From the NCBI GenBank assembly GCA_944393685.1, contig CALYAW010000001.1:36023-100022 (forward strand): a stretch of 64,000 bases of DNA, in the 5' to 3' direction. Positions within the stretch are counted from its first letter, which is position 1. The number at the start of each line of letters is the position of its first letter. The translations under genes and the position numbers were made by a program. This DNA is from an uncultured Alphaproteobacteria bacterium (lineage in GTDB: Bacteria; Pseudomonadota; Alphaproteobacteria; RF32; CAG-239). Shown in pieces: positions 1 to 64,000 of the stretch. Under the pieces are notes generated by a model. The model worked only from the letters and a program-made list of their open reading frames with translations, was not told where the DNA came from and made no database searches.

Positions 1-107
1 TTTGCAACCAACTCCTCTTTAAGGAGAGGCAACATGGCATAGCCGCCGCCAAAGGTAAACAAACCTATTTTGAAGAACAACAAAAATAAATCTTTTAAAC
101 CAAGCAT
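1..107 (-). CDS. chrA: Chromate transporter ChrA, N-terminal fragment (gene continues beyond the window start)
   Basis: Reverse-complement translation from ATG at 107 gives MLGLKDLFLLFFKIGLFTFGGGYAMLPLLKEELVA, the hallmark FGGGYAM N-terminus of ChrA family. Not in the ORF track because it is a 35-aa partial. Confidence 0.7.
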   Translation of the reverse strand, partial: MLGLKDLFLLFFKIGLFTFGGGYAMLPLLKEELVA

Positions 108-186
108 TTGATCCGCCGTTGTTAAATTTCTTTGACTGACTATATTTCAATTTAGTTTTACATATAGTTAAAAAGAAGATGATAAA

Positions 187-1224
187 ATGATTATTTCCAT
201 TCCCAAAGAAACAACTCCTTCTGAAACCAGAATAGCGGCGTCGCCTGAAACCGTAAAACGCTATATCAATATGGGAGCGAAAGTTCAAATAGAAAGCGGC
301 GCCGGAGATTCTTCTGGTTTTAGTGATGAGCTATATCACGAAGCCGGCGCCGATATAATCACTCATGCCAATATTTATAGACAAGCTAACATAATTCTCA
401 AAATTCAGGCTCCACTCTCGGAAGAAATCTCCAAACTCCAAAAAAAACAAACAATTATAGCTGATTTTACAAATACACATTCATACACAGATTTTGCAAC
501 AAAAAATCTGACATGTTTTGCTCTTGAAAAAATTCCGCGTATATCTCGAGCTCAAAGCATGGATATTTTATCATCACAAAATAATCTTGCTGGTTACAAA
601 GCAGTGATAAAAGCAGCAGAATACTCTGTCAAAAGCTTTCCTTTATTAATGACATCTGCCGGCACACTTGCCGCCGCAAAAGTTTTTGTTCTGGGTGTTG
701 GAGTTGCGGGACTACAAGCCATAGCCACAGCCAAACGATTAGGAGCCAAGGTTTACGCCTCAGATATTCGCCCCGAAACACAAGAGCAAGTACAATCTCT
801 GGGAGCACGCTTTATTGAATCACATAATATATTATCCCAACTAAAAGAAACCGATATTTTAATTACCGCAGCGCAAACTTTAACCCCAAAAGCACCTCGT
901 CTCATCAGTGAAGAGACATTAAAACAAATAAAGCCTAATTGTGTAATCATAGATCTTGCCGCAGCAAAAGGCGGTAACGTTGAGGGAAGCAAAGAAGGCC
1001 AAATAATCAAACAAAAAGGGTTAACCCTCATCGGAGCAAGCAGGTTAGCAACAGAGCTTCCTTATGCAGCAAGCAATCTTTTTTCCCAAAATATCTTAAA
1101 CTTTATGACATTGGCTTTTAATTCTCAAACACATCAGTTCAATTTTGACTTTAATGACGAAATAATAAAATCCACTTGCATCATAAAAAACGGACACCTA
1201 AACAGCGAGGATATAAATGATTGA
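187..1224 (+). CDS. pntA: NAD(P) transhydrogenase subunit alpha part 1 (AlaDH-like dI domain)
   Basis: 345 aa. MIISIPKETTPSETRIAASPETVKRY N-terminus and Rossmann GVGVAGLQAI motif typical of PntA. Followed by a small membrane alpha-2 gene and pntB (three-gene split form common in alphaproteobacteria). Confidence 0.9.
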   Translation: MIISIPKETTPSETRIAASPETVKRYINMGAKVQIESGAGDSSGFSDELYHEAGADIITHANIYRQANIILKIQAPLSEEISKLQKKQTIIADFTNTHSYTDFATKNLTCFALEKIPRISRAQSMDILSSQNNLAGYKAVIKAAEYSVKSFPLLMTSAGTLAAAKVFVLGVGVAGLQAIATAKRLGAKVYASDIRPETQEQVQSLGARFIESHNILSQLKETDILITAAQTLTPKAPRLISEETLKQIKPNCVIIDLAAAKGGNVEGSKEGQIIKQKGLTLIGASRLATELPYAASNLFSQNILNFMTLAFNSQTHQFNFDFNDEIIKSTCIIKNGHLNSEDIND

Positions 1225-1504
1225 TTTTTGGATGCTTTTTACAATTTTTATATTATCGGGCTTCATTGGTTACTTTGTAGTCTGGGGAGTAACTCCCGCG
1301 CTTCATTCTCCTTTGATGAGTGTTTCCAATGCCATCTCCGGAGTCATCATCATAGGGGCTCTAACCACTGCCTCAGCTTCAGAAATGGACACCTCAAAAA
1401 TTTTGGGTCTTATTGCAGTTTTTTTGGCCTCAATAAACATATTCGGAGGATTCGCCGTTTCTCATAGAATGCTGTCACTATTCAAAAGAAAGGAGAAAAA
1501 ATAA
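1217..1504 (+). CDS. pntAB: NAD(P) transhydrogenase subunit alpha part 2 (membrane dII segment)
   Basis: 95 aa, three predicted TM helices, overlaps pntA stop and abuts pntB start. Position and size match the PntAB small subunit. Confidence 0.85.
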   Translation: MIDFWMLFTIFILSGFIGYFVVWGVTPALHSPLMSVSNAISGVIIIGALTTASASEMDTSKILGLIAVFLASINIFGGFAVSHRMLSLFKRKEKK

Positions 1505-2868
1505 TGTTGTCTGCCTTCATCCCCATAGCACATATTCTTTCTTTTGCTTTTTTTATTTTGGCAATTCGCGGTTTGTCTTCTCCTCATACTGCGCAACACG
1601 GTAATTTTTTAGGCATCCTCGGTATGTTGCTAGCCGTTGTTTCCGTTTTGCTGTTATCCCCTATCACTGAATTAGGACAAGTCCTCATAAGTATCATTTT
1701 AGGTGCCGGAGTTGGAATTTATCCGGCGCTAAAAGTTAAAATGACATCGCTTCCGCAAATGATTGCCGCTTTCAACGGATTGGGGGGATTATCTGCCATG
1801 TTCATCGCTTTGGCAGAAATCTTTTCCGGATCTGCATCTCATTTTGATACGTCAATCGGATTAATTATAGGCGCCTTGGCATTTTCTGGTTCTATGATTG
1901 CTTTTGCCAAACTACAAGGTATAATAACATCAGCTGCAATAAATTTTTCATTTCAGCAGACAATCAATTTTTTGTTGGCATTAGCTATCATCATCCTTTG
2001 TGGCTTATTTGTCCTTATGCCAAATATAAATATTTTTATCTCTCTCGGTATTATATCTATCATATTAGGAACTTTGTTGGTACTGCCTATTGGAGGTGCC
2101 GATATGCCTATTGTTATATCGATTCTCAATGCATACTCTGGTCTGGCTGCGGCAGGAATTGGTTTTTCACTTGGCAACGTTTTGCTAATTATCACCGGAA
2201 CGATTGTAGGCGCAAGTGGCACGATTCTGTCTTATATTATGGTCAAAGCCATGAACAGGACGCTAAAAAATGTTTTATTTGGTGGATACAGCATTCAAAA
2301 ACACAATAGTTCATCTCTGCCCATAAACACACAATCTGCGCATGTCGGCTCACCTCAAGACGCCGCATATATCATGGAAAATGCCAATAAGGTAATCATA
2401 GTCCCTGGGTACGGTATGGCTGTTTCGCAAGCACAACACATTTTGCAAAAGATGGCTTATGATTTACACAGCAAATACGATGTTGAAGTAAAATTTGCAA
2501 TTCATCCCGTCGCCGGTCGCATGCCGGGACATATGAACGTACTATTAGCAGAAGCCAATGTTCCGTTTGAGGATATATATGCTCTTGAAGATATTAATCA
2601 CGAATTTTCATCTGCCGATGTCGCCTATGTTATAGGAGCCAATGACATTACCAATCCTTTGGCCAAAACGGATACGTCTTCGCCAATTTATGGAATGCCC
2701 ATTCTTGAAGTAGAAAAAGCTAAAACTGTTTTTTTTGTAAAACGCTCATTAAACAGTGGTTATTCAGGTGTCGAAAATCCTTTGTTTTTTGCAAATAATA
2801 CGATAATGCTATACGGAGACGCAAAAAAAATCACGGAAGAAATTGTCACCACTTTGGAAAATAAATAA
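1504..2868 (+). CDS. pntB: NAD(P) transhydrogenase subunit beta
   Basis: 454 aa. N-terminal multi-TM region and C-terminal NADP(H)-binding dIII domain (VIIVPGYGMAVSQAQH...HPVAGRMPGHMNVLLAEA). Confidence 0.9.
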   Translation: MLSAFIPIAHILSFAFFILAIRGLSSPHTAQHGNFLGILGMLLAVVSVLLLSPITELGQVLISIILGAGVGIYPALKVKMTSLPQMIAAFNGLGGLSAMFIALAEIFSGSASHFDTSIGLIIGALAFSGSMIAFAKLQGIITSAAINFSFQQTINFLLALAIIILCGLFVLMPNINIFISLGIISIILGTLLVLPIGGADMPIVISILNAYSGLAAAGIGFSLGNVLLIITGTIVGASGTILSYIMVKAMNRTLKNVLFGGYSIQKHNSSSLPINTQSAHVGSPQDAAYIMENANKVIIVPGYGMAVSQAQHILQKMAYDLHSKYDVEVKFAIHPVAGRMPGHMNVLLAEANVPFEDIYALEDINHEFSSADVAYVIGANDITNPLAKTDTSSPIYGMPILEVEKAKTVFFVKRSLNSGYSGVENPLFFANNTIMLYGDAKKITEEIVTTLENK

Positions 2869-2947
2869 CCGAATAATTTCATCAGATATTAATTTTTTTA
2901 TCTTAAACTTTTTGCGTTCAACCAAAATAACGAAGAGATAAAGTGTT

Positions 2948-4900
2948 ATGCACGCAATTCACGCCCTGATTATAGATTTAACATTAATAACCATTTATGC
3001 CGGTATCACGACACTTATTTTTAAAAAGCTAAAGCAACCTACTGTATTGGGTTATATTCTGGCAGGAATTTTTGCCGGTCCGTTTTTCAACTTTGTTCCA
3101 ACGGTATCCGACAAAGAAAATTTAACATTATGGGCAGATATAGGCGTCATTTTTTTGCTTTTTGGACTTGGACTCGAATTCAGTTTTAATAAAATGATAA
3201 ATGTTGGCAAATCAGCCATGATAACAGCCACCGCCAATATTTTCTTTATGCTTTTTCTAGGATATTATACAGGATTACTGCTTGGCTGGCCAGTAATTGA
3301 CAGCTTTTTCTTAGGCTCTATGATTTCAATGTCCTCAACCACCATTATTATCAAGGCATTTGACGATCTCAATGTAAAAAAACAACGTTTTACGGATCTT
3401 GTTTTCGGTGTTTTGATTGTTGAAGATATAGTGGGCATTTTACTTCTTGTTTTGCTCCCCACAATAGCTCTTGGCAGCACCATAAACAGTGAAGAACTTG
3501 CTTTCAGCACGGCCAAACTCATTTTTTTCTTAGTATTATGTTTTGTAATAGGGATATATCTTGTTCCGACATTTCTAAAAAAAATATCGGTTTTTCTGAA
3601 TGACGAAATGATTTTACTCATAACCATCAGCCTATGCTTTGGTATGGTATTATTGGCAACTTCCTCTGGTTTTTCATCAGCTCTAGGGGCTTTCATCATG
3701 GGCTCGATTCTGGCAGAAACCGAAATCATCGAAAAGATAGAAAAAACATTCAAACCGCTCAAAGACTTTTTTGGAGCAGTGTTTTTTGTTTCAGTCGGCA
3801 TGATGGTTGATCCGAGTATGTTTCTAAAATATGCCTGGCCGATTTTTGTTATCACCGGCATTGTCATAATCGGCAAAGTCTTATTTTCTTGTTTTGGTTT
3901 TTTACTCTCGGGACAAACTCTTAAAACCTCAATCCAAGGAGGCTTTTCTTTAGCCCAAGTCGGAGAATTTGCCTTTATTATTGCCAGTCTTGGCATGAGT
4001 ATTGGCGTCTTAAATCAACGTGTGTATCCAATAATTGTAGCTGTTTCGGTTATCACAACATTTTTAACACCTTTGATGATAAAAACCTCAGATCAGGCAT
4101 ACAAAAAGATTTCCAGACTTCTGCCTCAAAAATGGAATATGCTTATAGAGCGCAACACATCTCTTTCTAAAGAGACACAAATGGAAGAACGTCGTTGGAA
4201 ACTTTTATTTAAGAGTTATTTCTTACGTTTGGTTTTATTTAGTATGTTTCTATATACCATTATAGCGTTATCAACCTATTTTATCCGCCCGTTTGTTAAC
4301 GATTTGATACCCAACAATTGGGGAGCGCGACTTGTCGTAACCGCAATAACATTTATTCTAACCGCACCGTTTCTCAAAGCCCTCATCGGCTGGGAAACCA
4401 TTTTACCTCTTTATCTTAAAGAAAAAATAGCCCTACTCGCTTGCAAAATAAGTTCAGCATCCAGCGAAGAAGCTAAACAAACAATTCTCAAAAGACTGGA
4501 AACAAAACTTGATTTTTGCAACGTCAGCCACGAAACGGAAAACGCGCGCAACTTTTTTATTTCCAATAACAAAATCGCGGCTCTTTATTACAAACTCTGG
4601 ATGTCCAAAAAACTTAATCGATTACCGTTAATTCTGCTGACTAGTTTTAGACTTCTTTTAGTGCTGTTTTTTATTGGTATGATTATCCACCAATTTTTGA
4701 CGGAAAACCCTAGAATCACTTTAGCTCTGGCAATAATTTCCATTTTTATTATTTCTCAGTCCCGCTGGTTATTCAATCAATACATGAGTATTGAGACGCA
4801 ATTCTTAAAAAATCTCAACGGAAATCGCCAAAATGAAGAAAAAGAAGAAACACCACCTTCTCAATCTTCTTCATCTTCAAACATATCAAATAATAACTAG
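2948..4900 (+). CDS. Monovalent cation:proton antiporter (Na+/H+ exchanger family, Kef/CPA-type) with extended C-terminal membrane region
   Basis: 650 aa, more than 10 TM helices. N-terminus ILAGIFAGP and overall layout resemble Na_H_Exchanger domain proteins. The C-terminal about 250 aa carry extra TM segments and a Ser/Asn-rich tail. Confidence 0.7.
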   Translation: MHAIHALIIDLTLITIYAGITTLIFKKLKQPTVLGYILAGIFAGPFFNFVPTVSDKENLTLWADIGVIFLLFGLGLEFSFNKMINVGKSAMITATANIFFMLFLGYYTGLLLGWPVIDSFFLGSMISMSSTTIIIKAFDDLNVKKQRFTDLVFGVLIVEDIVGILLLVLLPTIALGSTINSEELAFSTAKLIFFLVLCFVIGIYLVPTFLKKISVFLNDEMILLITISLCFGMVLLATSSGFSSALGAFIMGSILAETEIIEKIEKTFKPLKDFFGAVFFVSVGMMVDPSMFLKYAWPIFVITGIVIIGKVLFSCFGFLLSGQTLKTSIQGGFSLAQVGEFAFIIASLGMSIGVLNQRVYPIIVAVSVITTFLTPLMIKTSDQAYKKISRLLPQKWNMLIERNTSLSKETQMEERRWKLLFKSYFLRLVLFSMFLYTIIALSTYFIRPFVNDLIPNNWGARLVVTAITFILTAPFLKALIGWETILPLYLKEKIALLACKISSASSEEAKQTILKRLETKLDFCNVSHETENARNFFISNNKIAALYYKLWMSKKLNRLPLILLTSFRLLLVLFFIGMIIHQFLTENPRITLALAIISIFIISQSRWLFNQYMSIETQFLKNLNGNRQNEEKEETPPSQSSSSSNISNNN

Positions 4901-4972
4901 AGCTAGCTCAAAGTTGAATAATGTGTTGACACAAAGTCATCTCCAGAGTTAGCATAAGACAACTATAAGGAG

Positions 4973-5422
4973 ATGCCGAACATGGGATATTCAATTGGGC
5001 AAGTTGCCAAAAAGACTGGTCTCACAGCCCATACATTGCGTTACTATCAAAAAGAAGGATTGTTGCCGTTTCTTCAAAAAAGCAGTTCTGGTCTGCGTGT
5101 TTTTTCAGAAACGGATTTAGGCTGGCTTGAGCTCATAGAATGTCTCAAAGAGACAGGCATGCCTCTTAAAGATATCAAACAATACATAGACTGGTATTTA
5201 GAAGGAGACACAACACTTTCTTTACGTTTAGAAATGTTCAAAAAACAAAAATCAAGAGTGGAAGCGCAAATCAAACAATTTCAAAAACATCTCAAAAAAA
5301 TCGAATACAAAATAGCCCTATATAATGAAGCTGTTAAGCAAAACAGTCTTGAAAAAGCAGTTTCCGCACCAAAGATACAAGAGCTCAAAAACCAAGTTTA
5401 TAAAACGGACAAAGAAAAATAA
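4973..5422 (+). CDS. MerR-family transcriptional regulator
   Basis: 149 aa. N-terminal MGYSIGQVAKKTGLTAHTLRYYQKEGLL is a canonical MerR HTH. C-terminal coiled-coil region. Confidence 0.85.
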   Translation: MPNMGYSIGQVAKKTGLTAHTLRYYQKEGLLPFLQKSSSGLRVFSETDLGWLELIECLKETGMPLKDIKQYIDWYLEGDTTLSLRLEMFKKQKSRVEAQIKQFQKHLKKIEYKIALYNEAVKQNSLEKAVSAPKIQELKNQVYKTDKEK

Positions 5423-5456
5423 ATCAAAAAAATCATATCCATAAGAGGAGAAAGAC

Positions 5457-6056
5457 ATGATAAAAAAAATACTATCTACCCTTGCTGTAGCTTGCTGCTT
5501 ATCCAATGCAGTTTCGGCTCAGGAAAGCATAAAAAAACTTCCCGCCCCACAAACAGAAGGCGGCATACCTCTAATGGAAGCAATACAAAAACGAAAAACC
5601 TTTCGTGAATTCAGTTCCGAACAAATAGACGACCAAACACTAAGCAACATTTTATACGCGGCATGGGGTATTTCGCATGATGGCAAAAGAACTATTCCAA
5701 CTTCACAAAACAAGCAGAATCTCTCTGTATACGCCGTTTTGCCTGACGGCGTTTGGCTCTACGACGCAGCAAACAACCAGCTCACGTTGGCAAGCAAAGA
5801 CGATCTAAGCCCCTTTCTTAATACACAAGATTTTATGCAAGACGCTGTTCTAACACTGATATACACTGGTTCAGATCCCAAAAATTCGCCGATGCATGCT
5901 GGATCTGCCTACCAAAATGTTGGTCTTTATGCAACTTCTCGAGGTCTAAACAATGTTGTCCGCGGCTGGATAAATCGCGAAGGCATCGCGAAAGCTCTTA
6001 ATCTAGGTTCAGAAGAAATAATCATCAGCCAAACAATCGGCTGGCCATACAAATAA
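5457..6056 (+). CDS. Nitroreductase-family (SagB-type) protein with N-terminal signal peptide
   Basis: 199 aa. Signal-peptide-like MIKKILSTLAVACCLSNAVSAQE. The remainder resembles nitroreductase fold proteins (RKTFREF, GxxxSAYQNVGLYATSRGL). Confidence 0.6.
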   Translation: MIKKILSTLAVACCLSNAVSAQESIKKLPAPQTEGGIPLMEAIQKRKTFREFSSEQIDDQTLSNILYAAWGISHDGKRTIPTSQNKQNLSVYAVLPDGVWLYDAANNQLTLASKDDLSPFLNTQDFMQDAVLTLIYTGSDPKNSPMHAGSAYQNVGLYATSRGLNNVVRGWINREGIAKALNLGSEEIIISQTIGWPYK

Positions 6057-6115
6057 CAAACATCTCCATTCATAACCGATTTTACAGCTTTGCAAGCGGA
6101 TTGGTTTTTATAAGA

Positions 6116-6150
6116 GAAAAGCTCTCTATTAAAGAGAGCTTTTCTATATT
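6116..6150 (+). terminator. Rho-independent terminator-like hairpin after the nitroreductase gene
   Basis: GAAAAGCTCTCT-ATTAA-AGAGAGCTTTTC perfect 12-bp stem followed by T-rich TATATT. Confidence 0.55.
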
Positions 6151-6423
6151 GGCGGAGTAGTAAATCTCAACGGTATTAAGCATACTAAAGCTTTACATTT
6201 CTCAAGCCAAATAACAGGGAAACTACAGGGAAATTTGCCTTGTTTCTACCCAATATACCATCTTAAAATCCTTGAATTTATTACCTTATAAAAACATCGC
6301 ACCTAAAATTATCAGGGAATTTAAAATTAAATACAGGGAAAATTTACAATTAGGAATTGCTTTTTGCAAAGTACAATAGTAACAATATATATTATTGATT
6401 ATTGAAAGAATTAGGAAACAAAA

Positions 6424-8184
6424 ATGAGTTTTCAAGCGCCTTTAACAATTAAAAAAGCCCTAGAAAGAATAGATAAGAGAGAACTATTACTACCTGCAAT
6501 CCAAAGAGAATTTGTATGGAGTGCAGATGATATAGAATTATTATTTGATTCTTTAATGTGCGATTTTCCAATAAACTCATTCCTTTTCTGGAAGGTAGAT
6601 AATGCTGAGAATAAAAATCAGTATAAATATTACCAATTTCTAACTAAATATATTGAATATTACCACGAAACTGCTGATTCTTTTAATACAAATGGAGTAA
6701 ATGACTTTTGTGCTGTACTGGATGGACAACAAAGACTAACAGCGCTATATCTTGGGCTAAAAGGATCTTATGCATATAAAAAACCTTATGCTCACTGGGA
6801 TAATTTAGATAACTATCCAGAACGAAAATTATATTTAGATATCTGGAAAAAATATAAAGAATATACAGAAGAAGAACATAAAAATATTGCTGAATATGAT
6901 GATGAAAGAGAATATGGCTTCTACTTTTTAACAGAACAAGAGTTTAATAACTTAGGTGGTTCCTCACGTTTCTTTAAAGTAGGAGACATTTTAACAGAAA
7001 AATACAAAGATGTATCCTGTCTCATAAAAACATTAGAAGAACAGTTTCCCAACAACAAATTTGCTCATGATACCATAGCAAAGTTATATGACATTATTTA
7101 TAACAAACCTTTAATCAACTATTATCTTGAAGAAACAGAAGATTATGATAAAGCACTAAAAATCTTTATAAGAACAAATAGCGGAGGAGAAAAATTATCT
7201 TTTTCAGATCTACTAATATCTACAATTATTTCAACTTGGACTTCCGTTGATGCAAGAACAGAATTTAATAATTTAGAAAAAGAAATAAAAAACATGGGAT
7301 TTTATAATTTTTCGAAAGAATTCATTGTTCGATGCGCTCTCCTCGCTTATAGTAAAGATATAAAATTTAAAGTTAATAATTTATCTTCTGAATGTTTATT
7401 TCAATTTGAAAAAGAATGGAATTCTGAAGGAGGGTTAAAAGCTACAATTAAAGAAGCTTTTACATTATTAAAAAATTACGGCCATAATGATAATACAATT
7501 ACATCATACAATGCAATTGCCTTAATTGTTTATTATTTAAATCACACTGGAAAAACTAAACAATTTTGTGACAAGGTGGCATATAAACAAGATAGACTTA
7601 TTATTTTAAAATGGCTAAATATTGTATTTCTTAAAAAGATATTTGGAGGCCAATCTGATTCAATTTTAAAAGAGATTCGTGATGTAATACAAAAGTCTAA
7701 ATCTCACAACTTTCCGGTAGAAGAAATAAAAGAAAAACTGGAAGGTACAAGAAAATCATTAAAAGTTGATAATGAATTTATAGAGAGCTTATTATTTGAA
7801 CAAAAGGAATCTAGATATGCCTTTCCAATTTTATCGTTGCTATATGATGGTTCAGATTATAGAGCAACAAAGCACAAAGATCACCTTCACCCCGAATATT
7901 GCTTTAGCAAAAAAGAACTTAAGAAACTAAATCTGTCAGAGGATGACCTCAAATTCTATCAGGATAAAAACAACTGGAATAGCATTCTAAATCTCCAATT
8001 ACTTTATGGCAATGACAACGAAGCAAAAAATAAAAAATCTTTAGAAGAATGGATAGAAAAAAACAATATAAATTGTAAAGAACAGCTAATCCCTTCTAAA
8101 TTTGTCGATATTAAAGACTTTCGCAAATTTATTGAAGAACGCAAAAAAATCCTTACACAAAGGCTATTAAAAGCTTTTGAATAA
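6424..8184 (+). CDS. DUF262/DUF1524 two-domain protein (GmrSD/BrxU-like type IV restriction endonuclease family)
   Basis: 586 aa. N-terminal DUF262 (ParB-like NTPase) motif CAVLDGQQRLTALYLG. C-terminal DUF1524 His-Me finger HKDHLHPEYCF. Very AT-rich, K/N/Y-rich composition unlike the flanking core genes. Confidence 0.75.
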   Translation: MSFQAPLTIKKALERIDKRELLLPAIQREFVWSADDIELLFDSLMCDFPINSFLFWKVDNAENKNQYKYYQFLTKYIEYYHETADSFNTNGVNDFCAVLDGQQRLTALYLGLKGSYAYKKPYAHWDNLDNYPERKLYLDIWKKYKEYTEEEHKNIAEYDDEREYGFYFLTEQEFNNLGGSSRFFKVGDILTEKYKDVSCLIKTLEEQFPNNKFAHDTIAKLYDIIYNKPLINYYLEETEDYDKALKIFIRTNSGGEKLSFSDLLISTIISTWTSVDARTEFNNLEKEIKNMGFYNFSKEFIVRCALLAYSKDIKFKVNNLSSECLFQFEKEWNSEGGLKATIKEAFTLLKNYGHNDNTITSYNAIALIVYYLNHTGKTKQFCDKVAYKQDRLIILKWLNIVFLKKIFGGQSDSILKEIRDVIQKSKSHNFPVEEIKEKLEGTRKSLKVDNEFIESLLFEQKESRYAFPILSLLYDGSDYRATKHKDHLHPEYCFSKKELKKLNLSEDDLKFYQDKNNWNSILNLQLLYGNDNEAKNKKSLEEWIEKNNINCKEQLIPSKFVDIKDFRKFIEERKKILTQRLLKAFE

Positions 8185-8210
8185 AAATATAATTCAACAT
8201 AGAGCAAAGA

Positions 8211-10004
8211 TCAGATTTCTTTATCTTCTTTTAAGTCAATACCAGGAAGAGATAATAAACAGCTAATTTTTGTTCTTGGATATTTTGGATTATTCAACGT
8301 TTGTAAACTAGCAGAAAAAAATACTTGTTTTCTAGCTCTTGTAACCGCCACATAAAAAAGGCTAAGAATATCAATGTAGCGACAATAAAACTTTTGATCC
8401 ATATTGCTACTTTTGTTTAAACATCTATTACAATCATCATGGTTTGCTATTTCCGGACATACACTACATAAAGATTGCCAATTAGGAAAACTATTTCGCT
8501 CCATATCAGGAAGTAAAATATAATCCCATTCCAATCCTTTTGCACCATGCACCGTTGTAACTACAATTTTTTCTTCCAATAGTTCCATAGATTGTTTTAA
8601 GGAATTATTTGATAATACATCAATTATTAGCTGATATTTTTCTTCATTATTAAGATAAATCTTATTTGTGATATCAGAAAAAAACACTTTTAACAATTTT
8701 ATTAAAGATGATATTTCATCTGTCATGTGAGCATCATAAAAAGCAGAAACTTTTTCGTAAATTTGAGATAAAAAAGATTTGCGAATAGTTTTTAATTTAC
8801 TTTTGTTATAACTATCTATAAATATTTCCAATACATCTTTATGAAATTTTTTATAAGAATAACTTTCTTCGTTGAATAATCCATTAAAATAATCAATTGA
8901 GTTACTAGCTAAATAATCCAAGATATAATTTAAATTTTTTGTTCGGGATTGAATTAAAATTGCTATTTTGCATCCTTGATAATGATTTAATAAATAAATT
9001 AATTTTGATTTTATATAGACTGCCTCATCGTGCTGTGTATAATACAAATTACAAGGAACAACCGCATTTTGAGTGATAATTATAGAATTGCCTTTACTAT
9101 TTTCTCTAATGTTTTTATCTAATTGCAGCATATTCGGATTATCTTTAAACCGATAATTTGTTGTTATTTTAAATATATTCATAGAATATTTTGCACATGC
9201 TTTTTCCATTAAACCTGGAACAGCACCTATAAAACCATAAATTCTTTGTAAAGGATCTCCCATAAACAGAAGAGAAGTTTTTTCTGTTATCAGTTGTCTA
9301 AGTATTGCCCAGCTAATACTACCAGTATCTTGAAATTCATCAATTATTATATAAGGAAATAGTTTTTGATAAAACTGTAATATTCCACTATATTGACTTA
9401 AAAGTTTCAATGTAAGTAATAATATGGCATTATATGTAATATGATTATTTGGCAGAAACTTATACTTTATTAAAGCAATATACTTCTCAAAATTTTCATT
9501 CAAGTAACCATAATTATTATCTTTGATACATTGAGAATAAGTACTTAAAAAATCAGCTTCTGACATAAGTAGCCCTATGTCTAACTGTGTTAATTCATCG
9601 GTTTCTGCATCATCATCTATAGAAAATTGGTTTAATTGCAAAAGATTATCATTTAATAAATACCCATATCGACTTAGAATTCTACGCGAAAAGCCATGAA
9701 AATTAGTAACTATGATTTTATCTTCTAAATCGTGAATATTTCTTATTAACTTAGGTACATTTTCAAAAACTTCTTTTTTTATTTTGTACGCAGCATTTAC
9801 ACCAAATGTTAATATCAAAATTTTTTTATTTACAGGAATCTTATTTGTACTAAGCAAATAAGCTATTTTACTAACTAATGTCTTTGTTTTACCGCACCCT
9901 GCTGATGCTTCAACAAGGATTCGTTTTTCTTGAGAAAATATGATATCAAGTTGCTCCCTATCATTTTGATGCATTTCTTTTAACTTATCTTCAATACAAG
10001 ACAT
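8211..10004 (-). CDS. gajB: Gabija GajB, UvrD/Rep-like superfamily-1 helicase with C-terminal Cys-rich extension
   Basis: 597 aa. Walker A ASAGCGKTKTL, motif II IIIDEFQDTG, motif V/VI VTTVHGAKGLEWDYILL. Start ATG overlaps gajA stop (TAATG) at 10004. Extra C-terminal CxxC...CxxC segment. Confidence 0.8.
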   Translation of the reverse strand: MSCIEDKLKEMHQNDREQLDIIFSQEKRILVEASAGCGKTKTLVSKIAYLLSTNKIPVNKKILILTFGVNAAYKIKKEVFENVPKLIRNIHDLEDKIIVTNFHGFSRRILSRYGYLLNDNLLQLNQFSIDDDAETDELTQLDIGLLMSEADFLSTYSQCIKDNNYGYLNENFEKYIALIKYKFLPNNHITYNAILLLTLKLLSQYSGILQFYQKLFPYIIIDEFQDTGSISWAILRQLITEKTSLLFMGDPLQRIYGFIGAVPGLMEKACAKYSMNIFKITTNYRFKDNPNMLQLDKNIRENSKGNSIIITQNAVVPCNLYYTQHDEAVYIKSKLIYLLNHYQGCKIAILIQSRTKNLNYILDYLASNSIDYFNGLFNEESYSYKKFHKDVLEIFIDSYNKSKLKTIRKSFLSQIYEKVSAFYDAHMTDEISSLIKLLKVFFSDITNKIYLNNEEKYQLIIDVLSNNSLKQSMELLEEKIVVTTVHGAKGLEWDYILLPDMERNSFPNWQSLCSVCPEIANHDDCNRCLNKSSNMDQKFYCRYIDILSLFYVAVTRARKQVFFSASLQTLNNPKYPRTKISCLLSLPGIDLKEDKEI

Positions 10005-11704
10005 TATTCGACTGCCTTAAGAATAGCGTTTTTGTAACATTCTGGAATACACACTTCGGGACAACGCTCGCCAATACACTCTCCAAATACAACAGTTTTA
10101 TTATTTTGAAAAAATGAAACATACATATATTTTAAAATTTCATCTGGATATTGGTATGAAGCGAATTGGTAATCTTGTTCTTCTAATGGAGGATTTAGTG
10201 CGTACTGCTTATTAAGTTTAGCAACAGAACTTCTTTGAATTATATTACACCTATAATCATTCTGAATAACCTTTAGAACTTCAATTCCGTCATCATTATA
10301 TAAATTAAAAACTATTTCACTATCAAAACATTTAGTTTGCGTAACAAACATATAATCTTTAAAATGTGTAATATCTTGATCTTTATTACCTCTTTGATAT
10401 TCATCATATTTATCTTTATCAAAAATAAGTATAGGTTGTATATTAAATTTCTCAAACAAATAAGCTAATGGAAAAATACTATTAGCGCCAGATGCCTTTA
10501 CGATAGCAACACCATAATCATCCAAATTGATTTTTAATGTTTTTGCAAAGCTATACAAGGCGCCCTGTTCACTATCACCTTCCACTAATATAACTTTTTT
10601 TGCAAACAAAGCCTCTTTAACGTAGGTTAGTGCTTTATACCAATGTTTTTCTTCCGATGTTATTGAAATATCGGCACCACATACAGCTTTTACTTTGGAT
10701 TCGTCTTTATATAAACGAATGATTTGTTTATAGTTATTTTCGACAATTTCTCTGGAATGGGTTGTCAGCAATATTTGAGCAGAAAAATGATCAATATCAA
10801 ATAGTTCTTTTATAATTGCATTAAAATCATCATCTTCTCCTTTTGCAATCTTTTTGATATTGTACAATATGCTTCTTTGTAAAAAAGGACTTAGATGTAT
10901 CTCAGGTTCATCAAAAGTAATAATACAGGAAAATGTTTTATTATCAGGCAATCCTTTTTTTTCAGAATATCTTAAAATTTTTTCTAAAATAGATAATAAA
11001 ATAAGTATATTAAACTGTACTCCATATCCTGAGCACTCTAAAGGAATGTTCCCTGCTTCGTATAGATCAAAAATTTTGGGTAATAATTCATCTGCATTAT
11101 TAGATACATCTGATTTTATATTAAACTTATTAAAACACGTAAGTTTTTCAAGAATCCCTATAATATAATCATTTAATGAGTTTATATTTTCTTCTACAAG
11201 ATATAATTTAGAAGCATTTTGAGATAAATACCTTCTTATAATATAATTTAAAAATGCTCCTACACCTTTACTCTTTTCAAAAGTTATTTCTGTTTTAGGA
11301 TTTCTTAAAGAATCATATACAATCACATTTAAATTATTAATTATATCTGCTCGTGAAATAGAGTTTCCACTTTCTTTGTGTCTATAGTTAATATAATCAT
11401 CAGGAGTTGCTTGCTCTGCGATAATATTAACTAAATGATGGTCGTCTGGATCAAAATAATCATCAAAAGCACCTAATTCTTCATCCGAGAGTTTTAATGT
11501 AAAAGAAATAACCAGTGGCTTACTTTTATCATAAAAATCTATTTCATCAAATTTCTTACCCGTTAATACAGATGTAATAGCATATAATAAATTTGATTTT
11601 CCAATATTGTTTTCACCAACAATTGAACAAATTTCATCAGAGAAAATCGTTGATATTCCTGACAAATTTCTAAAATTTTCAATAGTCAATTTTGATATTT
11701 TCAT
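10004..11704 (-). CDS. gajA: Gabija GajA, OLD-family ABC ATPase fused to Toprim nuclease
   Basis: 566 aa. Walker A GENNIGKSNLL, Walker B TFDEPEIHLSP, H-loop LLTTHS, Toprim VILVEGDSEQ plus DxD (FDKDKYD). Directly upstream of and coupled to the UvrD-like gene, which is the diagnostic Gabija architecture. Confidence 0.8.
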   Translation of the reverse strand: MKISKLTIENFRNLSGISTIFSDEICSIVGENNIGKSNLLYAITSVLTGKKFDEIDFYDKSKPLVISFTLKLSDEELGAFDDYFDPDDHHLVNIIAEQATPDDYINYRHKESGNSISRADIINNLNVIVYDSLRNPKTEITFEKSKGVGAFLNYIIRRYLSQNASKLYLVEENINSLNDYIIGILEKLTCFNKFNIKSDVSNNADELLPKIFDLYEAGNIPLECSGYGVQFNILILLSILEKILRYSEKKGLPDNKTFSCIITFDEPEIHLSPFLQRSILYNIKKIAKGEDDDFNAIIKELFDIDHFSAQILLTTHSREIVENNYKQIIRLYKDESKVKAVCGADISITSEEKHWYKALTYVKEALFAKKVILVEGDSEQGALYSFAKTLKINLDDYGVAIVKASGANSIFPLAYLFEKFNIQPILIFDKDKYDEYQRGNKDQDITHFKDYMFVTQTKCFDSEIVFNLYNDDGIEVLKVIQNDYRCNIIQRSSVAKLNKQYALNPPLEEQDYQFASYQYPDEILKYMYVSFFQNNKTVVFGECIGERCPEVCIPECYKNAILKAVE

Positions 11705-11734
11705 AAATTAACTCCTAGTAATAGAGAATGAAAC

Positions 11735-12739
11735 TTATTCAATTTCATTCATCTCTTCAAATAGATACGGAGCTACAGAGATTTCCTTTTGTTTTTCAAC
11801 TTTTCTTTTAAATGCCTCTATATTTTTACTAATCTCCATAAGAGCTGAAACCCTACCAATCTGTAAAATAAGGATATTTCTTCCCTCTTCAGTTAACCAC
11901 CTATGAAACTGAGCAATTCTTTTTCCATCTTTTTTTATATTCTTCTTATTAAGTTCTTCTTTTATATATCCGTGCTCTATTGGCTCATACACATATTTAT
12001 TTATAAAGTTTCCATAATACATCGGCCTTTTACGAGAAATAGTGATTCCGTTATTATAAAGACGATCTAGTTCAGCAAAAAAAGCATCCGGAAATGTTTT
12101 AATCCATTTTTGTAAACCTTCTTCAATATATTTTGCTAACAATATCCTTAATGCATCGTGTTTTCTGTCATATTGATAACCCGTTGCTTCATCAATTAAT
12201 GCATCTATACCAACTTGAGCAAAAGCCATTAATAGAATTTCAGATTTCTCTGCAAGTTTCTTTTGTGAAGCTGTTAATTGGTTGTCTCTACGTGCATTGA
12301 GATAAACTTCACACATTTTAGGTAATATACTGGCCAAATAACCTGTTTTTTCTATAGACCCATCAATATATGTGATTGGGGTGGCCTTCTCAATAACTTC
12401 TGAAGTTATATATTTTTCTAAGTTTTTTGCGGCCAAAAATGGAGGTATTTTTGTTCCTTCAATTTCGAGCCTTGAATTCATACCTTTTCTAGTTCGATCA
12501 AAAGCATTAAATATAGATGTTGCGGTTAAAACTCTCCGACCATCATCTAATACAGCACAATCTATTTCCACATCGCCAATAGGAAGCACTCCAGTATATA
12601 GAGCCTTAGGAAAATTGCTTTCATTAGTAGCACTTTTTTGCCATCTTGATTGCGCCGCTTTTATTGCTATCTCTCTACGTTGTTCTGATGATAATTTTTT
12701 TGCTCTAACCTTACCACCTTTAATTTGATTTACATTCAT
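11735..12739 (-). CDS. Hypothetical protein, phage P63C-domain-like, with basic N-terminal DNA-binding-like helix
   Basis: 334 aa. N-terminus MNVNQIKGGKVRAKKLSSEQRREIAIKAAQSRW is a motif I recall from phage P63C-domain and related proteins. 31 bp downstream of gajA on the same strand. Confidence 0.4.
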   Translation of the reverse strand: MNVNQIKGGKVRAKKLSSEQRREIAIKAAQSRWQKSATNESNFPKALYTGVLPIGDVEIDCAVLDDGRRVLTATSIFNAFDRTRKGMNSRLEIEGTKIPPFLAAKNLEKYITSEVIEKATPITYIDGSIEKTGYLASILPKMCEVYLNARRDNQLTASQKKLAEKSEILLMAFAQVGIDALIDEATGYQYDRKHDALRILLAKYIEEGLQKWIKTFPDAFFAELDRLYNNGITISRKRPMYYGNFINKYVYEPIEHGYIKEELNKKNIKKDGKRIAQFHRWLTEEGRNILILQIGRVSALMEISKNIEAFKRKVEKQKEISVAPYLFEEMNEIE

Positions 12740-12892
12740 ATTTATACCTCTTTTTTATGCTTGCTGATATTTTTTATATTGCATGCTTGCTATAGAGTCA
12801 AGAATTTTTCTTTTAACTAATTTAATGATTGTGTTTTCAATAATCGCCAGTATAATTTCAATATATTAGTAAAAACAACATAGGAAATAGCT

Positions 12893-13606
12893 ATGACTGA
12901 GGCAGAAAAAAGAGAAATACTAGCAAAAGCAAAGGATTTTTTTAGAGAGAAAATTGTTGATAATCATAAAAGGAATACAGAAAGATTAGGTAAATTATCG
13001 GCTTTTCAACCGAATCCTTTTTTAGAAAAATATCTAGCAAACTTTGCTTTTGGTAATTGTAACGCTTCTAGCATAGCAAAGGCTTTAATATATCCTAGGG
13101 TTTTAGGAACATCAATAAATACTACATTCGGTACACAAATGCAGGCTTTTTGCAAAGATGTGCTTAGTGGTTTTGCATCCACTACTCCTGGTATAGATAT
13201 TGAATTTATTGACCAAATAGATAATCGCCGCAAATATTGCCAAATAAAAGCTGGGCCTAACACCATTAATAATGATGATATTACAACTATTAAAAATCAT
13301 TTTGAATCTATTCGTCGTATAGCCCGCACCAATGGTTTACGAGAATTTAATGCTGATATTGATTGTATTGTTGGTGTTTTTTATGGAAAAAGTGATGATT
13401 TATCACAAATGTATCGGACAATTGATCGTTCGCATCCAGTATATGTCGGCAAAGATTTTTGGCACCATTTAACCGGGGATCCCAGCTTTTATGATGAATT
13501 AATAAATGAAATTGCGTCTATTGCAACAGAGGTTGATGGAACCGAATTATTAAATAATGTAATTAGGCAGCTATCTACAGAAATAGAAGAAAAATATAAT
13601 CAATAA
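12893..13606 (+). CDS. Putative type II restriction endonuclease (candidate partner of the downstream C5-methyltransferase)
   Basis: 237 aa, no recognisable housekeeping identity. Sits immediately upstream of an HTH-fused m5C methyltransferase with the regulatory palindrome in between. Possible PD-(D/E)xK-like FID...CQIK segment. Assignment is mainly by context. Confidence 0.4.
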   Translation: MTEAEKREILAKAKDFFREKIVDNHKRNTERLGKLSAFQPNPFLEKYLANFAFGNCNASSIAKALIYPRVLGTSINTTFGTQMQAFCKDVLSGFASTTPGIDIEFIDQIDNRRKYCQIKAGPNTINNDDITTIKNHFESIRRIARTNGLREFNADIDCIVGVFYGKSDDLSQMYRTIDRSHPVYVGKDFWHHLTGDPSFYDELINEIASIATEVDGTELLNNVIRQLSTEIEEKYNQ

Positions 13607-13635
13607 CGATATTTTAACTTATCTACAGCTATCTT

Positions 13636-13665
13636 AATAACCCTTGCATATATGCAAGGGTTATT
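13636..13665. promoter_or_regulatory. Perfect 30-bp palindrome between the R candidate and the M gene (candidate operator for the MTase HTH and/or terminator)
   Basis: AATAACCCTTGCATA|TATGCAAGGGTTATT, 15-bp perfect arms, followed by TTTTATTGTT, 33 bp before the MTase ATG. Confidence 0.6.
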
Positions 13666-13698
13666 TTATTGTTCCTTTATTGAATCAAGGAGTGTCTT

Positions 13699-14943
13699 AT
13701 GCAGTTATCTATTCATGAAGTTAGCCAAAAACTTAATCTTTCAATTGATACAATCAGACGATGGGAAAAAAAAGGTCTTATAAAAGCAGAAAGATCGGAT
13801 AAAAACCATAGAATTTTTGATGAAGATGAAGTAAAAGCACTTCTAAAAAAATTAAACGACAAATCTGAAGCAGAATTTAAAGTATTAAAAAACAAAACAC
13901 CATCCCCTTATACTGCAATAGAATTATTTGCTGGAGCCGGAGGAACAGCTTTAGGCTTTGAAAATGCTGGAATACACCATGTACTTCTAAATGAATTTGA
14001 TAAAAACTGCGTAGAAACCTTAAGAAATAACTTCCCTAAAGGCACAAATATTGTTCATGCTGATATACATAATGTCGATTTTTCATCATGGAAAGGTAAA
14101 GTTGATATCGTGCAAGCTGGTTTCCCTTGCCAAGCCTTTAGTTATGCGGGAAAAAGCATGGGTTTTGAAGACACACGAGGAACCTTATTTTTTGAATTTG
14201 CTCGTTGTGTTAAAGAAACCATGCCCAAAATTGCTGTTGGTGAGAACGTCAAAGGATTATTAAAACACGATAACGGCAGAACGCTTCAAACTATGGTAAA
14301 TACTTTAACGGAACTTGGTTATAATGTAAGATATAAAGTACTTAGAGCACAATATTTGGATGTCCCTCAAAAAAGAGAGCGATTAATTATAATTGGAATT
14401 AGAAAAGACTTAGATATACCTTTCATTTTTCCCAAAGAAAAAAATTATACCGTTTCTTTAAGATCAGCATTAAAAAATTGCCCAAAATCTGAAGGACAAA
14501 GCTACCCTAAAAGAAAAGCTGAGATTCTCTCACAGGTTCCAGAGGGAGGATACTGGCGAGATCTTCCGATAGGGTTACAAAAAGAATATATGAAAGGAAG
14601 TTTTTACCTTTCTGGAGGAAAAACAGGTATGGCAAGACGTCTTTCCTGGGATGAACCCAGCCTAACTCTAACCTGTGCACCGGCACAAAAACAAACAGAA
14701 CGATGTCACCCAGAAGAAACTCGGCCATTGACTATTAGAGAATATGCAAGGATTCAATCTTTTCCAGATACTTGGGAATTTAAGGGATCTATGGGAGCTC
14801 AATACAAACAAATAGGGAATGCTGTACCAGTAAATTTAAGTTATCACATTGGCCGCTGTTTGATTGCTATGCTTGATAAAAACTATGATATTGAAGATGC
14901 TGTTATTGAAGATAATACAAGCCATTTATCTAAAGCTGCATAA
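13699..14943 (+). CDS. DNA (cytosine-5)-methyltransferase with N-terminal HTH domain
   Basis: 414 aa. N-terminal MerR/excisionase-like HTH (LSIDTIRRWEKKGLIKAER). m5C MTase motif I IELFAGAGGTALGF, motif IV GFPCQAFSYAGK, motif VI ENVKGL, motif X QIGNAVPV. Confidence 0.9.
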   Translation: MQLSIHEVSQKLNLSIDTIRRWEKKGLIKAERSDKNHRIFDEDEVKALLKKLNDKSEAEFKVLKNKTPSPYTAIELFAGAGGTALGFENAGIHHVLLNEFDKNCVETLRNNFPKGTNIVHADIHNVDFSSWKGKVDIVQAGFPCQAFSYAGKSMGFEDTRGTLFFEFARCVKETMPKIAVGENVKGLLKHDNGRTLQTMVNTLTELGYNVRYKVLRAQYLDVPQKRERLIIIGIRKDLDIPFIFPKEKNYTVSLRSALKNCPKSEGQSYPKRKAEILSQVPEGGYWRDLPIGLQKEYMKGSFYLSGGKTGMARRLSWDEPSLTLTCAPAQKQTERCHPEETRPLTIREYARIQSFPDTWEFKGSMGAQYKQIGNAVPVNLSYHIGRCLIAMLDKNYDIEDAVIEDNTSHLSKAA

Positions 14944-15068
14944 CTTTAAATATACAGATGCTTATGTGCAAAGAGATAATTATCTACAAGTTAAAAAATA
15001 TATTAATAAAGTAAGAAATATAGATCTTAATGCTTAAGCATCCAGAAAATAATAGAAAAATACTTGAG

Positions 15069-15389
15069 TTATTTCAAAACTTCAACAAATTTGGATAAGG
15101 TATGAATTTGTTCATCCGAAAGGTGCCTAATATTTGCAATCAACAAGGACTCTTCAGCTGCACGTTTGGGACTAATGTTGTCATCAACATTATCATCTAA
15201 AATCATGCTTAATCGGCAATTAAGAGCTTTTGCAATATCGACCAAGGTCTCAAAATGTGGATAATTGACACCTCTTTCTATGTTTGATATAGCCTCAACA
15301 GAAACATCGCAACGCTCAGCTAAAACTTCTTGTGTCATTTTAGCCGCTTGTCTAATAGCCTTAATTCTCAACCCGATCTTTTTCTTCAT
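15069..15389 (-). CDS. XRE (Cro/C1)-family HTH transcriptional regulator
   Basis: 106 aa. LRIKAIRQAAKMTQEVLAERCDVSVEAISNIERGVNYPHFETLVDIAKAL is a canonical XRE HTH. Divergent from the 4-gene operon. Confidence 0.85.
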   Translation of the reverse strand: MKKKIGLRIKAIRQAAKMTQEVLAERCDVSVEAISNIERGVNYPHFETLVDIAKALNCRLSMILDDNVDDNISPKRAAEESLLIANIRHLSDEQIHTLSKFVEVLK

Positions 15390-15406
15390 GTTTTACCCCA
15401 CAATTA

Positions 15407-15484
15407 GAAGTTTAACTTAAAGTTTTTGCTTGAAAACGGAGTAAAACTTGTATAATTTTTATGTAATAGAAGTTTTACTTAATA
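15407..15484 (+). promoter_or_regulatory. Divergent promoter region with direct-repeat candidate operators
   Basis: TTGAAA (15430-35) ... TATAAT (15451-56). Flanked by direct repeats AGAAGTTTAACTTAA (15407-21) and AGAAGTTTTACTTAA (15469-83). Confidence 0.45.
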
Positions 15485-15509
15485 AAATAAAAATCTATAG
15501 GCTAACATA

Positions 15510-16406
15510 ATGAAAAATCGAGCAATGTCTGAAAAATTTTTTTATGAGTTTAAAAGCGGAAAGTATCAAAACATCCTACAAACTGTAAAGCAAGACGATG
15601 ATTTAATTATGTGCCTGCGAGGTGATTATATTACCATATATTATAAGAGTATGCGTATATTGGAAATATCCGAAAATGGCGAATATGATGTTGATAAAAA
15701 CTACGGCATTATTCCTCCAAACGATGATACAAATTGGATAGAATATTTCAAAAATGCAAAATTTGCCTTGAGTTCCTACAATAAAACTAAACAAATTAAT
15801 AAACTTGAAAAGGAAGTTCAACAAGCGATTGTTAAAGAAAACAACACAAGCTCTATCTGCAATGAAACCGATTACTTTATTATTGATATAGAATATACTC
15901 AGCCGGAATTTGATGGTAGATTTGATGCATTAGCTGTCTATTGGCCTAAAAACAAACGCAAAAACGGCCATGACCTACAACTAGCGTTTATTGAAGTTAA
16001 AGCCGGCAATAATGCTATTGGAGGGACTTCCGGTATTGTAAAGCATTATGAATCGGTTATTGAATTTTTGAATAATCTTACCAAGAATAATGAAAAAGAA
16101 CAATTTATCCAAGATATTGAAAAAGTGATAGCTCAACAGCGAGACTTGGGATTATGGAATATTCCTCATAATAAACACGAAATAACTTTGTCTCGCTCAA
16201 CCAAGCCTCAATTAATTTTTATTCTTGCCAACTATAATCAAAACTCAACAGTATTACGCAATGAATTAAATCTTTTTCCCAGTATTAACAAGAAATATAG
16301 TAATGAGCTTCCTTTTGAATTGAAATTTGCTACGTCATCTTTTGTCGGATATGGCTTATATAGTAACGGAATGATTAATATAGATAATATATTAGATAAA
16401 AAATAA
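15510..16406 (+). CDS. PD-(D/E)xK nuclease-like protein (first gene of novel 4-gene operon)
   Basis: 298 aa. Core strands FDGRFDALAVYW ... LAFIEVKAG give D...ExK spacing typical of the restriction-endonuclease-like fold. No housekeeping match recognised. Confidence 0.5.
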   Translation: MKNRAMSEKFFYEFKSGKYQNILQTVKQDDDLIMCLRGDYITIYYKSMRILEISENGEYDVDKNYGIIPPNDDTNWIEYFKNAKFALSSYNKTKQINKLEKEVQQAIVKENNTSSICNETDYFIIDIEYTQPEFDGRFDALAVYWPKNKRKNGHDLQLAFIEVKAGNNAIGGTSGIVKHYESVIEFLNNLTKNNEKEQFIQDIEKVIAQQRDLGLWNIPHNKHEITLSRSTKPQLIFILANYNQNSTVLRNELNLFPSINKKYSNELPFELKFATSSFVGYGLYSNGMINIDNILDKK

Positions 16407-16415
16407 GGGGCTAAA

Positions 16416-17612
16416 ATGAAGGCATGCATTAGAAGAGGAGCAAACCAAATCGGAGGATCTGCTGTTGAAATTATAGCAGATAATCAACAAAGGTTGATTA
16501 TAGATATTGGGTTACCTCTTGATGCAGAGGAAAATACTCAAGACCTTCTTCCTCAAATTGACGGTCTTAAACATAGGACACCTGATTTGCTAGGTATCTT
16601 AATATCTCATCCCCATCAAGATCATTATGCCTTAGGATTACATATTGATAAAGACATCCCTATTTTTATGAGCCATGCGACATCAAAAATAATGGAAGTT
16701 ACCACACAACATAACATTCCTGACGCATTTGTCTTCAACAATATCAATATCTTTGAAAATCAAAAAAGTTTTAAAATCGGGAACTTCAACATTACACCCT
16801 ATTTGGTTGATCATTCGGCCTATGATGCTTATGCTTTTTTAATTGAAGCTGACGGCAAACGTTTGTTTTACAGCGGAGATTTTCGTGCACATGGTCGAAA
16901 ATCCAAATTATTTGAATCATTCATCCAAAATCCTCCGCAACATATAGATACATTATTAATGGAAGGCTCTTGTTTAGGACGAGATAAATCCGAGCAATAC
17001 GAAAGTGAAACCGAGTTGGAAGAAAAGTTTTTTGATATATTTAAGCAAACAAGGGGTATAAGCCTTATTCAAACATCTTCGCAAAACATTGATAGAATTG
17101 TTACCATCTACCGAGCATGCAAAGAAAGTAACCGCACATTGGTAATGTCTGGGTATACAGGACATATTCTGCAATGTTTAGAAAATTCACATTTACCAAA
17201 TTTTACATGGCCAAATGTTAAAAAAATGAGCCAATCAGTTACAAGAAAACATGAAATATCTGTTGAAATGATAGAAAAGTCTCCCGATAAATACACAATC
17301 CTTTTGGGCGGCCAGATATTTAATATGCTAAAAAACAGTTTCCTTTTAAATAATGAAGCTTCATTTATTTATTCCATGTGGGATGGTTATAAAGAACTAT
17401 ATAAAGAGCGACTGGAACTAATTCAAAATAAAGGGGTTAATATGTTTGATATTCACACCTCAGGACATGCAGATATTCCAAGTCTTCAAAAATTTGCATC
17501 AGCTCTTAATCCTCATCAATTGGTTCCGATTCATACTTTTCTCCCACAAGAGTTCAAAAAGCTATTCAATAATGTAGTTATTTATGAAGATAATCAAATA
17601 TTTACAATATAA
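16416..17612 (+). CDS. Metallo-beta-lactamase-fold nuclease of beta-CASP type (RNase J/CPSF73/SNM1-like)
   Basis: 398 aa. HxHxDH motif ISHPHQDHYALG. Downstream DHSAYDAYAF and IDTLLMEGSCLG resemble the DxLIxESTY region. Long C-terminal domain after the MBL core consistent with a beta-CASP insertion. 10 bp after the previous gene. Confidence 0.6.
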   Translation: MKACIRRGANQIGGSAVEIIADNQQRLIIDIGLPLDAEENTQDLLPQIDGLKHRTPDLLGILISHPHQDHYALGLHIDKDIPIFMSHATSKIMEVTTQHNIPDAFVFNNINIFENQKSFKIGNFNITPYLVDHSAYDAYAFLIEADGKRLFYSGDFRAHGRKSKLFESFIQNPPQHIDTLLMEGSCLGRDKSEQYESETELEEKFFDIFKQTRGISLIQTSSQNIDRIVTIYRACKESNRTLVMSGYTGHILQCLENSHLPNFTWPNVKKMSQSVTRKHEISVEMIEKSPDKYTILLGGQIFNMLKNSFLLNNEASFIYSMWDGYKELYKERLELIQNKGVNMFDIHTSGHADIPSLQKFASALNPHQLVPIHTFLPQEFKKLFNNVVIYEDNQIFTI

Positions 17613-17623
17613 GGACAAAGTAA

Positions 17624-18322
17624 ATGGATTTAAAAAACAACTTAGAACTTATAATCGGTGGTATTGCATCTACTGTCGCCATGGCCGCAATTATTTTTAG
17701 ATTTGTCTTTTTTGAAATAGATTTAAGCACAACAGCTGATTTTATAAAAGACTTTTCAGAAATTATTGTATCGGTTTTAGTCTTTTTTGTTGCCGTTAAA
17801 AGTATCTTAAGCCAGAGTAAAAAAAAGGAAACTTTCAAAAAAGTTTTTGATGAAGAGCTTCAAGCATGGATGCAACGCAATCGCCCACTGATTTCTAAAG
17901 AGAACCGTTTTCAGGTTGAAAATGCTGACAGATATTTTATTTTGTCGGATCATGATCACATTTTTGATATTGGAGAAGATTTTCAAGACGACAAAAAGTA
18001 TCAAAAAGGTGTGTTTGTTCAACTTCCCCACACATTTACAACTAATGATAAAATTATTTTCTTTATGAACAAGAGTACATTTATGGCACGAGCAAAGGCT
18101 AAAGACAGCGATGTAGATGCAGAAATAGATAAACTCATATATCGAACTGCAAATTGTATTAGTGCCAAATTTGGTAAAGAATTATTTGAGGCAAGTGGAG
18201 ATCCCAAACATCATCAAATCCATGTCAAAATAAAGACCCGAGATCTTGACACGCCAGAAGATGCCAGAACAATAATAAAAATGCTTGATTATGTAATGAT
18301 TTTATACTTAGCCGCAGCTTAA
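17624..18322 (+). CDS. Two-TM membrane protein with C-terminal soluble domain (third gene of operon)
   Basis: 232 aa. TM1 IIGGIASTVAMAAIIFRFVFF, TM2 IIVSVLVFFVAVKSIL, then about 160 aa charged soluble region. 12 bp after MBL gene. Confidence 0.45.
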   Translation: MDLKNNLELIIGGIASTVAMAAIIFRFVFFEIDLSTTADFIKDFSEIIVSVLVFFVAVKSILSQSKKKETFKKVFDEELQAWMQRNRPLISKENRFQVENADRYFILSDHDHIFDIGEDFQDDKKYQKGVFVQLPHTFTTNDKIIFFMNKSTFMARAKAKDSDVDAEIDKLIYRTANCISAKFGKELFEASGDPKHHQIHVKIKTRDLDTPEDARTIIKMLDYVMILYLAAA

Positions 18323-18351
18323 ATTTTAACTCAAACCGAAAGGAAAAAGAC

Positions 18352-18654
18352 ATGAGAAATTTTAAAATAGAAAGAACCGGAGTCGTTCGAGATGAAAGAG
18401 GAATGAAAGTTGGTACGGTTCAAAGAAATACCCTAAGAGATGCTAGAGGATCCCGCCTCGCAGAAATATCTGGAGATAGAATCAAGGATAGTCGAGGTTT
18501 AACTTTAGGAGAAATTAGCGGCTCAAGAATAAAAACGAGACGAGGAAATACAGTTATGGAAATTGATAAAATTCCTCTTGATTACGAAATGCCAGTTTCT
18601 CCGGCAATGGCCGCAGCAATCATGCATTTTTTTATCAAACCGATTTTTGATTAA
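18352..18654 (+). CDS. Small protein composed of four tandem about 16-aa repeats (fourth gene of operon)
   Basis: 100 aa. Repeats RDERGMKVGTVQRNTL / RDARGSRLAEISGDRI / KDSRGLTLGEISGSRI / KTRRGNTVMEIDKIPL. RBS AAAGGAAAAAG before ATG. Confidence 0.45.
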   Translation: MRNFKIERTGVVRDERGMKVGTVQRNTLRDARGSRLAEISGDRIKDSRGLTLGEISGSRIKTRRGNTVMEIDKIPLDYEMPVSPAMAAAIMHFFIKPIFD

Positions 18655-18677
18655 AATTTCAGCTTAGTTATAATTGA

Positions 18678-18708
18678 AAATGCCGAGTACTTACTCGGCA
18701 TTTTTTGT
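18678..18708 (+). terminator. Strong rho-independent terminator closing the 4-gene operon
   Basis: AATGCCGAGTA-CT-TACTCGGCATT followed by TTTTTGTT, immediately after the 18654 stop. Confidence 0.75.
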
Positions 18709-18820
18709 TATACAATGGAAAACAACGTATATAATATACATAAATACACTTAAATAAAAGTATTGACATTTATAATATACTTTGATATACATAAGCACAT
18801 AAGAAGGTAAGGAGGGCTCT

Positions 18821-19186
18821 ATGGCATTTGAAAAATTTATTATCCAAACCAAAAAAAACTTCCCAACTGCGTCAATTTCAACGCTCGGAAGACTTAGTCT
18901 AAATGAGGCTGCAATCGCTGCTTTTGGCTTACAAACAAAAAACTTTGCAGAACTTTTTTACGATTCGGAAAAGGCGCTTATTGGCATAAAATTTTTGAAT
19001 TCAGAGACAGAAAACAGTCTCAAAGTCCAAAGACGCGACAACTCTGGTATGTTTTTATCGGTTAAAAGCTTCTTCAAAGCCTATCAGATTGACTACTCAA
19101 CTACATATTCTTGTGAAGTATCACAAGATGAAAAGGATAAAGACTTTTTGATAATAAACTTAAACACCAAGACAGAAAGGAGATAG
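18821..19186 (+). CDS. Hypothetical protein
   Basis: 121 aa, strong RBS AAGGAGG 7 nt before ATG. AT-rich promoter-like region (TTGACA at 18763) upstream. No recognisable domain. Confidence 0.4.
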   Translation: MAFEKFIIQTKKNFPTASISTLGRLSLNEAAIAAFGLQTKNFAELFYDSEKALIGIKFLNSETENSLKVQRRDNSGMFLSVKSFFKAYQIDYSTTYSCEVSQDEKDKDFLIINLNTKTERR

Positions 19187-19379
19187 ACCAATGAACCGTT
19201 GACAATAAAAAAAGAGGTTAAGAAACTGCAATTTCCCAACCTCAGAAGAAATGTTAAAAATTAACATCTCCAATCAAGAGCTATCTTAACATTTCTCCGA
19301 ATAAAATCAATCTTTTTTTACTTATACCATTTGCGGTTTAGGTACAAATTTGTTTAAAAATTTTATAAGGGAGATTTTT

Positions 19380-20702
19380 ATGGTTAATCATCTTTCTGTT
19401 GAAAATATAAATCTTACTTCGCTAAAAACATATCATAACAACGCCAAAGTACATAATGAAGAGCAGCTTCAAGCCTTAGCGTCATCAATTAAACAATTTG
19501 GCTTTAATTCCCCCATTTTGATTGATGAGAAAAACGAAATCATTGCCGGGCATGGCCGATTAGAAGCTGCCAAAATTGTCGGATTGACAGAAGTTCCTGC
19601 CATCAGGCTAACTCATTTATCTGAAGCTCAAAAACGCGCATACCGTCTTGCTGATAACAAAATTGCTGAAAAAGGCGGATGGAATGAAGACATTCTCAAA
19701 CTTGAACTTTCTGAGTTAGAAAGCCTGTGTAATGATTTTGACATAACGATCACCGGTTTTAGTTCTGTCGAGTTAGATGTGTTGCTTGATGACACCGGCA
19801 ATTCACATAAAATTGATAAGCAGCTTAACACTGATCCTTTTGTTCCTGAAAATGAAATAATTACGCAGCCAGGAGATGTTTGGCACCTTGGCAATCATCG
19901 GATTATCTGCGGCAATTCTCAAGATGAAGAAACCTTCTCAAAATTGATGCAAACTCAAAAAGCAAAGATGGTTTTGCAAGATCCTCCTTTTAATGTTGCC
20001 ATTAACGGGCATGTTTGCGGAAGCGGCAAAACCAAGCATAAAGAATTTGCTTTTGCCTCTGGTGAAATGACTGATGATCAATTTATCAAATTTTTAGAAA
20101 CAAACTTCAAACTTTGCGCCGCTTTTTCACAAGAAGGCTCTCTTCACTATAACTTTATGGACTGGCGACATATTCTTCATATATCGGTTGCAGGAAAAAA
20201 TGTTTTTGACTCATTGATTAACCTTTGTGTGTGGAACAAAGGAACTGGCGGCATGGGCAGCTGCTACAGAAGCGCACATGAACTCTGCTTTATTTTCAAA
20301 AAAGGAAATAAAAGTCACACCAATAATGTTGAGCTTGGCAAAAATGGTCGTTATCGAACAAATGTTTGGAATTATCCCGGAGTAAATAGTTTTGGCCGCC
20401 ATCGACAAGACTTAAAAATGCATCCGACAGTAAAACCAGTAGAAATGCTTTATGATGCTATTTTAGATGTAACCAAGCGTGGTGATTTAGTTTTAGATTC
20501 GTTTTTGGGTTCTGGCTCAAGTTTAATTGCCGCCGAGAAAGCACACAGGGTTTGCTATGGTATTGAATGCGAGATGCTTTATATCGATACCACAATCAGA
20601 CGTTTTCAAAATATCTTCAAGATTGATGCTGTCCGTGAAAAAGACGGTAAGACATACAATGAATTATTGGCAGAACTAAAATCAGGAGACACTCATGACT
20701 AA
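19380..20702 (+). CDS. ParB-like nuclease domain fused to DNA N6-adenine/N4-cytosine methyltransferase (phage-type orphan MTase)
   Basis: ORF-track start at 19350 is TTG. ATG at 19380 has RBS AAGGGAG. ParB/Srx N-domain FNSPILIDEKNEIIAGHGRLEAAKIVGL. MTase motif IV VLQDPPFN and motif I DLVLDSFLGSGSS (beta-class order). Confidence 0.85.
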   Translation: MVNHLSVENINLTSLKTYHNNAKVHNEEQLQALASSIKQFGFNSPILIDEKNEIIAGHGRLEAAKIVGLTEVPAIRLTHLSEAQKRAYRLADNKIAEKGGWNEDILKLELSELESLCNDFDITITGFSSVELDVLLDDTGNSHKIDKQLNTDPFVPENEIITQPGDVWHLGNHRIICGNSQDEETFSKLMQTQKAKMVLQDPPFNVAINGHVCGSGKTKHKEFAFASGEMTDDQFIKFLETNFKLCAAFSQEGSLHYNFMDWRHILHISVAGKNVFDSLINLCVWNKGTGGMGSCYRSAHELCFIFKKGNKSHTNNVELGKNGRYRTNVWNYPGVNSFGRHRQDLKMHPTVKPVEMLYDAILDVTKRGDLVLDSFLGSGSSLIAAEKAHRVCYGIECEMLYIDTTIRRFQNIFKIDAVREKDGKTYNELLAELKSGDTHD

Positions 20703-21075
20703 TAAGACTTATGATGTTGGCTATTGCAATCCACCACAACACTCTCGCTTTCAGAAAGGGAAAAGCGGCAATCCTTCAGGGCGTCCTAAGCACAGCCGAA
20801 ATACGTATAAGCTATTGGAAGATATTTTGGAGCAGAAGGTTTCAATCGTCCAAGATGGTAAGCAAATCAAAATTTCAAAAAAGGTAGCGATTCTTTTGCA
20901 GGCAGTCAATTCTGCGGTTAAAGGCGATACAAAAGCCATTCGCGATTTATTTCCTCATTTGTTGGCTGTCGATGCCAAACAAGAAGAGAAAGAACAAAAA
21001 AGAGCTTCACTTAAAGCTGATGATTTAAGCATAATTAATAATTTTTTGCAAAATAAGGAGACCGGAAATGGTTAA
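20695..21075 (+). CDS. Phage small protein with FQKGKSGNPSGRPK motif (DUF5681-like, terminase small-subunit candidate)
   Basis: 126 aa, RBS AGGAGAC, overlaps previous stop. Motif SRFQKGKSGNPSGRPK characteristic of proteins next to terminases in Rhizobiales phages, from recall. Confidence 0.5.
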   Translation: MTNKTYDVGYCNPPQHSRFQKGKSGNPSGRPKHSRNTYKLLEDILEQKVSIVQDGKQIKISKKVAILLQAVNSAVKGDTKAIRDLFPHLLAVDAKQEEKEQKRASLKADDLSIINNFLQNKETGNG

Positions 21076-21559
21076 ATTTAAAGTAGATAAATTACTCAAT
21101 TTTTTAGAACAAATAAGTCACAATGCTTCCTCTCCAAAGCAACTACTGCAAAATCTTGCAAAAGATTTCCGGTCGTTAAGCTCAGAAGAACAAAAAGATT
21201 TTCAGCAATTATTGCTTGATATGCTTGATAAAACTTGCAGTTTTAAAAAGATAAAAATTGCTCAGGATGCCGAAAGTAAAGTAAAAAGGCCTGAATTTCC
21301 TAAAGACATTTTTGAAAAATTGCTTTGGGAATTACAGGACAAACCATCTGAATATATTGAACCTCGGCTGGAGATGATGCGAGCTTGTCTTTCTTTTCCA
21401 TCGGGCAAACAATCTAAAACAGCATCAAGCGCTATTCAAGAAATGAAGTTGAGCTTATCTCACAAAGGTTTTTCATTGGCTAAAAAACGCAACGTCTTCT
21501 TAAGATGTTTGTACGAAACATTTTTGCTTCAGGAGCTGTACAATGATATCGATGAATAA
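21068..21559 (+). CDS. Hypothetical phage protein
   Basis: 163 aa, RBS AAGGAGACCGG. Overlaps neighbours by a few bp (operon packing). Confidence 0.45.
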   Translation: MVKFKVDKLLNFLEQISHNASSPKQLLQNLAKDFRSLSSEEQKDFQQLLLDMLDKTCSFKKIKIAQDAESKVKRPEFPKDIFEKLLWELQDKPSEYIEPRLEMMRACLSFPSGKQSKTASSAIQEMKLSLSHKGFSLAKKRNVFLRCLYETFLLQELYNDIDE

Positions 21560-23069
21560 CCAAGACTTGCTTAAGGCTATTTTACGCTCAGATCTAAAAT
21601 CATTTGTCACAAAAGTGTTTTTTGATGTATCACCCTCGGCTCAATATCTTGATAATTGGCATATTGATCTTATTTGCCAAGAATTAGCACAAATGATAAA
21701 TGGTCAAGAAACGCGTTTAATAATTAACATTCCACCTCGATATTTAAAATCCATAATCTGTTCGGTTGCGCTTCCAGCTTTTATTTTGGGACATAATCCG
21801 CAAAGCTCTATTATTTGCGTAAGTTATTCGGATGATTTGGCGGCAAAACATGCTAATGATTGTCGCAGAATAATTACCTCACAATGGTATCAAGAGCTAT
21901 TTCCCGAAACAGTGTTAAGCAGCAATAAAAAATCAACATCAGATTTTGAAACTACTAAAGGGGGTGGAAGATTTTCTACCTCCATAAGCGGCACATTAAC
22001 CGGACGAGGAGCAGATTGGATTATAATTGACGACCCCATAAAACCGACAGATGCAATGTCAGACAATATCAGAGATAAAGTCAATGATTGGTATCGATCA
22101 ACTCTATACTCTCGCCTCAACAATAAGGTCGAAGGAAAAATCATTCTGATTATGCAGCGCTTACATGAAAATGATATGACCGGATTTTTGCTTGAAAGCG
22201 ATAAAAAGTTTAAGCTCATCAAACTCCCCGTCATTGCGGAAGAAGATGAAACATGGATTTTGAAAAATCAATTTACGCAAACTACGCGCACAATCGAGCG
22301 ACATCCTGGAGATCTTTTGCATCCGCAAAGAGAAAACCTTGAAACGATTAAAGAATTGCAAGATTCTTTAGGCGAATTTGCCTTTGCAGGGCAATACCAG
22401 CAAAATCCTGTTCCCCAAAGTGGTGGAATGGTAAAAAAGGACTGGATGTACTTTTATAATGAGCTGCCAGCATTTAAGCAAATCATCTTGTCTTGGGATA
22501 CGGCAAGTAAAGAGGGCTTTGACAATGCATATTCTGCATACGTCTTACTTGGTGTAGATTATAACCGCAAATATTATTTGATTGAGGCTAATCGTTACCG
22601 GCTTAATTTTCCAGAACTAGTAAAAACAGTAGATAGAATGAACGATCAATGTATTGATTTATTTAAGCAAAAGCCGTATATCCTTATTGAAGATGCCTCA
22701 TCTGGGACACAACTTATCCAAGTTTTAAGAGGAGAATATGGTCTATCTCCACATGCAATTAGAGCTGAGCAAAACAAAATTTCACGTATGCAAGCGGTAT
22801 CTCTAGCAATAGAGCAACAAAGACTATTATTTCCTAATCAAGCCGGAATATGGTATCAAACTTTTGAAAAAGAGCTTTTAACATTTCCAAAATCAAGATT
22901 TAAGGATCAATGTGATGCCTTGAGTCAAGCAGTGTGCTTTTTATCTTCAGAGATACAAAATCCACAAATCAAACCGTATATAGCCACCGGCAATCATTTT
23001 TACACTAGTGGACATCGATCAACCTATAAAGTACATCCTATGCGAGATCCAAGGAAACTAAGACATTAA
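21543..23069 (+). CDS. Phage terminase large subunit
   Basis: 508 aa. N-terminal ATPase region and C-terminal nuclease region (YNRKYYLIEANRYRLNFPELV...ILIEDASSGTQLIQVLR) typical of GTA/phage TerL of alphaproteobacteria. Confidence 0.75.
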   Translation: MISMNNQDLLKAILRSDLKSFVTKVFFDVSPSAQYLDNWHIDLICQELAQMINGQETRLIINIPPRYLKSIICSVALPAFILGHNPQSSIICVSYSDDLAAKHANDCRRIITSQWYQELFPETVLSSNKKSTSDFETTKGGGRFSTSISGTLTGRGADWIIIDDPIKPTDAMSDNIRDKVNDWYRSTLYSRLNNKVEGKIILIMQRLHENDMTGFLLESDKKFKLIKLPVIAEEDETWILKNQFTQTTRTIERHPGDLLHPQRENLETIKELQDSLGEFAFAGQYQQNPVPQSGGMVKKDWMYFYNELPAFKQIILSWDTASKEGFDNAYSAYVLLGVDYNRKYYLIEANRYRLNFPELVKTVDRMNDQCIDLFKQKPYILIEDASSGTQLIQVLRGEYGLSPHAIRAEQNKISRMQAVSLAIEQQRLLFPNQAGIWYQTFEKELLTFPKSRFKDQCDALSQAVCFLSSEIQNPQIKPYIATGNHFYTSGHRSTYKVHPMRDPRKLRH

Positions 23070-23125
23070 TAAAACTTGACTTAAGACAATGAAAGAGCCT
23101 TCATGCAACAATATGGAGGCTCTTA

Positions 23126-23383
23126 ATGTATAAAAAACCGCCTATAGCACACCAATTTCAAAAAGGAAAATCTGGAAATCCGAATGGTCGACCCAAAATC
23201 TCCGATTCGGCACTATTTGATTTGACTTCCTTGTTTTTGCAAGCGTTACTGTTAGCAAGGAACAAAGATAAAAGTTCCCGAGACAAATTAAGCAAAATAA
23301 GGGAGATATTGTATGAAAAGGAAAATTCATCTACCCAAAAACATCGAAGAGCTAAAAAAATTATCACAAAAAAAGCAGGCTAA
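23126..23383 (+). CDS. Second FQKGKSGNPNGRPK-motif protein, probably a truncated or degenerate paralog
   Basis: 85 aa. The first about 35 aa match the 20695 paralog, then diverge. The 3' 71 bp overlap the next gene out of frame. Confidence 0.35.
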   Translation: MYKKPPIAHQFQKGKSGNPNGRPKISDSALFDLTSLFLQALLLARNKDKSSRDKLSKIREILYEKENSSTQKHRRAKKIITKKAG

Positions 23384-23765
23384 GCTTTGGGAGCGTTATG
23401 TAAACAGCCCTTACAATCACCAGCTTCGAGCATTGTGGTATTATATTGCTTGCGAAAATGCCAATCTTAAGATTGAACGCAAACACCTAATTAAGTTAGA
23501 AAAATATGCTGAAAACCCGGATGAATGTATGATTAAGGTATACAAAACCAAATATAACCTTCATCCGGGGACAGAAATTACTAAAACCTTCCGCAACCAC
23601 CAATACAAGGTTATTATAAACGAAGCAGATGATTTTATTTTTGAGGGTAAACATTATAAAACTCTATCGGCGGTTGCCAAAGAAATATGTGGAATAAAAG
23701 TATCAGGCTATGACTTCTTTGGCTTAAACAACAAACGAGCATTAAAGGAGGCAACACATGACTAG
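23313..23765 (+). CDS. DUF2924-like protein (recombinase-associated)
   Basis: 150 aa. N-terminus LPKNIEELKKLSQKKQAKLWERYVNSPYNHQLRALWYYIACE. Family recalled as typically encoded immediately upstream of large serine recombinases. Stop overlaps recombinase start. Confidence 0.5.
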   Translation: MKRKIHLPKNIEELKKLSQKKQAKLWERYVNSPYNHQLRALWYYIACENANLKIERKHLIKLEKYAENPDECMIKVYKTKYNLHPGTEITKTFRNHQYKVIINEADDFIFEGKHYKTLSAVAKEICGIKVSGYDFFGLNNKRALKEATHD

Positions 23766-25389
23766 AATAAATTGTGCCGTCTATGTTCGTAAATCTACCG
23801 AAAAAGGATTGGAGCTTGAGTTTAATTCATTGCATAATCAAGAAGAAGCATGCCGAAGCTATATATTATCACAAGCCTTTAACAACTGGGAATATTTCAA
23901 AACTTATACCGATGGCGGAATTTCCGGTGGCACCATGGAACGTCCGGCCTTAAAACAAATGCTTGAAGATATTCGACATGGATTAATACAGACAGTGGTG
24001 GTTTATAAAGTCGACCGTTTATCCCGCTCAATTATGGACTTCCATAATATGATGAAAGAATTTGATAAATATGGCTGCAGCTTTGTTTCAATTACCCAAG
24101 CCTTTGACACATCGACTTCCATGGGCAAGCTAACGCTAAACATGCTGCTATCATTTGCTCAATTTGAGAGAGAGGTGTCTTCGGAACGTGTCCGTGATAA
24201 AATCCGTGCCAGTAAAGCCAAAGGCCTATGGACTGGAGGGATTCCTAAACTAGGTTATGATATTATAGATAAAAAACTGGTTATAAATTCAATAGAAGCT
24301 GAACAGGTAAAAGATATTTTTGAAAGCTATTTAAAATGTGAATCTTTGGTAGAACTTGAAACCTTTGTCCAAACCAAAGGAATTACTCATAAACATTGGA
24401 TGACAAATAAAGGTGTTGAGAAAGGTGGAAAACCATTAAAAACATCGGCCTTACATAGGTTATTGCATGAAAAAATATATTTAGGTTTAATTGAAAACAA
24501 GAAAACAGGGCAAACTTTCAAAGGACACCATCAAGCAATTATCTCCAAAGAATTATGGGAGCAGGTACAAAATAAGCTGAAAGAAAATGATAAATGCAAA
24601 AATCCCAATCATGTGCCAAATAATAATTTACTTACCGGAAAGCTGTTTAACACAGAAGGAACCGCCTTTAGCAACCAAGCAAACAGCAAAAAGAAAAGTA
24701 CAAAACGCCATTATTACGCAATAAAAGGTTTATTCCTACCAACAGAGCAAATTGATAAACTTACAAAAGATGCAATAAGCGAAATTCTTGACAGCAATCT
24801 CAATGGACTAAACAAAGACAGTTCACTTACTTTAAAGTTAATAAATTTTGCAGATATGGACTATTTAAAGCAGCGCAACTTTATCCGTAACTTTGTTAAC
24901 AAAATAATTTATCAAAAAGATCGCTTAACATTCTTTTTTAACACCAATCCTTTAATTCTATCAGCTTATACAGGCAATGCGTTAAACGAAAATAACAATC
25001 CATTAGACTTTATAGCCGACAATACCAACAATCAAATCATCTATGAAAAACCGGTAATCATCAACCGCGGACTATCAAGCAATGTCTATAACGCCGGAAA
25101 GGTTGGACTGATGAGTATCAATGATAACAATCGCCTCATTGTCCGTGCCTTAGCTTATGCTTGGAAATTTAAGAAACTCTACGAAAAGGGACTAAGTACC
25201 GATGACATAGCAAAACAAGAGAAAATGTCAAAACGAACCATCTACAAATACCTAAATCTTGCCTACCTCTCACCAAGAATAATTAATCAACTTCTCGATG
25301 GAATTTTAACCTTTAACCTTCAAACACTCTTCGAAATCGCCTCTAAAAACCTGAGCTTTGACGAGCAGGAAAAGATGTTAGCTATTTAA
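23758..25389 (+). CDS. Large serine recombinase (resolvase-family site-specific integrase)
   Basis: 543 aa. N-terminal resolvase catalytic domain AVYVRKSTEKG ... VVVYKVDRLSRS, long C-terminal recombinase/zinc-ribbon/coiled-coil region. Confidence 0.85.
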   Translation: MTRINCAVYVRKSTEKGLELEFNSLHNQEEACRSYILSQAFNNWEYFKTYTDGGISGGTMERPALKQMLEDIRHGLIQTVVVYKVDRLSRSIMDFHNMMKEFDKYGCSFVSITQAFDTSTSMGKLTLNMLLSFAQFEREVSSERVRDKIRASKAKGLWTGGIPKLGYDIIDKKLVINSIEAEQVKDIFESYLKCESLVELETFVQTKGITHKHWMTNKGVEKGGKPLKTSALHRLLHEKIYLGLIENKKTGQTFKGHHQAIISKELWEQVQNKLKENDKCKNPNHVPNNNLLTGKLFNTEGTAFSNQANSKKKSTKRHYYAIKGLFLPTEQIDKLTKDAISEILDSNLNGLNKDSSLTLKLINFADMDYLKQRNFIRNFVNKIIYQKDRLTFFFNTNPLILSAYTGNALNENNNPLDFIADNTNNQIIYEKPVIINRGLSSNVYNAGKVGLMSINDNNRLIVRALAYAWKFKKLYEKGLSTDDIAKQEKMSKRTIYKYLNLAYLSPRIINQLLDGILTFNLQTLFEIASKNLSFDEQEKMLAI

Positions 25390-25457
25390 TAGCCTAATTT
25401 ACATTAAAAATTTTTCAGAATATCATTCATTATGGCAAAAAATTTGTGGATAAGAAA

Positions 25458-26090
25458 ATGAGTGAGATTCAAAAACAATACTATCAACAACTTCAAAACC
25501 AGCTAAAGATTATGTGCAGTGCAACTATTCACGCACTAATTGATACCTATATGCTTATGTTTCCTGAGGCATACAAACAGGAAAACAAAAATACCTTTAT
25601 GTTTCGATACACTTTTTATGCTTTTCAGCAAAGAGCTATGATTTCTGTTAGAAAGTTAATTGAACCTTCAAGTAAAAACAAAATCACAATTGAATCTATT
25701 GTTAAATTAGCTACGAAACCAGATTTTTCACTTTTGTCTGAAAAAGAGAAAGCTGCATTAAAAGCTGATTACGATGAGCTATTCAACTCAGAAGAAACAA
25801 AAAGGATAAAAGAATTTCGAGATGCTTTGTGTCATAATCTTTTAGATGGAGATAAAGCAATGTATTATTATAATGATTTTATGTTCATTGTTAGTGGATC
25901 AATTCATATTTTAGAACAACTATACCTGATTGTTCTATCATCGCTCCCAACTTTTTTTGTTGAAGCCCGTAATATTGCAGAATATCTCGCATCTAATTAT
26001 TGGAAAGCTCTCGATATAGCCGCAAAAAATTCTAACAACAATCACGATATAAATGCTAAATTACAGAAGCTTCTAGATGGTGAATTTTAA
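25458..26090 (+). CDS. Hypothetical protein with candidate HEPN Rx4H motif (possible Abi-like protein)
   Basis: About 210 aa. Track start 25446 is GTG, ATG at 25458. Motif FRDALCHN (R-x4-H). Last gene of the island before tRNA-Ser. Confidence 0.35.
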   Translation: MSEIQKQYYQQLQNQLKIMCSATIHALIDTYMLMFPEAYKQENKNTFMFRYTFYAFQQRAMISVRKLIEPSSKNKITIESIVKLATKPDFSLLSEKEKAALKADYDELFNSEETKRIKEFRDALCHNLLDGDKAMYYYNDFMFIVSGSIHILEQLYLIVLSSLPTFFVEARNIAEYLASNYWKALDIAAKNSNNNHDINAKLQKLLDGEF

Positions 26091-26224
26091 GGGCTGAAGT
26101 GACTCGCCCAAATTCGGCAATGTATGTAAGTGCCAAAAATTTTGCATTTTCCAATATAAAACAAGCTTACCATAGTCATTTTGGCGATGTCAACCGCCGG
26201 CAAAGCCCGTATTTCCGCCGAATA

Positions 26225-26258
26225 CGAAAAAAGACGCTGTTCCCAAGCGTCTTTTTTA
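26225..26258 (-). terminator. Rho-independent terminator of tRNA-Ser
   Basis: AAGACGCT-GTTCCCA-AGCGTCTT with a T-run on the minus strand directly after the tRNA 3' end. Confidence 0.6.
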
Positions 26259-26264
26259 TCAAAA

Positions 26265-26356
26265 TGGCGGATGAGGAGGGATTTGAACCCCCGATACGAG
26301 TCACCCCGTATACACGATTTCGAGTCGCGCGCATTCAGCCTCTCTGCCACTCATCC
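26265..26356 (-). tRNA. tRNA-Ser (anticodon CGA), long variable arm, encoded CCA
   Basis: Reverse complement GGATGAGTGGCAGAGAGGCTGAATGCGCGCGACTCGAAATCGTG...GGGGGTTCAAATCCCTCCTCATCCGCCA. 7-bp acceptor stem, anticodon loop CT-CGA-AA, long extra arm, T-arm GGTTCAAATCC. Confidence 0.85.
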
Positions 26357-26376
26357 ACAATTTGTCTGGCTAAGTA

Positions 26377-26979
26377 TTAAAGATTTTCTTTCGATTTTGC
26401 AAGCGTTTTTTTAGCTATTCGATAAGTATATACTTTTAACGCCATTCCATATGAGGTCGCTAATATTTCTTTCTCAGGAACAAGCTGCGTAATAGGAAAA
26501 GCCTCCGAAACGATGACCGCATCGTTTTTTAAACTTTCTACAAATTTCTTACCCCACTGTGCAAATAACTTTTTTCCTCCAAAGATTAATACGACATCTG
26601 CCTCACTCAAATCAGCCTGAGTAAAATCAGCACAAAATAGCTCAACATTTACAATATGCCGAGCACGAAAAGAAGCTATTGCATAAGGAACAACATCCCA
26701 ATCATAACCAATAAAACGATGTTGAGGAAATTTTTTTGCCAACGGAATAAGTAAGCTACCGCTTCCGCATCCCAAATCTACAATCGTTAAAGTTTTTTGA
26801 GACTGACGCAAAATCTGTTCAGCTTCTTCCAAACATACTTTTTTCATTTTTCCGAAAGAAGGAAAAAAAGGAGGAAACTCTCCAAAACGAGAATGCATAT
26901 AAGCCACCACAAAATAAACTTCTGCCACACAAGCAGAAATTCCCAAAAGCAGCAACAAACATACAATTAAATCGATCAT
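26377..26979 (-). CDS. Class I SAM-dependent methyltransferase with N-terminal TM anchor
   Basis: 200 aa. Motif I IVDLGCGSGSL. N-terminal hydrophobic helix. Confidence 0.6.
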   Translation of the reverse strand: MIDLIVCLLLLLGISACVAEVYFVVAYMHSRFGEFPPFFPSFGKMKKVCLEEAEQILRQSQKTLTIVDLGCGSGSLLIPLAKKFPQHRFIGYDWDVVPYAIASFRARHIVNVELFCADFTQADLSEADVVLIFGGKKLFAQWGKKFVESLKNDAVIVSEAFPITQLVPEKEILATSYGMALKVYTYRIAKKTLAKSKENL

Positions 26980-26988
26980 AGCGCCTCT

Positions 26989-27861
26989 TTACTTCAAACG
27001 ATCAAACAACAACAATGCAGCCCCCAACATTCCCGCATTATTTTCAAATTTAGCCTGCTTAAGGGTAAACGGCTGGGTTAGAATATCATCATTTGCCTGC
27101 CGATTAAGTTTATCATATTCAACAAACTGAGCCATGGAGCCGGAAAGAACAATTATTTCCGGATCAAAAATATTCCCCATCAAGACTAACGTATTTTCGA
27201 GATGTGATTGCCAATGATCAAACGCTTCTTTGGCTTTTTCATCACCATTTTTTAACCCGCGAATAACATCGTAGCTTGTCATATCTTGTCCCATATAAAG
27301 TTTTGCATCCGCGGTTAAAGCGGTTCCTGATACATAAGTTTCTAAACAATCCCACAACCCACAGGTACATTTCCGATTATGCCTATCATCAAAGCGCACA
27401 TGCATCTCTCCGGCTGCTCCTGATTTTCCTTTAAGAAGTTTGCCATCAACAATAATTCCCGAACCGACGCCGGTCCCGAGAGTTAACACCACTGCATGTT
27501 TTGAGCCTTTTGCCGCTCCCGATTTATATTCTGCCCAAGCAGCTGAATTCGCATCATTTTCCAACAGGACCGGCTTATCCGTCAAAGCCATAAAATCAAG
27601 CTGATTATATCCTTCGGGCAAATTTCCGACGTGGCTTATAATTTTTGTGTTTTCATTATTAACAGCACCTGCTGTCGCAATAGAAACCCCATCCACTTCT
27701 GCTTCCAAACCTTTTACCACGGTCTTAAAAAAATCATAAATTCCTTCAGCCGTTTTAGGGGTTGTAACTTTCACCACATCATTCACAAAATTACCATTTT
27801 CATCAATAATCGCATAGGCGATTTTAGTCCCACCGATATCAAAAGCCAAAACTTTTTTCAT
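26989..27861 (-). CDS. ROK-family sugar kinase (glucokinase/N-acetylglucosamine kinase-like)
   Basis: 290 aa. N-terminal VLAFDIGGTKIAYAI. ROK zinc motif region HxCxCGxxGCxE-like (HNRKCTCGLWDCLE). Confidence 0.75.
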   Translation of the reverse strand: MKKVLAFDIGGTKIAYAIIDENGNFVNDVVKVTTPKTAEGIYDFFKTVVKGLEAEVDGVSIATAGAVNNENTKIISHVGNLPEGYNQLDFMALTDKPVLLENDANSAAWAEYKSGAAKGSKHAVVLTLGTGVGSGIIVDGKLLKGKSGAAGEMHVRFDDRHNRKCTCGLWDCLETYVSGTALTADAKLYMGQDMTSYDVIRGLKNGDEKAKEAFDHWQSHLENTLVLMGNIFDPEIIVLSGSMAQFVEYDKLNRQANDDILTQPFTLKQAKFENNAGMLGAALLLFDRLK

Positions 27862-27995
27862 ATGTCCGATTCCTTCTCAAATAAAGATACTATGATTTAT
27901 AGTTATATCTTCTCAATTACTTAAAAAAGGTTAGGATTATTAATTTATTAATCAAAATAATTTAATATCATCCCAAGCAACCAAAGGAGAGATTA

Positions 27996-28658
27996 ATGTT
28001 TTATATTTTATTTGCTTTTACATATGGTCTTTTCATCCCGTACATGGCTCGTCGATTTGCAAAATTTATGCCTGCCTCATTTGCCTATGCCATATTCCAA
28101 ATCTTCAAACCGTCTGCCAATGCCAAACAACTGATAAAATCTCCTTTATACAAGACTTATTTATGGCGCTCACTGATGAGTGGAATAATCTCTGCATCTC
28201 TCAGCTATGCATTCATACAACACTTTGGTTACGAAAATATCGGATGGAAATTGGCTTTTCTTTTTCTTCTTCTGCTTCTTGCCGAAATTGATTGGCGAAT
28301 GTACTTACTGCCCGATATTTTGACTGTTCCTTTACTTATATTGGGTTTTTTTGCCAGCAGTTGGAATTTCGGTTTTACGATTGCGGCCGACAGCGCACTT
28401 GGCGCAGCAGCCGGATATTTTATCCCCTCTCTTGCAGCTTTATTTTTGGTCTGGAAGAACCGAGACGCGTTTGGAGGCGGAGACATCAAACTGTTGGCTG
28501 CCGTTGGTTCTTGGCTAGGGATTGAATGCCTGCTGTATAGTATTCTTTTAGCGTCTATCTCGCAGTTGTTTATCTCTTTTATAAAGAAGCAAAAATCAAG
28601 TCCTTTCGGACCTGCAATTGCATTTTCGGCAATTATTATTGCAATCTGTTTTTTTTGA
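27996..28658 (+). CDS. Prepilin peptidase (A24 family, CpaA/TadV-like)
   Basis: 220 aa polytopic membrane protein. LAEIDWRMYLLPDILT and GGGDIKLLAAVGSW aspartyl-protease motifs. Confidence 0.7.
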   Translation: MFYILFAFTYGLFIPYMARRFAKFMPASFAYAIFQIFKPSANAKQLIKSPLYKTYLWRSLMSGIISASLSYAFIQHFGYENIGWKLAFLFLLLLLAEIDWRMYLLPDILTVPLLILGFFASSWNFGFTIAADSALGAAAGYFIPSLAALFLVWKNRDAFGGGDIKLLAAVGSWLGIECLLYSILLASISQLFISFIKKQKSSPFGPAIAFSAIIIAICFF

Positions 28659-28697
28659 GCTAAAATGTCCTAAACTTTTCAAAAAAGGAACAAAGCT

Positions 28698-29465
28698 ATG
28701 GTCACAAAATCTAAAACCAAACCCGAGCCCCAATCATCCAAGCTCAAAAAGCTGACAAAAAACATCCGCAGCAAATTGTACTACAAAGATGACCAAAGAC
28801 GTTTAGCCAAATTGGTCTCCGGTTTCAATTTTGATATTTTCATCATGAGCATTATTTTGCTAGATGCCGTTATCATCGGATTTTTAGCCTCTGGTACGAT
28901 GGGATTTTATTTCTCAAACGGACTATTTTTGCTTGACCGTTTATTTATGGGCATATTTATTGTTGAAATGTTCCTCAAAATTTATGCTCTTAAAAAGAAT
29001 TTTTTCACCTCGGGATGGAATATTTTTGATTTAATCATCGTTGCCATATCCTCTGTCCCGGCAACAAGTGCTTTCATCGTTTTACGAACATTCCGTCTGT
29101 TCAGACTACTCAAATACATTCATAAATTTTCACGCATGTACGACATTGTTGATGTCTTTATTGCCTTATTACCGACTTTTGCGGCTTTTTTAGGCATTTT
29201 TGCAGTCTTTTTCTATGTTTTTGCAATTATTGCCATGAGTTTATATGGGGATGTTTTCGGCAGTTTTGCCAACCTAGGCTCATCAATGTTCACATTATTG
29301 CAGGTCTTTACGCTTGACGGCTGGGCATCGGCCATTGCACGTCCTGTCATGCTTGTTTTTCCACATGCCTGGCTGTTTTTTGGCATCGTTGTAGTATTTT
29401 CATTTTTACTACTCGTCAGCTTTGTTACAAGCGCCATACTTCAAATTATGGACATGAGAAAATAG
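28698..29465 (+). CDS. Voltage-gated ion channel family protein (NaChBac-like ion transporter)
   Basis: 255 aa. S4-like FRLFRLLKYIHK, pore/selectivity-like FTLDGWAS, 6-TM layout. Confidence 0.6.
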   Translation: MVTKSKTKPEPQSSKLKKLTKNIRSKLYYKDDQRRLAKLVSGFNFDIFIMSIILLDAVIIGFLASGTMGFYFSNGLFLLDRLFMGIFIVEMFLKIYALKKNFFTSGWNIFDLIIVAISSVPATSAFIVLRTFRLFRLLKYIHKFSRMYDIVDVFIALLPTFAAFLGIFAVFFYVFAIIAMSLYGDVFGSFANLGSSMFTLLQVFTLDGWASAIARPVMLVFPHAWLFFGIVVVFSFLLLVSFVTSAILQIMDMRK

Positions 29466-29475
29466 CATTATTTTC

Positions 29476-29508
29476 AAAGAGCTCTCGTTTGAGAGCTCTT
29501 TTTTTTTG
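29476..29508 (+). terminator. Rho-independent terminator
   Basis: AAAGAGCTCTC-GTTT-GAGAGCTCTTT followed by T7. Confidence 0.75.
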
Positions 29509-29613
29509 CAAAAATATAACAAAAAATACACACATCAACTTGACATCGCAATTTTGAATAACTAACTAAGCAAATAGATAAAAATACTATAACCAAATGG
29601 AGTTAAAAAAGAG

Positions 29614-31562
<1,949 letters not shown>

Positions 31563-31580
31563 AAAGCTCACAGGTCACAA

Positions 31581-31612
31581 AAAAACCTCTGCTAAAAACG
31601 GAGGTTTTTTTA
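31581..31612 (+). terminator. Rho-independent terminator after groEL
   Basis: AACCTC-TGCTAAAAACG-GAGGTT followed by T7. Confidence 0.65.
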
Positions 31613-31671
31613 TGCTTGGAAAATTATAAAAAACATTTATATTTAGAATCAAGCCAATCAGGAGACAGACC

Positions 31672-32158
31672 AATGCTGGATGCCGACAAACTCAAACAAC
31701 TAAAAGACAACGGACACATTACAGAAGAAGAATATATTGACGAGAAAAAAAGATTAGCCGCTCAGCTTCTCAAACGAGAAGATCCGTCTCATGCCAAGAA
31801 TGGTATAATATACATACTGCTAGGGTGGTTTTTTGGAACAATAGGACTACATAATTTTTACGCCGGTTATTGGGGAAGGGCATTGGTCCAACTTACTTTA
31901 ACCATAATTTCACCTTGGTTTTTGTATATTCCTATGCTCATTACTGCAACTTGGGCTTTCGGGGAAATTTTATTTATCAGGAACGGCGCTCACCATATCC
32001 CTTTCAGCGGAAACCGTAAAATAATCCTTCTCCTCAAAATTATGGCTGTAATTATTTTTGTCATTCTTCTAATGCGTAATCGTCTAATAACGCAAGAGGT
32101 CATCATAAACGATACCTCAACAAATATTGAGGAAATCTCCTCTAACTTCATAGAATAA
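31672..32158 (+). CDS. SHOCT-like / TM2-domain membrane protein
   Basis: About 162 aa from ATG 31672 (RBS AGGAGAC). N-terminal short C-terminal-domain-like KLKQLKDNGHITEEEYIDEKKRL then TM2-type helices (GWFFGTIGLHNFYAGYW). Confidence 0.5.
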
Positions 32159-32232
32159 TAAAAAGCAAAAAAAACAAAAAAAGTACTTGCAATTTTTTTT
32201 GACTATGTTATTAAGTATCTCGTTCTACAAAT

Positions 32233-32307
32233 GCGGGCGTAGCTCAGGGGTAGAGCGCAACCTTGCCAAGGTTGATGTCGAGGGTCCGAATCCCTTCGCC
32301 CGCTCCA
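32233..32307 (+). tRNA. tRNA-Gly (anticodon GCC), encoded CCA
   Basis: GCGGGCGTAGCTCAGGGGTAGAGCGCAACCTTGCCAAGGTTGATGTCGAGGGTCCGAATCCCTTCGCCCGCTCCA. Acceptor stem GCGGGCG/CGCCCGC, anticodon loop CT-GCC-AA. Confidence 0.9.
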
Positions 32308-32316
32308 TCAATATCA

Positions 32317-32345
32317 AAACGACCTATGTGGTCGTTTTTGTGTTT
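32317..32345 (+). terminator. Rho-independent terminator after tRNA-Gly
   Basis: AAACGACC-TATGT-GGTCGTTT followed by TTTGTGTTTT. Confidence 0.7.
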
Positions 32346-32461
32346 TAAATTATCCGAAATATTCGCCAAGAACAAATAATTTTCAAGAATAACATTTCTT
32401 TAAATTTATAGACATTTATAAAGCATTTGCTATAATAAGATGTCATTAAAGAGAAAAAGAT

Positions 32462-32836
32462 ATGAAGTATCAAATCACTATACATGAATTTTCTTTTAAC
32501 AAGATAAAAAGCGGTTCACGCAAAATCGGCGTTCACCTATTTGACAAAAAAGCACAACAAGTCAAAATTCACGATACTTTAGAAATGCAAAACGCATCCA
32601 CCGGAGAAAGAATTGAGTGTGAAGTGACCGGTATAGCCATTTTTGATAATTTCAGCGATTTAATAGATGCTCTGGGAGCACATACTTTAGGCTACGACAA
32701 TAAAGAAGAAGTTATGATTCGTCTAAATCGTATTTTTCCTCAAGAAGCACAACAATCTCTTAATGCTGTGGGATTTTTTCTAAAACTTCTCATTGACCAT
32801 CGAAAAGCCAATCACCGCCCTGAAATTGAAAGATAA
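32462..32836 (+). CDS. ASCH (PUA-like) domain protein
   Basis: 124 aa. N-terminal YQITIHEFSFNKIKSGSRKIGVHLFDKKAQQVKIHDTL resembles ASCH-domain beta-barrel proteins. Confidence 0.45.
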   Translation: MKYQITIHEFSFNKIKSGSRKIGVHLFDKKAQQVKIHDTLEMQNASTGERIECEVTGIAIFDNFSDLIDALGAHTLGYDNKEEVMIRLNRIFPQEAQQSLNAVGFFLKLLIDHRKANHRPEIER

Positions 32837-32840
32837 TAGC

Positions 32841-32873
32841 AAAGAGCCCTTTGTTATAAAGGGCTCTTTTTAA
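32841..32873. terminator. Bidirectional terminator between ASCH gene and htpG
   Basis: AAAGAGCCCTTT-GTTAT-AAAGGGCTCTTT, A-run and T-run on either side. Confidence 0.75.
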
Positions 32874-32878
32874 TAAGA

Positions 32879-34714
32879 CTAAATCGCTTTCAAAATATAT
32901 TCGCTAAGTTTCTCATTAAACTGCGATGGATTGGATACGGGCTCTCCCTCAGCAATTTTAGCCTCATCAAGTAATAATTTTGAAATATCTTCAACCACAT
33001 TTTTTTGAGCCTCATCCAAGCTCAACTCAGCCAATTTGATAATCAATGGATGATAAGGATTAATTTCCAAGATTCTGGTGCTGGCAAAAGCTGTTTGTTG
33101 TTGATGAGTCCGCATTAATCTCTCCAAATGCAAACTCATTTGACCATCTTCAACTTTCAAACTTACGGGAGACTTTGTAAGTTTCTCAGTTGTAACCACT
33201 TTTCCGACCTCAGCCTTAAACCAATCAGTCATAAATTCCATCAGCTTATTAAGGCTTCCTTCATCGGCTTTAAGCTCAGTGCGTTCAAAACTCATATCGT
33301 CTGCCAGAGCAATATGTTTGACAACAAATCCTTTATAATTAGGCAACACTTGAGGCCAAAACTCATCAATCGGATCATTCATTAACAAAACTTCAATTCC
33401 TTTTTCGGCAAATGCCTCAAGTTGAGGATTATTGCGCAACACCTCAATATTGTCACCGGTAATATAATAAATAGTTTTTTGCCCCTCTTTGGCTCGAGCA
33501 ATATATTCATCCAAACTTGTCAATTTATCTTTGTCATTGGTAGAGTAAAAATAGCTCAAAGCGGCGATTTCTTCCCGATTGGAAAAATCTTCATATATTC
33601 CCTCTTTTAAAACAATACCGAAGTTTTTCCAAAAAAGAATATAATCATCATAATTTTTCATACGTTTTTTGAGCTCTTTTAATAAGCGCGACACGGTTCC
33701 ATGTTTAATTTTTTCTATCAAGGCGCTGTGTTGCAGCATCTCACGAGAAATATTCAATTGCAAATCCGCTGAATCGATAACCCCTTTTACGAAACGTAGA
33801 TAATTGGGCATCAGTTCTTCTACTTTGTCACTGATAAATACTTTGTTCACATAGAGTTTCAATCCGTTTTTTTTGTCTGGCTGAAACAAATCATACGGCG
33901 CTGCCGAAGGAACATACAACAGACCAGTATACTCAATATTTCCTTCAGCTTTAAAATGTAAAGTAAGCCACGGATCATCAAAATTTTTAGAAACATGATG
34001 ATAGAAATCTTTGTATTGTTCTTCTGTAATTTCTGATTTATGACGTGTCCACAAAGCCGAAGCTGTATTCACGGTTTCTTCACCGGCATCGCCTAACTCT
34101 AGAACAATAGGATATTCGACATGATCAGAATAAGTCCTGATAATATGGCGTAAATAAATTGTATCTGTATAGTTTTTATCATCTTTCTTCAAAAATAATT
34201 TAATATCGGTTCCGTTAACATCTTTTTGCGTCTCACTTATTTCAAAACCATCACAGCCGTCAGAAACCCATTTCCAAGCCTGTTCCTCGCCTGCTCGTCG
34301 AGTAATTATCTCAACTTTTTCAGCCACCATAAAAGCGGAATAGAAACCGACACCGAACTGCCCAATCAAATCACATATACTACCGTTATCAGCCGCATTT
34401 TTAACAAATTCTGCAGTTCCGGACTTTGCAATTGTACCCAGATGTTTGATTAAGTCATCCTTATTCATGCCAATACCATTGTCAGATATGGTCAAAGTAT
34501 TTGCTTTGGCATTTGCCAGTATCTTAATTTTGAGCTGTCCGGAATCTTTAGCAAGACCGGGATTTGTCAAAGCCAAATATTTGAGTTTATCGCAAGCATC
34601 CGAAGCGTTGGAAATCAATTCACGCAAAAAAATCTGTTTTTCCGAATAAAGGGAATTTACAACAATATCAAGCATTTTACTAACATCTGCTTGAAAAGAC
34701 ATTTTATCAGACAT
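32879..34714 (-). CDS. htpG: Molecular chaperone HtpG (Hsp90)
   Basis: MSDKMSFQADVSKMLDIVVNSLYSEKQIFLRELISNASDA. Start chosen at second ATG (34714) with GGAG RBS. The track ORF extends to 34735. Confidence 0.9.
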   Translation of the reverse strand: MSDKMSFQADVSKMLDIVVNSLYSEKQIFLRELISNASDACDKLKYLALTNPGLAKDSGQLKIKILANAKANTLTISDNGIGMNKDDLIKHLGTIAKSGTAEFVKNAADNGSICDLIGQFGVGFYSAFMVAEKVEIITRRAGEEQAWKWVSDGCDGFEISETQKDVNGTDIKLFLKKDDKNYTDTIYLRHIIRTYSDHVEYPIVLELGDAGEETVNTASALWTRHKSEITEEQYKDFYHHVSKNFDDPWLTLHFKAEGNIEYTGLLYVPSAAPYDLFQPDKKNGLKLYVNKVFISDKVEELMPNYLRFVKGVIDSADLQLNISREMLQHSALIEKIKHGTVSRLLKELKKRMKNYDDYILFWKNFGIVLKEGIYEDFSNREEIAALSYFYSTNDKDKLTSLDEYIARAKEGQKTIYYITGDNIEVLRNNPQLEAFAEKGIEVLLMNDPIDEFWPQVLPNYKGFVVKHIALADDMSFERTELKADEGSLNKLMEFMTDWFKAEVGKVVTTEKLTKSPVSLKVEDGQMSLHLERLMRTHQQQTAFASTRILEINPYHPLIIKLAELSLDEAQKNVVEDISKLLLDEAKIAEGEPVSNPSQFNEKLSEYILKAI

Positions 34715-34854
34715 GTTATTTCTCCGTTTTTGCATTTTTATTACTGCTTATTTAGAGATTCTTTTGCTCTTTTGCAAGATTATGCTTGATTTATTTAATA
34801 ATCGGTCTAAATTAAAGGAGATTTTTTGTTAACAAAATATATGGAGTAATAAAT

Positions 34855-35094
34855 ATGGCCTCTGTTGTTAATGACGCTTGCGTAAAATGCAAATCTTGCG
34901 CTGATGTATGCCCGGTTGATGCTTTCCATGAAGGCGAAACCATGTTGGTTATTGATCCAGATACATGCATTGAATGCGGTGTTTGCATTTCTGAATGCCC
35001 GCAAGAAGCTATCACCACAGAAGATGAAGCTGATGAAAAATGGATCAAATTCAACGCTGAGAACGCCAAAAACTGGCCTAATGCAAACGAATAA
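34855..35094 (+). CDS. fdxA: Ferredoxin with two Cys clusters (FdxA-like 7Fe/8Fe)
   Basis: 79 aa. [16 protein letters not shown] and [16 protein letters not shown] cluster motifs. Confidence 0.8.
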
Positions 35095-35113
35095 GTTTCC
35101 ATTATCCGATACC

Positions 35114-35143
35114 AAGGCCTCTTTGATAAGAGGCCTTTTTTTA
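35114..35143 (+). terminator. Rho-independent terminator after ferredoxin gene
   Basis: AAGGCCTCTT-TGAT-AAGAGGCCTT followed by T6. Confidence 0.75.
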
Positions 35144-35216
35144 TGATTGAACTTATTTTTTTTATGAATTAGATTGTACAAGACAAATAGAGCTCCAACA
35201 AATCAAGGAACAAAAA

Positions 35217-36245
35217 ATGATAAACAAAACGGAAACCACGTATTATGATGTAGTTGGCATCGGCAACGCCATTGTTGATGTATTGGCAAAAGTGGGGGAA
35301 GGATTTTTAAAAGAACGCAACTTATCCAAAGGCTGTATGACCTTACTTAATGCAGCCGACGCCGGCAAGATATACGCCGATTTGGTACCCGAACGAGAAG
35401 TTCCAGGCGGTTCTGCAGCCAACACTGTAGCCGGTCTCGCCTCACTAGGGGGAGCGCCCGCTTTCATAGGAAAGATACACGATGACGAGCTCGGACAAGA
35501 GTTCACCCGAGATATTGGCGCGGCAGGAGTTGACTTTTTCACCCCCCCGCTTGAAGAAGGGCCTGTTACCGGTCGAAGCATTGTTTTAGTAACACCGGAC
35601 GCTCAACGCTCTATGTTTACATACCTTGGAGCAGCCACCCATTTAACAGAAAATGATATAGATGAAAATGTTATTAAAGCGGGCAAAATAACCTACATTG
35701 AAGGTTACCTCTGGGATGTGGAAAATTGTCGCAACGCATTGATAAAAGCATGCAAAATCGCGCATAAATACGGCCGTAAAATAGCATTTACACTCTCTGA
35801 TACTACCTGCATTGAACGCAACAGAGATAATATTCTTGATTTTATCACCGAAGATGTAGATATTCTTTTTGCCAACGAAGATGAAATCAAGGCACTTTTT
35901 TGTGAAACAGATTTTTATGAAAGCTTGGATAAGATTAAGCCCTTGGTAGAAATTGCAGCCATTACCCGTGGCCAGAAGGGATCAGTTGTTGTTAACGGAC
36001 GGACCAAGACCTTTGTCGAAGCAGAAAAAGTTCCTGACGAAGATGTAGTAGACACGACTGGTGCCGGAGACTTATACGCGGCGGGCTTTCTTTATGGCAT
36101 GACGCAAGAGCGTAGCCTCGGTACATGCGCCATGATTGGCTCTATTGCTGCCGCAGAAATCATTACACACTACGGTGCCAGACCGGAAGTCAGCCTAAGG
36201 GGTTTTGTTCGTAACAAACTTCTTTCATATGGCAAAAAGGCATAG
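35217..36245 (+). CDS. PfkB-family carbohydrate/nucleoside kinase (adenosine kinase-like)
   Basis: 342 aa. C-terminal DTTGAGDLYAAGFLYG ribokinase-family motif. N-terminal GIGNAIVDV. Confidence 0.75.
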   Translation: MINKTETTYYDVVGIGNAIVDVLAKVGEGFLKERNLSKGCMTLLNAADAGKIYADLVPEREVPGGSAANTVAGLASLGGAPAFIGKIHDDELGQEFTRDIGAAGVDFFTPPLEEGPVTGRSIVLVTPDAQRSMFTYLGAATHLTENDIDENVIKAGKITYIEGYLWDVENCRNALIKACKIAHKYGRKIAFTLSDTTCIERNRDNILDFITEDVDILFANEDEIKALFCETDFYESLDKIKPLVEIAAITRGQKGSVVVNGRTKTFVEAEKVPDEDVVDTTGAGDLYAAGFLYGMTQERSLGTCAMIGSIAAAEIITHYGARPEVSLRGFVRNKLLSYGKKA

Positions 36246-36246
36246 C

Positions 36247-36282
36247 AAAAAGGAGTTCTTTTAAAAAGAACTCCTTTTCTTT
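36247..36282. terminator. Bidirectional terminator hairpin
   Basis: AAAAGGAGTTCTTTTTAAAAAGAACTCCTTTT palindrome between convergent genes. Confidence 0.7.
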
Positions 36283-36293
36283 CATAAAAATTT

Positions 36294-36611
36294 CTAATGT
36301 CGGTAACGACGAAAATATCGACATCGACGGATTGCGTGCACGATCTTAAAAATCGCCTCCTTTATAAACCATGAGGCAAAGAAGAAAATAATCGCCCAAA
36401 TGACCATAAATTCAAACGGCAATCCTTCGCCCCAATTTACGATACCGGCGCATACAAGTCCCCACACCCATATCATGTAAAAGACTCTCTGCTTAATTTT
36501 TTGAAGAGATTCTCCGCGATGCCATGACGTTTTTTGTCCAACATAGCCCAAAAAACAAACCAACCCCAGCAGATAAATCAAACCGGCAACCAACAAATGT
36601 AAATTTTCCAT
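36294..36611 (-). CDS. Small integral membrane protein
   Basis: 105 aa, three hydrophobic helices, basic C-terminal tail. Confidence 0.4.
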   Translation of the reverse strand: MENLHLLVAGLIYLLGLVCFLGYVGQKTSWHRGESLQKIKQRVFYMIWVWGLVCAGIVNWGEGLPFEFMVIWAIIFFFASWFIKEAIFKIVHAIRRCRYFRRYRH

Positions 36612-36899
36612 AATCTAATAAGTTTTAAATAAATACCGAAAGATAGAAACATTATAAATAAATTTCATCCGAAAGCAAACATTTTTGTCCAAATTTCAAA
36701 AAAAGATATTTTTTTTGAACTAAATTATTGAAATTTAAATTCAAAAGAGTATTGTAAGGCGAATTTACAACATAAAAATATTTCAAAGCACGATGTTTTC
36801 CATTTTATATAACATCCGTGCTGAATATAGGTCTGTAAAACAAGCAGAACAAGCAAGACAACACAAACCTGCTGTAAGACCCTTAAAGGAATAATAGAC

Positions 36900-38717
36900 A
36901 TGAATATGAGAAACATTGCCATAATAGCACACGTTGACCACGGCAAAACAACCTTGGTTGATGGTCTCTTAAAACAAAGCGGAACTTTTCGTGACAACCA
37001 AAAAGTTGAAAACTGCGTAATGGACAGCAACGATTTGGAAAGAGAACGCGGAATTACAATTCTTTCAAAATGCACCTCTGTGAACTGGAAGGGAACACAC
37101 ATCAACATTGTTGACACCCCGGGTCACGCTGATTTTGGAGGTGAAGTAGAACGAATTTTATCAATGGTAGACGGCGTTGTCTTATTGGTCGATTCTTCAG
37201 AAGGCCCCATGCCTCAAACCAAATTTGTTTTGGGAAAAGCGCTCAAACTTGGTCTTTGCCCGATTGTTGTTATCAACAAGGCAGACAAAGCCGATGCGCG
37301 TTGCGACGAGGTTTTGAACGAAATTTTCGATTTGTTTGTCAGCTTAGATGCCAACGACAAACAACTTGATTTCCCAGTTCTTTACGCATCGGGACGCAAT
37401 GGCTGGGCAGTAAAAGAACTTGAAGATGAGAAAAAAGATTTAAGCCCGTTATTTGAACTAATCTTATCTTATGTTCCGGAACCGGCCTGTGAACCAGACA
37501 AACCATTCTCAATGCTAGCCACCACCCTGGAAGCAGACAAATTTATCGGCCGTTTGCTCACGGGAAAAATTCAATCCGGTACCTTGCATGTCAATGATAC
37601 CGTAAAAGTTCTAAACGGTGACAACAAAGAAGTTGAACGCGTTCGTATCAGTAAAATTTTAGCATACAGAGGCCTTAATCGAGAAGCTCTTGAAGAAGCC
37701 CACGCCGGAGATATTGTGGCTGTTGCAGGCGTTGTTAAGGGAACAGTAGCAGATACTCTATGCGCATTTGATATTAACGAAGCAATCCATGCTCAACCCA
37801 TTGATCCTCCGACACTCGCCATGACGTTTTCAATCAACGATTCTCCTTTGGCAGGACGCGAGGGAGATAAAGTAACCTCTCGTATGATATGGGATCGTCT
37901 GTGCAAAGAAGCCGAAGGTAATATTGCCTTAAAGATTTCGCGAACAGACACCTCGGATTCTTTTGAAGTTGCCGGTCGCGGAGAATTACAACTTGGTGTT
38001 CTAATTGAAACCATGCGCCGCGAAGGATTTGAACTTTCCATTTCCCGCCCGCGAGTTTTAATGAAACGAGATGAAAACAATCAGCTTCTGGAACCGATAG
38101 AAGAAGTTGTAGTTGATGTTGATGAGGAATATTCCGGTACCGTCGTCGAAAAAATGGGACAACGCCGAGCAGAAATGATTGAAATGATTCCCTCGCAAGT
38201 AGGAAACAAAGTCCGCCTGATTTTTAATGCCCCGTCAAGAGGCCTCATTGGATATCACTCAGAATTTCTGACAGACACACGCGGCACCGGTGTCATGAAC
38301 CGACTTTTTAAATGCTATGAACCCTACAAAGGAGAAATAGACAGCCGCCGTAACGGAGTTTTAATTTCCTCAGAAAGCGGCACGGCTATTGCTTATTCTT
38401 TATGGAAATTACAAGATCGAGGCCCAATGTTTATTGATCCCGGTGTTCCGGTTTATGTTGGCATGATTATCGGTGAACACACCAAACCCAATGATTTGGA
38501 AGTCAACCCCTGCAAAGCAAAACAGTTGACCAATATTCGTGCAGCAGGCAAAGACGAGGCGATTGATCTTGTACCGCCCCGTAAACTGACGCTTGAACAA
38601 GGATTGTCCTACATTCAAGAAGACGAGCTTTTAGAAGTAACCCCCAAAACATTACGTCTGCGCAAAAGGATTTTGGATCCTATCGCGCGACGTCGTCAAA
38701 AACCGGATGAAAAATAA
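36900..38717 (+). CDS. typA: Translational GTPase TypA/BipA
   Basis: 605 aa MRNIAIIAHVDHGKTTLVDGLL ... EF-G-like domains. Confidence 0.95.
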   Translation: MNMRNIAIIAHVDHGKTTLVDGLLKQSGTFRDNQKVENCVMDSNDLERERGITILSKCTSVNWKGTHINIVDTPGHADFGGEVERILSMVDGVVLLVDSSEGPMPQTKFVLGKALKLGLCPIVVINKADKADARCDEVLNEIFDLFVSLDANDKQLDFPVLYASGRNGWAVKELEDEKKDLSPLFELILSYVPEPACEPDKPFSMLATTLEADKFIGRLLTGKIQSGTLHVNDTVKVLNGDNKEVERVRISKILAYRGLNREALEEAHAGDIVAVAGVVKGTVADTLCAFDINEAIHAQPIDPPTLAMTFSINDSPLAGREGDKVTSRMIWDRLCKEAEGNIALKISRTDTSDSFEVAGRGELQLGVLIETMRREGFELSISRPRVLMKRDENNQLLEPIEEVVVDVDEEYSGTVVEKMGQRRAEMIEMIPSQVGNKVRLIFNAPSRGLIGYHSEFLTDTRGTGVMNRLFKCYEPYKGEIDSRRNGVLISSESGTAIAYSLWKLQDRGPMFIDPGVPVYVGMIIGEHTKPNDLEVNPCKAKQLTNIRAAGKDEAIDLVPPRKLTLEQGLSYIQEDELLEVTPKTLRLRKRILDPIARRRQKPDEK

Positions 38718-38762
38718 AAATGCAAAAATCCCGTGTTTACCAAACGAGATTTTTCATACATA

Positions 38763-38792
38763 AAAACTCCGGAAAAATTCCGGAGTTTTTAT
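38763..38792. terminator. Bidirectional terminator between typA and the convergent small gene
   Basis: AAAACTCCGG-AAAAATT-CCGGAGTTTT with flanking A/T runs. Confidence 0.75.
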
Positions 38793-38814
38793 TAATATTT
38801 ATGGAGAAGAAGTT

Positions 38815-39075
38815 CTATTTTGAAGCTTTGCCTCTTAACTGAGTACGAGCCATCTTTGCCACCTTTTGAGCGGCTTCAACATTTTCAACATTTTTGCCAA
38901 TGCGCCCTGCCGCTTTTCCATTGACATCTCTGGTTTTTCCGCCCGAAGTTAACGTTTTTGAATATTCTGCGCTCAATCCAAAAGAAAATCCCGGAACAGA
39001 AAAGAAAACAGATCCTTTTCCGCTGTGCTGAGTTTTGATATTATCTCCCTCAAATCTTTGTACAATCTCATTCAT
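38815..39075 (-). CDS. Small Gly/Lys-rich protein (possible KGG-type stress-induced protein)
   Basis: 86 aa. GKGS / SGGKT / GKAAG repeats reminiscent of YciG-like stress proteins. Low confidence. Confidence 0.35.
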   Translation of the reverse strand: MNEIVQRFEGDNIKTQHSGKGSVFFSVPGFSFGLSAEYSKTLTSGGKTRDVNGKAAGRIGKNVENVEAAQKVAKMARTQLRGKASK

Positions 39076-39258
39076 AGCAATTCTCCATAAATAAAACAGC
39101 TCTTCTTTTGTCTATTATCGCAAAAGCATCTTTTTTTGTCAACAGCAAAAATCATCTATTTCCGTAGATTTGTCAACAATTTTTACTTTCTTTATATAAA
39201 ATAATAATATACAATCCCTTAAAATCTACTTAATTATGCATTTAGGTCACAATTTATC

Positions 39259-40842
39259 ATGAATTTATTCAAATCAATCGCCACCTTCGGCGGTTTTACC
39301 TTATTGTCACGCTTTACCGGATTCTTCCGAGATATGGTTCTTGCCAACTACCTCGGCGCCGGCTTAATATCAGACGCATTTTTTGTTGCCTTTAAGCTGC
39401 CAAACCTGTTTCGTAGCCTGTTTGCCGAAGGCGCTTTTACCTCTGCGTTTGTTCCAATGCTGTCGCAAAAACTTGTTGCAGAGAACCGTCAAGATGCAAT
39501 AGATTTTGCAGCCAAAGCGATTTCTGTACTGGCATTTTTTCTCGGTATTTTTGTTATTTTGATGGAATTTCTAATGCCTTTGGTAGTCCAAATTTTAGCT
39601 CCCGGCTTTATAAATGACGGAGGAAAAATAGAATTAGCCACAACCTTATCTCGAATTACTTTTCCCTTTTTATTATTCATATCCATAGTTTCTTTCCAAT
39701 CCGGCATACTAAACTCTCTAGGCAAATTTGCAGCTCCGGCAGCAGCTCCCGTAATTCTAAACCTAATGATGATAGCCTCTGTTTTCGTATTTGTTCCTTT
39801 TAGCCCGACAGCAGCACACGGCATTGCGATTGGAGTAACCTTTGCTGGTTTTATGGAAATTTTATGGCTAATGTTTTTCTTACATCGTCAACAAGTGTGG
39901 CTAAAACCCAATTTCCACATACTCACACTAATCAAAGACCAAACCATCAAAACATTATTCAAACGCATAGCTCCGGGGGTTTTAGGAGCTGGTGTATATC
40001 AAATTAATATGGTTGTAGACACAATTCTCGTGTCTCTTGTCGGTACGGGCGCCATTTCGTGGTTATATTATGCCAACCGCTTACAACAACTTCCTCTTGG
40101 TGTTGTCGGAGCGGCTATCGGCGTAGCTGTTTTGCCGATTCTTTCAAGACACCTAAAATCAGGAGAAGCCGACGAAGCAAAGCACGTACAAGACAAGGCT
40201 ATTGAATATGGAGCACTTTTGTCAATCCCTGCAGCTGTTGCCTTGATTATCTTAGCCGAACCGATTATCAATATTTTATTTCAACACGGCAAGTTTGGAG
40301 CATTTGAAACAGACATGACATCCAAAGCCGTAATCGCCTATGCAATAGGGTTGCCGGCATATGTCATGGTCAAAGCTCTGGCACCAAACTTTTTCGCCCG
40401 CGGGGATACCAAAACCCCCGTAAAATACAGCATAATTGTCTTCATAACAAATTTATTATTTTCAATACTTTTGATGAGACCGTTCGGCCACGTCGGTATT
40501 GCCGCCGCAACCACCATTGCAGCTTTTGTTTCCCTGTATCAGTATTTGCATGGCCTAAAAAAACGTTCCTTTTGGCATATTAGCTCTGCCTTGGTTGTAA
40601 AATGCCTTAAAATTACAACCGCAGCCTTAATTATGGGAGCAATGCTTGAATTGACACAAATCATGCTTAACAATATATACCTTAACTGGCTCAATTTGTC
40701 ATTAATGCCTAAACTTGGCATATTCACGTTTTTATGCATTTTGGGTGTTGCAACTTTTGTATTTGCCGCTAAAATATTAGGCATTCTGGACTTGCGCGAA
40801 ATACTGCACAATTTGCTAAAAAAAGGGAAACCCGCATGCTAA
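39259..40842 (+). CDS. murJ: Lipid II flippase MurJ (MviN)
   Basis: 527 aa. N-terminus FGGFTLLSRFTGFFRDMVLANYLGAGLISDAFFVAFKLPNLFR is canonical MurJ. Confidence 0.9.
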   Translation: MNLFKSIATFGGFTLLSRFTGFFRDMVLANYLGAGLISDAFFVAFKLPNLFRSLFAEGAFTSAFVPMLSQKLVAENRQDAIDFAAKAISVLAFFLGIFVILMEFLMPLVVQILAPGFINDGGKIELATTLSRITFPFLLFISIVSFQSGILNSLGKFAAPAAAPVILNLMMIASVFVFVPFSPTAAHGIAIGVTFAGFMEILWLMFFLHRQQVWLKPNFHILTLIKDQTIKTLFKRIAPGVLGAGVYQINMVVDTILVSLVGTGAISWLYYANRLQQLPLGVVGAAIGVAVLPILSRHLKSGEADEAKHVQDKAIEYGALLSIPAAVALIILAEPIINILFQHGKFGAFETDMTSKAVIAYAIGLPAYVMVKALAPNFFARGDTKTPVKYSIIVFITNLLFSILLMRPFGHVGIAAATTIAAFVSLYQYLHGLKKRSFWHISSALVVKCLKITTAALIMGAMLELTQIMLNNIYLNWLNLSLMPKLGIFTFLCILGVATFVFAAKILGILDLREILHNLLKKGKPAC

Positions 40843-41840
40843 AATTTTATCTGGAAAAACTTCTTGGCCTATCAATATCGTTATTGTCTTTTTTACGTTC
40901 CAACATTATGACGCTATATGCCTTTTTAAAAAGGCATATAACTTCTTGGTCCAAGCTCGGGATTTTAGTCTTTGTGCTTCTTTTTGTTTTATACTATCCG
41001 CTCGGAGCCTTTATGACAAACAGTATTGACACAGATACTTCTTATGAAGCACCTCTAACCCAGAACCGCTCGGCAACTGTTTCCTCTGCAGCCTATCTTA
41101 TCAAGCGCGAAATTAATGATAAAATCTGGACACCCAACCTACCTTTTTTCTTTCCGGCATCTATTTTAGACAATATGCCTTCTTTCCAAACAGGGCTAAT
41201 CTCTGGTATAAACACAGTCATCACCGCCATGTCACAACGCGTTCCTGTTGAAGATAATAGTCAGCTGACACATGCCGCCGAATTACTCAACTATCCTCCC
41301 ACAATCTGGATGTTTTCACCGCAAAACAAATTAATACCGGCTCCCTCATCCAACAGTCAATATCGCAGAGGGCGCAAACGTTTGCTTAAATATAACGATT
41401 CTCTTTCCCGCGGAGAAACAATCTTTATGAAAAGGCCGGAAGATTTAAAATATATCTTAACCAAAATACAACAGAATTTGTTAAAAAGTATGAACATTCT
41501 TGAAAGTCAAATTCGTGAAAATTCAGACAACATATTTGACACTAGGGCCGACGATATATTTTATTACCAACAAGGCAAACTCTATAGTTATTACATGATG
41601 CTCAAAGCTCTTGGTTCAGACTACAAAGATATTATTGTAGCTCATGATACATACCAACCATGGACCAAACTTCTTAAAACACTTGAAGACGCATCACACT
41701 TATCCCCCCTGATTATTCGTAATGGTAGTTTAGACAGTTCTTTTGCCCCCAATCATTTGGCAGTAATTGGTTTATACACCGACCGAGCTGTGTTAAGTTT
41801 GTTACAATTGACACAAAATCTTTCTAAGCTACCGCAATAA
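40836..41840 (+). CDS. Hypothetical membrane-anchored protein
   Basis: 334 aa, N-terminal TM helix then soluble domain. Start overlaps murJ stop. Confidence 0.4.
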   Translation: MLKFYLEKLLGLSISLLSFLRSNIMTLYAFLKRHITSWSKLGILVFVLLFVLYYPLGAFMTNSIDTDTSYEAPLTQNRSATVSSAAYLIKREINDKIWTPNLPFFFPASILDNMPSFQTGLISGINTVITAMSQRVPVEDNSQLTHAAELLNYPPTIWMFSPQNKLIPAPSSNSQYRRGRKRLLKYNDSLSRGETIFMKRPEDLKYILTKIQQNLLKSMNILESQIRENSDNIFDTRADDIFYYQQGKLYSYYMMLKALGSDYKDIIVAHDTYQPWTKLLKTLEDASHLSPLIIRNGSLDSSFAPNHLAVIGLYTDRAVLSLLQLTQNLSKLPQ

Positions 41841-41850
41841 GGAATTTAGT

Positions 41851-42414
41851 ATGATTATAGAAACGCAACAAACACCGGACATTAATGTTATCAATTTTTT
41901 TGCACCTCAAGCTCTTCTAAAATCAGGCTCGGCCGAATTTGTAGATGCAAAATCCGTACGAAAATCACCTTTAGCGGAGCATTTATTTGATATTGGGGGA
42001 ATCTGTTCTGTTTTTATAAATAATGATATGGTCTCAATTACCAAGGAAGAAAACGCCTCTTGGGACACCCTGAAGCCTCAGATTATGGCTGAAATTATGG
42101 ATTATCTTGCAACCGGAGAGGATGTTATGGTCTCCAAAGAAGTTTCCGCCTCATCAGCTGATGTCATCGGGCAAATCAAAGGGTTGCTTAACGCCAGAAT
42201 ACGCCCGGCTGTAAAAAAGGATGGCGGAGATATTGTATACAAAGATTTTCAAAATGGAATTGTTTATGTAGAAATGCAAGGTTCTTGCAAAGGATGCCCC
42301 TATGCCATGGTAACTCTAAAAGAAGGTGTTGAAAAAATTCTCAAAGACTACATTCCCGAGATTAAAGAAGTCCGCAACCTCAAAACTACGGAAGACGAAG
42401 CTCTTGTTAAATAA
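41851..42414 (+). CDS. NifU/Nfu-type Fe-S cluster scaffold protein
   Basis: 187 aa. Nfu N-domain plus C-terminal NifU CxxC motif MQGSCKGCPYAMVTLKEGVE. Confidence 0.75.
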   Translation: MIIETQQTPDINVINFFAPQALLKSGSAEFVDAKSVRKSPLAEHLFDIGGICSVFINNDMVSITKEENASWDTLKPQIMAEIMDYLATGEDVMVSKEVSASSADVIGQIKGLLNARIRPAVKKDGGDIVYKDFQNGIVYVEMQGSCKGCPYAMVTLKEGVEKILKDYIPEIKEVRNLKTTEDEALVK

Positions 42415-42423
42415 ACAATCACT

Positions 42424-43330
42424 AATGATTTTATTTTGCTGCATTTTTTGGAATATTTCAGCCTTTGGCGCGGAATTATATCTTAAACCTGTAACAACGT
42501 CTGAGCTCAAGAAGTTATACGATTTTTACGGCTATCATGGCGAAAAAGATTATCTTATGCTTCCCTCATATAAATACCCGGCTCTTTTTTTATCGCATTT
42601 CCCCAAAGATTTTAACAAAATAACCGATGAAAAAGAACGCAACGCTCTGTTTATAAAGATACTTGCGCCCTTAGCCCTAAAACTCAACCAAGAAATCAAA
42701 CAAGAGCGCTCCCAATTGTTAAATCTCAACAACAAATTTGAACAAAATGAGACATTGAGCAAAAAAGAAATACTCACATTAGAAGAGCTGGCAAAAAAAT
42801 ATGACGTTTTTACACGTCTGAAAGAAGATGAACGCACCCGTTTTCTACTGCGAGAACTCTTGCTGAAAATAGACTTCATCCCCCCCTCATTATTAATAAC
42901 CGCTGCCGCAATAGAAACCAATTGGGGAACATCACGCATTGTCAAAGAAGGAAATTCTTTATACAAAATGCTGGTATGGCATACGGATAAAGGGCTCAAG
43001 CCCATAGGTGAAAAAGAAGATAACACATATCGTATAAAAACATATCCAGACATATACTCATCCATGAAGGATTTTGCACTTTCCCTAAACTCAGAACTAA
43101 AATATGCAGATATGAGAGATATACGCAAAGAATTTTTTTATCGAGACAACATTCCTTTTGGCAATATACTGGCTCCATATCTAATATGGAAAAGTCCGCT
43201 CAAGAACTATGCCGGCATGTTTCAATACACACTTGCTTACTATGAACTTAATATAATTGACAAATCCTCTTTGGATAGTACAATAAGTACGAAACGACTT
43301 CCCAAATCTCTTAAGGCTTTGGTTATGTAA
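42424..43330 (+). CDS. GH73-family N-acetylglucosaminidase (FlgJ C-domain-like peptidoglycan hydrolase)
   Basis: About 302 aa from ATG 42424 with signal-like MILFCCIFWNISAFG. Catalytic region ITAAAIETNWGTSRIVKEGNSLYKM. Confidence 0.65.
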
Positions 43331-43404
43331 CAAAAATGTCATTAGCCTTTTAGAGTAATCCATATTATTATAAAGAATAGACAAAGTTATTGAGAAGAAG
43401 TGCC

Positions 43405-44511
43405 ATGAACAACTCAGAACTAAATAAACAAGACGTCAAAAATCTTGCCGACAACCCTAAATATGCAACAAAATCCGTTGTGGCACAAAAAGTCGGCGTC
43501 TATTACAATGGTCGTACCGTAACGCCAAACGGCAAGAAATTAGCCGAAGACATTTTTCGGATAATGGTTCGTGACGTTGAGGTTAAAGTTCGCCAAGTTC
43601 TGGCAGACAGCCTTAAGAACTGTCACAACCTTCCTCAAGATATCGTAGATGCAGTTATAAACGATGTTGACACGGTTGCCGCTCCGTTTCTGCAATATTA
43701 TCCGGATATAAGCAATGAGGATTTGATTAAGATTCTCAACATGCCGAGTATCAACAAACAAAAAGCGGTCGCCGGACGATTGAATTTACCAAATGAAATA
43801 TCAGAATACATTGTTGAAAAATGTCCAGAAGAAGTTGTTGGCGTTCTCATCTCTAATGAAACAGCTGAAATACACGAAAAAACATTTTCTTCCATTTTAG
43901 CAAAATACCAACAAAGTGAAGACATTCAAAAGAGACTTGTCTACCGCACCGAATTACCGACTTCAGTTATTGAAAAAATAGCCAATTCATTATCCGAAGA
44001 ACTAAAGAAACGTCTGATACTTTCGCACAATCTTCCGGCAGATTTAGCCTCAGATATTGTTGAAGAGGTCAAAGAAAAAACCACTTTGCGCATTTCCGAA
44101 GAATATAGCTCAGACAAACAAATTGAAGAACTTGTACATCAACTATATACATCCAACAGACTAACTCCGAATTTGGTTGTTCGAGCAATCTGCCTAGGGG
44201 ATCTTAAATTTTTTGAATATGCGATAGTCTATCTTTCCAATACGCCCATACTTGAAGTCCGCAAAATTTTATTTAACACCCAACTAGACTTTATGATACG
44301 CAATCTTCTGCGCAAAGCATATATTCCCAAAACTATGTTTCCGGCGGTATTTAGCGCTCTTAAAATCATTCGAGAGATAAAATTTGATTGTGGACACACG
44401 GATCGTAAATCTTTTGCACACAAAGTAATTGAGCGTATTCTGACATATACGCCAAACAATGAAGAATTAAGTGAAGAAGATATTCGTTATCTTGTATCAA
44501 AAATCAGCTAG
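43405..44511 (+). CDS. Hypothetical protein
   Basis: About 368 aa from ATG 43405. The track ORF begins at a TTG at 43390. Confidence 0.35.
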   Translation: MNNSELNKQDVKNLADNPKYATKSVVAQKVGVYYNGRTVTPNGKKLAEDIFRIMVRDVEVKVRQVLADSLKNCHNLPQDIVDAVINDVDTVAAPFLQYYPDISNEDLIKILNMPSINKQKAVAGRLNLPNEISEYIVEKCPEEVVGVLISNETAEIHEKTFSSILAKYQQSEDIQKRLVYRTELPTSVIEKIANSLSEELKKRLILSHNLPADLASDIVEEVKEKTTLRISEEYSSDKQIEELVHQLYTSNRLTPNLVVRAICLGDLKFFEYAIVYLSNTPILEVRKILFNTQLDFMIRNLLRKAYIPKTMFPAVFSALKIIREIKFDCGHTDRKSFAHKVIERILTYTPNNEELSEEDIRYLVSKIS

Positions 44512-44571
44512 CTTTATATTTTTCTTAAACTTTTTGTTTTACACTTTTTTCTAAGTCACGAGGAGAAAAGA

Positions 44572-46257
44572 GTGCCTAGCAATAACGATATCATTTTATC
44601 CCAAATTCTGGAACTTTGCAAAAAAGTTTCGCAAAAGCAAGATAACAACGATGTTATCATTGCCATCCTATCGGCGGCGGCAGATGCAGCCAATGCAGAT
44701 GGTCGTTTCTTTTTTGAGGTATCTTCGGATAAATATATGTCTCTTAATTATTCTTGCATAAACAGCTTGCAGGCAACACAAAACAGCTCCATAGAAAACA
44801 GTGTTTTTTTTCCTCCTGTACATGTCCCTGACATCCGAAACAAAATGGCCAAACGGCCTGCTGAAATTTGTGCTTACAATCGTGAAATAGTCAATTACTC
44901 CAACATTTTTATGACATCGGAACTTGACACTTCTTTTATCGCCAAATTTGATGAAGAAAATAATTATTCTACAGTTTCTGTACTTGATATTCCGTTGATT
45001 GACCGTAAAGATAACTTACTAGGAGTTGTTCAATTTATAAATGCCAAAGACAACTCCGGCAAAATAATAGCATTTACGGCAGAAATACAAAATATACTTA
45101 TCTCAATGTGCAGTTTGATAACTATTTTCCTTGAAAACCGAATTCTCAGTGCAGACTATAAACAACTTCTGGAATCTTTTATTGAGGTTTTAGCTCGAGC
45201 CATTGATGCCAAATCTCCATACACTGGAAGCCACTGTCAAAGAGTTCCCATTATCACACGCATGTTAGCAACCGCCGCAGTGGAGCAGCAAGAAGGGCCT
45301 TTGAAAGAATTTGATCTTTCTCCTGATGATTGGTACGCTTTGCATATTGCTTCTTGGCTACACGACTGTGGAAAGATTACCACGCCAGAATACATTGTTG
45401 ACAAAGCAACCAAGCTTGAAACCATCAACAACCGGATTCATGAAATTCGCAACCGATTTGAAATTTTACGAAGAGACGCTCATATTACATATCTGCAAAA
45501 GCGACTGGCAAATACAGACAGTAAAGAAAATCTACAAGCCGAATTTGTTGCGCGCGTCAAACAATTAGAAGAAGATTTTGCCTTTATAGCAGAATGCAAC
45601 AAAGGAGATAAAGAGCTCTCCAGAGAAGATATCGATCACTTAGACAAAATATCCACACAACGTTTCACTCGTTATTTTAATCGTATGCTAGGACTTTCTT
45701 GGGCAGAGCGCAACCGTGTAAAAAACAAAGAATTATATGCCCATCCAGCCGAAGAAACACTTTTACAAGATCGCCCGGATCAACTTGTGGAGCAATATAA
45801 TCGTGGTGAACTATATAATCTAAAAACGACGCAAGGAACCATCACAGAGGAAGAACGTCAAAAGATTAATGAACATATTGAAGTAACCATAAATATGCTG
45901 GAAGCATTACCTTTTCCCAAAGAATTGTCAAACATTGTCGAATATGCCGGTTGCCATCACGAAAGAGTTGACGGCAAGGGTTATCCGCGAGGTCTTAAAG
46001 GTAATCAAATGTCAATCCCCGCCAAAATTATGGCCATAGCAGATGTTTTCGAGGCACTTACCGCCAGAGATCGCCCCTATAAAGAGCCCAAAAAACTTTC
46101 CGAAGTTCTAAACATCATGCGAGAAATGAAAAATTCTGGACATTTAGACCCTGATTTATATGAAGTATTCATAAAAAACGGCGTTTACCTTGATTATGCC
46201 GAACAATATATAGAAAAAGAACAAATTGATGAAATAAATCCGGAGGAATATTTATAA
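44572..46257 (+). CDS. GAF-domain / HD-GYP phosphohydrolase (putative c-di-GMP phosphodiesterase)
   Basis: 561 aa, GTG start with AGGAG RBS. HD motif WLHDCGKITTP and GYP motif HHERVDGKGYPRGL. N-terminal GAF-like domain. Confidence 0.75.
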   Translation: MPSNNDIILSQILELCKKVSQKQDNNDVIIAILSAAADAANADGRFFFEVSSDKYMSLNYSCINSLQATQNSSIENSVFFPPVHVPDIRNKMAKRPAEICAYNREIVNYSNIFMTSELDTSFIAKFDEENNYSTVSVLDIPLIDRKDNLLGVVQFINAKDNSGKIIAFTAEIQNILISMCSLITIFLENRILSADYKQLLESFIEVLARAIDAKSPYTGSHCQRVPIITRMLATAAVEQQEGPLKEFDLSPDDWYALHIASWLHDCGKITTPEYIVDKATKLETINNRIHEIRNRFEILRRDAHITYLQKRLANTDSKENLQAEFVARVKQLEEDFAFIAECNKGDKELSREDIDHLDKISTQRFTRYFNRMLGLSWAERNRVKNKELYAHPAEETLLQDRPDQLVEQYNRGELYNLKTTQGTITEEERQKINEHIEVTINMLEALPFPKELSNIVEYAGCHHERVDGKGYPRGLKGNQMSIPAKIMAIADVFEALTARDRPYKEPKKLSEVLNIMREMKNSGHLDPDLYEVFIKNGVYLDYAEQYIEKEQIDEINPEEYL

Positions 46258-46973
46258 TGCCTTTACAAATACACCCTGTTTTGTGCCGTGCCGGAACAAT
46301 GGATAACTATAGCTACATCATAGTTGATGAAGAAACCCTCACCTCAGCTGTCATAGATCCCTCGGAAGCAGCGCCTATTATCACAAAACTCTCCCAACTA
46401 AATCTTTGCCCGCAATACATTTTAAACACACATCATCATTTTGACCACACAGATGAAAACCTGACTATAAAAGAAAAATACGGAGCCAAAATCATCGGCA
46501 ACCAAAACGACCGGAACCGAATTCCTGGTTTTGATATAGGAGTTCTCCCCGATACAACGTTTAGCATCGGCCAATCTGAGGCTCAAATCATTGATGCCTC
46601 TGCACACACGCAAGGCCACATTTTATGGTATTTTCCCTCATCTCAAGCTCTCTTTACGGGAGACACTCTATTTAATCTGTGTATCGGCGGATTATTTGAA
46701 GGCACGCCTCAGCAAATGTACAATGTTTTAGCAAAGATAAAGCGACTTCCCGACAATACTTTATTTTATCCCGGACACGAATACACACTCCATGCCGCAC
46801 AAGAAGCCTTTTTGTACAACAATGGCAATGAAGAAATCCGCAAATATCTATCTCTGGCAGAACAAAACCTAAAACAAGGTTTACCGGCAGGACCTTTCAC
46901 GCTAGAACAAGAAAAAAGCTGTAACCCATATTTGCAAGCCAAAAGCTTGGAAGAATTCAAAAGTCTTTTTTAA
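46257..46973 (+). CDS. gloB: Hydroxyacylglutathione hydrolase (glyoxalase II)
   Basis: 238 aa. MBL motif NTHHHFDHTDEN. Start overlaps previous stop (TAATG). Confidence 0.8.
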   Translation: MPLQIHPVLCRAGTMDNYSYIIVDEETLTSAVIDPSEAAPIITKLSQLNLCPQYILNTHHHFDHTDENLTIKEKYGAKIIGNQNDRNRIPGFDIGVLPDTTFSIGQSEAQIIDASAHTQGHILWYFPSSQALFTGDTLFNLCIGGLFEGTPQQMYNVLAKIKRLPDNTLFYPGHEYTLHAAQEAFLYNNGNEEIRKYLSLAEQNLKQGLPAGPFTLEQEKSCNPYLQAKSLEEFKSLF

Positions 46974-47047
46974 ATATGACAAAATATTAGACAAAATGTT
47001 TTGATTGTGTTATTATGATGTCATAAACCGCTTTTTGGAGAACCAAT

Positions 47048-48862
47048 ATGCCTAAACTGATTGTACCCGCAGCAGCCGATGGAAAAACATGGGACAAACA
47101 AAGAGAAATCGCAGAACTTCAGGACTTTATAGCCAATAAGCCAGATTACTATAAGGGAGGAATGACAGAAATTGCCCTAGGGCATGTCATGCGTGAAACA
47201 GCCAAATACTACTGCTGTGACTTCGCAGAAATAAGAGACCAAGAATTTTTTAATACGGCCCTTTCCGAACAAAAAGATTCAAAATGCGATATTCTGCTGT
47301 GTTCTCCTCGCACAATCAAAAAAGGCAACAAGAGCAACGACCTTAAGGCTCTTACCTCCACACTTGCCGCCATCAAAAAAAATTCCAAACCCTACAAACA
47401 AATTTTTATTCCCATTGGCGCTCTTGACTATGGTGTTAATCACGCCATGACTTTAGCGATTGAAGGCAACAATGCCTATATATTTGAACAATTTGGCGGC
47501 ACACGTTCATATGGAGAAGTAAAACAAGATATAAAACAAGCTCTTTCCGCCCTAGGTTACAATATAAAAATTAACCCCAATCCCCTAACTCCTACCAACC
47601 GGCTTGATTGTGCAACCGTCAGTAGCAAAGTCATTTTTGATGCTATGAATGCCGATTCTATTGAAGCATATTACCAAAAGACATGTAACACCTCTCCGCT
47701 TTATAGCTATAACGATATTGACGGCCATCACCGCATTGATCAACAATTTGCGCGCTTGGCACTCAAAGATATTCAAAACGGGAACCATAATAACCACAAC
47801 CAAACGGCAGATATAATTTTACTGCAAGAATTGTTGACCAAAGCCTCATACAGTGACTTAGAATCCATGCTCTCTTTAACGGAAGAATTTTGGAAAAGCG
47901 ATGATAAAGCACGTTTTGTAACAGAATACAAGCCCCAAAAGAAAAACAAAGACAATATTAATGTTGATGACAACGTCAATAATTCAACACCTGACGACGG
48001 TTGGAAGGCAGAAGTTCGTGAAGCTGTTAAAAAAGCCAAAACAGAGCTAAAAACTAATTTTGAAGAATACGAAGATGAAGAACACCCAGAGCGACTTTGT
48101 TTTCGAGACGGAGACGATAAAATCATCTTCTCGTCCAAAAATTCCGTCGCTGTTGAAGGTGATATTCAAACTTTCCGAACAGTATGCGAGACAGCGAAAA
48201 ATCTCGGCTTCAAATCGATAAACTTTGGTAAATTCGAAGAACATCCCGAGTTCAAAGCAAGACTCTACCTGGCATGTCTGGAAAAAGACATGAAAATGAA
48301 TAACGCACCTCAACTGGAAGATCTCAAAGAGTTTCCGGAATATCCTCAAATATTAAAACTCTACGTTCCCAAGAAACGCAAAGAATTAGCGGCCGATTTA
48401 AAAAAGAAAGCAGCTGAATTCAACAAAGCACGAACCGCCGCCCAAAATGATCAAGATTACAAAAGGCTGACTAAAGAGTTGCAAGAAGCAAAAAAAACCA
48501 GAGATAACGATGCCATTGAAAAAGCCAAAGAAGCTCTGTCTCAAAATGCCTCTCATAAAGCACTTGAACAGGCTCGACATCAATATAAAGACGCCATGAA
48601 ACTATCCATCAATTTCTATATTCAATATGGCAGCGAAAACTCCAAACCGGATCAAACCCCGGAACAACGCCGTCAAAAAGTAGAAAAGCATCTGGAAAAT
48701 TACAAGGCAGAGGAGTTTTTCTCTAAAGAATTTATTACAAAAAAAGAGCTTGCCGAAGGCAAAACAGCAGCACCTCGCCAAGCCAAAAGAGAAGAAATAA
48801 ACAAATATTCCCCTGCACAAAAGATTGCTCGTGAAATTATGAACGTTGGCAAAGAACGATAA
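47048..48862 (+). CDS. Large hypothetical protein with K/E-rich coiled-coil C-terminal half
   Basis: 604 aa. N-terminal about 200 aa carry an ordered His132...Glu147...Cys188 arrangement (see findings). No signal peptide. Confidence 0.4.
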   Translation: MPKLIVPAAADGKTWDKQREIAELQDFIANKPDYYKGGMTEIALGHVMRETAKYYCCDFAEIRDQEFFNTALSEQKDSKCDILLCSPRTIKKGNKSNDLKALTSTLAAIKKNSKPYKQIFIPIGALDYGVNHAMTLAIEGNNAYIFEQFGGTRSYGEVKQDIKQALSALGYNIKINPNPLTPTNRLDCATVSSKVIFDAMNADSIEAYYQKTCNTSPLYSYNDIDGHHRIDQQFARLALKDIQNGNHNNHNQTADIILLQELLTKASYSDLESMLSLTEEFWKSDDKARFVTEYKPQKKNKDNINVDDNVNNSTPDDGWKAEVREAVKKAKTELKTNFEEYEDEEHPERLCFRDGDDKIIFSSKNSVAVEGDIQTFRTVCETAKNLGFKSINFGKFEEHPEFKARLYLACLEKDMKMNNAPQLEDLKEFPEYPQILKLYVPKKRKELAADLKKKAAEFNKARTAAQNDQDYKRLTKELQEAKKTRDNDAIEKAKEALSQNASHKALEQARHQYKDAMKLSINFYIQYGSENSKPDQTPEQRRQKVEKHLENYKAEEFFSKEFITKKELAEGKTAAPRQAKREEINKYSPAQKIAREIMNVGKER

Positions 48863-48870
48863 AATTTATT

Positions 48871-49353
48871 TTATAATACATTCCAGCGTGTCTGACGCAA
48901 AGCCTCCCCAACAACCATTGTCGCGGAAACAGCCACATTAATTGAACGAGCTTTTTCATTCATGGGAATAAGCAGTCTTGCATCAGCAATTTGATGAACA
49001 TCTTCCGGCACTCCGGCAGATTCGCGTCCCATCAAAATAATGTCATTTTGCTCAAATTTGAACTTAACATAAGGTTGGCTTGCATGAGTTGTCAACAAAA
49101 CAATCCGCCCGTACTCTTCAGGATGAGATGCTCGATATTGCAAAAAATCATACCATGAATCATGGCGACGATAATCCACCATATCCAAGTAATCCATTCC
49201 GGCACGACGCATAGCTTTATCATTAAAAATAAAACCGCAAGGTTCAATAATATCTATCGACAAATCCACACAAGCGCACAAACGCATCAAGGTTCCCGTA
49301 TTTTGAGGAATATCAGGCTGAAACAAAGCCAAACGCATATAGTTTCTCCTCAC
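48871..49353 (-). CDS. trmL: tRNA (cytidine/uridine-2'-O)-methyltransferase TrmL (SpoU family)
   Basis: 160 aa MRLALFQPDIPQNTGTLMRLCACV ... SPOUT fold. Confidence 0.8.
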   Translation of the reverse strand: MRRNYMRLALFQPDIPQNTGTLMRLCACVDLSIDIIEPCGFIFNDKAMRRAGMDYLDMVDYRRHDSWYDFLQYRASHPEEYGRIVLLTTHASQPYVKFKFEQNDIILMGRESAGVPEDVHQIADARLLIPMNEKARSINVAVSATMVVGEALRQTRWNVL

Positions 49354-49391
49354 ACTAATTTTATCAACTCTAAATTTAATATAGCCACTAC

Positions 49392-50501
49392 TCAGACATT
49401 AAAGAGGAAGTTCAACAAATCTCCATCTTGAACAACATAATCTTTCCCTTCCGAGCGCATTTTTCCGGCCTCTTTACAAGCCTGCTCTCCGCCGAATTTG
49501 ACATAATCGTCATAAGAAATCGTTTCTGCGCGAATAAAACCACGTTCAAAATCGGAATGAATAATTCCGGCGCATTGAGGAGCCTTTGAACCTTTAAGAA
49601 AAGTCCAAGCACGCACTTCCTTTGGACCTGCCGTAAAATAAGTTTGAAGACCTAATAAATCATAACCGGCATGGATAATTTTGGTTAACCCCGTTTCATT
49701 TAAGCCCAAAGAATGCAAAAATTCTTTTTTTTCATCTTCAGATTCCAGCTGAGCAACTTCGGATTCGATTTCTGCCGATATGATAACTGCTTGCGCGTTT
49801 TCAGCCTTAGCTTTCTCAAACACCCGCTTTGAAAATTCATTTCCTGAAGCAGCAGATTCTTCATCAACATTACACACATACAAAACTGGCTTGGAAGTCA
49901 GCAATTGCAACATTTTATATGCTTTCAAAGCATCTTTGTTCTCTGTTCCCGGCATAGCCGTCCGAGCAGGTTTTCCGGCTTGAAGGGCTTCAATCACGGG
50001 CTGCATGACACTAACATTAAGAATAGCATCTTTATCACCGCCGCGAGCTTTTTTTTGTGCCTGATCGAACCGTTTTTCCAAAGATTCAAGATCAGCAATC
50101 ATCAATTCTGTTTCGACAATTTCAGCATCTCTCACAGGATCCACAGACCCTTCGACATGAGTAATATTTTCATTTTCAAAACAACGTAACACATGGATAA
50201 TAGCATCCACCTCACGAATATTCGCCAAAAACTGATTACCGAGTCCTTCACCTTTTGAAGCCCCCTTAACCAACCCTGCAATATCAACAAATTCAAGCTG
50301 TGTCGGAACAACAGACTTTGGCTTAACCATTTCTACCAGCTTATCCAGTCTTTCATCCGGAACGGCCACTCTACCAGTATTAGGTTCAATGGTACAAAAA
50401 GGAAAATTTGCTGCCTGCGCAGCAATTGTTTGTGTCAACGCGTTAAATAGAGTAGATTTTCCTACATTTGGTAATCCGACAATTCCACAATTAAAACCCA
50501 T
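49392..50501 (-). CDS. ychF: Ribosome-binding ATPase YchF
   Basis: 369 aa MGFNCGIVGLPNVGKSTLFNALT ... C-terminal TGS domain. Confidence 0.9.
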   Translation of the reverse strand: MGFNCGIVGLPNVGKSTLFNALTQTIAAQAANFPFCTIEPNTGRVAVPDERLDKLVEMVKPKSVVPTQLEFVDIAGLVKGASKGEGLGNQFLANIREVDAIIHVLRCFENENITHVEGSVDPVRDAEIVETELMIADLESLEKRFDQAQKKARGGDKDAILNVSVMQPVIEALQAGKPARTAMPGTENKDALKAYKMLQLLTSKPVLYVCNVDEESAASGNEFSKRVFEKAKAENAQAVIISAEIESEVAQLESEDEKKEFLHSLGLNETGLTKIIHAGYDLLGLQTYFTAGPKEVRAWTFLKGSKAPQCAGIIHSDFERGFIRAETISYDDYVKFGGEQACKEAGKMRSEGKDYVVQDGDLLNFLFNV

Positions 50502-50513
50502 TTTAAAAGCTCC

Positions 50514-51089
50514 CTATTTTTTAACTGATAACTCACCGATTCTGCTTGAAAATGCGGCTACTCCTTTTTCAATCAAAACGCTTATGTTTTTGACCACCAT
50601 TTCGATATCTGCAGCTAACATCTCAGCATCTGTCTTTGAAAAACGACTCAACACATGATTAACCACGGCCTCCCCGCCTCCTTGCGGATGCCCCACCCCT
50701 ATACGAATTCGATTGTATTCTGACGTAATAGCAGCATCAATTGACTTTATACCATTATGTCCGCCGCTTCCCCCGCCGATTTTAGACTTAATCTTTCCGA
50801 CAGGTAAATCCATATCATCATGAATAACAACAATATTTTGTGGCAAAATCTTATAAAAATGAGCAACCTTCACCACAGAATTTCCAGACAAGTTCATATA
50901 AGTTTGCGGTTTCAGCAAATATACCTTTTCGCCATTAATTGAACCTTCTGCCAATAAGCCATCAAATTTCTCACGAAAAGGACCGAAACCATATACCGCA
51001 GCAAGTTCATCTACAACCATAAACCCCACATTATGGCGAGTTCCGACATATTCATTTCCGGGATTACCAAGACCGACAACAAGAAACAT
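50514..51089 (-). CDS. pth: Peptidyl-tRNA hydrolase
   Basis: 191 aa MFLVVGLGNPGNEYVGTRHNVGF. Confidence 0.9.
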   Translation of the reverse strand: MFLVVGLGNPGNEYVGTRHNVGFMVVDELAAVYGFGPFREKFDGLLAEGSINGEKVYLLKPQTYMNLSGNSVVKVAHFYKILPQNIVVIHDDMDLPVGKIKSKIGGGSGGHNGIKSIDAAITSEYNRIRIGVGHPQGGGEAVVNHVLSRFSKTDAEMLAADIEMVVKNISVLIEKGVAAFSSRIGELSVKK

Positions 51090-51231
51090 TCATCACCCAA
51101 AATAAAAAAATCCTGTCAAACAGGACGATGCTCAACTATCTCTCAATCAAACAAAGACAAAGGCGGTACACCATTTGTGCACAAAGATGACACCGCCTTA
51201 CTTATCCTTTATCAACAGCTCAAAACCCGAA

Positions 51232-51522
51232 CTATTTACGCAAAAAGTCTACATGAATAGGAGCATCGCTGACCGGATGGAATTGAACATCCTGACAAGA
51301 AACTTTAATTTTTTTACCGTCCAAAACAACTTCAATATCCGCATCATAAAAACCGACAGTATCCAAAGCTTTTTCCAGTTCTACCGGATGCAAAGAAATC
51401 ATAACTGTTTCTTGTTTTCCACCATAAATAACGGCAGGAACACGACCCTCACGACGACATGCACGAGCTGCCCCCTTACCTGCTTTCTCACGCTTTTCAG
51501 CATTAAATGTAATATTTACCAT
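51232..51522 (-). CDS. rplY: 50S ribosomal protein L25 (short form)
   Basis: 96 aa MVNITFNAEKREKAGKGAARACRREGRVPAVIYGGKQE...IHVDFLRK. Aligns end-to-end with the 94-aa E. coli L25. Confidence 0.8.
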   Translation of the reverse strand: MVNITFNAEKREKAGKGAARACRREGRVPAVIYGGKQETVMISLHPVELEKALDTVGFYDADIEVVLDGKKIKVSCQDVQFHPVSDAPIHVDFLRK

Positions 51523-51763
51523 ATTAAAATTCCTTTATATAAAAAAAACACGCCTGCCTGGCCTCCAGGGGTGCCGCAACAGGTGAGTCGACTCATACAC
51601 CTTTTTTTTTGATTTTTCAAGAATTTTTTAAGTTGGCAAAAACAAAACAAGGTCCGCCAAGCAGACCTTGTTTCCAAACACAAAACTCAAATTCAAATAC
51701 TTCCTTTGAGCTCTTCCAGCTTATAGATGTTATTTTTTTCGTCATAACCGACAACCAGAGCTT

Positions 51764-52015
51764 TTACTCTATCGCTTGAAGGTTTTTGAGAAAAAAACCA
51801 CTATGATTGCCGCACAGAAAAAACTTACAAATCCACTTTCCGTCTTTCTCTGTTTTAACCCTGGCAATCACTATCTGGCTTTTCATTTTTTTGGCTCGGC
51901 GGACAGCAAAGACAATCCGCAAATAAATATATGCGACACAAGATGCCAAAAAGAGAACAAGTATCGCTTTTGAGCTAAAATTTTCCATGGTATAATAATT
52001 ATTATAATCCGACAA
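51764..52015 (-). CDS. Small hypothetical membrane protein
   Basis: 83 aa with one TM helix. Followed on the minus strand by a hairpin (51646-51673) with T-run, supporting an independent transcript. Confidence 0.3.
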   Translation of the reverse strand: MSDYNNYYTMENFSSKAILVLFLASCVAYIYLRIVFAVRRAKKMKSQIVIARVKTEKDGKWICKFFLCGNHSGFFLKNLQAIE

Positions 52016-52098
52016 ATTCTTAAAAAATTAATACTTATAAAAGTATAAGAAGATTAATTCTCAAATGCTTTGGGCGTCAACTTAAAATCAACCTGCTG

Positions 52099-52135
52099 TC
52101 CACAAAAAGACAGGTCGATAATATCGACCTGTCTT
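52099..52135 (-). terminator. Rho-independent terminator of pnp
   Basis: AGACAGGTCGAT-AAT-ATCGACCTGTCT followed by a T-run on the minus strand. Confidence 0.75.
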
Positions 52136-52157
52136 AATCAATGCATCTTGAAAAAGA

Positions 52158-54278
52158 TTATTTTTCGAGATCTTCTCCAGTCTCTTGGTTTACACGCTTT
52201 GCAGACAAGCGAATTTTTCCACGATTATCCGACCCCATACATTTCACCCAAATTGGGTCCCCTTCTTTATAAAATTCGGAAACGGTCGCAATTCGCTCCG
52301 GTCTGATTTCGGAAATATGAACCAAACCTTCCGTTGTTCCAAGGAAACGAACAAAAGCTCCAAAGTCCATGATTTTAGTAACCACGCCGTGATAAATTTT
52401 ACCTTCTTCAGGTTCAGCCACAATACCCATAATCCATTCCAAAGCAGCATCTCCGTCTTCTTTTTTCATGGAAGCAATCTTAACGACGCCATCATCAGAA
52501 ATATCAATCTTGGTATGTGTTTTTTCAACAATTTCACGGATAACTTTTCCACCTGTTCCGATAACCTCACGAATTTTATCAACCTGAATCTTAATTGCAA
52601 CAATACGTGGAGCCTTATCCGAAACATGAGGACGTGCTTCCGAAATAGCCTTTGCCATTTCTCCCAAAATATGAATACGCCCTTCATGAGCTTGTGCCAA
52701 AGCCGTTTTCATAATATCTTTGGTAATAGACGTAATTTTAATATCCATCTGGAGAGCTGTAACACCATCTTTTGTTCCGGCAACCTTAAAGTCCATATCA
52801 CCCAGATGATCTTCATCACCCAGGATATCAGTCAAAACAGCAATGCGACCATCATCTTCCTTAATCAATCCCATGGCAATACCGGCTACCGGCTTGGCCA
52901 AAGGTACACCCGCGGCCTGCAAAGACATCGTAGAACCACAAACCGTTGCCATAGAAGAAGAGCCGTTTGATTCCATAATCTCAGACACAACACGAACTGT
53001 ATAGGGGAATGCATCTTTATCTTTTGGCATCATCGGATGAATTGCACGCCAAGCCAGTTTTCCGTGACCGATTTCACGACGTCCCGGACTACCGATTCTA
53101 CCACACTCTCCGACAGAAAACGGCGGGAAATTATAATTAAGCATGAAGTCTTCTTTATACTCATCCATCAAACCATCAACAATTTGAGCATCTTCTCCTG
53201 TACCAAGCGTTGTCACAACAAGGGCCTGTGTCTCGCCACGAGTAAACAAAGCAGAGCCATGAGCTGTTGGCAACACATCAACTTGACATTGTATCGGGCG
53301 TACGGTTTTGGTATCACGTCCGTCAATGCGATGTCCCGTATTCAAAACTTTTTCGCGAACAACTCTGTGCATCAACTGCTCAATTGCGTCCCCGACATAG
53401 CGAACCTCGAGCTCATTTTCAGGATCAATGGAAGCCTTGACTTCTTCTGATGCCTGACCAACCAAAGTACCACGTTTGAGCTTGTCCGTTTCATTAAAGG
53501 CTTCCTCAAATTTAGGACGGAATTCTTTTTCAATCCGAGCATACAAAGCGTCATACTCCGGAGGAAACTTAGGCGATTCCCAAACTTCTTTTCCTGCTTC
53601 TTGCTTAAGCTCGCCAATCAGCTTAATAACGTCTTGGAAACTTTCAAATCCAAACATAACAGCACCAAGCATAGTCTCTTCAGACAATTCTTGAGCCTCG
53701 GATTCAACCATTAAAACACCCTCGGATGTACCGGCAACAACCAATTCCAAGTCAGTATCCTTCAACTGTTCTATGGTTGGGTTCAAAATATACTGACCAT
53801 TTTTATAACCAACTTTTGCTCCTGCTATTGGTCCCATAAACGGAATCCCAGAGACCGCCAAAGCAGCCGAAGCGGCAATCATTGAAGGAATATCAGAATC
53901 ATTTTCTTGATCATGCCCCAGAACCGTGCAAATAATCTGTACCTCATTTTTGAAAGCATCCGGAAACAATGGACGTATCGGACGATCAATCAAGCGAGAG
54001 ATTAAAACCTCACGCTCAGAAGGCTTACCTTCGCGTTTTACAAAACCTCCCGGCAATTTTCCGGTAGCATAATATTTTTCCTGATAATTAACGGTCAAAG
54101 GAAAGAAATCCTGATCTGCCTTTGCTTCTTTTGCAGCACAAACAGTTGCAAGAACTTTTGTCTCTCCATAGGTCACAAGTACGGCACCTGTAGCCTGTCT
54201 TGCAATTTTACCTGTTTCCAATACTAATTTTCGGCCGCCCCATTCCATTTCTTTGCGGCATTCTTTAAACTCGATCAT
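52158..54278 (-). CDS. pnp: Polyribonucleotide nucleotidyltransferase (PNPase)
   Basis: 706 aa, two RNase PH domains, KH and S1 domains. N-terminus [18 protein letters not shown]. Confidence 0.95.
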
Positions 54279-54516
54279 ATTTCTTTACCTTTCTTTTCCA
54301 TATAACCTCACCTGCCCCATGCAGGATTTTATAAAAATAACCGCGGGAACATATTTCCCCCGCAGTCTAAAATTTATTTTGTCGTAAAAAAGTGCGCTCT
54401 CTGCTCCACAACAAAATCCGATCCAACACATCAAGACAAAGAATATTTTTCGCGTTCATAATCATCGAGATATCGGAGTTCGGCTTAAGACATTGCATAA
54501 AGCGCACCTTACAATC

Positions 54517-54786
54517 TTATTTACGAAGATCTAATTTTTTAATCAAATCCTGATATCTGCTTTCGGACTTACCTTTCAAATAATCCAAAAGGTGACGACG
54601 ACGACTAACCTTCTTCATCAAACCAAGACGAGAATGTGTATCTTTGGCATGAGTTTTGAAGTGCTCAATCAGGTTATTAATTTCAGCGGTCCAAATTGCT
54701 ATCTGAACTTCCGGAGAACCGGTATCATTCGGATTCAAGCCATATGCTTTGACCAATTCTTGTTTTTTCTCATTAGAAATCGACAT
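54517..54786 (-). CDS. rpsO: 30S ribosomal protein S15
   Basis: 89 aa [30 protein letters not shown]. Confidence 0.95.
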
Positions 54787-54801
54787 CTTTATTTTCCTTT
54801 T

Positions 54802-55716
54802 TTAATCAAAATTAAAAACACGAACCGGAGAGATTTTTCTCTCATCGATTCTCACCATGGCTACCAACTCATTTTCAAAGACAACTGCGGCCGTCTGACC
54901 CAAAAGATTTTTGACATCTATTTTCTTGGGCGACAACCCCTGCCCTTGTTTAAGCTTTTTAGCCTCTTCCTCCCCTACGGCAATGACCGCGATGTCGCGC
55001 AGACATGTCATGACGGGAAGTAAACTCTTCATGAGATTTTCACCATACTCCAAATTTTTTATATTTTCCAGCAAAATTTTTTGACTCAAATCAAAATTGC
55101 CGCATTTTGTCCGCCTTAACTCTTGCAAATAACCGCAGCTTCCTAATCTTCGAGCAATATCAGCTCCCAAAGTTCGAACATATGTTCCTTTTGAGCAACA
55201 AACTCTAAAGCGAGCTGTTCGAGTCGTCAGCATTTCCAACAAATCCAACGAATAAATTTTTACTTTTCTTTCTGGGATTTTCACCTCTTTACCTTGTCTT
55301 GCCAAATCATAAGCTCTTTTCCCATCGATTTTAATTGCTGAATAGGCTGGCGGAACCTGCCCAATCTCACCAATAAATTCCGGCAAAACAGCTTTTATTT
55401 GCTCTTCTGAAGGAATAACATCAGACTGAGCAATCACTTGCCCTTCTGTATCAAGCGTATCTGTTTCTTCGCCAAAAAAAAGCACAAATTCATATTCTTT
55501 ATCGCCATCGCTCACATAAGAAATAAGCTTAGTCGCCTCTCCAAAAGCTATCGGTAGTACTCCTGTCGCAAATGGATCCAATGTCCCGCAATGTCCGTTT
55601 TTTTGAGCATGAAACAATCTTCTTGTCAAACTGACAACTTGTGTTGAGCCCATCTCTCTGGGCTTATCCACAATCAACCATCCGCTAATTTTCTCGCCTT
55701 TTTTAACTTTGGACAT
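54802..55716 (-). CDS. truB: tRNA pseudouridine(55) synthase TruB
   Basis: 304 aa. GWLIVDKPREMGSTQVV...HCGTLDPFATGVL motif. Confidence 0.9.
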   Translation of the reverse strand: MSKVKKGEKISGWLIVDKPREMGSTQVVSLTRRLFHAQKNGHCGTLDPFATGVLPIAFGEATKLISYVSDGDKEYEFVLFFGEETDTLDTEGQVIAQSDVIPSEEQIKAVLPEFIGEIGQVPPAYSAIKIDGKRAYDLARQGKEVKIPERKVKIYSLDLLEMLTTRTARFRVCCSKGTYVRTLGADIARRLGSCGYLQELRRTKCGNFDLSQKILLENIKNLEYGENLMKSLLPVMTCLRDIAVIAVGEEEAKKLKQGQGLSPKKIDVKNLLGQTAAVVFENELVAMVRIDERKISPVRVFNFD

Positions 55717-55721
55717 AGGGT

Positions 55722-56099
55722 TTATTTCAAATCTTGAGCGACTTTTGGATCGCGCAACAAACGCTCAATATTATCCACCGCCTCAAAAGTCTTATCAACA
55801 CGAAAATTTATCTCTGGAACATAGCGCAAAGATGTTTTGGCTGCCACTTGTTTTCTGAAAAAGTTAGAAGCCAACTGCAAACCACCTAAAACTTCTTGCA
55901 AAAAATTTCCGTTAGTTGTCATAAACCAAACGGTGCAATACTTTAAATCAGGAGAGACGGTAACTTTGGTAACCGTAACAAGAGTATTAATTCCCTCCAA
56001 ATTTCTAACTTCGCCTCGATCAATAAAATTGACAATAATCTTGCGTATTTCTTGTGCGACACGCAACTGACGTTGAGACGGCTCCTTATTTTCAGCCAT
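55722..56099 (-). CDS. rbfA: Ribosome-binding factor A
   Basis: 125 aa RQLRVAQEIRKIIVNFI...VTVTKVTVSPDLKYCTVW. Confidence 0.9.
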   Translation of the reverse strand: MAENKEPSQRQLRVAQEIRKIIVNFIDRGEVRNLEGINTLVTVTKVTVSPDLKYCTVWFMTTNGNFLQEVLGGLQLASNFFRKQVAAKTSLRYVPEINFRVDKTFEAVDNIERLLRDPKVAQDLK

Positions 56100-56230
56100 A
56101 AAATTTCTCCTTAAAAACCTTTTATACTTTTATATAGGCACTTTATGATTTTATCAATAAAAAAACAGGCAAAATAAATTTTGCCTGTTTTAATAAAAAG
56201 TGACACAAAGCTCCAAAACGAGTTTTCTGC

Positions 56231-56968
56231 CTAAATCATAGCCATACCGCCATTAATATTAATTGTCTGACCGGTAATATATTGAGCTTCATCAGAAGCC
56301 AAGAAAGCAACTACGTTAGCAATATCTTGAGCTTCACCAAGTTTTGCAGCGGGAATTTTTTCCATCAATTTTGCTTTAACATCATCAGGCAAAACATCTG
56401 TCATTGGCGTACGAATAAATCCCGGCGCAATAGAGTTAACGGTAATACCGCGAGAACCGACTTCTTGGGCCAAACACTTATTCATTGCAATCATTCCGGC
56501 CTTAGAAGCAGAATAATTGGCCTGTCCGGCATTACCTGTAACGCCTACAACGGAGGCAATACCGATAATACGCCCGAAACGACGTTTCATCATACCACGA
56601 ACCGCGGCTTTTGCCAATTTAAATCCTGCCGAAAGGTTAACATCCAAAACTAATTGCCAATCTTCATCACTCATCCGAATAAAGAGGTTGTCTCTGGTCA
56701 ATCCGGCATTATTAACCAAGATATCAATACGCCCTAATTTAGCTTCAACTTGATCAACCAAATTTTTAACATCATCTGCATTTGTCAAATTAGCCGTAAA
56801 AACCTCTACATTGTCACCCAGCTCGGCTTTTAACTTAAGCATAGGTTCTTCACGCATGTCTGTCAGAGCCAAAATAGCTCCTTGAGCATGCAAGGTACGA
56901 GCAATTTTATCTCCGATTCCGCCTGCAGCACCGGTAATCAAAGCAACTTTTCCATCTAATCTAAACAT
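56231..56968 (-). CDS. fabG: 3-oxoacyl-ACP reductase FabG
   Basis: 245 aa ALITGAAGGIGDKIARTL...NAG...YSASKAG SDR motifs. Confidence 0.9.
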   Translation of the reverse strand: MFRLDGKVALITGAAGGIGDKIARTLHAQGAILALTDMREEPMLKLKAELGDNVEVFTANLTNADDVKNLVDQVEAKLGRIDILVNNAGLTRDNLFIRMSDEDWQLVLDVNLSAGFKLAKAAVRGMMKRRFGRIIGIASVVGVTGNAGQANYSASKAGMIAMNKCLAQEVGSRGITVNSIAPGFIRTPMTDVLPDDVKAKLMEKIPAAKLGEAQDIANVVAFLASDEAQYITGQTININGGMAMI

Positions 56969-56990
56969 ATCTTTTTCCTAAATATTAATG

Positions 56991-57944
56991 TTAATTTTTC
57001 AAGCTATTTGCGAACTCTTCAATCTCGGCGGCCGAACCAACCGAAATAGCATTAATTTCACCATGACTTCTTTTAATAATACCCGAGAGCACCCTTCCGG
57101 CTCCGAGTTCGATAGCTTCTTTCACATCTTGTTCCGCCAGATAATCAACTGTTTCTCTCCAACGAACAGATCCCGTAACTTGTTTTACCAAATTACTAAC
57201 CAGTTGTTTAGCATCTGTAACAGCCTGAGCCTCCACATTAGAAATCAACGGAATTTTCGGCTGATGAGCCTCCACTTTGGATAAAGCCTCCGCCATAACA
57301 TCGGCGGCAGGAGCCATCAACGGGCTATGAAACGGCGCGCTCACCGGAAGTTTGATACAGCGCTTTGCACCAAACTCGCCAGCAATTTCAACAGCTTTTT
57401 CAATAGCTTCCATATGACCAGATAGCACAACTTGTCCATTGGCATTATCATTGGCAGCAACACACACATACTTATCTTGAGCGCAAGCCTCCGCCAAAGC
57501 AACAACATCCTGATAAGAAACGCCGATAACGGCAGCCATTCCTCCGAGCCCGACGGGAACGGCCTTTTGCATGGCGTCGCCGCGGGTACGGAGTAGTTTG
57601 GCAGTGTCAGTCAAAGAGAACACTCCGGCTGCACACGCCGCCGAATATTCACCCAAAGAGTGACCTGCAACAAAACTTGCGTAATCTGACAATTTGACAT
57701 CAAATTCTTTTTCGAGAACTCTTACGACCGCCATGGAATGAGCCATTAAAGCGGGTTGAGCGTTAGACGTAAGAGTAAGATCTAGTTCAGGTCCTTCGAC
57801 CATAATCTTAAACAAATCCTGATGAAGCGCCTCGTTTACTTCCTCAAAGACCTGCTTTGCCGATTCAAAATTATCGGCAAGCTCTTTTCCCATGCCGACG
57901 AACTGAGAGCCTTGACCGGGGAAAACGAATGCTTTAGTCATCAA
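56991..57944 (-). CDS. fabD: Malonyl-CoA:ACP transacylase FabD
   Basis: 317 aa MMTKAFVFPGQGSQFVGMG...GHSLGEYSA. Confidence 0.9.
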   Translation of the reverse strand: MMTKAFVFPGQGSQFVGMGKELADNFESAKQVFEEVNEALHQDLFKIMVEGPELDLTLTSNAQPALMAHSMAVVRVLEKEFDVKLSDYASFVAGHSLGEYSAACAAGVFSLTDTAKLLRTRGDAMQKAVPVGLGGMAAVIGVSYQDVVALAEACAQDKYVCVAANDNANGQVVLSGHMEAIEKAVEIAGEFGAKRCIKLPVSAPFHSPLMAPAADVMAEALSKVEAHQPKIPLISNVEAQAVTDAKQLVSNLVKQVTGSVRWRETVDYLAEQDVKEAIELGAGRVLSGIIKRSHGEINAISVGSAAEIEEFANSLKN

Positions 57945-58118
57945 TAAAATATCCTTTGTTTCATTAAAATAACGTTTGAATCTTTAGCAATTTACACCCA
58001 AAAGTCAAGTCTTAAAACTCTGTTATCGGACGCAAATTATCTGCGATATTAAGAGAAAATTGAGAATTAGGCTATATACTTACGCATAATTAAAAGTCTG
58101 TTCAAAGAGGCAAGAAGC

Positions 58119-60383
58119 ATGGCAAAACGCAAAAAAGAAAAATCATTTTTGGCAAAACTCGGAAAACATTTGTTCGGTTTGACACTTATTTTGTGGGTAC
58201 TGAGTCTGATAATCAGTTGTATATTTTTTAATTCATCAGACGCCGGCTACAATCTGGCTTCCTCATCTCCGGCACAAAACTTGCTAGGTCTTTATGGCTC
58301 TCAAAATGCCGATTTGATACTCACTTGGTTTGGAATAGCCTTGCCTGTATTTTTGATTGCCCCCTTAATTTGGGGCTATGGTTTCTTGCGATTGAGAGAA
58401 TTCATACATCCATGGTGGCGCTTGTTTGCGTTTGGGCTCGGAACAATATCTTTAGCCACAATGCTAGCCTTACTGACTAGTTGCTGTTCATCGTTCCGAA
58501 TTGGTGGCAACATAGGATTATTTTTCTCTCGTAATTTTCTGACACTTATAAAAGAACTTTATGTTTTTGACTATGCTCACTATATATTGGCTTTTGTATT
58601 CTTTTTGATTTCTTTTGTTTCTTTTAATCTTGCTTGTGGTATAAATTTCTGCTCCTGGATACAGCTTGGCAAACGCATTATCTCCGCATTTATATTTGCG
58701 GCACACAAATTAGCAACTTTTGCGCTTTGGTTCAGCAACTTATTTAATAAAAAAACAAATGAAGCCCCTCGTATCAAAGCCCCAAAAACCAAAAAAGAGC
58801 CAAAACTTCGTAAAGAACCGACTATTGAAGAAAAATCAGTTGAAAACATCAAAATATCCAAACCGCGCAAAGCCGCCGATGATGGCTATCAATATCCAAG
58901 CATTGATTTGCTTTCGACCGCCAAAGACAAGGCTGCCAACACTATAAATCAAAAAGAGCTTGATAAAACGGCTTCGGATTTGGAAGCTGTTTTACAAGAG
59001 TTTGGTGTAAACGGCAAAATTGTCAAAGTACGGCCGGGCCCTGTTGTCACTCTTTATGAATTAGAACCCGCCCCTGGAACAAAAAGTGCTCGTGTTATCG
59101 GATTGGCAGACGATATTGCTCGCTCCATGAGTGCTGTTTCCGTGCGCATTGCTGTTGTTCCCGGTTCAAACACCATAGGAATTGAACTGCCCAACAAAAC
59201 CCGAGAAATCGTTTACCTTCGCGACTTGCTAGAAAGTCCGGATTTTGCGGACTCGAAAGCAGCTCTAACCATTACGTTGGGCAAAGATATCGGCGGCAAA
59301 AACACCTATGCGGATTTAGCCAAAATGCCGCACCTTCTCGTTGCCGGTACCACTGGTTCAGGAAAATCAGTTGGTGTCAACTCAATGATTATATCCCTTC
59401 TTTACAAGATGCGTCCGGAAGAATGCAAACTAATCATGATTGACCCCAAAATGCTTGAATTCACTATGTACAATGGCATTCCACACTTGCTCACCCCCGT
59501 AATTACCGACCCCGGAAAAGCTGTTGTCGGCCTGAAATGGGCGGTCCGTGAAATGGAAGACAGATATCGTGCCATGGCAAAACTCAATGTTCGCAACATC
59601 ACCGGCTACAACAAACGTCTGGAAGAACTTCGGATGAGTGGTGAAAAGATTTCTCGCACCATCCAAACAGGTTTTGATTCCGAAACAGGAAAACCCATTT
59701 ATGAAGAACAAGAATTAGATCTCACGCCATTACCTTATATTGTCATTGTTGTCGACGAAATGGCAGACCTTATGCTTGTTGCCGGCAAAGAAGTGGAGGC
59801 TGCCATCCAACGCTTAGCTCAAATGGCTCGTGCGGCGGGCATTCACTTGATTATGTCGACCCAAAGGCCTTCCGTTGATGTTATCACGGGTACAATCAAA
59901 GCTAATTTCCCGACACGCATTAGCTTTCAGGTTACCTCAAAAATTGATAGCCGCACCATTTTAGGAGAACAAGGAGCGGAACAATTGCTTGGAATGGGTG
60001 ATATGCTCTATATGCCGGCAGGCCAGCGCCCCAATCGTGTCCACGCGCCGTTTGTCAAAGACAGTGAGGTCGAACAAATTGTTGAATTTCTGAAACAACA
60101 ACGCGAGCCAGAATATGTAGAAGAAGTGACTGCCGGAGAATTAAACCCATCAAACGGTAGTGACAAACCAGTTTTTGACAATGGCAATTTTGGTTCCGGC
60201 AGCGATGAGGATTTATACCATCAGGCTGTGGAAATCGTGCGCAATGACAAAAAAGCATCCACCAGCTATGTTCAGCGTCGTCTGCGCATAGGCTACAACC
60301 GTGCGGCCACATTAATAGAAAGAATGGAAGAAGAAGGAATTATTTCTGCACCGGATCATGCCGGTCGCCGCGAAGTCTTGTAA
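58119..60383 (+). CDS. ftsK: DNA translocase FtsK
   Basis: 754 aa. N-terminal 4-TM domain, linker, motor domain (LLVAGTTGSGKSVGVNSMI...VVDEMADLM), C-terminal gamma winged-helix. Confidence 0.9.
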   Translation: MAKRKKEKSFLAKLGKHLFGLTLILWVLSLIISCIFFNSSDAGYNLASSSPAQNLLGLYGSQNADLILTWFGIALPVFLIAPLIWGYGFLRLREFIHPWWRLFAFGLGTISLATMLALLTSCCSSFRIGGNIGLFFSRNFLTLIKELYVFDYAHYILAFVFFLISFVSFNLACGINFCSWIQLGKRIISAFIFAAHKLATFALWFSNLFNKKTNEAPRIKAPKTKKEPKLRKEPTIEEKSVENIKISKPRKAADDGYQYPSIDLLSTAKDKAANTINQKELDKTASDLEAVLQEFGVNGKIVKVRPGPVVTLYELEPAPGTKSARVIGLADDIARSMSAVSVRIAVVPGSNTIGIELPNKTREIVYLRDLLESPDFADSKAALTITLGKDIGGKNTYADLAKMPHLLVAGTTGSGKSVGVNSMIISLLYKMRPEECKLIMIDPKMLEFTMYNGIPHLLTPVITDPGKAVVGLKWAVREMEDRYRAMAKLNVRNITGYNKRLEELRMSGEKISRTIQTGFDSETGKPIYEEQELDLTPLPYIVIVVDEMADLMLVAGKEVEAAIQRLAQMARAAGIHLIMSTQRPSVDVITGTIKANFPTRISFQVTSKIDSRTILGEQGAEQLLGMGDMLYMPAGQRPNRVHAPFVKDSEVEQIVEFLKQQREPEYVEEVTAGELNPSNGSDKPVFDNGNFGSGSDEDLYHQAVEIVRNDKKASTSYVQRRLRIGYNRAATLIERMEEEGIISAPDHAGRREVL

Positions 60384-60510
60384 GATTATATCTTATCACT
60401 TTCTTCATGAATAAGCTGCCATATTTTATCAAACAGCCTTTCCATTCCACGCTGATTAATTTCTCAGCTTGCCCTCGAAAAAGAAAATTAATCTCAAGAA
60501 ACGCCCAATA

Positions 60511-60543
60511 AAAAAAACACCGCTCCATTGAGCGGTGTTTCAA
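60511..60543 (-). terminator. Rho-independent terminator of infB (in the convergent ftsK/infB gap)
   Basis: ACACCGCT-CCATTG-AGCGGTGT preceded on the plus strand by A8 (T8 after the hairpin on the minus strand). Confidence 0.7.
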
Positions 60544-60590
60544 CTTTAACAAGATAAAGAATAAATATCTGAAATCAGATAAATATTATT

Positions 60591-63038
60591 TTATAGTTTA
60601 GCAGCAATTTCCTCTACCTCGTAGCATTCAATAAAGTCTCCTTTTTGAATATCATTGTAGTTTTCAAAAGAAATACCGCATTCATAACCTTCTTTAACTT
60701 CTTTAACATCCTCCTTAAAGCGTTTAAGTTGACCGATAGCACCGTCGTGAATAACTACGTTATCACGAAGCAATCTAATCTTAGCTCCGCGACGAACCAA
60801 ACCTTCGGTAATCATGCATCCACCGACTTTACCAACACCGGTAATGTTATATACCTCACGAATTTCGGCATAACCAAGAAGTTTTTCTTTAAGCTCCGGA
60901 GAAAGCATACCCTCAAGACCTTTCTTAACATCATCCAAAACATCATAAATGATAGAATAGTACTTAATCTCGACCCCGTCTCTGCGAGCCATGTCACGAG
61001 CCAACGGATTAGCGCGAACATTAAAACCGATAACCAATGCGTGAGAAGCCTTCGCCAAAGCAATATCAGATTCGGAAATAGGTCCGACAGCCGAATGCAA
61101 TATCTGAACACTAACCTCATCATTAGAAAGTTTGTTAATAGTCCCCTCAATCGCTTCAATAGAACCTTGGACATCTGCCTTGATAATCAAAGGCAAATGT
61201 TTAACCTCGCCGGACTTGATCTTATCAAGCATCTGCTCCATTGCCGACTTAGCAGATTTAACCAACTTAGCTTCTCGTTCTTTACGAATTCGATAACTGG
61301 TGATTTCTTTTGCCTGATTTTCATCGCTAACAACGACAAAATCATCACCTGCAGACGGCGTTCCTTGCAACCCGAGAACCTCTACCGGAGTAGCCGGAGC
61401 GGCTTCTTGCAATTTTTGCCCATGCTCGTTAAACATGGCACGAACACGACCCCATTCTTTACCAGCAATACAAATATCACCAATATGTAATGTTCCTTTT
61501 TGTACCAATGCGGTAACCACTGTTCCGCGGCCTTTTTCCATTTTAGCCTCAATAACGGCACCTTCGGCCTTTCTATCAGGATTTGCTTTCAAATCCAGAA
61601 CTTCCGCCTGTAATAAAATTGCTTCAACCAATTTATCAATATTAATGCGCTTTTTGGCAGAAACTTCGGCACATAAACAATCACCACCCATTTCTTCCAC
61701 ACCGATACCATGCTGTAGCAAAGCAGTTTTTACCTTCATCGGATCGGCGCCCGGCAAATCAATCTTATTTATAGCTACCACAATAGGAACTTCCGCAGCC
61801 TGAGCATGACGAATAGCCTCAACGGTTTGCGGCATAATACCATCATTGGCAGCAACCACCAAAACCACAATATCGGTTACTTTTGCGCCACGAGCACGCA
61901 TTTCAGAAAACGCCTCGTGTCCAGGAGTATCAATAAAAGTAATTTTATCGCCGGTAGAAACCGTAATTTGATAAGCACCTATATGCTGTGTAATACCACC
62001 GGCTTCTTTAGCTGCAACGTTTGTTTCACGCAAAGCATCCAACAAAGACGTTTTACCATGATCAACGTGTCCCATAACGGTTACAACCGGAGCTCTATGA
62101 AGCAATTGCTCGGGCTTATCTTCTTCATGTGAAATTGCTTGTTCAACATCGCTTTCTGCCACACGTTTAAACTTGTGCCCAAACTCTTCGACAATAATCT
62201 GAGCTGTATCTGCATCTATTGGTTGGTTAATAGTGGCCATGACCCCCAAAGACATCAATTTTTTAATAACATCGGCGCCTTTTTCAGCCATACGGTTAGC
62301 CAATTCCTGCACGGTAATAACTTCCGGAATAACAACTTCTTTAATAACCTTTTCTTGCACGACAGGAGTTTCAACTGGCTTAGGCTGTTTTTTCTTGTAA
62401 CGGCGACGACTACCAAAACCATAATCATCATCGTCATCATCGGTGCTGATATTATGAACACTGATTTTTCCGCTGCGTCTTTGCGGTTCAAAACTGCGTT
62501 TCATAACTTTTTTACGCTCTTGCTCAAAAACTTCTTCTTTAGAATTTCCCTTGTGAGAGGAGCGTCTAGCCCCTACATCATCATCTTCATCATCGTCAAA
62601 ATCATGTTTTTTATCTCTAATCTTAACAGATACCTTATTTTCAGGTTCCAGAGAGACGGCCGCTTCACGCTGAGCTTTTTCCTCCAACTCTTTTGCGCGA
62701 CGAGCTTCTTCTTCCATACGTTGTTTACGCTCAATTTCTTCTTGCTCTTTTTGTTTTTGGCGTAACAAATTCTTTTCTTCTTCCTCGGCACGACGTTTAT
62801 TCTCAAATTCTTTTGCCTCGGCAATTAATCTCAGTTTGGCGGCGGTTTCTTCATTAATTTCGACTTTATTTTCGATTTTACCGGCATTAGGGGCAATAAC
62901 TCTTTTTTTGCGAACCTCCACCTGAACAACCTTTTTCCCGTCACGATTTTGATTGCGGGATGCTTCTCCAAGCCCTTTCAATGTGAGTGTCGATTTTCCC
63001 GATAATGTTAACTTGTTCTTTGCATTATCTTCTGTCAT
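60591..63038 (-). CDS. infB: Translation initiation factor IF-2
   Basis: 815 aa. Charged low-complexity N-terminal region then G domain [19 protein letters not shown]. Confidence 0.95.
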
Positions 63039-63071
63039 TATAAAATATTCTCCGTATAAATCTCTAAAATT

Positions 63072-63644
63072 CTATGCAGCCGAAAAATCAGCAAATTTTC
63101 TGAATTCTCGCTTTACCATCTCGGCCATTTCGCTTTTCAAAAAGGCCACATGCACTATATTTTCTTTATTTAACGCCTGATCTAACTCCTCAGTTTCAAA
63201 AAGCTGAAAAACATCCATATCCTTTGATACCAGCATAATTCGTTGATGTCCATCATTTCCGGCATTTTTTGCCTCTAAAACAAAAGCAACCTTGTCTTTC
63301 TTAATGGCATCTAACACTTTATCCAAACCACAAACCAAACAACCAGCTTTTTTTGACAAAGAAATGGCCGCCAATGCGTTATGACGCAATAAATTTTCGG
63401 TCATAGTTACTAAGTCGGCAGCTGGTTTGATTTTTCTTTTGAGAACTTTTGCAAAGACATTTGCCGTCACGGCTTTGTCCAAGACCGCCTTAGAGTTTTC
63501 AACATACACACCTCTTCCCGAAAAACGCTTCTTAAAATCGGGAATTAACTCTCCGTCGGGCAATACGGAAAAGCGCAGTAATTTGTCTTTTTCCAGAATT
63601 TTACCGCTGACAATACATTTGCGAGTTGTTTCTTCCTGTTTCAT
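63072..63644 (-). CDS. YlxR/DUF448-family RNA-binding protein between nusA and infB
   Basis: 190 aa. CIVSGKILEKDKLLRF motif and conserved nusA-ylxR-infB position. Confidence 0.7.
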   Translation of the reverse strand: MKQEETTRKCIVSGKILEKDKLLRFSVLPDGELIPDFKKRFSGRGVYVENSKAVLDKAVTANVFAKVLKRKIKPAADLVTMTENLLRHNALAAISLSKKAGCLVCGLDKVLDAIKKDKVAFVLEAKNAGNDGHQRIMLVSKDMDVFQLFETEELDQALNKENIVHVAFLKSEMAEMVKREFRKFADFSAA

Positions 63645-63733
63645 AAAATCCTCAAAATCCGATACAATCCGCCCAAAGCTCTAAGAGGGACATAATTTCT
63701 ACAAAAATTACATCCCTCAATCTTTTCTGGGAA

Positions 63734-64000
63734 CTATTCCTCTTCGGCAAACCAGTGCTGTCTTGCCCCCATAATAATCTTATTGGCTTCTTGAACAGAA
63801 ATGACATCTTCGCCAAGCATTTCAATCAATTCATCTGTTGCCAAATCAGCCAAATCATCAATTGTTTTGATGCCTTTTGAAGCCAATGTAAGCAGCATGT
63901 CTCTATCAAGCCCTTCGACTTCTTGAAGTTTTTCGTCAAGCCCAAGAGTTTTGCTCTTTTGAGCAAATTCGGCATCGCGTTTTTCTACATATTCTTTAGC
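63734..64000 (-). CDS. nusA: Transcription termination/antitermination factor NusA, C-terminal fragment (gene continues beyond window end)
   Basis: Reverse-complement reading ends ...ANKIIMGARQHWFAEEE* with stop at 63734-63736. Acidic C-terminal AR-repeat region typical of NusA. Position upstream of ylxR-infB. Confidence 0.6.
   Translation of the reverse strand, partial: AKEYVEKRDAEFAQKSKTLGLDEKLQEVEGLDRDMLLTLASKGIKTIDDLADLATDELIEMLGEDVISVQEANKIIMGARQHWFAEEE

Follow-up and report, generated by a model that had tools for sequence, protein, structure and literature searches.

We report that a block of 20,115 bp within the 64-kb stretch of DNA analysed here (the window) is present or absent as one unit at the 3' end of a tRNA-Ser(CGA) gene, within the 7-bp identity TGGCGGA. 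The block is one intact integrative element. That it is an integrated large serine recombinase (LSR) element with these exact ends we hold to be nearly certain, and it is very probably a functional member of its family rather than a product of decay. Our best reading of its nature, in which we place about even confidence, is that of a helper-dependent phage satellite (helper-dependent encapsidation) equipped with its own terminase. The family is widespread and apparently undescribed; we found no description of a capsid-less terminase and LSR element family in the literature.

Insertion at tRNA-Ser(CGA) and the ends of the element

Eight loci of the same species (five distinct contigs, several of them fetched from both sides) carry the empty site. 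In these metagenome contigs, whose flanks are 98.6-99.4% identical to the window, the nitroreductase gene, the terminator and tRNA-Ser(CGA) are contiguous, and the sequence reads ...TTTTCTATAT-TGGCGGA-TGAGGAGGG.... The window has ...TATAT-TGGCGGA-GTAGTAAATC at its left junction (core 6150-6156) and ...ATCAAAA-TGGCGGA-TGAGGAGGG at its right junction (core 26265-26271). Set against the empty site, the two junctions therefore define the insertion exactly, as a single one of 20,115 bp with TGGCGGA at each end. The tRNA gene is identical between window and empty sites, and only the full insertion or the empty site was observed within the species. The features at the two ends are as follows.

6117-6143, unstranded: bidirectional terminator that natively serves the nitroreductase gene and tRNA-Ser; host DNA, its hairpin directly abutting the tRNA 3' end in the empty-site contigs
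6150-6156, + strand: attL core TGGCGGA, a displaced copy of the tRNA 3' end (UCC-G-CCA); the overlap between the empty-site alignments is precisely these 7 nt
6157-6185, + strand: arm of attL on the element side (P' arm), GTAGTAAATCTCAACGGTATTAAGCATAC, kept at the distal junction in nine other elements
6214-6341, + strand: three exact copies of ACAGGGAAA, at 6214, 6225 and 6333, clustered in the non-coding DNA of the left end
26091-26264, + strand: conserved right-end non-coding DNA (alignment A4, 16 elements, mean column identity 78%)
26265-26356, - strand: tRNA-Ser(CGA) (ARAGORN; Rfam tRNA, 52 bits), its last 7 nt (26265-26271) forming the attR core

An earlier note on this DNA had offered TGGCGGA as its sole att candidate and had suggested looking for empty sites in related genomes; the eight loci supply the junctions and identify the heptamer as the att core. 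It owes that meaning to the empty-site comparison only, since its 10 copies in the window, against 5.3 expected, are not significant by themselves. The P' arm GTAGTAAATCTCAACGGTATTAAGCATAC occurs once in the window, with 0 occurrences expected by chance.

The insertion has parted the native terminator from tRNA-Ser and left it at the far junction, and the element substitutes a terminator of its own. What had been taken for the tRNA's own terminator is thus the element-borne, bidirectional one at 26227-26257, the native one lying at 6117-6143. Besides this terminator, whose stem shows a compensatory change in alignment A4 (16 elements), the right end holds the P arm ATCAAAA and the invariant blocks TGACT, GTATGTAA, AGCTTACCATAGTCA and GTCAA (26091-26264). 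A search of the same stretch against Rfam gave no convincing match; the sole overlap, with sX4, scores 22.7 bits where the gathering score is 70. At the left end, the ACAGGGAAA repeats may be protein-binding sites, and the repeat pair AACAGGGAAACTACAGGGAAATTT is retained in related elements (L084, L103, L057).

Base composition follows the same limits. GC content is 0.325 over 6157-26264, against 0.379 in the left flank and 0.400 in the right, where every 20-kb segment falls at 0.391-0.405; within the element, the cargo (6158-15000) stands at 0.295 and the core (15001-26264) at 0.348. Between the nitroreductase gene (5457-6056) and the tRNA lie 20 ORFs, every one of them accessory. The earlier view of an AT-rich, wholly accessory island of about 20 kb with these limits is upheld, and the finding named as contrary to it, a gene order conserved as core genome with no empty site, is not what related genomes show: empty sites exist.

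Core genes and exchangeable cargo

The element carries the following genes.

6424-8184, + strand: GmrSD/DUF262-family putative type IV restriction protein (Pfam GmrSD_N 3e-29; PADLOC HEC-05 2e-186, full length)
8211-10004, - strand: Gabija GajB, UvrD-type helicase (PADLOC GajB 5e-194; Pfam UvrD-helicase)
10004-11704, - strand: Gabija GajA, OLD-family ATPase with TOPRIM nuclease (PADLOC GajA 3e-158; Pfam AAA_15, OLD-like_TOPRIM)
11735-12739, - strand: P63C-domain protein, no known function (Pfam P63C 6e-18; phrog_2384 2e-105)
12893-13606, + strand: type II restriction endonuclease, EcoO109I family (Pfam RE_EcoO109I 5e-35)
13699-14943, + strand: C5-cytosine DNA methyltransferase with N-terminal MerR-type HTH, partner of the endonuclease (Pfam DNA_methylase 4e-86, MerR)
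15069-15389, - strand: HTH_3 (cI/Cro-type) regulator (Pfam HTH_3 6e-16; PHROG transcriptional repressor)
15510-19186, + strand: variable "early" module, from a 298-aa to a 121-aa unknown ORF
19350-20702, + strand: core ParB_N-domain N6/N4 DNA methyltransferase, or ParB-methylase (Pfam N6_N4_Mtase 1e-27, ParB_N; phrog_498 2e-120)
20695-21075, + strand: core DUF5681 protein in the small-terminase slot (Pfam DUF5681 5e-21)
21068-21559, + strand: 163-aa ORF between DUF5681 and TerL (cluster c9, 7 loci; window-type sub-family only)
21543-23069, + strand: core large terminase subunit TerL, full length (phrog_38 4e-99; Pfam Terminase_6C, Terminase_6N)
23126-23383, + strand: ORF with only an N-terminal stretch of a second DUF5681 (Pfam 2e-9, positions 2-62 of the 77-position profile)
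23313-23765, + strand: core DUF2924 protein, its gene sharing 8 nt with the start of the LSR gene
23758-25389, + strand: core LSR, the integrase (Pfam Resolvase 2e-40, Recombinase 2e-14, C-terminal HTH_7)
25446-26090, + strand: 214-aa ORF in a hypervariable slot between LSR and attR, filled by unrelated 141-214-aa ORFs in other elements

The LSR has a YVRKS catalytic motif near its N-terminus and is paired with a putative DNA-binding partner, the DUF2924 protein, at the tRNA-proximal end of the island, where the earlier note had placed such a pair (23313-25389). Relatives of the recombinase at 81-97% identity make up more than 120 protein clusters; in the IMG/VR contigs it has no relative. No family match was obtained for the 214-aa or the 163-aa ORF.

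The HTH_3 regulator, a putative master repressor, is divergent from the long rightward operon and holds the same position in 22 related loci. The early module, presumed to act in replication or recombination, comprises in order the 298-aa ORF, a nuclease of the beta-CASP metallo-beta-lactamase fold (16416-17612), an unknown ORF of 232 aa, a Bflower_2 protein and the 121-aa ORF; it is common to seven related loci (L044, L051, L052, L054, L056, L077, L084) and replaced by other modules elsewhere. No replication initiator is recognisable in the window element.

The packaging genes come next. The ParB-methylase lies beside TerL in 68 of 85 related loci, and DUF5681 directly upstream of TerL in 58 of the 85. 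By position only, DUF5681 is a candidate small terminase, for in related true phages the ParB-methylase and TerL are separated by an ORF of 129-190 aa. Against this, no match to solved TerS structures was found, and a DUF5681 protein has been reported as a virion protein of a Salmonella phage (PMC8954984). The TerL alignment contains many invariant columns, some of which look like the Walker A and Walker B motifs and the nuclease aspartates. With dN/dS of 0.016-0.038, the lowest among the genes compared, TerL is the most constrained of them; the LSR, at 0.08-0.10, is under purifying selection as well. The partial DUF5681 ORF overlaps the DUF2924 start, has a 100% identical counterpart in L047 and probably represents a recombination scar. 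As the earlier note had said, the terminase comes without portal, capsid or tail: Pfam and PHROGs recognise no such gene in the window, and the portal and capsid proteins of related phages have no tblastn match there.

The left 9 kb or so are the defence cluster that had been proposed, made up of the GmrSD-like gene, Gabija and the EcoO109I-type pair. The P63C gene accompanies the Gabija and restriction-modification block, and the same block recurs in L052 and L087. The C5-cytosine methyltransferase is 97% identical in L049, whose element backbone differs; cargo blocks are common to different backbones. In L150, a GmrSD-like gene and a 571-aa ORF form an LSR-less two-gene cassette of 3.8 kb between att arms.

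A family of capsid-less elements

The loci examined comprise the window species, 11 LSR-anchored and 80 TerL-anchored loci from several phyla. When all ORFs of 85 related loci were clustered, the only widely shared families were TerL, ParB-methylase, LSR, DUF5681 and DUF2924. The compact order methylase-DUF5681-TerL-DUF2924-LSR is found in Alphaproteobacteria, Melainabacteria and Vulcanimicrobiota; Acidobacteriota have all five core genes together in other orders, Elusimicrobia have four of them, and a Vampirovibrio-type minimal set consists of a wHTH protein, ParB-methylase, TerL, DUF2924 and LSR, with neither DUF5681 nor replication genes. Dozens of hosts, spread over several phyla, carry the capsid-less set with its ORFs intact, at TerL identities of 41-99%. 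In representative genomes of other species the backbone is 95-97% identical at the DNA level with different cargo and flanks, and megablast matches end at the element limits.

The insertion habit is likewise shared. Among 55 related loci with an LSR ORF of more than 400 aa, 38 have a tRNA no more than 2.5 kb past the LSR end, its 3' end toward the element (Ser with CGA, GGA or TGA; also Val and Ala), and both att arms are kept in elements of other hosts. Sizes estimated from the att arms run from roughly 10.2 to 17.3 kb, the far junction repeat not having been checked for each relative. In gut metagenomes there are tandem att-junction arrays at tRNA-Ser, made up of full elements, remnants and LSR-less cassettes (e.g. 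L150), all of which have the same att arms at their ends; some neighbouring arrays (L145, L157) hold truncated LSRs.

As a control, we took viral contigs whose TerL is 30-44% identical; these have portal and capsid directly after TerL. Neither protein has a match in the 85 related loci, and portal or capsid never follows TerL in the loci examined; in the most distant of them the TerL-adjacent ORFs are host or cargo genes.

Nature of the element and comparison with known systems

We propose that the LSR, probably aided by the co-translated DUF2924 protein, would integrate the element by attP x attB recombination and would also excise it. The cI-like HTH_3 repressor would silence the single long rightward operon (early/replication genes, ParB-methylase, DUF5681, TerL, DUF2924, LSR). 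Derepression by a hypothetical helper phage or by stress would lead to excision, replication and methylation of the element DNA, with which the element's own terminase would then fill helper-phage proheads; such a satellite would bring the packaging motor and not the capsid. The exchangeable defence cargo would shield the host and therefore also the integrated element.

The earlier note had spoken of a prophage remnant, as a decayed prophage or satellite-like element, and it is the satellite-like half that fits better. A temperate phage at tRNA-Ser that lost its virion genes by deletion and kept its terminase by chance is largely refuted and very improbable: the intact capsid-less set recurs in dozens of hosts and several phyla, TerL is under the strongest constraint of the genes compared, the window copy has no pseudogenes, and the element is polymorphic within its species and near-identical across species. 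The phage origin of the packaging module, seen in true phages that show ParB-methylase, small ORF, TerL and portal, speaks for decay, as do the DUF2924 and LSR pairs of real temperate phages (AcaML1, Wolbachia WO), the truncated DUF5681 copy at 23126-23383 and the truncated LSRs in L145 and L157. Packaging by host-encoded particles, from a GTA-like cluster of head and tail genes at another genomic location with no terminase specificity of its own, seems only slightly less improbable. Gene transfer agents (GTAs) are common in Alphaproteobacteria, to which the hosts of the window element belong, as GapR encoded nearby and the MAG titles indicate, and the element supplies only a terminase; against this, there are no head or tail genes within the 64-kb window, and the family also occurs in phyla for which we know of no GTA. 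It is also unlikely, if less so, that an LSR element (about 15.0-26.3 kb) and an adjacent defence island (6.2-15.0 kb) were acquired independently. The GC contrast between cargo and core, the LSR-less cassettes with the same att arms, the tandem arrays and the sharing of cargo blocks between backbones all agree with two acquisitions, which would concern origin and not present nature and would be compatible with a satellite; cargo may have accreted first and fused later. However it arose, the block today makes up one excisable unit, and the earlier division into defence cluster plus remnant does not describe it: no state other than the complete insertion and the empty site is seen in the species, there is one junction pair, and no internal att arm is left in the window.

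The most serious alternative, still rather unlikely, is a non-encapsidated island in which ParB-methylase and TerL are a methylase and an ATP-dependent nuclease serving restriction-like or anti-packaging defence, or addiction, and which spreads by transformation, conjugative mobilisation or transduction. A methylase with a nuclease follows restriction-modification logic, the elements are otherwise full of defence genes, and the Vampirovibrio-type set does without DUF5681 and replication genes. Nor did the attP-junction search yield free circles or virion DNA: the pattern matched 0 viral contigs and 33 metagenome sequences with no terminal overlap, none of them a circular contig of the element, and those examined look chromosomal (9 in contigs of more than 60 kb, 3 beside tRNA-Ser). 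However, no PADLOC model matches TerL, DUF5681 or DUF2924, the order methylase-small ORF-TerL heads the packaging operon in true phages, and among the invariant TerL columns are apparent ATPase and nuclease motifs of the kind that packaging enzymes have. Sizes of roughly 10-17 kb (20.1 kb in the window) also fit the 10-20 kb range typical of phage satellites. A 5.4-kb family fragment (LSR, DUF2924, methylase, DUF5681, TerL), which shares 99% identity with L078, has been deposited under the name "Bacteriophage sp."; it comes from human faeces in Mexico, a source matching a virome study of DNase-treated virus-like particles (VLPs) from which it probably derives (PMC8361208). It is the only family fragment in a probable VLP dataset. 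VLP preparations also hold transduced or contaminating host DNA.

Read as a satellite, the element resembles PICIs/SaPIs, P4-like elements, PLE and PICMI in its 10-20 kb size, site-specific integration, divergent repressor over one operon, replication-type module, packaging-specificity function, accessory or defence cargo and lack of tail and lysis genes. PICIs and other satellites use a tyrosine integrase and AlpA, whereas here an LSR has a DUF2924 partner, and no capsid-size redirection genes are recognised. It also has a full TerL; to our knowledge classical PICIs have TerS at most, and P4 and PLE no TerL. The cf-PICIs, with a TerS and TerL of their own, do not depend on the helper terminase for packaging. 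They are alike in this TerL but have in addition genes for capsid, portal, protease and head-tail connectors, all of them absent from the window element and the 85 related loci. The cf-PICI report describes them as encoding all proteins needed for their small capsids (10.1101/2022.09.08.507074). Acidithiobacillus phage AcaML1, whose Gp4 and Gp3 match DUF2924 and LSR (LSR 45% identical over the first 323 residues), and Wolbachia phage WO, with the same gene order (PMC10299305), share a DUF2924 gene immediately upstream of the serine recombinase, yet both are whole phages, 59-65 kb in size and equipped with portal, capsid and tail genes, in contrast to a capsid-less element of 10-20 kb. The Gabija, GmrSD-type and EcoO109I-type systems are ordinary members of their kinds, full-length HMM matches in canonical gene pairs, carried as exchangeable cargo. 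Finally, the tandem full elements, LSR-less cassettes and remnants with the same att arms beside tRNA-Ser recall the accretion of ICEs and CIMEs at tRNA genes, the latter being cis-mobilisable elements with flanking att sites; such accretion is known for tyrosine-recombinase ICEs, whereas here a serine recombinase is at work and conjugation genes are absent.

A site-specific insertion at tRNA-Ser

The accessory block at tRNA-Ser(CGA) (26265-26356, minus strand; ARAGORN) is a site-specific integrative element, marked by presence/absence polymorphism, an exact junction, a repeat derived from the target and its own recombinase near one junction. Same-species metagenome contigs, retrieved with the exact protein sequences of the nitroreductase and methyltransferase that flank the block, are 98.6-99.4% identical to the window in the flanks, and comprise eight empty-site loci (five distinct contigs) against nine occupied loci. 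In the eight empty loci the nitroreductase gene, a hairpin terminator and tRNA-Ser are contiguous, and the flank alignments of window and empty site share exactly the seven nucleotides TGGCGGA. This overlap and the junction sequences therefore define an insertion of 20,115 bp.

Junction sequences of the element and its target
Empty site: TTTTCTATAT-TGGCGGA-TGAGGAGGG
Left junction in the window (attL), core 6150-6156: TATAT-TGGCGGA-GTAGTAAATC
Right junction in the window (attR, tRNA side), core 26265-26271: ATCAAAA-TGGCGGA-TGAGGAGGG
attP junction expected for the excised element: ...ATCAAAATGGCGGAGTAGTAAATC...
attB scar expected after excision: ...TTCTATATTGGCGGATGAGGAGG...

The heptamer covers the final three bases of the acceptor stem, the discriminator and the CCA encoded in the tRNA gene. 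By itself it is not significant (10 occurrences in the window, 5.3 expected), and it is the empty sites that make it meaningful. An earlier note, made from the sequence alone, had named TGGCGGA as the only att candidate and was correct, since the empty sites place both junctions there; the comparison with genomes lacking the island that it had proposed recovered the empty site, in eight loci, and with it the exact junctions. Its impression of an AT-rich island also holds, with 32.5% G+C inside 6.1-26.3 kb against about 38-40% outside, every 20-kb window of the right flank being higher (lowest 39.1%). Within the block, the left 9 kb have 29.5% G+C and the right 11 kb 34.8%. As that note had stated, every gene between the nitroreductase (5457-6056) and the tRNA is accessory (20 of 20 ORFs). 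The tRNA-Ser does not, as it had supposed, keep its own terminator: the tRNA now precedes a bidirectional, element-borne terminator (26227-26257), which replaces the native one, now at 6117-6143 and far from the tRNA. Elsewhere in the window, about 180 bp downstream of tRNA-Gly(GCC) (32560-32742) are missing in four loci (L001, L004, L013, L014) and kept in another (L003), leaving a small ORF of 59 versus 124 aa; this strain-level indel is unrelated to the island.

A vague “island” in the window hence becomes an element with base-exact ends, a defined recombinase with its att arms, and a testable life cycle. Islands of this kind are routine findings, and this one is now fully resolved; what deserves attention is the family to which it belongs.

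Genes of the element, left to right
6424-8184, GmrSD/DUF262-like gene (PADLOC HEC-05)
8211-10004, Gabija GajB, UvrD helicase (PADLOC 5e-194)
10004-11704, Gabija GajA, ATPase-TOPRIM (PADLOC 3e-158)
11735-12739, P63C protein
12893-13606, EcoO109I-family endonuclease (Pfam RE_EcoO109I 5e-35)
13699-14943, C5 methylase with MerR HTH (Pfam 4e-86)
15069-15389, minus strand, HTH_3 regulator
plus strand, 298-aa ORF
16416-17612, plus strand, beta-CASP MBL-fold protein
plus strand, 232-aa ORF
plus strand, Bflower_2 protein
plus strand, 121-aa ORF
19350-20702, plus strand, ParB_N-N6/N4 methylase
20695-21075, plus strand, DUF5681 protein
plus strand, 163-aa ORF
21543-23069, plus strand, large terminase subunit (TerL)
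23126-23383, plus strand, DUF5681 N-terminal fragment
23313-23765, plus strand, DUF2924 protein
23758-25389, plus strand, large serine recombinase (LSR)
25446-26090, plus strand, 214-aa ORF

The cargo on the left consists of ordinary members of the Gabija, GmrSD-like and type II restriction-modification families. The adjacent gajA and gajB that define a Gabija system abut at 10004. GmrSD type IV restriction proteins have an N-terminal DUF262 and a C-terminal DUF1524 (HNH) domain; in the GmrSD-like protein here, Pfam finds GmrSD_N only (residues 11-266), and PADLOC HEC-05 matches over the full length. The EcoO109I-type endonuclease beside the C5 methylase is, judging by sequence, a putative restriction-modification pair of type II. 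PADLOC found no match among the core genes to the right of the cargo, and the 298-aa and 232-aa ORFs have no match in Pfam, PHROGs, NCBIfam, PADLOC or PDB. The MBL-fold protein is of the beta-CASP type, RNase J / CPSF-like (TIGR00649, 2e-17), and the source database also lists a faint match to anti-Pycsar Apyc1. Its role may lie in the replication module, as a nuclease, or in counter-defence, as an enzyme degrading cyclic nucleotides. One low-coverage contig with this element (L018, about 4x) has two ORFs in place of one for the recombinase (6634-8265) and likewise for the ParB-methylase (11321-12643), through assembly error or as inactivated copies in that population.

Recombinase, attachment arms and exchange of cargo

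The recombinase carries Pfam Resolvase (2e-40, residues 7-157) and Recombinase (2e-14, residues 180-277) domains and a YVRKS catalytic motif close to its N-terminus, and its best PDB match is the catalytic domain of TP901-1 integrase (3e-23). The four-cysteine zinc ribbon with the coiled-coil motif that is typical of such recombinases was not found at the level of sequence (no Zn_ribbon_recom match at E<=0.001, no CxxC pair in the whole protein); after the Recombinase domain the translation, read by eye, has at most one Cys, with a C-terminal HTH_7 instead. Serine integrases are not usually built in this way, and the difference may relate to an obligatory DUF2924 partner.

The gene sits 0.9 kb from attR, and is placed equally near the tRNA-side junction in most related loci that hold an LSR ORF of >400 aa: in 38 of 55 such loci a tRNA (Ser CGA/GGA/TGA, Val or Ala) lies <=2.5 kb past the end of the LSR gene, its 3' end facing the element. 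Integration at tRNA 3' ends is usually the province of tyrosine integrases. Serine integrases use short attP and attB sites that share a central dinucleotide and have imperfect dyad symmetry. In the elements compared here the common core is 6-7 bp, TGGCGG[A/T], flanked by conserved arms on the element side of attL (P') and of attR (P), and no convincing dyad symmetry is centred in the core of attP or attB. The P' arm, 29 nt of GTAGTAAAYYTCAACGGTATTRAGCATAC after TGGCGG[T/A], recurs in nine other elements from different hosts with unrelated host-side flanks. Estimated from both arms, the far junction repeat not having been checked in each, relatives measure roughly 10.2, 12.6, 13.3, 13.7, 14.6, 16 and 17.3 kb, against 20.1 kb in the window. 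We note that the recombinase, DUF2924 and an att system with so short a core make a compact candidate for genome-engineering tools, the target, the tRNA-Ser 3' end, being conserved across the bacterial hosts seen here.

Both ends of the element contain conspicuous non-coding DNA. On the right, about 170 bp between the last ORF and the tRNA show 78% mean column identity across 16 elements (the window and L039, L041, L044, L049, L051, L055-L057, L069, L078, L084, L087, L089, L096 and L103), with invariant blocks TGACT, GTATGTAA, AGCTTACCATAGTCA (15 nt) and GTCAA. The terminator stem shows compensatory change and is all that RNAalifold supports; the DNA outside it is invariant in sequence, with no covariation. 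A scan for consensus promoters and terminators gave nothing in this right-end DNA, and Rfam found only the tRNA in the whole island, other matches lying far below gathering scores. The stretch 26091-26226, non-coding yet conserved like coding DNA (TGACT ... AGTCA ... GTCAA), might act as a pac or ori site, be bound by DUF2924 or a small terminase subunit (TerS), or contain a promoter with a small RNA of about 120 nt ending at the shared terminator. On the left, three exact ACAGGGAAA repeats and one TCAGGGAAT lie within 130 bp of the end (6214-6341); a single further exact copy of ACAGGGAAA occurs in the whole 64 kb, and its doublet is kept in three relatives (L084, L103, L057), with other sequence in five (L069, L072, L078, L085, L096). 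Beyond this cluster, direct and inverted repeats inside the island are AT-rich chance matches, apart from two 29-nt AT-rich direct repeats (18725-18794, starting at 18725 and 18766; 41 nt apart, 76% identical), which occupy the operon's largest intergenic gap, from Bflower_2 to the 121-aa ORF, and may mark an internal promoter or origin.

A search of human-gut metagenomes found the attP-like junction (P arm, core, P' arm) in 33 contigs. The ones inspected seem to be chromosomal, nine of them lying in contigs >60 kb and three beside tRNA-Ser. Arrays of att junctions stand beside tRNA-Ser in five human-gut contigs (L150, L141, L157, L131, L145). In L150 (1099-5029), a 3.8-kb segment adjoining tRNA-Ser(GGA) runs from P' arm to P arm with no LSR, its only genes being a GmrSD-like gene, 98% identical to that of the window, and a 571-aa ORF. 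In L141 (6766-8120) and L157 (7020-8887) consecutive junctions are 1.1-1.7 kb apart, the LSRs of L145 and L157 are truncated, and three other loci (L069, L078, L096) have a second right end past the first element. By analogy with the accretion of ICE and CIME elements, which use tyrosine recombinases and whose pattern they resemble, these arrays look like an accretion of cis-mobilisable cassettes, which would explain how the low-GC defence cargo of the window could have been added. The att-bounded cassettes offer a concrete route for shuffling defence systems in gut bacteria that are not yet culturable.

The EcoO109I-type pair (methylase 97-98% identical) and P63C also occur on a different backbone, with a TerL only 50% identical, in L049 (340-1593), L087 and L052; in L087 the shared cargo takes in GajA as well. 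Defence blocks are therefore exchanged between family members. The core, too, bears a probable trace of rearrangement. Between TerL and DUF2924, the 85-aa ORF at 23126-23383 corresponds to no more than the first 60 residues of a second DUF5681 and overlaps the start of DUF2924 in another frame. It is 100% identical in a related locus (L047), and in four others (L039, L041, L044, L049) the methylase-TerL block has the opposite orientation to DUF2924-LSR. This fragment is probably the scar of a module exchange or inversion.

A capsid-less terminase family and its proposed life cycle

Public data contain >120 protein clusters that are 81-97% identical to the recombinase. In eleven contexts anchored on it (L039-L049), DUF2924 and the LSR are 78-98% identical to those of the window, and the block of ParB-methylase, DUF5681 and TerL, often with HTH_3, is 50-67% identical. 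The early module takes one of several forms: a DnaB_C/AAA_25 helicase together with DUF3768, a WYL protein and a Cas4-like nuclease; the window's combination of a beta-CASP MBL protein and family-less ORFs; or small ORFs beside an Exo_endo_phos nuclease. The cargo varies (HEPN with ResIII helicase; type I HsdR with SLFN/AlbA; EcoO109I-type restriction-modification with Mrr). The tRNA-Ser 3' end lies at the element in all but L047, where the tRNA-proximal end falls outside the locus. In L039 the 5' end of tRNA-Ser recurs in part about 150 nt past the intact tRNA (12660-12690, ...CCTCTGCCACTCATCC), suggesting that this host earlier underwent a rearrangement or an insertion 5' of the gene.

A scan of GTDB representatives (one genome per species) with a TerL alignment gave 294 relatives, of which the best 80 loci were examined with 10-kb flanks. 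Their hosts include uncultured gut Alphaproteobacteria (BRZ bins, UMGS 'Rickettsiales', Candidatus Enterousia, Candidatus Scatocola, 'Azospirillum sp. 51_20'), soil Alphaproteobacteria such as Nitrobacter vulgaris, and Gastranaerophilales, Vampirovibrionales, Vulcanimicrobiota, Elusimicrobia, Acidobacteriota and a Syntrophales MAG. When all ORFs of these 80 loci and five LSR-anchored ones were clustered all against all, the widely shared families among the 85 were TerL (83), ParB-methylase (68), LSR (60), DUF5681 (58) and DUF2924 (56), followed by HTH_3 (22) and others at no more than 8. Gene maps repeat the compact order methylase, DUF5681, TerL, DUF2924, LSR across many phyla, and none of these maps has TerL followed by a portal-like or otherwise recurrent ORF. 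In the most distant loci, the ORFs beside TerL are host or cargo genes (OEP, SBP_bac_5, SLFN/AlbA_2, SNF2 helicase).

The earlier note had read the phage module as a terminase lacking portal, capsid and tail genes, and this stands: Pfam and PHROGs find no portal, capsid, tail or lysis gene among the island's 20 ORFs. Viral contigs in IMG/VR whose TerL is 30-44% identical served as a phage control. There, portal (P22_portal or Phage_portal) and capsid genes come immediately behind TerL, which is often preceded by a ParB-methylase homologue and an ORF of 129-190 aa; the portal and capsid proteins of these contigs have no tblastn match in the 85 loci or the window. Of the two origins that the note had offered, a decayed prophage or a satellite-like element, the first fails. 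Virion genes or their remnants were not found in these searches, all core ORFs are intact, and TerL has the lowest dN/dS among the genes compared between the window and three other species' representative genomes (L050-L052): 0.016-0.038 at dS 0.13-0.16, against 0.08-0.10 for the LSR, 0.07-0.15 for DUF2924 and 0.20 for the methylase. The recurrence of the capsid-less set, the phage control and the constraint on TerL together exclude a decaying prophage, which we regard as extremely improbable, and indicate a module of phage origin retained in capsid-less form. The copies in those three genomes are 95-97% identical with different cargo, and megablast matches end at the element, which points to recent transfer between species.

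We suggest the following life cycle. The HTH_3 repressor would silence one long operon; upon derepression, the LSR with DUF2924 would excise the element, the early module would presumably replicate it, and the methylase would protect its DNA. TerL would then package it into helper-phage proheads, with DUF5681 (by its position) or the ParB domain as the site-recognition partner. A profile search of DUF5681, the candidate TerS, against PDB gave no match, Pfam assigns no family to the ORFs that related phages carry at the TerS position, and the TerL profile had no match among PDB sequences. LSR relatives were absent from IMG/VR. The attP pattern had no match in the viral contig collection, and none of the 33 metagenome matches shows terminal overlap, so that none is a circular contig; these results, and the lack of a known helper phage, leave the chances of packaging by TerL into helper proheads, in our view, evenly balanced. 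The sole hint of encapsidation is GenBank MT839917.1 (L163), a 5.4-kb scaffold from human faeces (Mexico) filed as 'UNVERIFIED: Bacteriophage sp.'. It matches L078 at 99% identity and encodes LSR, DUF2924, methylase, DUF5681 and TerL; its record fields plausibly fit a study of DNase-treated virus-like particles (PMC8361208). MT837927.1 (L165) is a second scaffold of that label and source, and both are pieces of the family or carriers of its DUF2924-LSR module.

Other accounts of the terminase have been weighed against helper packaging. The methylase and TerL might form a defence or addiction pair in an island that is not packaged, a reading supported by the minimal Vampirovibrio-type elements; against it, the identical gene order heads real packaging operons and PADLOC has no match for these genes, and we hold such a pair to be unlikely. 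Packaging by GTA-like particles of the host strikes us as highly improbable. A further alternative concerns history only, namely that defence cargo and serine-recombinase element were acquired separately. The split in G+C and the LSR-less cassettes favour accretion, but the block now has one junction pair and lacks an internal arm, and we consider two acquisitions distinctly doubtful.

Place among known elements

Site-specific insertion within TGGCGG at a tRNA end, conserved arms, terminator replacement, a constrained TerL, inter-species spread and exchangeable cargo are features of these elements. Our broader proposal, tentative and a little short of an even chance, is that the five-gene core (ParB-domain methylase, DUF5681, TerL, DUF2924, Cys-less LSR) defines an undescribed, phylum-spanning class of capsid-less, terminase-bearing elements that would target the 3' ends of tRNA genes, gather LSR-less defence cassettes between att arms and cross species in borrowed phage particles. 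In the open-access literature three papers mention DUF2924 and one mentions DUF5681, and no description of this core was found. If the proposal is true, such elements would be a new satellite type and would rank among the main carriers of defence genes in the Alphaproteobacteria and Melainabacteria of the gut that are still uncultured. Terminase genes are commonly taken as a phage hallmark. In the best 80 of 294 loci, spanning several phyla, the TerL clade of these small capsid-less elements never precedes a portal, so that annotators could mistake these loci for prophages or phage contigs; the family is already being filed as phage, in MT839917.1, MT837927.1 and an LSR cluster (P0020) labelled 'MAG TPA: integrase [Caudoviricetes sp.]'.

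By its sequence features, the element appears to be integrative and satellite-like. Its gene content is that of a generic satellite: a small integrative element with no virion genes, with genes for regulation and packaging specificity, and with a presumed replication function. If these are satellites, they would be, to our knowledge, the first with TerL but no capsid gene, and the first with a serine integrase aimed at tRNA ends. PICI and SaPI elements combine a tyrosine integrase and pri-rep with control of the AlpA or Stl type and with genes for TerS or capsid redirection; in contrast, our element uses a serine recombinase, and Pfam and PHROGs found no AlpA, primase or redirection genes in it. 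The cf-PICI carry their own capsid, portal, protease and connectors besides TerS and TerL, and the element has none of these four. It has its integration module in common with real temperate phages: the same DUF2924 and LSR pair is found as Gp4/Gp3 in Acidithiobacillus phage AcaML1, and again in Wolbachia phage WO.

Follow-up and report, generated by a model that had tools for sequence, protein, structure and literature searches.

A type II restriction-modification locus whose cytosine methyltransferase carries a MerR/BldC-like N-terminal domain and is preceded by a conserved palindrome, a predicted autorepression operator

The 64,000-nt stretch of DNA analysed here (the window), from an uncultured Alphaproteobacteria bacterium, carries on the + strand a gene for a 237-aa restriction endonuclease (R; 12893–13606) of the RE_EcoO109I family (PD-(D/E)XK type) and a gene for a 414-aa methyltransferase (M; 13699–14943) with an N-terminal helix-turn-helix (HTH), with a perfect 30-bp dyad (13636–13665) between them. 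The 237-aa protein matches Pfam PF14511 (RE_EcoO109I; E 5e-35, 121.5 bits against a cut-off of 22.5) over residues 13–213, with nearly full coverage of the profile (3–196 of 198), is labelled REase_II by PADLOC and weakly matches the sequence of the EcoO109I crystal structure (PDB 1wtd; phmmer E 0.0014). D102, E104, D107, D110, K114, Q117 and K119 are kept at ≥95% among 28 unique endonuclease homologues (38–100% identity), and the conserved D102/E104…Q117-x-K119 pattern indicates an endonuclease core that is intact and under selection; these residues presumably correspond to the active-site positions of EcoO109I. A match to a non-nuclease family was looked for by profile search, and the family found was the type II endonuclease family RE_EcoO109I. 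The original prediction had proposed this gene as a candidate endonuclease, and the profile match, the match to 1wtd and the conserved residues bear this out: on its sequence, the 237-aa gene genuinely encodes an RE_EcoO109I-family type II endonuclease.

The M gene, matched by Pfam, TIGRFAM and PADLOC models, starts at ATG 13699, with a Shine-Dalgarno sequence (AAGGAG; 13687–13692, + strand) 6 nt before it. The C5-cytosine methyltransferase catalytic domain and target-recognition domain occupy aa 72–387 (13912–14859) and match Pfam PF00145 (DNA_methylase; profile 2–321 of 324, E 3.5e-86) and TIGR00675 (E 2.4e-85, 287 bits, cut-off 100.65). FAGAGG, FPCQAFS, GENVKG, QKRERL and QIGNAVP are all seen in the translation, and motifs I, IV, VI, VIII and X are invariant (alignment A2). 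The PADLOC MTase_II model (PDLC03272) covers residues 3–400, N-terminal domain included. Between the two domains lies a linker of ~20 aa (aa 52–71; 13852–13911), poorly conserved (alignment A1) and predicted to be mostly disordered.

The N-terminal domain (aa 3–51; 13705–13851) is a MerR/BldC-like winged HTH according to Pfam, AF2 and Foldseek. The MerR, MerR_1 and HTH_17 profiles match residues 3–51 (E 1.5e-11; PF00376, 44.3 bits, cut-off 28.2; PF13411, 42.1 bits, cut-off 21.6), TIGR01764 (‘excise’) also matches, and a search of this domain with Pfam profiles for an HTH_3/XRE match gave none. With PF00145, the MerR profiles and TIGR01764, the combination of m5C motifs and a MerR/excisionase-like HTH proposed originally is upheld. 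In the AF2 model, built on a shallow 9-row alignment, the domain has a beta-alpha-alpha-beta-beta-alpha arrangement (block-mean pLDDT 75–87, residues 1–50), while the linker has block-mean pLDDT of 55–64 and no secondary structure past residue 53. The best Foldseek matches are RacA (5i44) and BldC (6ama/6amk), with rmsd of 0.9–1.0 Å over 49 aa, followed by N-terminal domains of the MerR family (MtaN, CadR, BmrR, SoxR). A coiled-coil dimerisation helix and an effector domain are absent: the PF13411 match stops at profile position 46 of 69, and matches to the CueR, ZntR, CadR and NmlR models end at ~47 of 117–141, all far below cut-offs. The recognition-helix region (SIDTIRRWEKKGLIK) is near-invariant across the HTH subfamily (alignment A1). 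More than 8,000 database proteins match at E ≤1e-20, and the best 120 of these all have the MerR+MTase architecture. A word-indexed protein search with the 70-aa N-terminal domain returned only 9 short fragments, and phmmer with 58 aa of it against 1.84 billion representatives returned 919 matches dominated by tandem-HTH-repeat proteins, uninformative on methyltransferase fusions or stand-alone controllers.

The specificity of the system is predicted to be GGNCC or RGGNCCY. The endonuclease families partnered with this type of methyltransferase (EcoO109I, Eco47II and TdeIII) are all named after GGNCC/RGGNCCY enzymes, and the window holds far fewer GGNCC sites than expected (31 observed vs 89).

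The palindrome is present as originally described, a perfect 30-bp repeat 33 bp 5′ of the M start codon: 13636–13665 consists of two 15-nt arms (AATAACCCTTGCATA/TATGCAAGGGTTATT), 100% complementary and without spacer, with 33 nt between its end and ATG 13699, and contains a core shared family-wide (TAACCCTTGCAT-AT-ATGCAAGGGTTA; 13638–13663). Of the perfect inverted repeats in the window it is the longest; among 60 first-order Markov simulations, the longest arm mostly measured 9–11 nt and reached 14 once. About nine further perfect hairpins with 12–15-nt arms, having the appearance of ordinary terminators, are found in the window, so the length and perfection of the dyad alone are not unusual for this genome. 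As judged by sequence comparison, the distinguishing trait of the palindrome is its conservation in other organisms.

A dyad of the form TAACCnTTGCAT-n(0-2)-ATGCAAnGGTTA is located directly 5′ of the HTH-methyltransferase gene in ~95 of 95 related loci from Alpha-, Gamma- and Betaproteobacteria, CPR/Patescibacteria and metagenomes, counts that represent non-independent events since the loci are phylogenetically related. It is seen in all 14 genome loci, from several phyla (methyltransferase identity 61–98%, flanks unrelated), and in all 80 metagenome loci selected on the N-terminal domain, counting close variants and two dyads cut by contig ends. The metagenome loci were picked by the peptide DTIRRWEK, so in these the recognition helix is invariant and co-variation of HTH and operator is not assessable. 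Half-site scores reach at least 17/20 in 86 of the 95 loci, the other nine comprising seven close variant dyads at 14–16 (five starting GAACC/GAGCC) and the two cut by contig ends. None of 1862 random 230-nt segments scores ≥16, no other site scoring ≥17 is present in 455 kb of related loci, and the dyad alone scores 20/20 in the 64-kb window. Information content is ~1.5 bits/position in the arms vs 0.23–0.25 in the flanks (80 unique sequences). Perfect dyads number only 8 among the 77 unique ones; at variable pair 6, 38 of the 77 have a Watson-Crick match, and variable positions lack covariation. What is conserved is therefore base identity and not pairing or a hairpin.

The dyad stays with M whichever endonuclease family accompanies it (EcoO109I in 30 loci, Eco47II in 28, plus TdeIII), and it is still found at M where R is downstream and convergent (at least 15 loci) or divergent (two loci). 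A viral contig (L016) shows a divergent gene arrangement with the dyad; it was the only real one of 42 matches in a pattern scan of viral contigs (TAACCMTTGCAYN{7,9}GGTTA), nearly all the others being chance matches with non-palindromic interiors. In a control set chosen by catalytic domain, all four methyltransferases with a DTIRRW(E/D)KKGLI-type HTH carry the dyad, ~17 without an N-terminal extension score 11–14, which is background, and other HTH subfamilies have different boxes. Plasmid homologues from cultured bacteria (Bacteroides thetaiotaomicron, Psychrobacter, Aerococcus) have other N-terminal domains and lack the dyad, and a cultured host of the exact HTH subfamily was sought among them without success.

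The dyad also coincides with a putative M promoter. A −35 hexamer (TTGCAT; 13644–13649) lies in the left arm and a −10 hexamer (TATTGT; 13667–13672) 17 nt past it, both on the + strand, so placed that the dyad overlaps the −35 box and the spacer, an overlap that recurs across the ~95 loci. TTGCAT is exact in 49 of 77 unique loci and replaced by close variants (e.g. CTGCAT, TTGCAC, TTACAT) in the remaining 28. A −10-like hexamer follows 16–18 nt 3′ of TTGCAT in 55/60 unique loci vs 5/60 at control spacings of 24–26 nt, with a peak at 17 nt (67–70% of loci). The two hexamers share only 7 of 12 positions with the sigma-70 consensus, and a generic sigma-70 scan passed over TTGCAT because only 3/6 positions match TTGACA. 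In CPR loci the ATG is 6–7 nt past the −10, a leaderless geometry. The geometry is not uniform: total dyad length varies (24–26 bp), and 17 unique loci have the dyad immediately next to the start codon, so that their promoter must be elsewhere. Conservation of the left arm could come in part from the −35 box alone.

The features of the dyad as RNA raise the question of whether it simply ends the endonuclease transcript, the HTH not binding it at all. A terminator scan calls a 13-bp stem with five G-C pairs, a 4-nt loop and a U-rich tail (TTATTGTTCC), folding at −23.1 kcal/mol (z −4.2); this G+C-containing stem-loop and U-tract lies 30 nt past the R stop codon and is co-directional with R, it is like the ~nine other perfect hairpins of the window, and in loci where R is upstream and co-directional dyads are nearer perfect and T-runs commoner. 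A stem kept for rho-independent termination only would be expected to show free compensatory variation, whereas the bases of this one are conserved across phyla without co-variation or free sequence drift, and perfect dyads are few. The motif is also kept in loci that lack a co-directional gene upstream (L013, L016 and at least 15 convergent-R loci), it is fused to the −35/−10 geometry, and homologous methyltransferase genes that lack the HTH lack the dyad as well. Termination as the sole function is quite improbable on this evidence. As to the original suggestion that the palindrome doubles as terminator of the upstream gene, the hairpin, U-rich tail and fold make such a role plausible in this lineage; where R and M are in tandem, R transcription probably also ends at the dyad.

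It is unlikely that the dyad serves the HTH in another mode, whether MerR-style activation by DNA distortion, a sink that inhibits methylation or a roadblock to read-through from the R promoter. The MerR-type domain, an operator between −35 and −10 as in MerR operators and the position of the dyad between R and M are compatible with one or other of these, and the SsoII regulatory site is known to inhibit methyltransferase activity (PMC6100179), but the spacer is the optimal 17 bp and not the 19–20 bp that MerR activators correct, the dimerisation helix and effector domain are missing, and repression alone is plausible in loci whose dyad runs into the start codon or ribosome-binding site. Highly improbable is binding by another factor, or a recombination/mobility junction of the M cassette, with the HTH used for DNA tethering or target search. 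M plus dyad occurs with three endonuclease families in various orientations, which shows that cassettes are shuffled at or near the dyad, and an XRE-type regulator is encoded nearby (15069–15389, minus strand, downstream). However, L001 is the only locus with this XRE gene, the other neighbours vary from locus to locus, no recombinase is regularly found next to the system, presence of the dyad coincides exactly with the HTH subfamily in the control set and the promoter geometry is conserved. The neighbouring XRE protein was also considered as controller of the system and rejected, as it is not conserved with it.

We give a probability of roughly 70% to the preferred reading taken as a whole, namely that R and M together make up a full type II restriction-modification system of the GGNCC group, that the ~55 N-terminal residues of the methyltransferase fold, as modelled, into a minimal MerR/BldC-like winged HTH joined to a flexible linker, and that the palindrome lets the methyltransferase repress its own promoter, in an SsoII-like autorepression circuit with an HTH of MerR/BldC type. 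The dyad between R and M would thus be the regulatory site of the M gene itself, with the −35 box in its left arm and the remainder filling the 17-bp spacer to the −10. When the system enters a cell that contains no methyltransferase yet, the M promoter would be open and M would be made. As M accumulates, two molecules would occupy the two half-sites (TAACCnTTGCA) through their N-terminal HTH, covering the −35 and spacer and repressing M transcription, and through this negative autoregulation the methyltransferase would settle at a low steady amount. Where R and M are in tandem, the dyad in the R transcript would fold into the 13-bp hairpin with its U-rich tail, probably ending or attenuating R transcripts, so that M expression would rely on its own regulated promoter.

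Comparative genomics (the ~95/95 loci and the overlap with −35/−10) thus supports the original proposal that the palindrome is a methyltransferase operator. The further proposal that the site also controls the endonuclease gene is not supported by the sequences: no second operator scoring ≥17 is found at the R promoter in the window or in the related loci (455 kb). The next best site in the window (39836; 16/20) was considered as a second operator and appears to be a chance match. The autorepression model leaves delayed endonuclease expression on entry into a new cell without explanation.

Few mechanisms are known by which type II restriction-modification genes are controlled: C proteins, promoter methylation, antisense RNA and a few XRE-type HTH-methyltransferases (SsoII, Ecl18kI, EcoRII). 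The present locus suggests that self-regulating methyltransferases include a second class, a large one, in which an HTH of a different fold has been acquired independently, and offers an explanation for an extra methyltransferase domain that annotation pipelines ignore. It is a variation on a known theme and not a new principle. The precise operator consensus and promoter geometry are open to test, the minimal ~55-aa DNA-binding domain and defined 24–26-bp site provide a ready experimental system, and the M-plus-operator module is seen with different endonuclease partners, between which it has moved. More tentatively, the MerR/BldC-like HTH and the TAACCnTTGCAT dyad might be a portable, self-contained cassette by which GGNCC methyltransferases regulate themselves and which has become recombined with no fewer than three unrelated or distantly related endonuclease families, in all orientations, from Proteobacteria to CPR (leaderless there). 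In tandem loci it would act both as DNA operator/−35 and as RNA terminator of R, so that occupancy by M would link autorepression with shielding of M from the R promoter, and it would form a class of regulatory methyltransferase undescribed in the literature searched and distinct from SsoII in fold and operator.

Among GGNCC systems, relatives of the methyltransferase (60–75% identity, same HTH and dyad) pair with Eco47II or TdeIII endonucleases, while the endonuclease here is of the EcoO109I family. In the literature searched, no published N-terminal regulatory domain or operator was found for the Eco47II, TdeIII or Sau96I systems, and nothing was found on MerR-type N-terminal domains of methyltransferases or their regulation. 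The EcoO109I system has the same endonuclease family (PF14511) and an m5C methyltransferase, although direct similarity to R.EcoO109I is low (phmmer E 0.0014), and it is regulated by a separate XRE-type C protein, C.EcoO109I, with the C-box ACTAAGGA-T-TnCTTAGT (PMC4824078). In contrast, at the present locus no C gene lies beside R, M itself carries the DNA-binding module as a fusion, and the site is a different, unrelated one. No controller orf is found between the divergent P63C gene (ending at 12739) and R (starting at 12893), and the only small HTH gene near the system, the downstream XRE gene, is missing from most related loci.

The best structural matches, BldC of Streptomyces (33–35% identity) and the RacA DNA-binding domain of Bacillus, share the beta-alpha-alpha-beta-beta-alpha core without the MerR coiled coil, but are stand-alone proteins with developmental or chromosome-anchoring roles, and the NCBIfam BldC model scores 20.8 on the N-terminal domain against a cut-off of 77. 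The sites of BldC are direct repeats, bound head-to-tail; the present one is an inverted repeat. MerR, CueR, BmrR and SoxR have the winged-HTH fold, belong to the same sequence family and use a dyad operator between −35 and −10. MerR activators act on an over-long −35/−10 spacer of 19–20 bp; the spacer here is 17 bp, there is no dimerisation helix or effector domain, and repression by occlusion is predicted instead of activation by untwisting.

M.SsoII and M.Ecl18kI (also M.EcoRII, M.MspI and M.ScrFIA) likewise consist of a ~55-aa N-terminal DNA-binding domain, a flexible linker of ~15–20 aa and a C5-methyltransferase (PMC6100179, PMC3978073, PMC3874152, PMC12707154). The M.SsoII layout (domain 1–55, linker 56–71, methyltransferase 72–379; PMC6100179) is matched closely by the HTH at aa 3–51, the disordered linker to aa 71 and the methyltransferase from aa 72. 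Further points in common are a palindromic site within the gene's own promoter region, A/T-rich flanking tracts, two monomers expected per dyad and predicted autorepression of M. The SsoII N-terminal domain is an XRE-type homologue of the 434 repressor and of C proteins and was modelled on the 434 repressor (PMC3978073), while the one described here is MerR/BldC/RacA-like; the site is a 24–26-bp dyad (TAACCnTTGCAT..ATGCAAnGGTTA) and not the 15-bp AGGACAAATTGTCCT of SsoII, and the specificity group is GGNCC rather than CCNGG. SsoII genes are divergent with competing promoters, whereas R and M are in tandem on the + strand here and convergent in relatives, and promoter competition therefore cannot activate R indirectly as it does in SsoII. 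The resemblance to the SsoII/Ecl18kI/MspI class that was proposed originally thus holds as a likeness of function and not as homology, the HTH being of MerR/BldC and not 434-repressor/XRE type and the genes tandem and not divergent.

The 414-aa ORF at 13699-14943 (+ strand) encodes a DNA methyltransferase (Pfam DNA_methylase, residues 72-387, E 3.5e-86) with MerR/MerR_1/HTH_17 matches to residues 3-51. The 237-aa ORF upstream on the same strand (12893-13606) covers the RE_EcoO109I profile (Pfam PF14511) almost end to end (E 5e-35), gives a weak direct match to the EcoO109I crystal-structure sequence and keeps D102, E104, D107, D110, K114, Q117 and K119 (28 unique homologues, 38-100% identity), in line with selection on a PD-(D/E)XK-type site. 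Homology places this protein among the type II endonucleases, in the RE_EcoO109I family. The original prediction had held it as a candidate by position only; family match and conserved residues lift that caveat and mean that the methyltransferase is not an orphan, and the locus is shown, at sequence level, to be a complete restriction-modification (R-M) pair.

The perfect 30-bp palindrome described ahead of the methyltransferase is indeed present at 13636-13665, with perfectly complementary 15-nt arms (AATAACCCTTGCATA and TATGCAAGGGTTATT; no spacer) and the start codon 33 nt downstream. No other perfect inverted repeat in the 64-kb window is as long, and it exceeds the longest arms of first-order Markov simulations (mostly 9-11 nt). 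About nine further hairpins in the window are also perfect (12-15-nt arms) and look like ordinary terminators, so perfection alone does not distinguish this dyad. Such hairpins, at 6115-6145, 18677-18704, 32841-32869, 36248-36278, 38760-38792, 40915-40940, 52107-52135 and 56162-56191, are flanked by A-runs and T-runs, as bidirectional intrinsic terminators would be, and are a usual feature of the genome.

Scanning one genome per species identified 14 loci with methyltransferase relatives (61-98% identity) in gut Alphaproteobacteria, one Gammaproteobacterium, a Burkholderiaceae MAG and several CPR/Patescibacteria. All 14 carry TAACC[A/C]TTGCAT...ATGCAA[N]GGTTA directly 5′ of the methyltransferase start, although the surrounding intergenic sequences are unrelated. 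With the N-domain alignment as seed, a metagenome scan added 80 loci (N-domain identity 40-100%), the recognition helix being fixed by sampling with the peptide DTIRRWEK. Among 95 phylogenetically related loci, 73 match the strict pattern TAACC-N12-18-GGTTA, the others being close variants (GAACCCTTGC..GCAAGGGTTC, TACCC..GGGTA), cut by contig ends, or the metagenome relative L135 (1871-3381), in which a ~63-aa extension ahead of the HTH gives a 489-aa ORF and the dyad lies 16 nt 5′ of this longer ORF, not beside the HTH-coding part. On a simple half-site score (maximum 20), 86/95 loci reach at least 17; of the nine below, two are truncated at contig ends and seven have close variant dyads (14-16). 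Of 1862 random 230-nt segments taken from the same loci, none reaches 16, no second site scoring at least 17 was found in 455 kb of related loci, and 13636-13665 is the sole such site within the window.

Information content is 1.5 bits/position in the arms vs 0.23-0.25 in the 35-nt flanks (80 unique sequences). Across 77 unique dyads CC, TTGC, GCAA and GG are nearly invariant, while just eight dyads are perfect and 38 have a Watson-Crick match at the variable sixth pair. As bases are kept and pairing is not, the dyad is conserved as sequence, a pattern that marks a site read by protein and not a compensated hairpin.

The dyad follows the methyltransferase gene across endonuclease partners. EcoO109I-family (30 loci) and Eco47II-family (28 loci) endonuclease genes lie 5′ of the methyltransferase gene and co-directional with it, and several loci have a TdeIII-family partner. 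At least 15 loci have the endonuclease gene downstream in convergent orientation, and two have it divergent; the dyad is directly ahead of the methyltransferase gene in all families and orientations seen. An independent control set of viral contigs, fetched by catalytic domain alone, splits without overlap: all four methyltransferases with a DTIRRW(E/D)KKGLI-type N-domain have the dyad (scores 17-20), and ~17 relatives without an N-terminal extension score 11-14, i.e. background. Relatives with other MerR-like N-domains have different boxes; in the ETLRRWD subfamily, for example, TAACCATGATCAA is directly repeated on either side of a TTGACA promoter. In viral contigs L141, L142, L144 and L145 two direct copies lie ~130 nt 5′ of the methyltransferase starts, one adjoining the TTGACA -35 box and the other past the -10; TAACCAtTGTaTAAGGTTa is present at L146 and L157. 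The TAACC half-site thus seems common to several HTH-methyltransferase subfamilies, in differing arrangements.

Plasmid relatives from B. thetaiotaomicron, Psychrobacter and Aerococcus, which have yet other N-domains, lack the dyad. On the Bacteroides thetaiotaomicron plasmid (L217, NZ_CP103376.1, 743-2724) an Eco47II-family endonuclease gene and an HTH-methyltransferase gene of another subfamily (SKRTLLLWEQNGKF) are separated by 2 nt, leaving no room for an intergenic operator. On the Aerococcus urinaeequi plasmid (L219, NZ_CP114064.1, 1369-3473) a related C5-methyltransferase has an XRE-type (SsoII-like) N-terminal HTH, a convergent PmeII-family endonuclease partner and an AT-rich palindrome, TTATTAATAATAATATTAATAA, just 5′ of its start, so the same catalytic clade has taken up different HTH folds.

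An AlphaFold2 model of the first 75 methyltransferase residues has a beta-alpha-alpha-beta-beta-alpha domain (residues 2-53; block-mean pLDDT 75-87 across residues 1-50) followed by a disordered linker. Among solved structures it comes nearest to BldC and the DNA-binding domain of RacA (33-35% identity, rmsd 0.9-1.0 Å across 49 residues), then to N-domains of canonical MerR proteins. Profile matches end at the wing and third helix, so the methyltransferase has no MerR coiled coil or effector domain; the model shows a predicted minimal MerR/BldC-type wHTH tethered to the enzyme.

TTGCAT, the inner half of the left arm (13644-13649, + strand), behaves as a putative -35 box, followed after 17 nt by a putative -10, TATTGT (13667-13672), and by AAGGAG (13687-13692) ahead of the ATG at 13699; the promoter hexamers are weak by E. 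coli consensus. Of the 60 unique loci whose dyad and start codon are 10 nt or more apart, 55 have a -10-like hexamer (at least 4/6 matches, A2 and T6 required) 16-18 nt past TTGCAT, vs 5/60 at control spacings of 24-26 nt, with a sharp peak at 17 nt (67-70% of loci). MerR-style activation by untwisting needs 19-20-bp spacers, and the optimal 17-bp spacer speaks against it. In a subclass with 15-18 nt between dyad and ATG, including many CPR loci, the ATG is 6-7 nt after the -10 (L009, L011, L012, L014 and ~26 metagenome loci; CPR/Patescibacteria and some others) with no Shine-Dalgarno sequence, a geometry from which a leaderless methyltransferase mRNA would be predicted. The dyad of a third subclass, made up of 17 unique loci, runs up to the start codon, its right arm giving an AAGG ribosome-binding site, which places the promoter upstream. 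In every subclass initiation would be blocked by a protein sitting on the dyad. The comparisons show a candidate operator that is specific to the HTH subfamily and overlaps the methyltransferase promoter.

The window dyad is also terminator-like, in line with the role originally proposed for it at the upstream gene. As RNA, the window dyad forms a 13-bp stem with a 4-nt loop and U-rich tail, 30 nt past the endonuclease stop codon. Where a co-directional endonuclease gene lies upstream, dyads are nearer to perfect hairpins (mean RNA-level mismatches 1.04 vs 2.29; Mann-Whitney p 1.7e-5) and more often terminator-like (33% vs 6%), kinship among loci being ignored in both comparisons. This fits dual use as operator and terminator in tandem loci. 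Control of the endonuclease gene by the HTH gained no support, given the lack of a second site in 455 kb and the tandem layout, which excludes SsoII-style promoter competition.

Two methyltransferase molecules would each bind one half-site via their N-domains; dyad lengths of 24-26 bp speak for two monomers, each on its own tether, over a rigid dimer, an arrangement described for M.SsoII (PMC6100179). Bound enzyme would occlude the -35 box and spacer, repressing its own transcription. In the lineage of the window the transcribed dyad would terminate endonuclease transcripts, leaving methyltransferase expression to the gene's own regulated promoter. GGNCC or RGGNCCY is the probable specificity, since the three partner families take their names from such enzymes and GGNCC is scarce in the window (31 vs 89 ± 10 expected), with only two sites (3077, 13253) in the first 27 kb. 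GATC (112 vs 205 expected), CCNGG (53 vs 90) and GGWCC (19 vs 42) are also depleted, and CCGG (187 vs 90) and GCNGC (206 vs 146) enriched.

A complete Gabija system directly upstream (8211-11704, - strand; GajA, OLD-type ATPase + TOPRIM, 10004-11704, PADLOC E 3e-158; GajB, UvrD-like helicase, 8211-10004, E 5e-194) places the pair within a defence island. Between them, divergent from the endonuclease gene, a 334-aa protein (11735-12739, - strand) has a C-terminal P63C domain (E 5.5e-18) and no PADLOC family match; its gene accompanies the R-M pair in related loci L001 and L002 (99-100% identity), which otherwise differ in flanking genes. Downstream, an XRE-type HTH gene (15069-15389, - strand) faces a gene whose 298-aa product (15510-16406) matches no family, followed by a metallo-beta-lactamase/beta-CASP-like protein (RNase J-like, E 1.5e-17; 16416-17612). 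This group, without PADLOC matches, is in L001 and absent from L002, and could represent a further module of defence or of a mobile element, so far uncharacterised.

Overall, on computational evidence throughout, the finding is real and the original interpretation, an N-terminal HTH with the palindrome as its predicted operator, is supported by a site that is sequence-conserved, subfamily-specific and promoter-overlapping. Open-access full-text searches turned up no account of methyltransferases with MerR-type N-domains, nor of this dyad operator, and a 2025 review of R-M biology gives XRE-type examples only. In working, the proposed circuit resembles the regulatory methyltransferases SsoII, Ecl18kI and EcoRII (PMC3874152, PMC12707154, PMC2760811), but by descent the window enzyme lies outside that group. 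SsoII has an N-domain like those of the 434 repressor and C proteins (PMC3978073), a 15-bp palindrome of unrelated sequence as its site, and divergent genes, whereas those of the window are in tandem. The EcoO109I archetype uses a separate C protein and C-box (PMC4824078), both absent here. A directly testable operator consensus is now defined for enzymes of this kind, which make up a large class, spread across phyla, of GGNCC methyltransferases predicted to regulate themselves, with an HTH fold different from that of the known class. The finding fills an annotation gap without overturning current understanding.

Follow-up and report, generated by a model that had tools for sequence, protein, structure and literature searches.

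A candidate two-nuclease defence module pairing a PD-(D/E)xK-fold protein with a beta-CASP metallo-beta-lactamase in a satellite-like island of an uncultured alphaproteobacterium

The characterised members of the beta-CASP class of metallo-beta-lactamase (MBL) proteins are 5'->3' exonucleases or endonucleases. Cas14 of type VII CRISPR, which cleaves RNA, is the only prokaryotic immune effector of this class that we found in the open-access literature (PMC13069675). The locus described here, which lies in a window of 64,000 nucleotides (the whole stretch of DNA that was analysed), has a beta-CASP protein (g2) in common with type VII CRISPR-Cas, but it contains no CRISPR array, no Cas5/Cas7 and no guide RNA, and the partner of g2, unlike that of the RNA-guided Cas14, is a PD-(D/E)xK protein (g1). 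With RNase J, CPSF73, SNM1, Artemis and EF2904, g2 shares the four MBL motifs, the beta-CASP motifs A-C and the RMMBL region; compared with RNase J, however, it is about 150 aa shorter, patchy in distribution and located beside g1-type nucleases instead of in a core-genome position. As to g1, it has no sequence-level kinship with NucS/EndoMS, XisH, type II restriction endonucleases, HamA, Can2 or Shedu SduA, and it differs from those PD-(D/E)xK nucleases in having a beta-CASP partner and not a methyltransferase, a helicase or a CARF sensor. A preliminary description had held that the locus belongs to no already named system, which agrees with our searches: none of g1-g4 matched a model in PADLOC-DB v2.0.0 (g2, g3 and g4 at E<=0.1, and g1 with only a chance-level hit to Cmr5 at 0.016), and no named system like this locus was matched there or in the open-access literature. 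The best-supported reading, to which we give a probability of about 0.5, is that g1 and g2 may constitute a mobile two-nuclease defence module against phages or competitors, a role suggested by genomic context.

The operon formed by g1-g4 spans 15510-18654, and the XRE gene faces it (Table 1). All five ORFs were found at the coordinates given earlier, and the tight packing of the operon also stood, although the gaps are 9, 11 and 29 nt and not 10, 12 and 30; a purine-rich RBS lies ahead of each of g2, g3 and g4. Between the XRE gene and g1 there are two direct 16-nt repeats, TAGAAGTTTWACTTAA, at 15405-15420 and 15467-15482, 62 bp apart, and a third, inverted copy at 15440-15453 overlaps the TATAAT at 15451-15456. 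The full repeat motif has four matches across the window against 3.5 expected, that is, no enrichment. The motif, with a spacing of 63 bp, is kept upstream of g1 in two related loci, L007 and L001 (g1 51-58% identical), and since such conservation is stronger evidence than the chance statistics, it is what carries the case for a promoter with direct-repeat operators, as had been proposed. We infer that these putative operators are bound by the XRE protein and that the promoter is active. At the other end of the operon, the strong terminator proposed before has a 13-bp stem followed by a U-run (-22 kcal/mol, z = -6.5), and none of 200 shuffled sequences folds as well; a consensus scanner missed it, the T-run being taken up into the stem as its A/U extension.

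Table 1. Coordinates of the features of the locus within the window.
Feature	Position	Strand	Remarks
XRE-family HTH repressor gene	15069..15389	-	106 aa, divergent from operon
Putative operator/promoter region	15405..15482	.	repeats + TATAAT
g1, PD-(D/E)xK-fold nuclease (predicted), unmodelled family	15510..16406	+	298 aa
g2, beta-CASP metallo-beta-lactamase-fold nuclease (predicted)	16416..17612	+	398 aa
g3, two-TM protein, alpha/beta cytoplasmic domain, lineage-restricted accessory	17624..18322	+	232 aa
g4, beta-flower repeat protein (predicted), C-terminal hydrophobic helix, accessory	18352..18654	+	100 aa
Intrinsic terminator, end of operon	18676..18707	+	stem + U-run

The AlphaFold model of g1 (pLDDT 91.6) has a PD-(D/E)xK, restriction-endonuclease-like alpha/beta fold, and the D...ExK core noticed earlier is strictly kept: D139 in RFD139-ALAV and both E162 and K164 in IE162-V-K164 are invariant in 31 homologues, down to 32% identity, and so are D126 and E128. 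Further invariant residues are E100, Q104-Q105, N111, H179 and Q209, and the protein has a conserved N-terminal domain of its own (R37, Y44-Y45). By fold and catalytic motif, g1 is a member of the PD-(D/E)xK nuclease superfamily, with predicted metal-dependent nuclease activity. There is no model for its family in Pfam, NCBIfam, PHROG or PADLOC, nor any sequence-level relation to a modelled family in Pfam, NCBIfam, PADLOC or PDB. Moreover, 50,697 phage records contained no match to g1, and the fold search gave none to a viral protein at E<=1e-3; the nearest folds of g1 are DNA endonucleases. Between the window and locus L098 the identities are 42% for g1, 69% for the MBL protein, 82% for g3 and 69% for g4, g1 diverging faster than its partner genes.

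In the case of g2, Pfam gave Lactamase_B_2 (5e-13) and RMMBL (24.8 bits, cut-off 21.6), and the closest PDB entry is 2az4 (5e-18), the uncharacterised beta-CASP MBL protein EF2904. Each residue of the MBL motifs 1-4 (D30, H65xH67xD69H70, H133 and D155) is kept in 58-60 of the 60 homologues, with H65xH67xD69H70 present in all 60, and the beta-CASP motifs A-C (E183, H351 and H373) are invariant in 60/60. The assignment to the HxHxDH/beta-CASP nuclease class made in the preliminary description is thus upheld, and g2 is by its motifs a complete beta-CASP MBL protein with predicted nuclease activity. A housekeeping RNase J was considered and rejected, as g2 reaches 63 bits with TIGR00649, where the cut-off is 400, and 50 with RnjA, where it is 820, and its 398 aa do not include the extra C-terminal region of the 550-aa RNase J. 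Likewise rejected was a core-genome gene, given 197 loci among 185,579 species representatives, in mobile contexts.

It may be asked whether the pair acts on RNA, with g2 cutting RNA in the way of RNase J, CPSF73 and Cas14, and g1 either cutting RNA internally or conferring specificity, so that infection would be aborted through RNA decay or the pair would take part in RNA processing. This reading, in either outcome, would fit the RMMBL match, the closeness of g2 to RNase J above all other named proteins and the cleavage of RNA by the immune beta-CASP effector Cas14 (PMC13069675), but the low RNase J score, the absent C-terminal region and the DNA endonucleases as nearest folds of g1 argue against it, and we regard it as very unlikely.

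The preliminary description had taken the four genes as the conserved unit; the core, however, is g1 with g2, and g3 and g4 accompany it in three lineages only. When the g1 homologues were grouped at 85% identity, 72 lineages were obtained (63 scorable and 9 not), and in 46 of the 72 an MBL gene on the same strand lies no more than 150 bp away, in the order G1>MBL in 28 and MBL>G1 in 18. The remainder comprise one fusion, five lineages with one gene between and three with the MBL gene further away, while g1 stands without an MBL gene, both flanks being sequenced, in eight. The two genes strongly co-occur across genomes, being adjacent or fused in 47/63 scorable lineages and within 1.5 kb of each other in 52/63. 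Fusions occur in both orders, as g1+MBL/RMMBL in a protein of 702 aa found on two contigs (P0041) and as MBL+g1 in a protein of 763 aa (L091). In addition, g1 is fused to RNase_T in P0099, and separate RNase_T genes flank the g1-MBL pair in L001, L019 and L098; alternative exonuclease partners, beta-CASP or DEDD, exist for g1. These fused and split forms, two gene orders and swappable exonuclease partners make the family a tractable case of endonuclease-exonuclease assembly. Most likely g1 and g2 act as one complex.

The pair occurs in about 0.1% of species but in more than 15 phyla, with hosts in Alphaproteobacteria, Bacillota, Bacteroidota, Melainabacteria, Planctomycetota, Desulfobacterota and Bathyarchaeia, and comprises about 2000 representative clusters at 50% identity in bacteria and archaea. 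Its distribution is sporadic and horizontally spread; in L098 and L099, for example, the four genes are inserted like a cassette between holA and clpX. A mobile and patchy distribution, with many loci among unremarkable neighbours, is also what would be seen with a selfish or addiction cassette, or a chance hitch-hiker, of no benefit to the host. Nevertheless, the catalytic residues are invariant in diverged sequences (g1, n=31; g2, n=60), the pairing is kept in both gene orders and in fusions, and both proteins are conserved over their full length to about 30% identity, which together imply purifying selection on a joint activity and render such a cassette extremely improbable.

The XRE protein matches Pfam HTH_3 at 6e-16 and, together with the conserved operators, this bears out the divergent HTH repressor of the preliminary description. 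It aligns full-length with the PADLOC capH model (6.5e-10), also matches generic HTH models in PADLOC and reaches 1e-12 against NCBIfam RstR, below the cut-off, and an orthologue of 106 aa occupies the same position in L001 and L006-L008. XRE was found in about 7 of the 72 g1 lineages, and the others have WYL, HTH_11 or no regulator; the commonest neighbour of the g1-MBL pair is WYL/WCX, in 12 lineages, with XRE and HTH_11 next. The regulators, XRE among them, are interchangeable and thus fall outside the conserved core. In operons under BrxR/CapW-type WYL or CapH-type XRE regulators, the gene of a small HTH repressor likewise lies beside those of a toxic effector or in divergent orientation to them. 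The window XRE resembles the CapH of the CapH/CapP pair, but the operon encodes no CapP-type protease, and no gene for a CapP metallopeptidase was found in or beside it. WYL regulators and beta-CASP or NucS-like nucleases are also hallmarks of DNA-damage repair, and the pair could on this ground be an accessory repair or damage response, in which a NucS-like endonuclease and an SNM1/Artemis-like exonuclease, induced through WYL or XRE, would act on damaged DNA or stalled forks; we consider this quite unlikely. Of the WYL regulators in the BrxR family, about half are encoded next to defence systems (PMC9122601).

The locus lies in an island rich in defence genes, and Pfam confirmed what had been reported around the operon, namely a restriction-modification (R-M) pair (EcoO109I-like REase and C5 MTase), a Gabija-like pair (OLD-type ATPase/TOPRIM protein and UvrD helicase), a GmrSD_N protein, and terminase and other phage-type genes. 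At other g1 loci the neighbours include DISARM-like genes, GmrSD, WYL, DUF2779, type I HsdR, N6 MTase, Nmad3 and T5orf172, and when 150 flanking genes were sampled, REases of type III and type I, IetA-like AAA+, PDC-S08, S10 and S48 were met as well. These 150 genes belong to 136 Pfam families, most of them represented once, and the neighbour analysis had no matched control, so any enrichment in defence genes is only qualitative. Several loci (L003-5, L058 and L060) lie among ordinary metabolic genes, which speaks against defence. The satellite-like host element is roughly 20 kb long, is integrated beside a tRNA gene and carries a terminase and a serine recombinase, with no capsid or tail genes in it. 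Its integrated island form, recombinase, master repressor, packaging genes and hotspot of swappable defence genes are shared with P4-like, PICI and PLE satellites, from which it differs in a backbone of large serine recombinase, DUF2924, TerL, DUF5681 and ParB-MTase, and in its occurrence in MAGs of gut Alphaproteobacteria and Melainabacteria. The island suggests that gut bacteria known only from metagenomes harbour a satellite family not yet described, which, if true, also shuttles Gabija, DISARM and R-M cargo.

The pair is not variable cargo here and is fixed in the backbone of this element: the XRE and g1-MBL genes stand face to face beside ParB-MTase/DUF5681/TerL/DUF2924/serine recombinase at the same position in related elements (g1 51-66% identical), an equivalent arrangement exists in a Melainabacteria MAG, and the opposite arm carries different defence cargo in each relative. 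Because the pair is backbone, a role centred on the element, such as interference with a helper phage, competes with host defence. The operon would then be a repressor-controlled early operon acting during the island's own induction, possibly by cutting helper-phage or host DNA in favour of island packaging; nuclease-mediated helper interference is known from NixI of the Vibrio PLE. The fixed position, the conserved operators and the varying cargo of the opposite arm all fit such a role, whereas most g1-MBL lineages lie outside such elements, in unrelated chromosomal, plasmid and ICE contexts, and L098 carries the cassette without any element. The function of the module must therefore be autonomous, and we regard the element's own use of it, in either form, as unlikely. 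In outcome, this role and defence overlap.

Taking defence as the preferred reading, we assume that in this genome the module would be kept silent by the divergent XRE protein bound to the three operator repeats over the promoter, and that phage infection, helper induction or DNA damage may trigger de-repression. Then g1 would make endonucleolytic cuts, its beta-CASP partner would process the ends left by g1, and the invading (or all) nucleic acid would be destroyed. Against this reading, the operon encodes no methyltransferase or other means of telling self from non-self. Should it be confirmed, the known defence systems would gain a new two-component nuclease system, and a sizeable protein family that at present is without a database model would be defined. 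In a bolder form, which we put forward tentatively and hold as possible rather than probable, the g1-MBL pair would be an unnamed, widespread innate immune system working as one endonuclease/beta-CASP enzyme, which recruited g3 and g4 and here rides a new satellite family. If true, g2 would give the beta-CASP effectors their first member outside CRISPR type VII, and innate immunity would join RNA/DNA housekeeping and one rare CRISPR type among the roles of beta-CASP enzymes.

The remaining genes, g3 and g4, lie next to g1-MBL in no more than three lineages of gut Alphaproteobacteria, all closely related, and are a lineage-restricted add-on. Of the sister elements, L001 has a WYL regulator gene in the place following the MBL gene, and in L006 this place is empty after a deletion that also truncates the MBL gene. 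As described before, g3 has two hydrophobic segments (6-36 and 38-66) typical of a two-TM protein, and the four 16-aa repeats of g4 are seen at the protein level, with no tandem repeat found in its DNA. The repeats of g4 are of the RDxRG type and are followed by a hydrophobic tail, PAMAAAIMHFFIKPIF; the protein scores 36.7 bits against Pfam Bflower_2 (PF21785), just below the cut-off of 38, and its orthologues in L007 and L098 carry a precomputed PF21785 match. The beta-flower fold has been described, with function unknown, as repeat hairpins tipped by [DNEQ]xxG with an optional C-terminal hydrophobic helix (PMC10584680), with which the sequence features of g4 agree. Both g3 and the Tubby-like g4 probably tether or gate the nucleases at the membrane as an optional part; the add-on gives a first handle on beta-flower function, and in the bolder form above this orphan fold would gain its first functional context, in a membrane-proximal nuclease complex. 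Furthermore, the g3 family recurs with nucleases, including ones unrelated to g1: in L097 a g3-like gene accompanies an unrelated D..ELK protein of 230 aa and an MBL protein 36% identical to g2, and in L095 it is found with a Cys-repeat peptide and PDDEXK_4.

The ORF map recovered the five genes of the preliminary description, namely a gene for an HTH repressor (XRE) and, divergent from it, the four operon genes g1 to g4, which are separated by 9, 11 and 29 nt and, in the case of g2, g3 and g4, preceded by Shine-Dalgarno-like sequences. The 120-bp spacer between XRE and g1 holds two direct 16-mers (TAGAAGTTTWACTTAA) located 62 bp apart, and an inverted copy of the 16-mer lies between them and overlaps the TATAAT box. 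A degenerate form of the operator motif is not over-represented across the window. The motif, with a 63-bp spacing, is also present upstream of g1 orthologues of only 51–58% identity, which argues that the repeats are genuine operators. Moreover, g4 is followed by a hairpin and a T-run (-22 kcal/mol, z = -6.5), and the next gene starts past the hairpin with its own TTGACA box ahead. The operon had therefore been described correctly.

Coordinates of the features in the window and in loci from other genomes carrying relatives of g1 or g3
Locus	Feature	Position	Strand	Length
Window	XRE, HTH repressor	15069-15389	-	106 aa
Window	g1, PD-(D/E)xK-fold protein	15510-16406	+	298 aa
Window	g2, beta-CASP MBL	16416-17612	+	398 aa
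Window	g3, two-TM protein	17624-18322	+	232 aa
Window	g4, predicted beta-flower repeat protein	18352-18654	+	100 aa
Window	Hairpin	18676-18705		
Window	Gene after the operon (start)	18821		
Window	Island	about 6.1-26.3 kb (6100-26360)		
Window	Island ends	6150-6170 and 26265-26290		
Window	P63C-domain protein	11735-12739		334 aa
Window	ORF before tRNA-Ser	25446-26090		214 aa
L001	RNase_T/DEDD genes	6935-7432 and 11082-12079		
L019	RNase_T/DEDD gene			
L098	RNase_T/DEDD gene	4217-4714		
L009	Double-AAA+ protein	10248-12299		
L047	Double-AAA+ protein	1373-3367		
L048, L084, L089	Double-AAA+ protein			
L095	Cys-repeat protein	7741-7998		85 aa
L002	g1, MBL stub and phage-type genes	7001-13311		

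The XRE product is a standard HTH_3 protein with full-length similarity to CapH/RstR-type repressors. The g1 product has no match in Pfam, NCBIfam, PHROGs, PADLOC or PDB sequences. Its AlphaFold model is confident (pLDDT 91.6), and in an alignment of 31 homologues D126, E128, D139, E162 and K164 are invariant, together with R37, Y44-Y45, E100, Q104-Q105, N111, H179 and Q209. Membership in the REase-ARP/PDDEXK_13 family, for which no literature was found and which adjoins g1 in some loci lacking an MBL gene, was rejected, as hhalign and hmmsearch show no relationship. The assignment of g2 as a beta-CASP enzyme was borne out: the protein has Lactamase_B_2 and RMMBL domains, motifs 1–4 and A–C are all invariant in 60 homologues, and the closest solved relative is the uncharacterised EF2904. 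It is not a housekeeping RNase J paralogue, because it scores 63 bits against a cut-off of 400; in addition, the protein is short and its distribution patchy and mobile. An activity of the g1–MBL pair directed at RNA is an unlikely alternative.

A word-indexed search gave only 40 g1 clusters, whereas the exhaustive profile search gave 2031 representatives with E<=1e-3, of which 598 reach E<=1e-30. Scanning one genome for each of 185,579 species yielded 197 g1 loci in more than 15 phyla plus one archaeon. In 94 loci ORFs were called and then profile-searched; most loci are from MAGs, and the gene calls are crude. Over 72 g1 lineages (grouped at 85% identity), a g2-type MBL gene lies within 150 bp on the same strand downstream of g1 in 28 and upstream in 18; it is fused to g1 in one, separated by one gene in five and further away in three. 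Eight lineages have no MBL gene with both g1 flanks sequenced, and the relationship cannot be scored in nine. Fusions exist in both orders (the 702-aa P0041, on two contigs, and the 763-aa L091), g1 is also fused to a DEDD RNase_T exonuclease (P0099), and on two plasmids the MBL gene is followed by genes for ~320-aa proteins weakly recognised by the g1 profile. The conserved core is therefore a predicted endonuclease–exonuclease pair. Between the window and locus L098 the identities are 42% for g1, 69% for MBL, 82% for g3 and 69% for g4, so g1 evolves fastest of the four. With the single g1 sequence, tblastn found no match in 50,697 phage records or in plasmids, and BFVD gave no viral fold match; a phage origin of g1 was rejected on these grounds. 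RNase_T/DEDD exonuclease genes of ~165 aa repeatedly flank the pair. They often lie on the opposite strand, and as many as three copies occur; a second exonuclease, a regulator and an immunity factor are candidates for their role.

The surroundings of the pair vary among genomes. Its neighbours in L010 are GmrSD genes, WYL and a conjugative-transposon region, and those in L009 are GmrSD-HNH, an EcoRI-type methylase and an IetA-like double AAA+ protein; in L098 it is inserted between holA and clpX; some pairs sit amid metabolic genes. Where the MBL gene is missing, g1 directly follows HsdR or an N6 MTase, or adjoins Nmad3, an HD domain protein or T5orf172. In a sample of 150 directly adjacent genes, drawn from all lineages, no families recur except HTH_3/XRE (6), AAA+ (4), WCX/WYL (3), MTases, RNase_T and Metallophos, and the PADLOC matches include type I and type III REases, IetA (best E = 4e-74), PDC-S08, S10, S48 and WYL; as these are uncontrolled counts, any enrichment of defence genes is qualitative. 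Furthermore, an XRE, WYL or HTH_11 regulator is encoded within about three genes in roughly 20 of the 72 lineages, and WYL regulators of the BrxR type are known neighbours of defence systems (PMC9122601). A ~690-aa double-AAA+ (Cdc48-like) protein matching the PADLOC IetA models occurs next to or near the pair in five lineages, and the order WYL-AAA-MBL-g1 in one of them suggests that the system has an extended form. L002 encodes the identical g1 protein to L001, but here a 71-aa MBL stub comes next, with Phage_capsid_2 and Bbp19-type genes after it; the locus represents either a prophage variant that has undergone rearrangement or a metagenomic chimera.

These data are fitted best by the g1–MBL pair being an autonomous, horizontally mobile conflict module of a PD-(D/E)xK endonuclease with a beta-CASP nuclease. 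Reading it as defence is based on four observations: its distribution is patchy, it occurs in mobile and defence-island contexts, its regulators are of the defence type, and g1 evolves faster than its partners. An accessory role in DNA repair, which is favoured by the analogies to NucS and SNM1 and by the WYL, RNase_T and AAA+ neighbours, is unlikely in view of the scattered distribution (0.1%).

The preliminary description had treated the four genes as one candidate module, and as the general unit this did not hold. For g3 only 8 clusters exist in 5.8 billion proteins, and g3 and g4 accompany the pair in just three of ~73 lineages, namely that of the window, L007/8 and L098/99; the slot after the MBL gene is taken by a WYL/WCX regulator in the sister element L001 and is empty in L006 after a deletion, by which the MBL gene was shortened and the 121-aa gene lost as well. 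The g3 product has two hydrophobic helices and a well-predicted alpha/beta domain, for which the fold search gave no informative match. Its relatives accompany other nucleases: in L097 a g3-like gene occurs with a 230-aa protein, unrelated to g1, having its own D...ELK motif and with an MBL 36% identical to g2, and in L095 with a Cys-repeat peptide and a PDDEXK_4 nuclease. This suggests that g3 is a nuclease-associated membrane adaptor. The L095 peptide, encoded between the g3-like and nuclease genes on a mobilisable element, carries three CxxCGSxAxGSGCxHSPxxKH repeats, has no family match and is a Cys-rich triple repeat unrelated to the beta-flower proteins. The g4 product is predicted to be such a protein, since it scores 36.7 (PF21785 cut-off, 38) and the PF21785 match is present in its orthologues; its DNA shows no tandem repeat at the nucleotide level. 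The beta-flower fold was described in 2023 with function then unknown, and a Tubby-like membrane association was proposed (PMC10584680). A repressor drawn from the local context, here XRE with three operators, would hold expression in check. From the enzymology of both superfamilies we infer that de-repression would lead to endonucleolytic cutting by g1 and processing of the ends by g2, and that g3 and g4 would serve as an optional membrane tether for the nucleases.

None of the four proteins matches PADLOC-DB v2. A PD-(D/E)xK plus beta-CASP system has no model in that database and is not described in the open-access literature searched, where Cas14 of type VII CRISPR was the sole beta-CASP immune effector retrieved. 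Because both the components and their arrangement, with a nuclease operon under a repressor inside a defence island, are already familiar, we rate the pair as a good experimental candidate and not as a categorical novelty.

The operon is carried by a low-GC island adjoining tRNA-Ser(cga). Its left arm contains GmrSD, a Gabija-like pair (GajA/GajB-type), a P63C protein and an EcoO109I-like REase with a C5 MTase, and its right arm contains XRE and g1–g4, a 121-aa gene, a ParB-N6 MTase, DUF5681, a 163-aa gene, TerL, DUF2924 and a large serine recombinase. Genes for capsid, portal or tail proteins are absent. The right-arm backbone, including XRE and the g1–MBL pair, is shared with other alphaproteobacterial MAGs and a Melainabacteria MAG (L028), and the left arm is swapped in sister elements for DISARM-like genes (L006-8) or BREX-like ones (BrxA/DUF2326/HNH, L001). 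The left arm is a swappable defence hotspot, the pair is backbone and not cargo in this family, and the island looks like an undescribed phage-satellite-like element. The backbone position favours a role centred on the satellite, e.g. helper interference, but this is unlikely, as many g1–MBL loci are free of the element. No exact repeat of at least 11 nt is shared by the island ends; the left junction contains TTGGCGGAG, a sequence similar to the tRNA-Ser 3' terminus at the right junction (TGGCGGATGAGG), which may represent a short att core at the putative boundaries. The island edge may hold a further small defence gene, a 214-aa ORF that is located between tRNA-Ser and the serine recombinase and has a weak HEPN_AbiU2 match below the cut-off (E 1.3e-3). 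In addition, the P63C gene lies between the Gabija-like and R-M pairs, and the analogous position in L001 and L006-8 is held by Bro-N-domain proteins; both may belong to the conserved genes of the element and not to its cargo.
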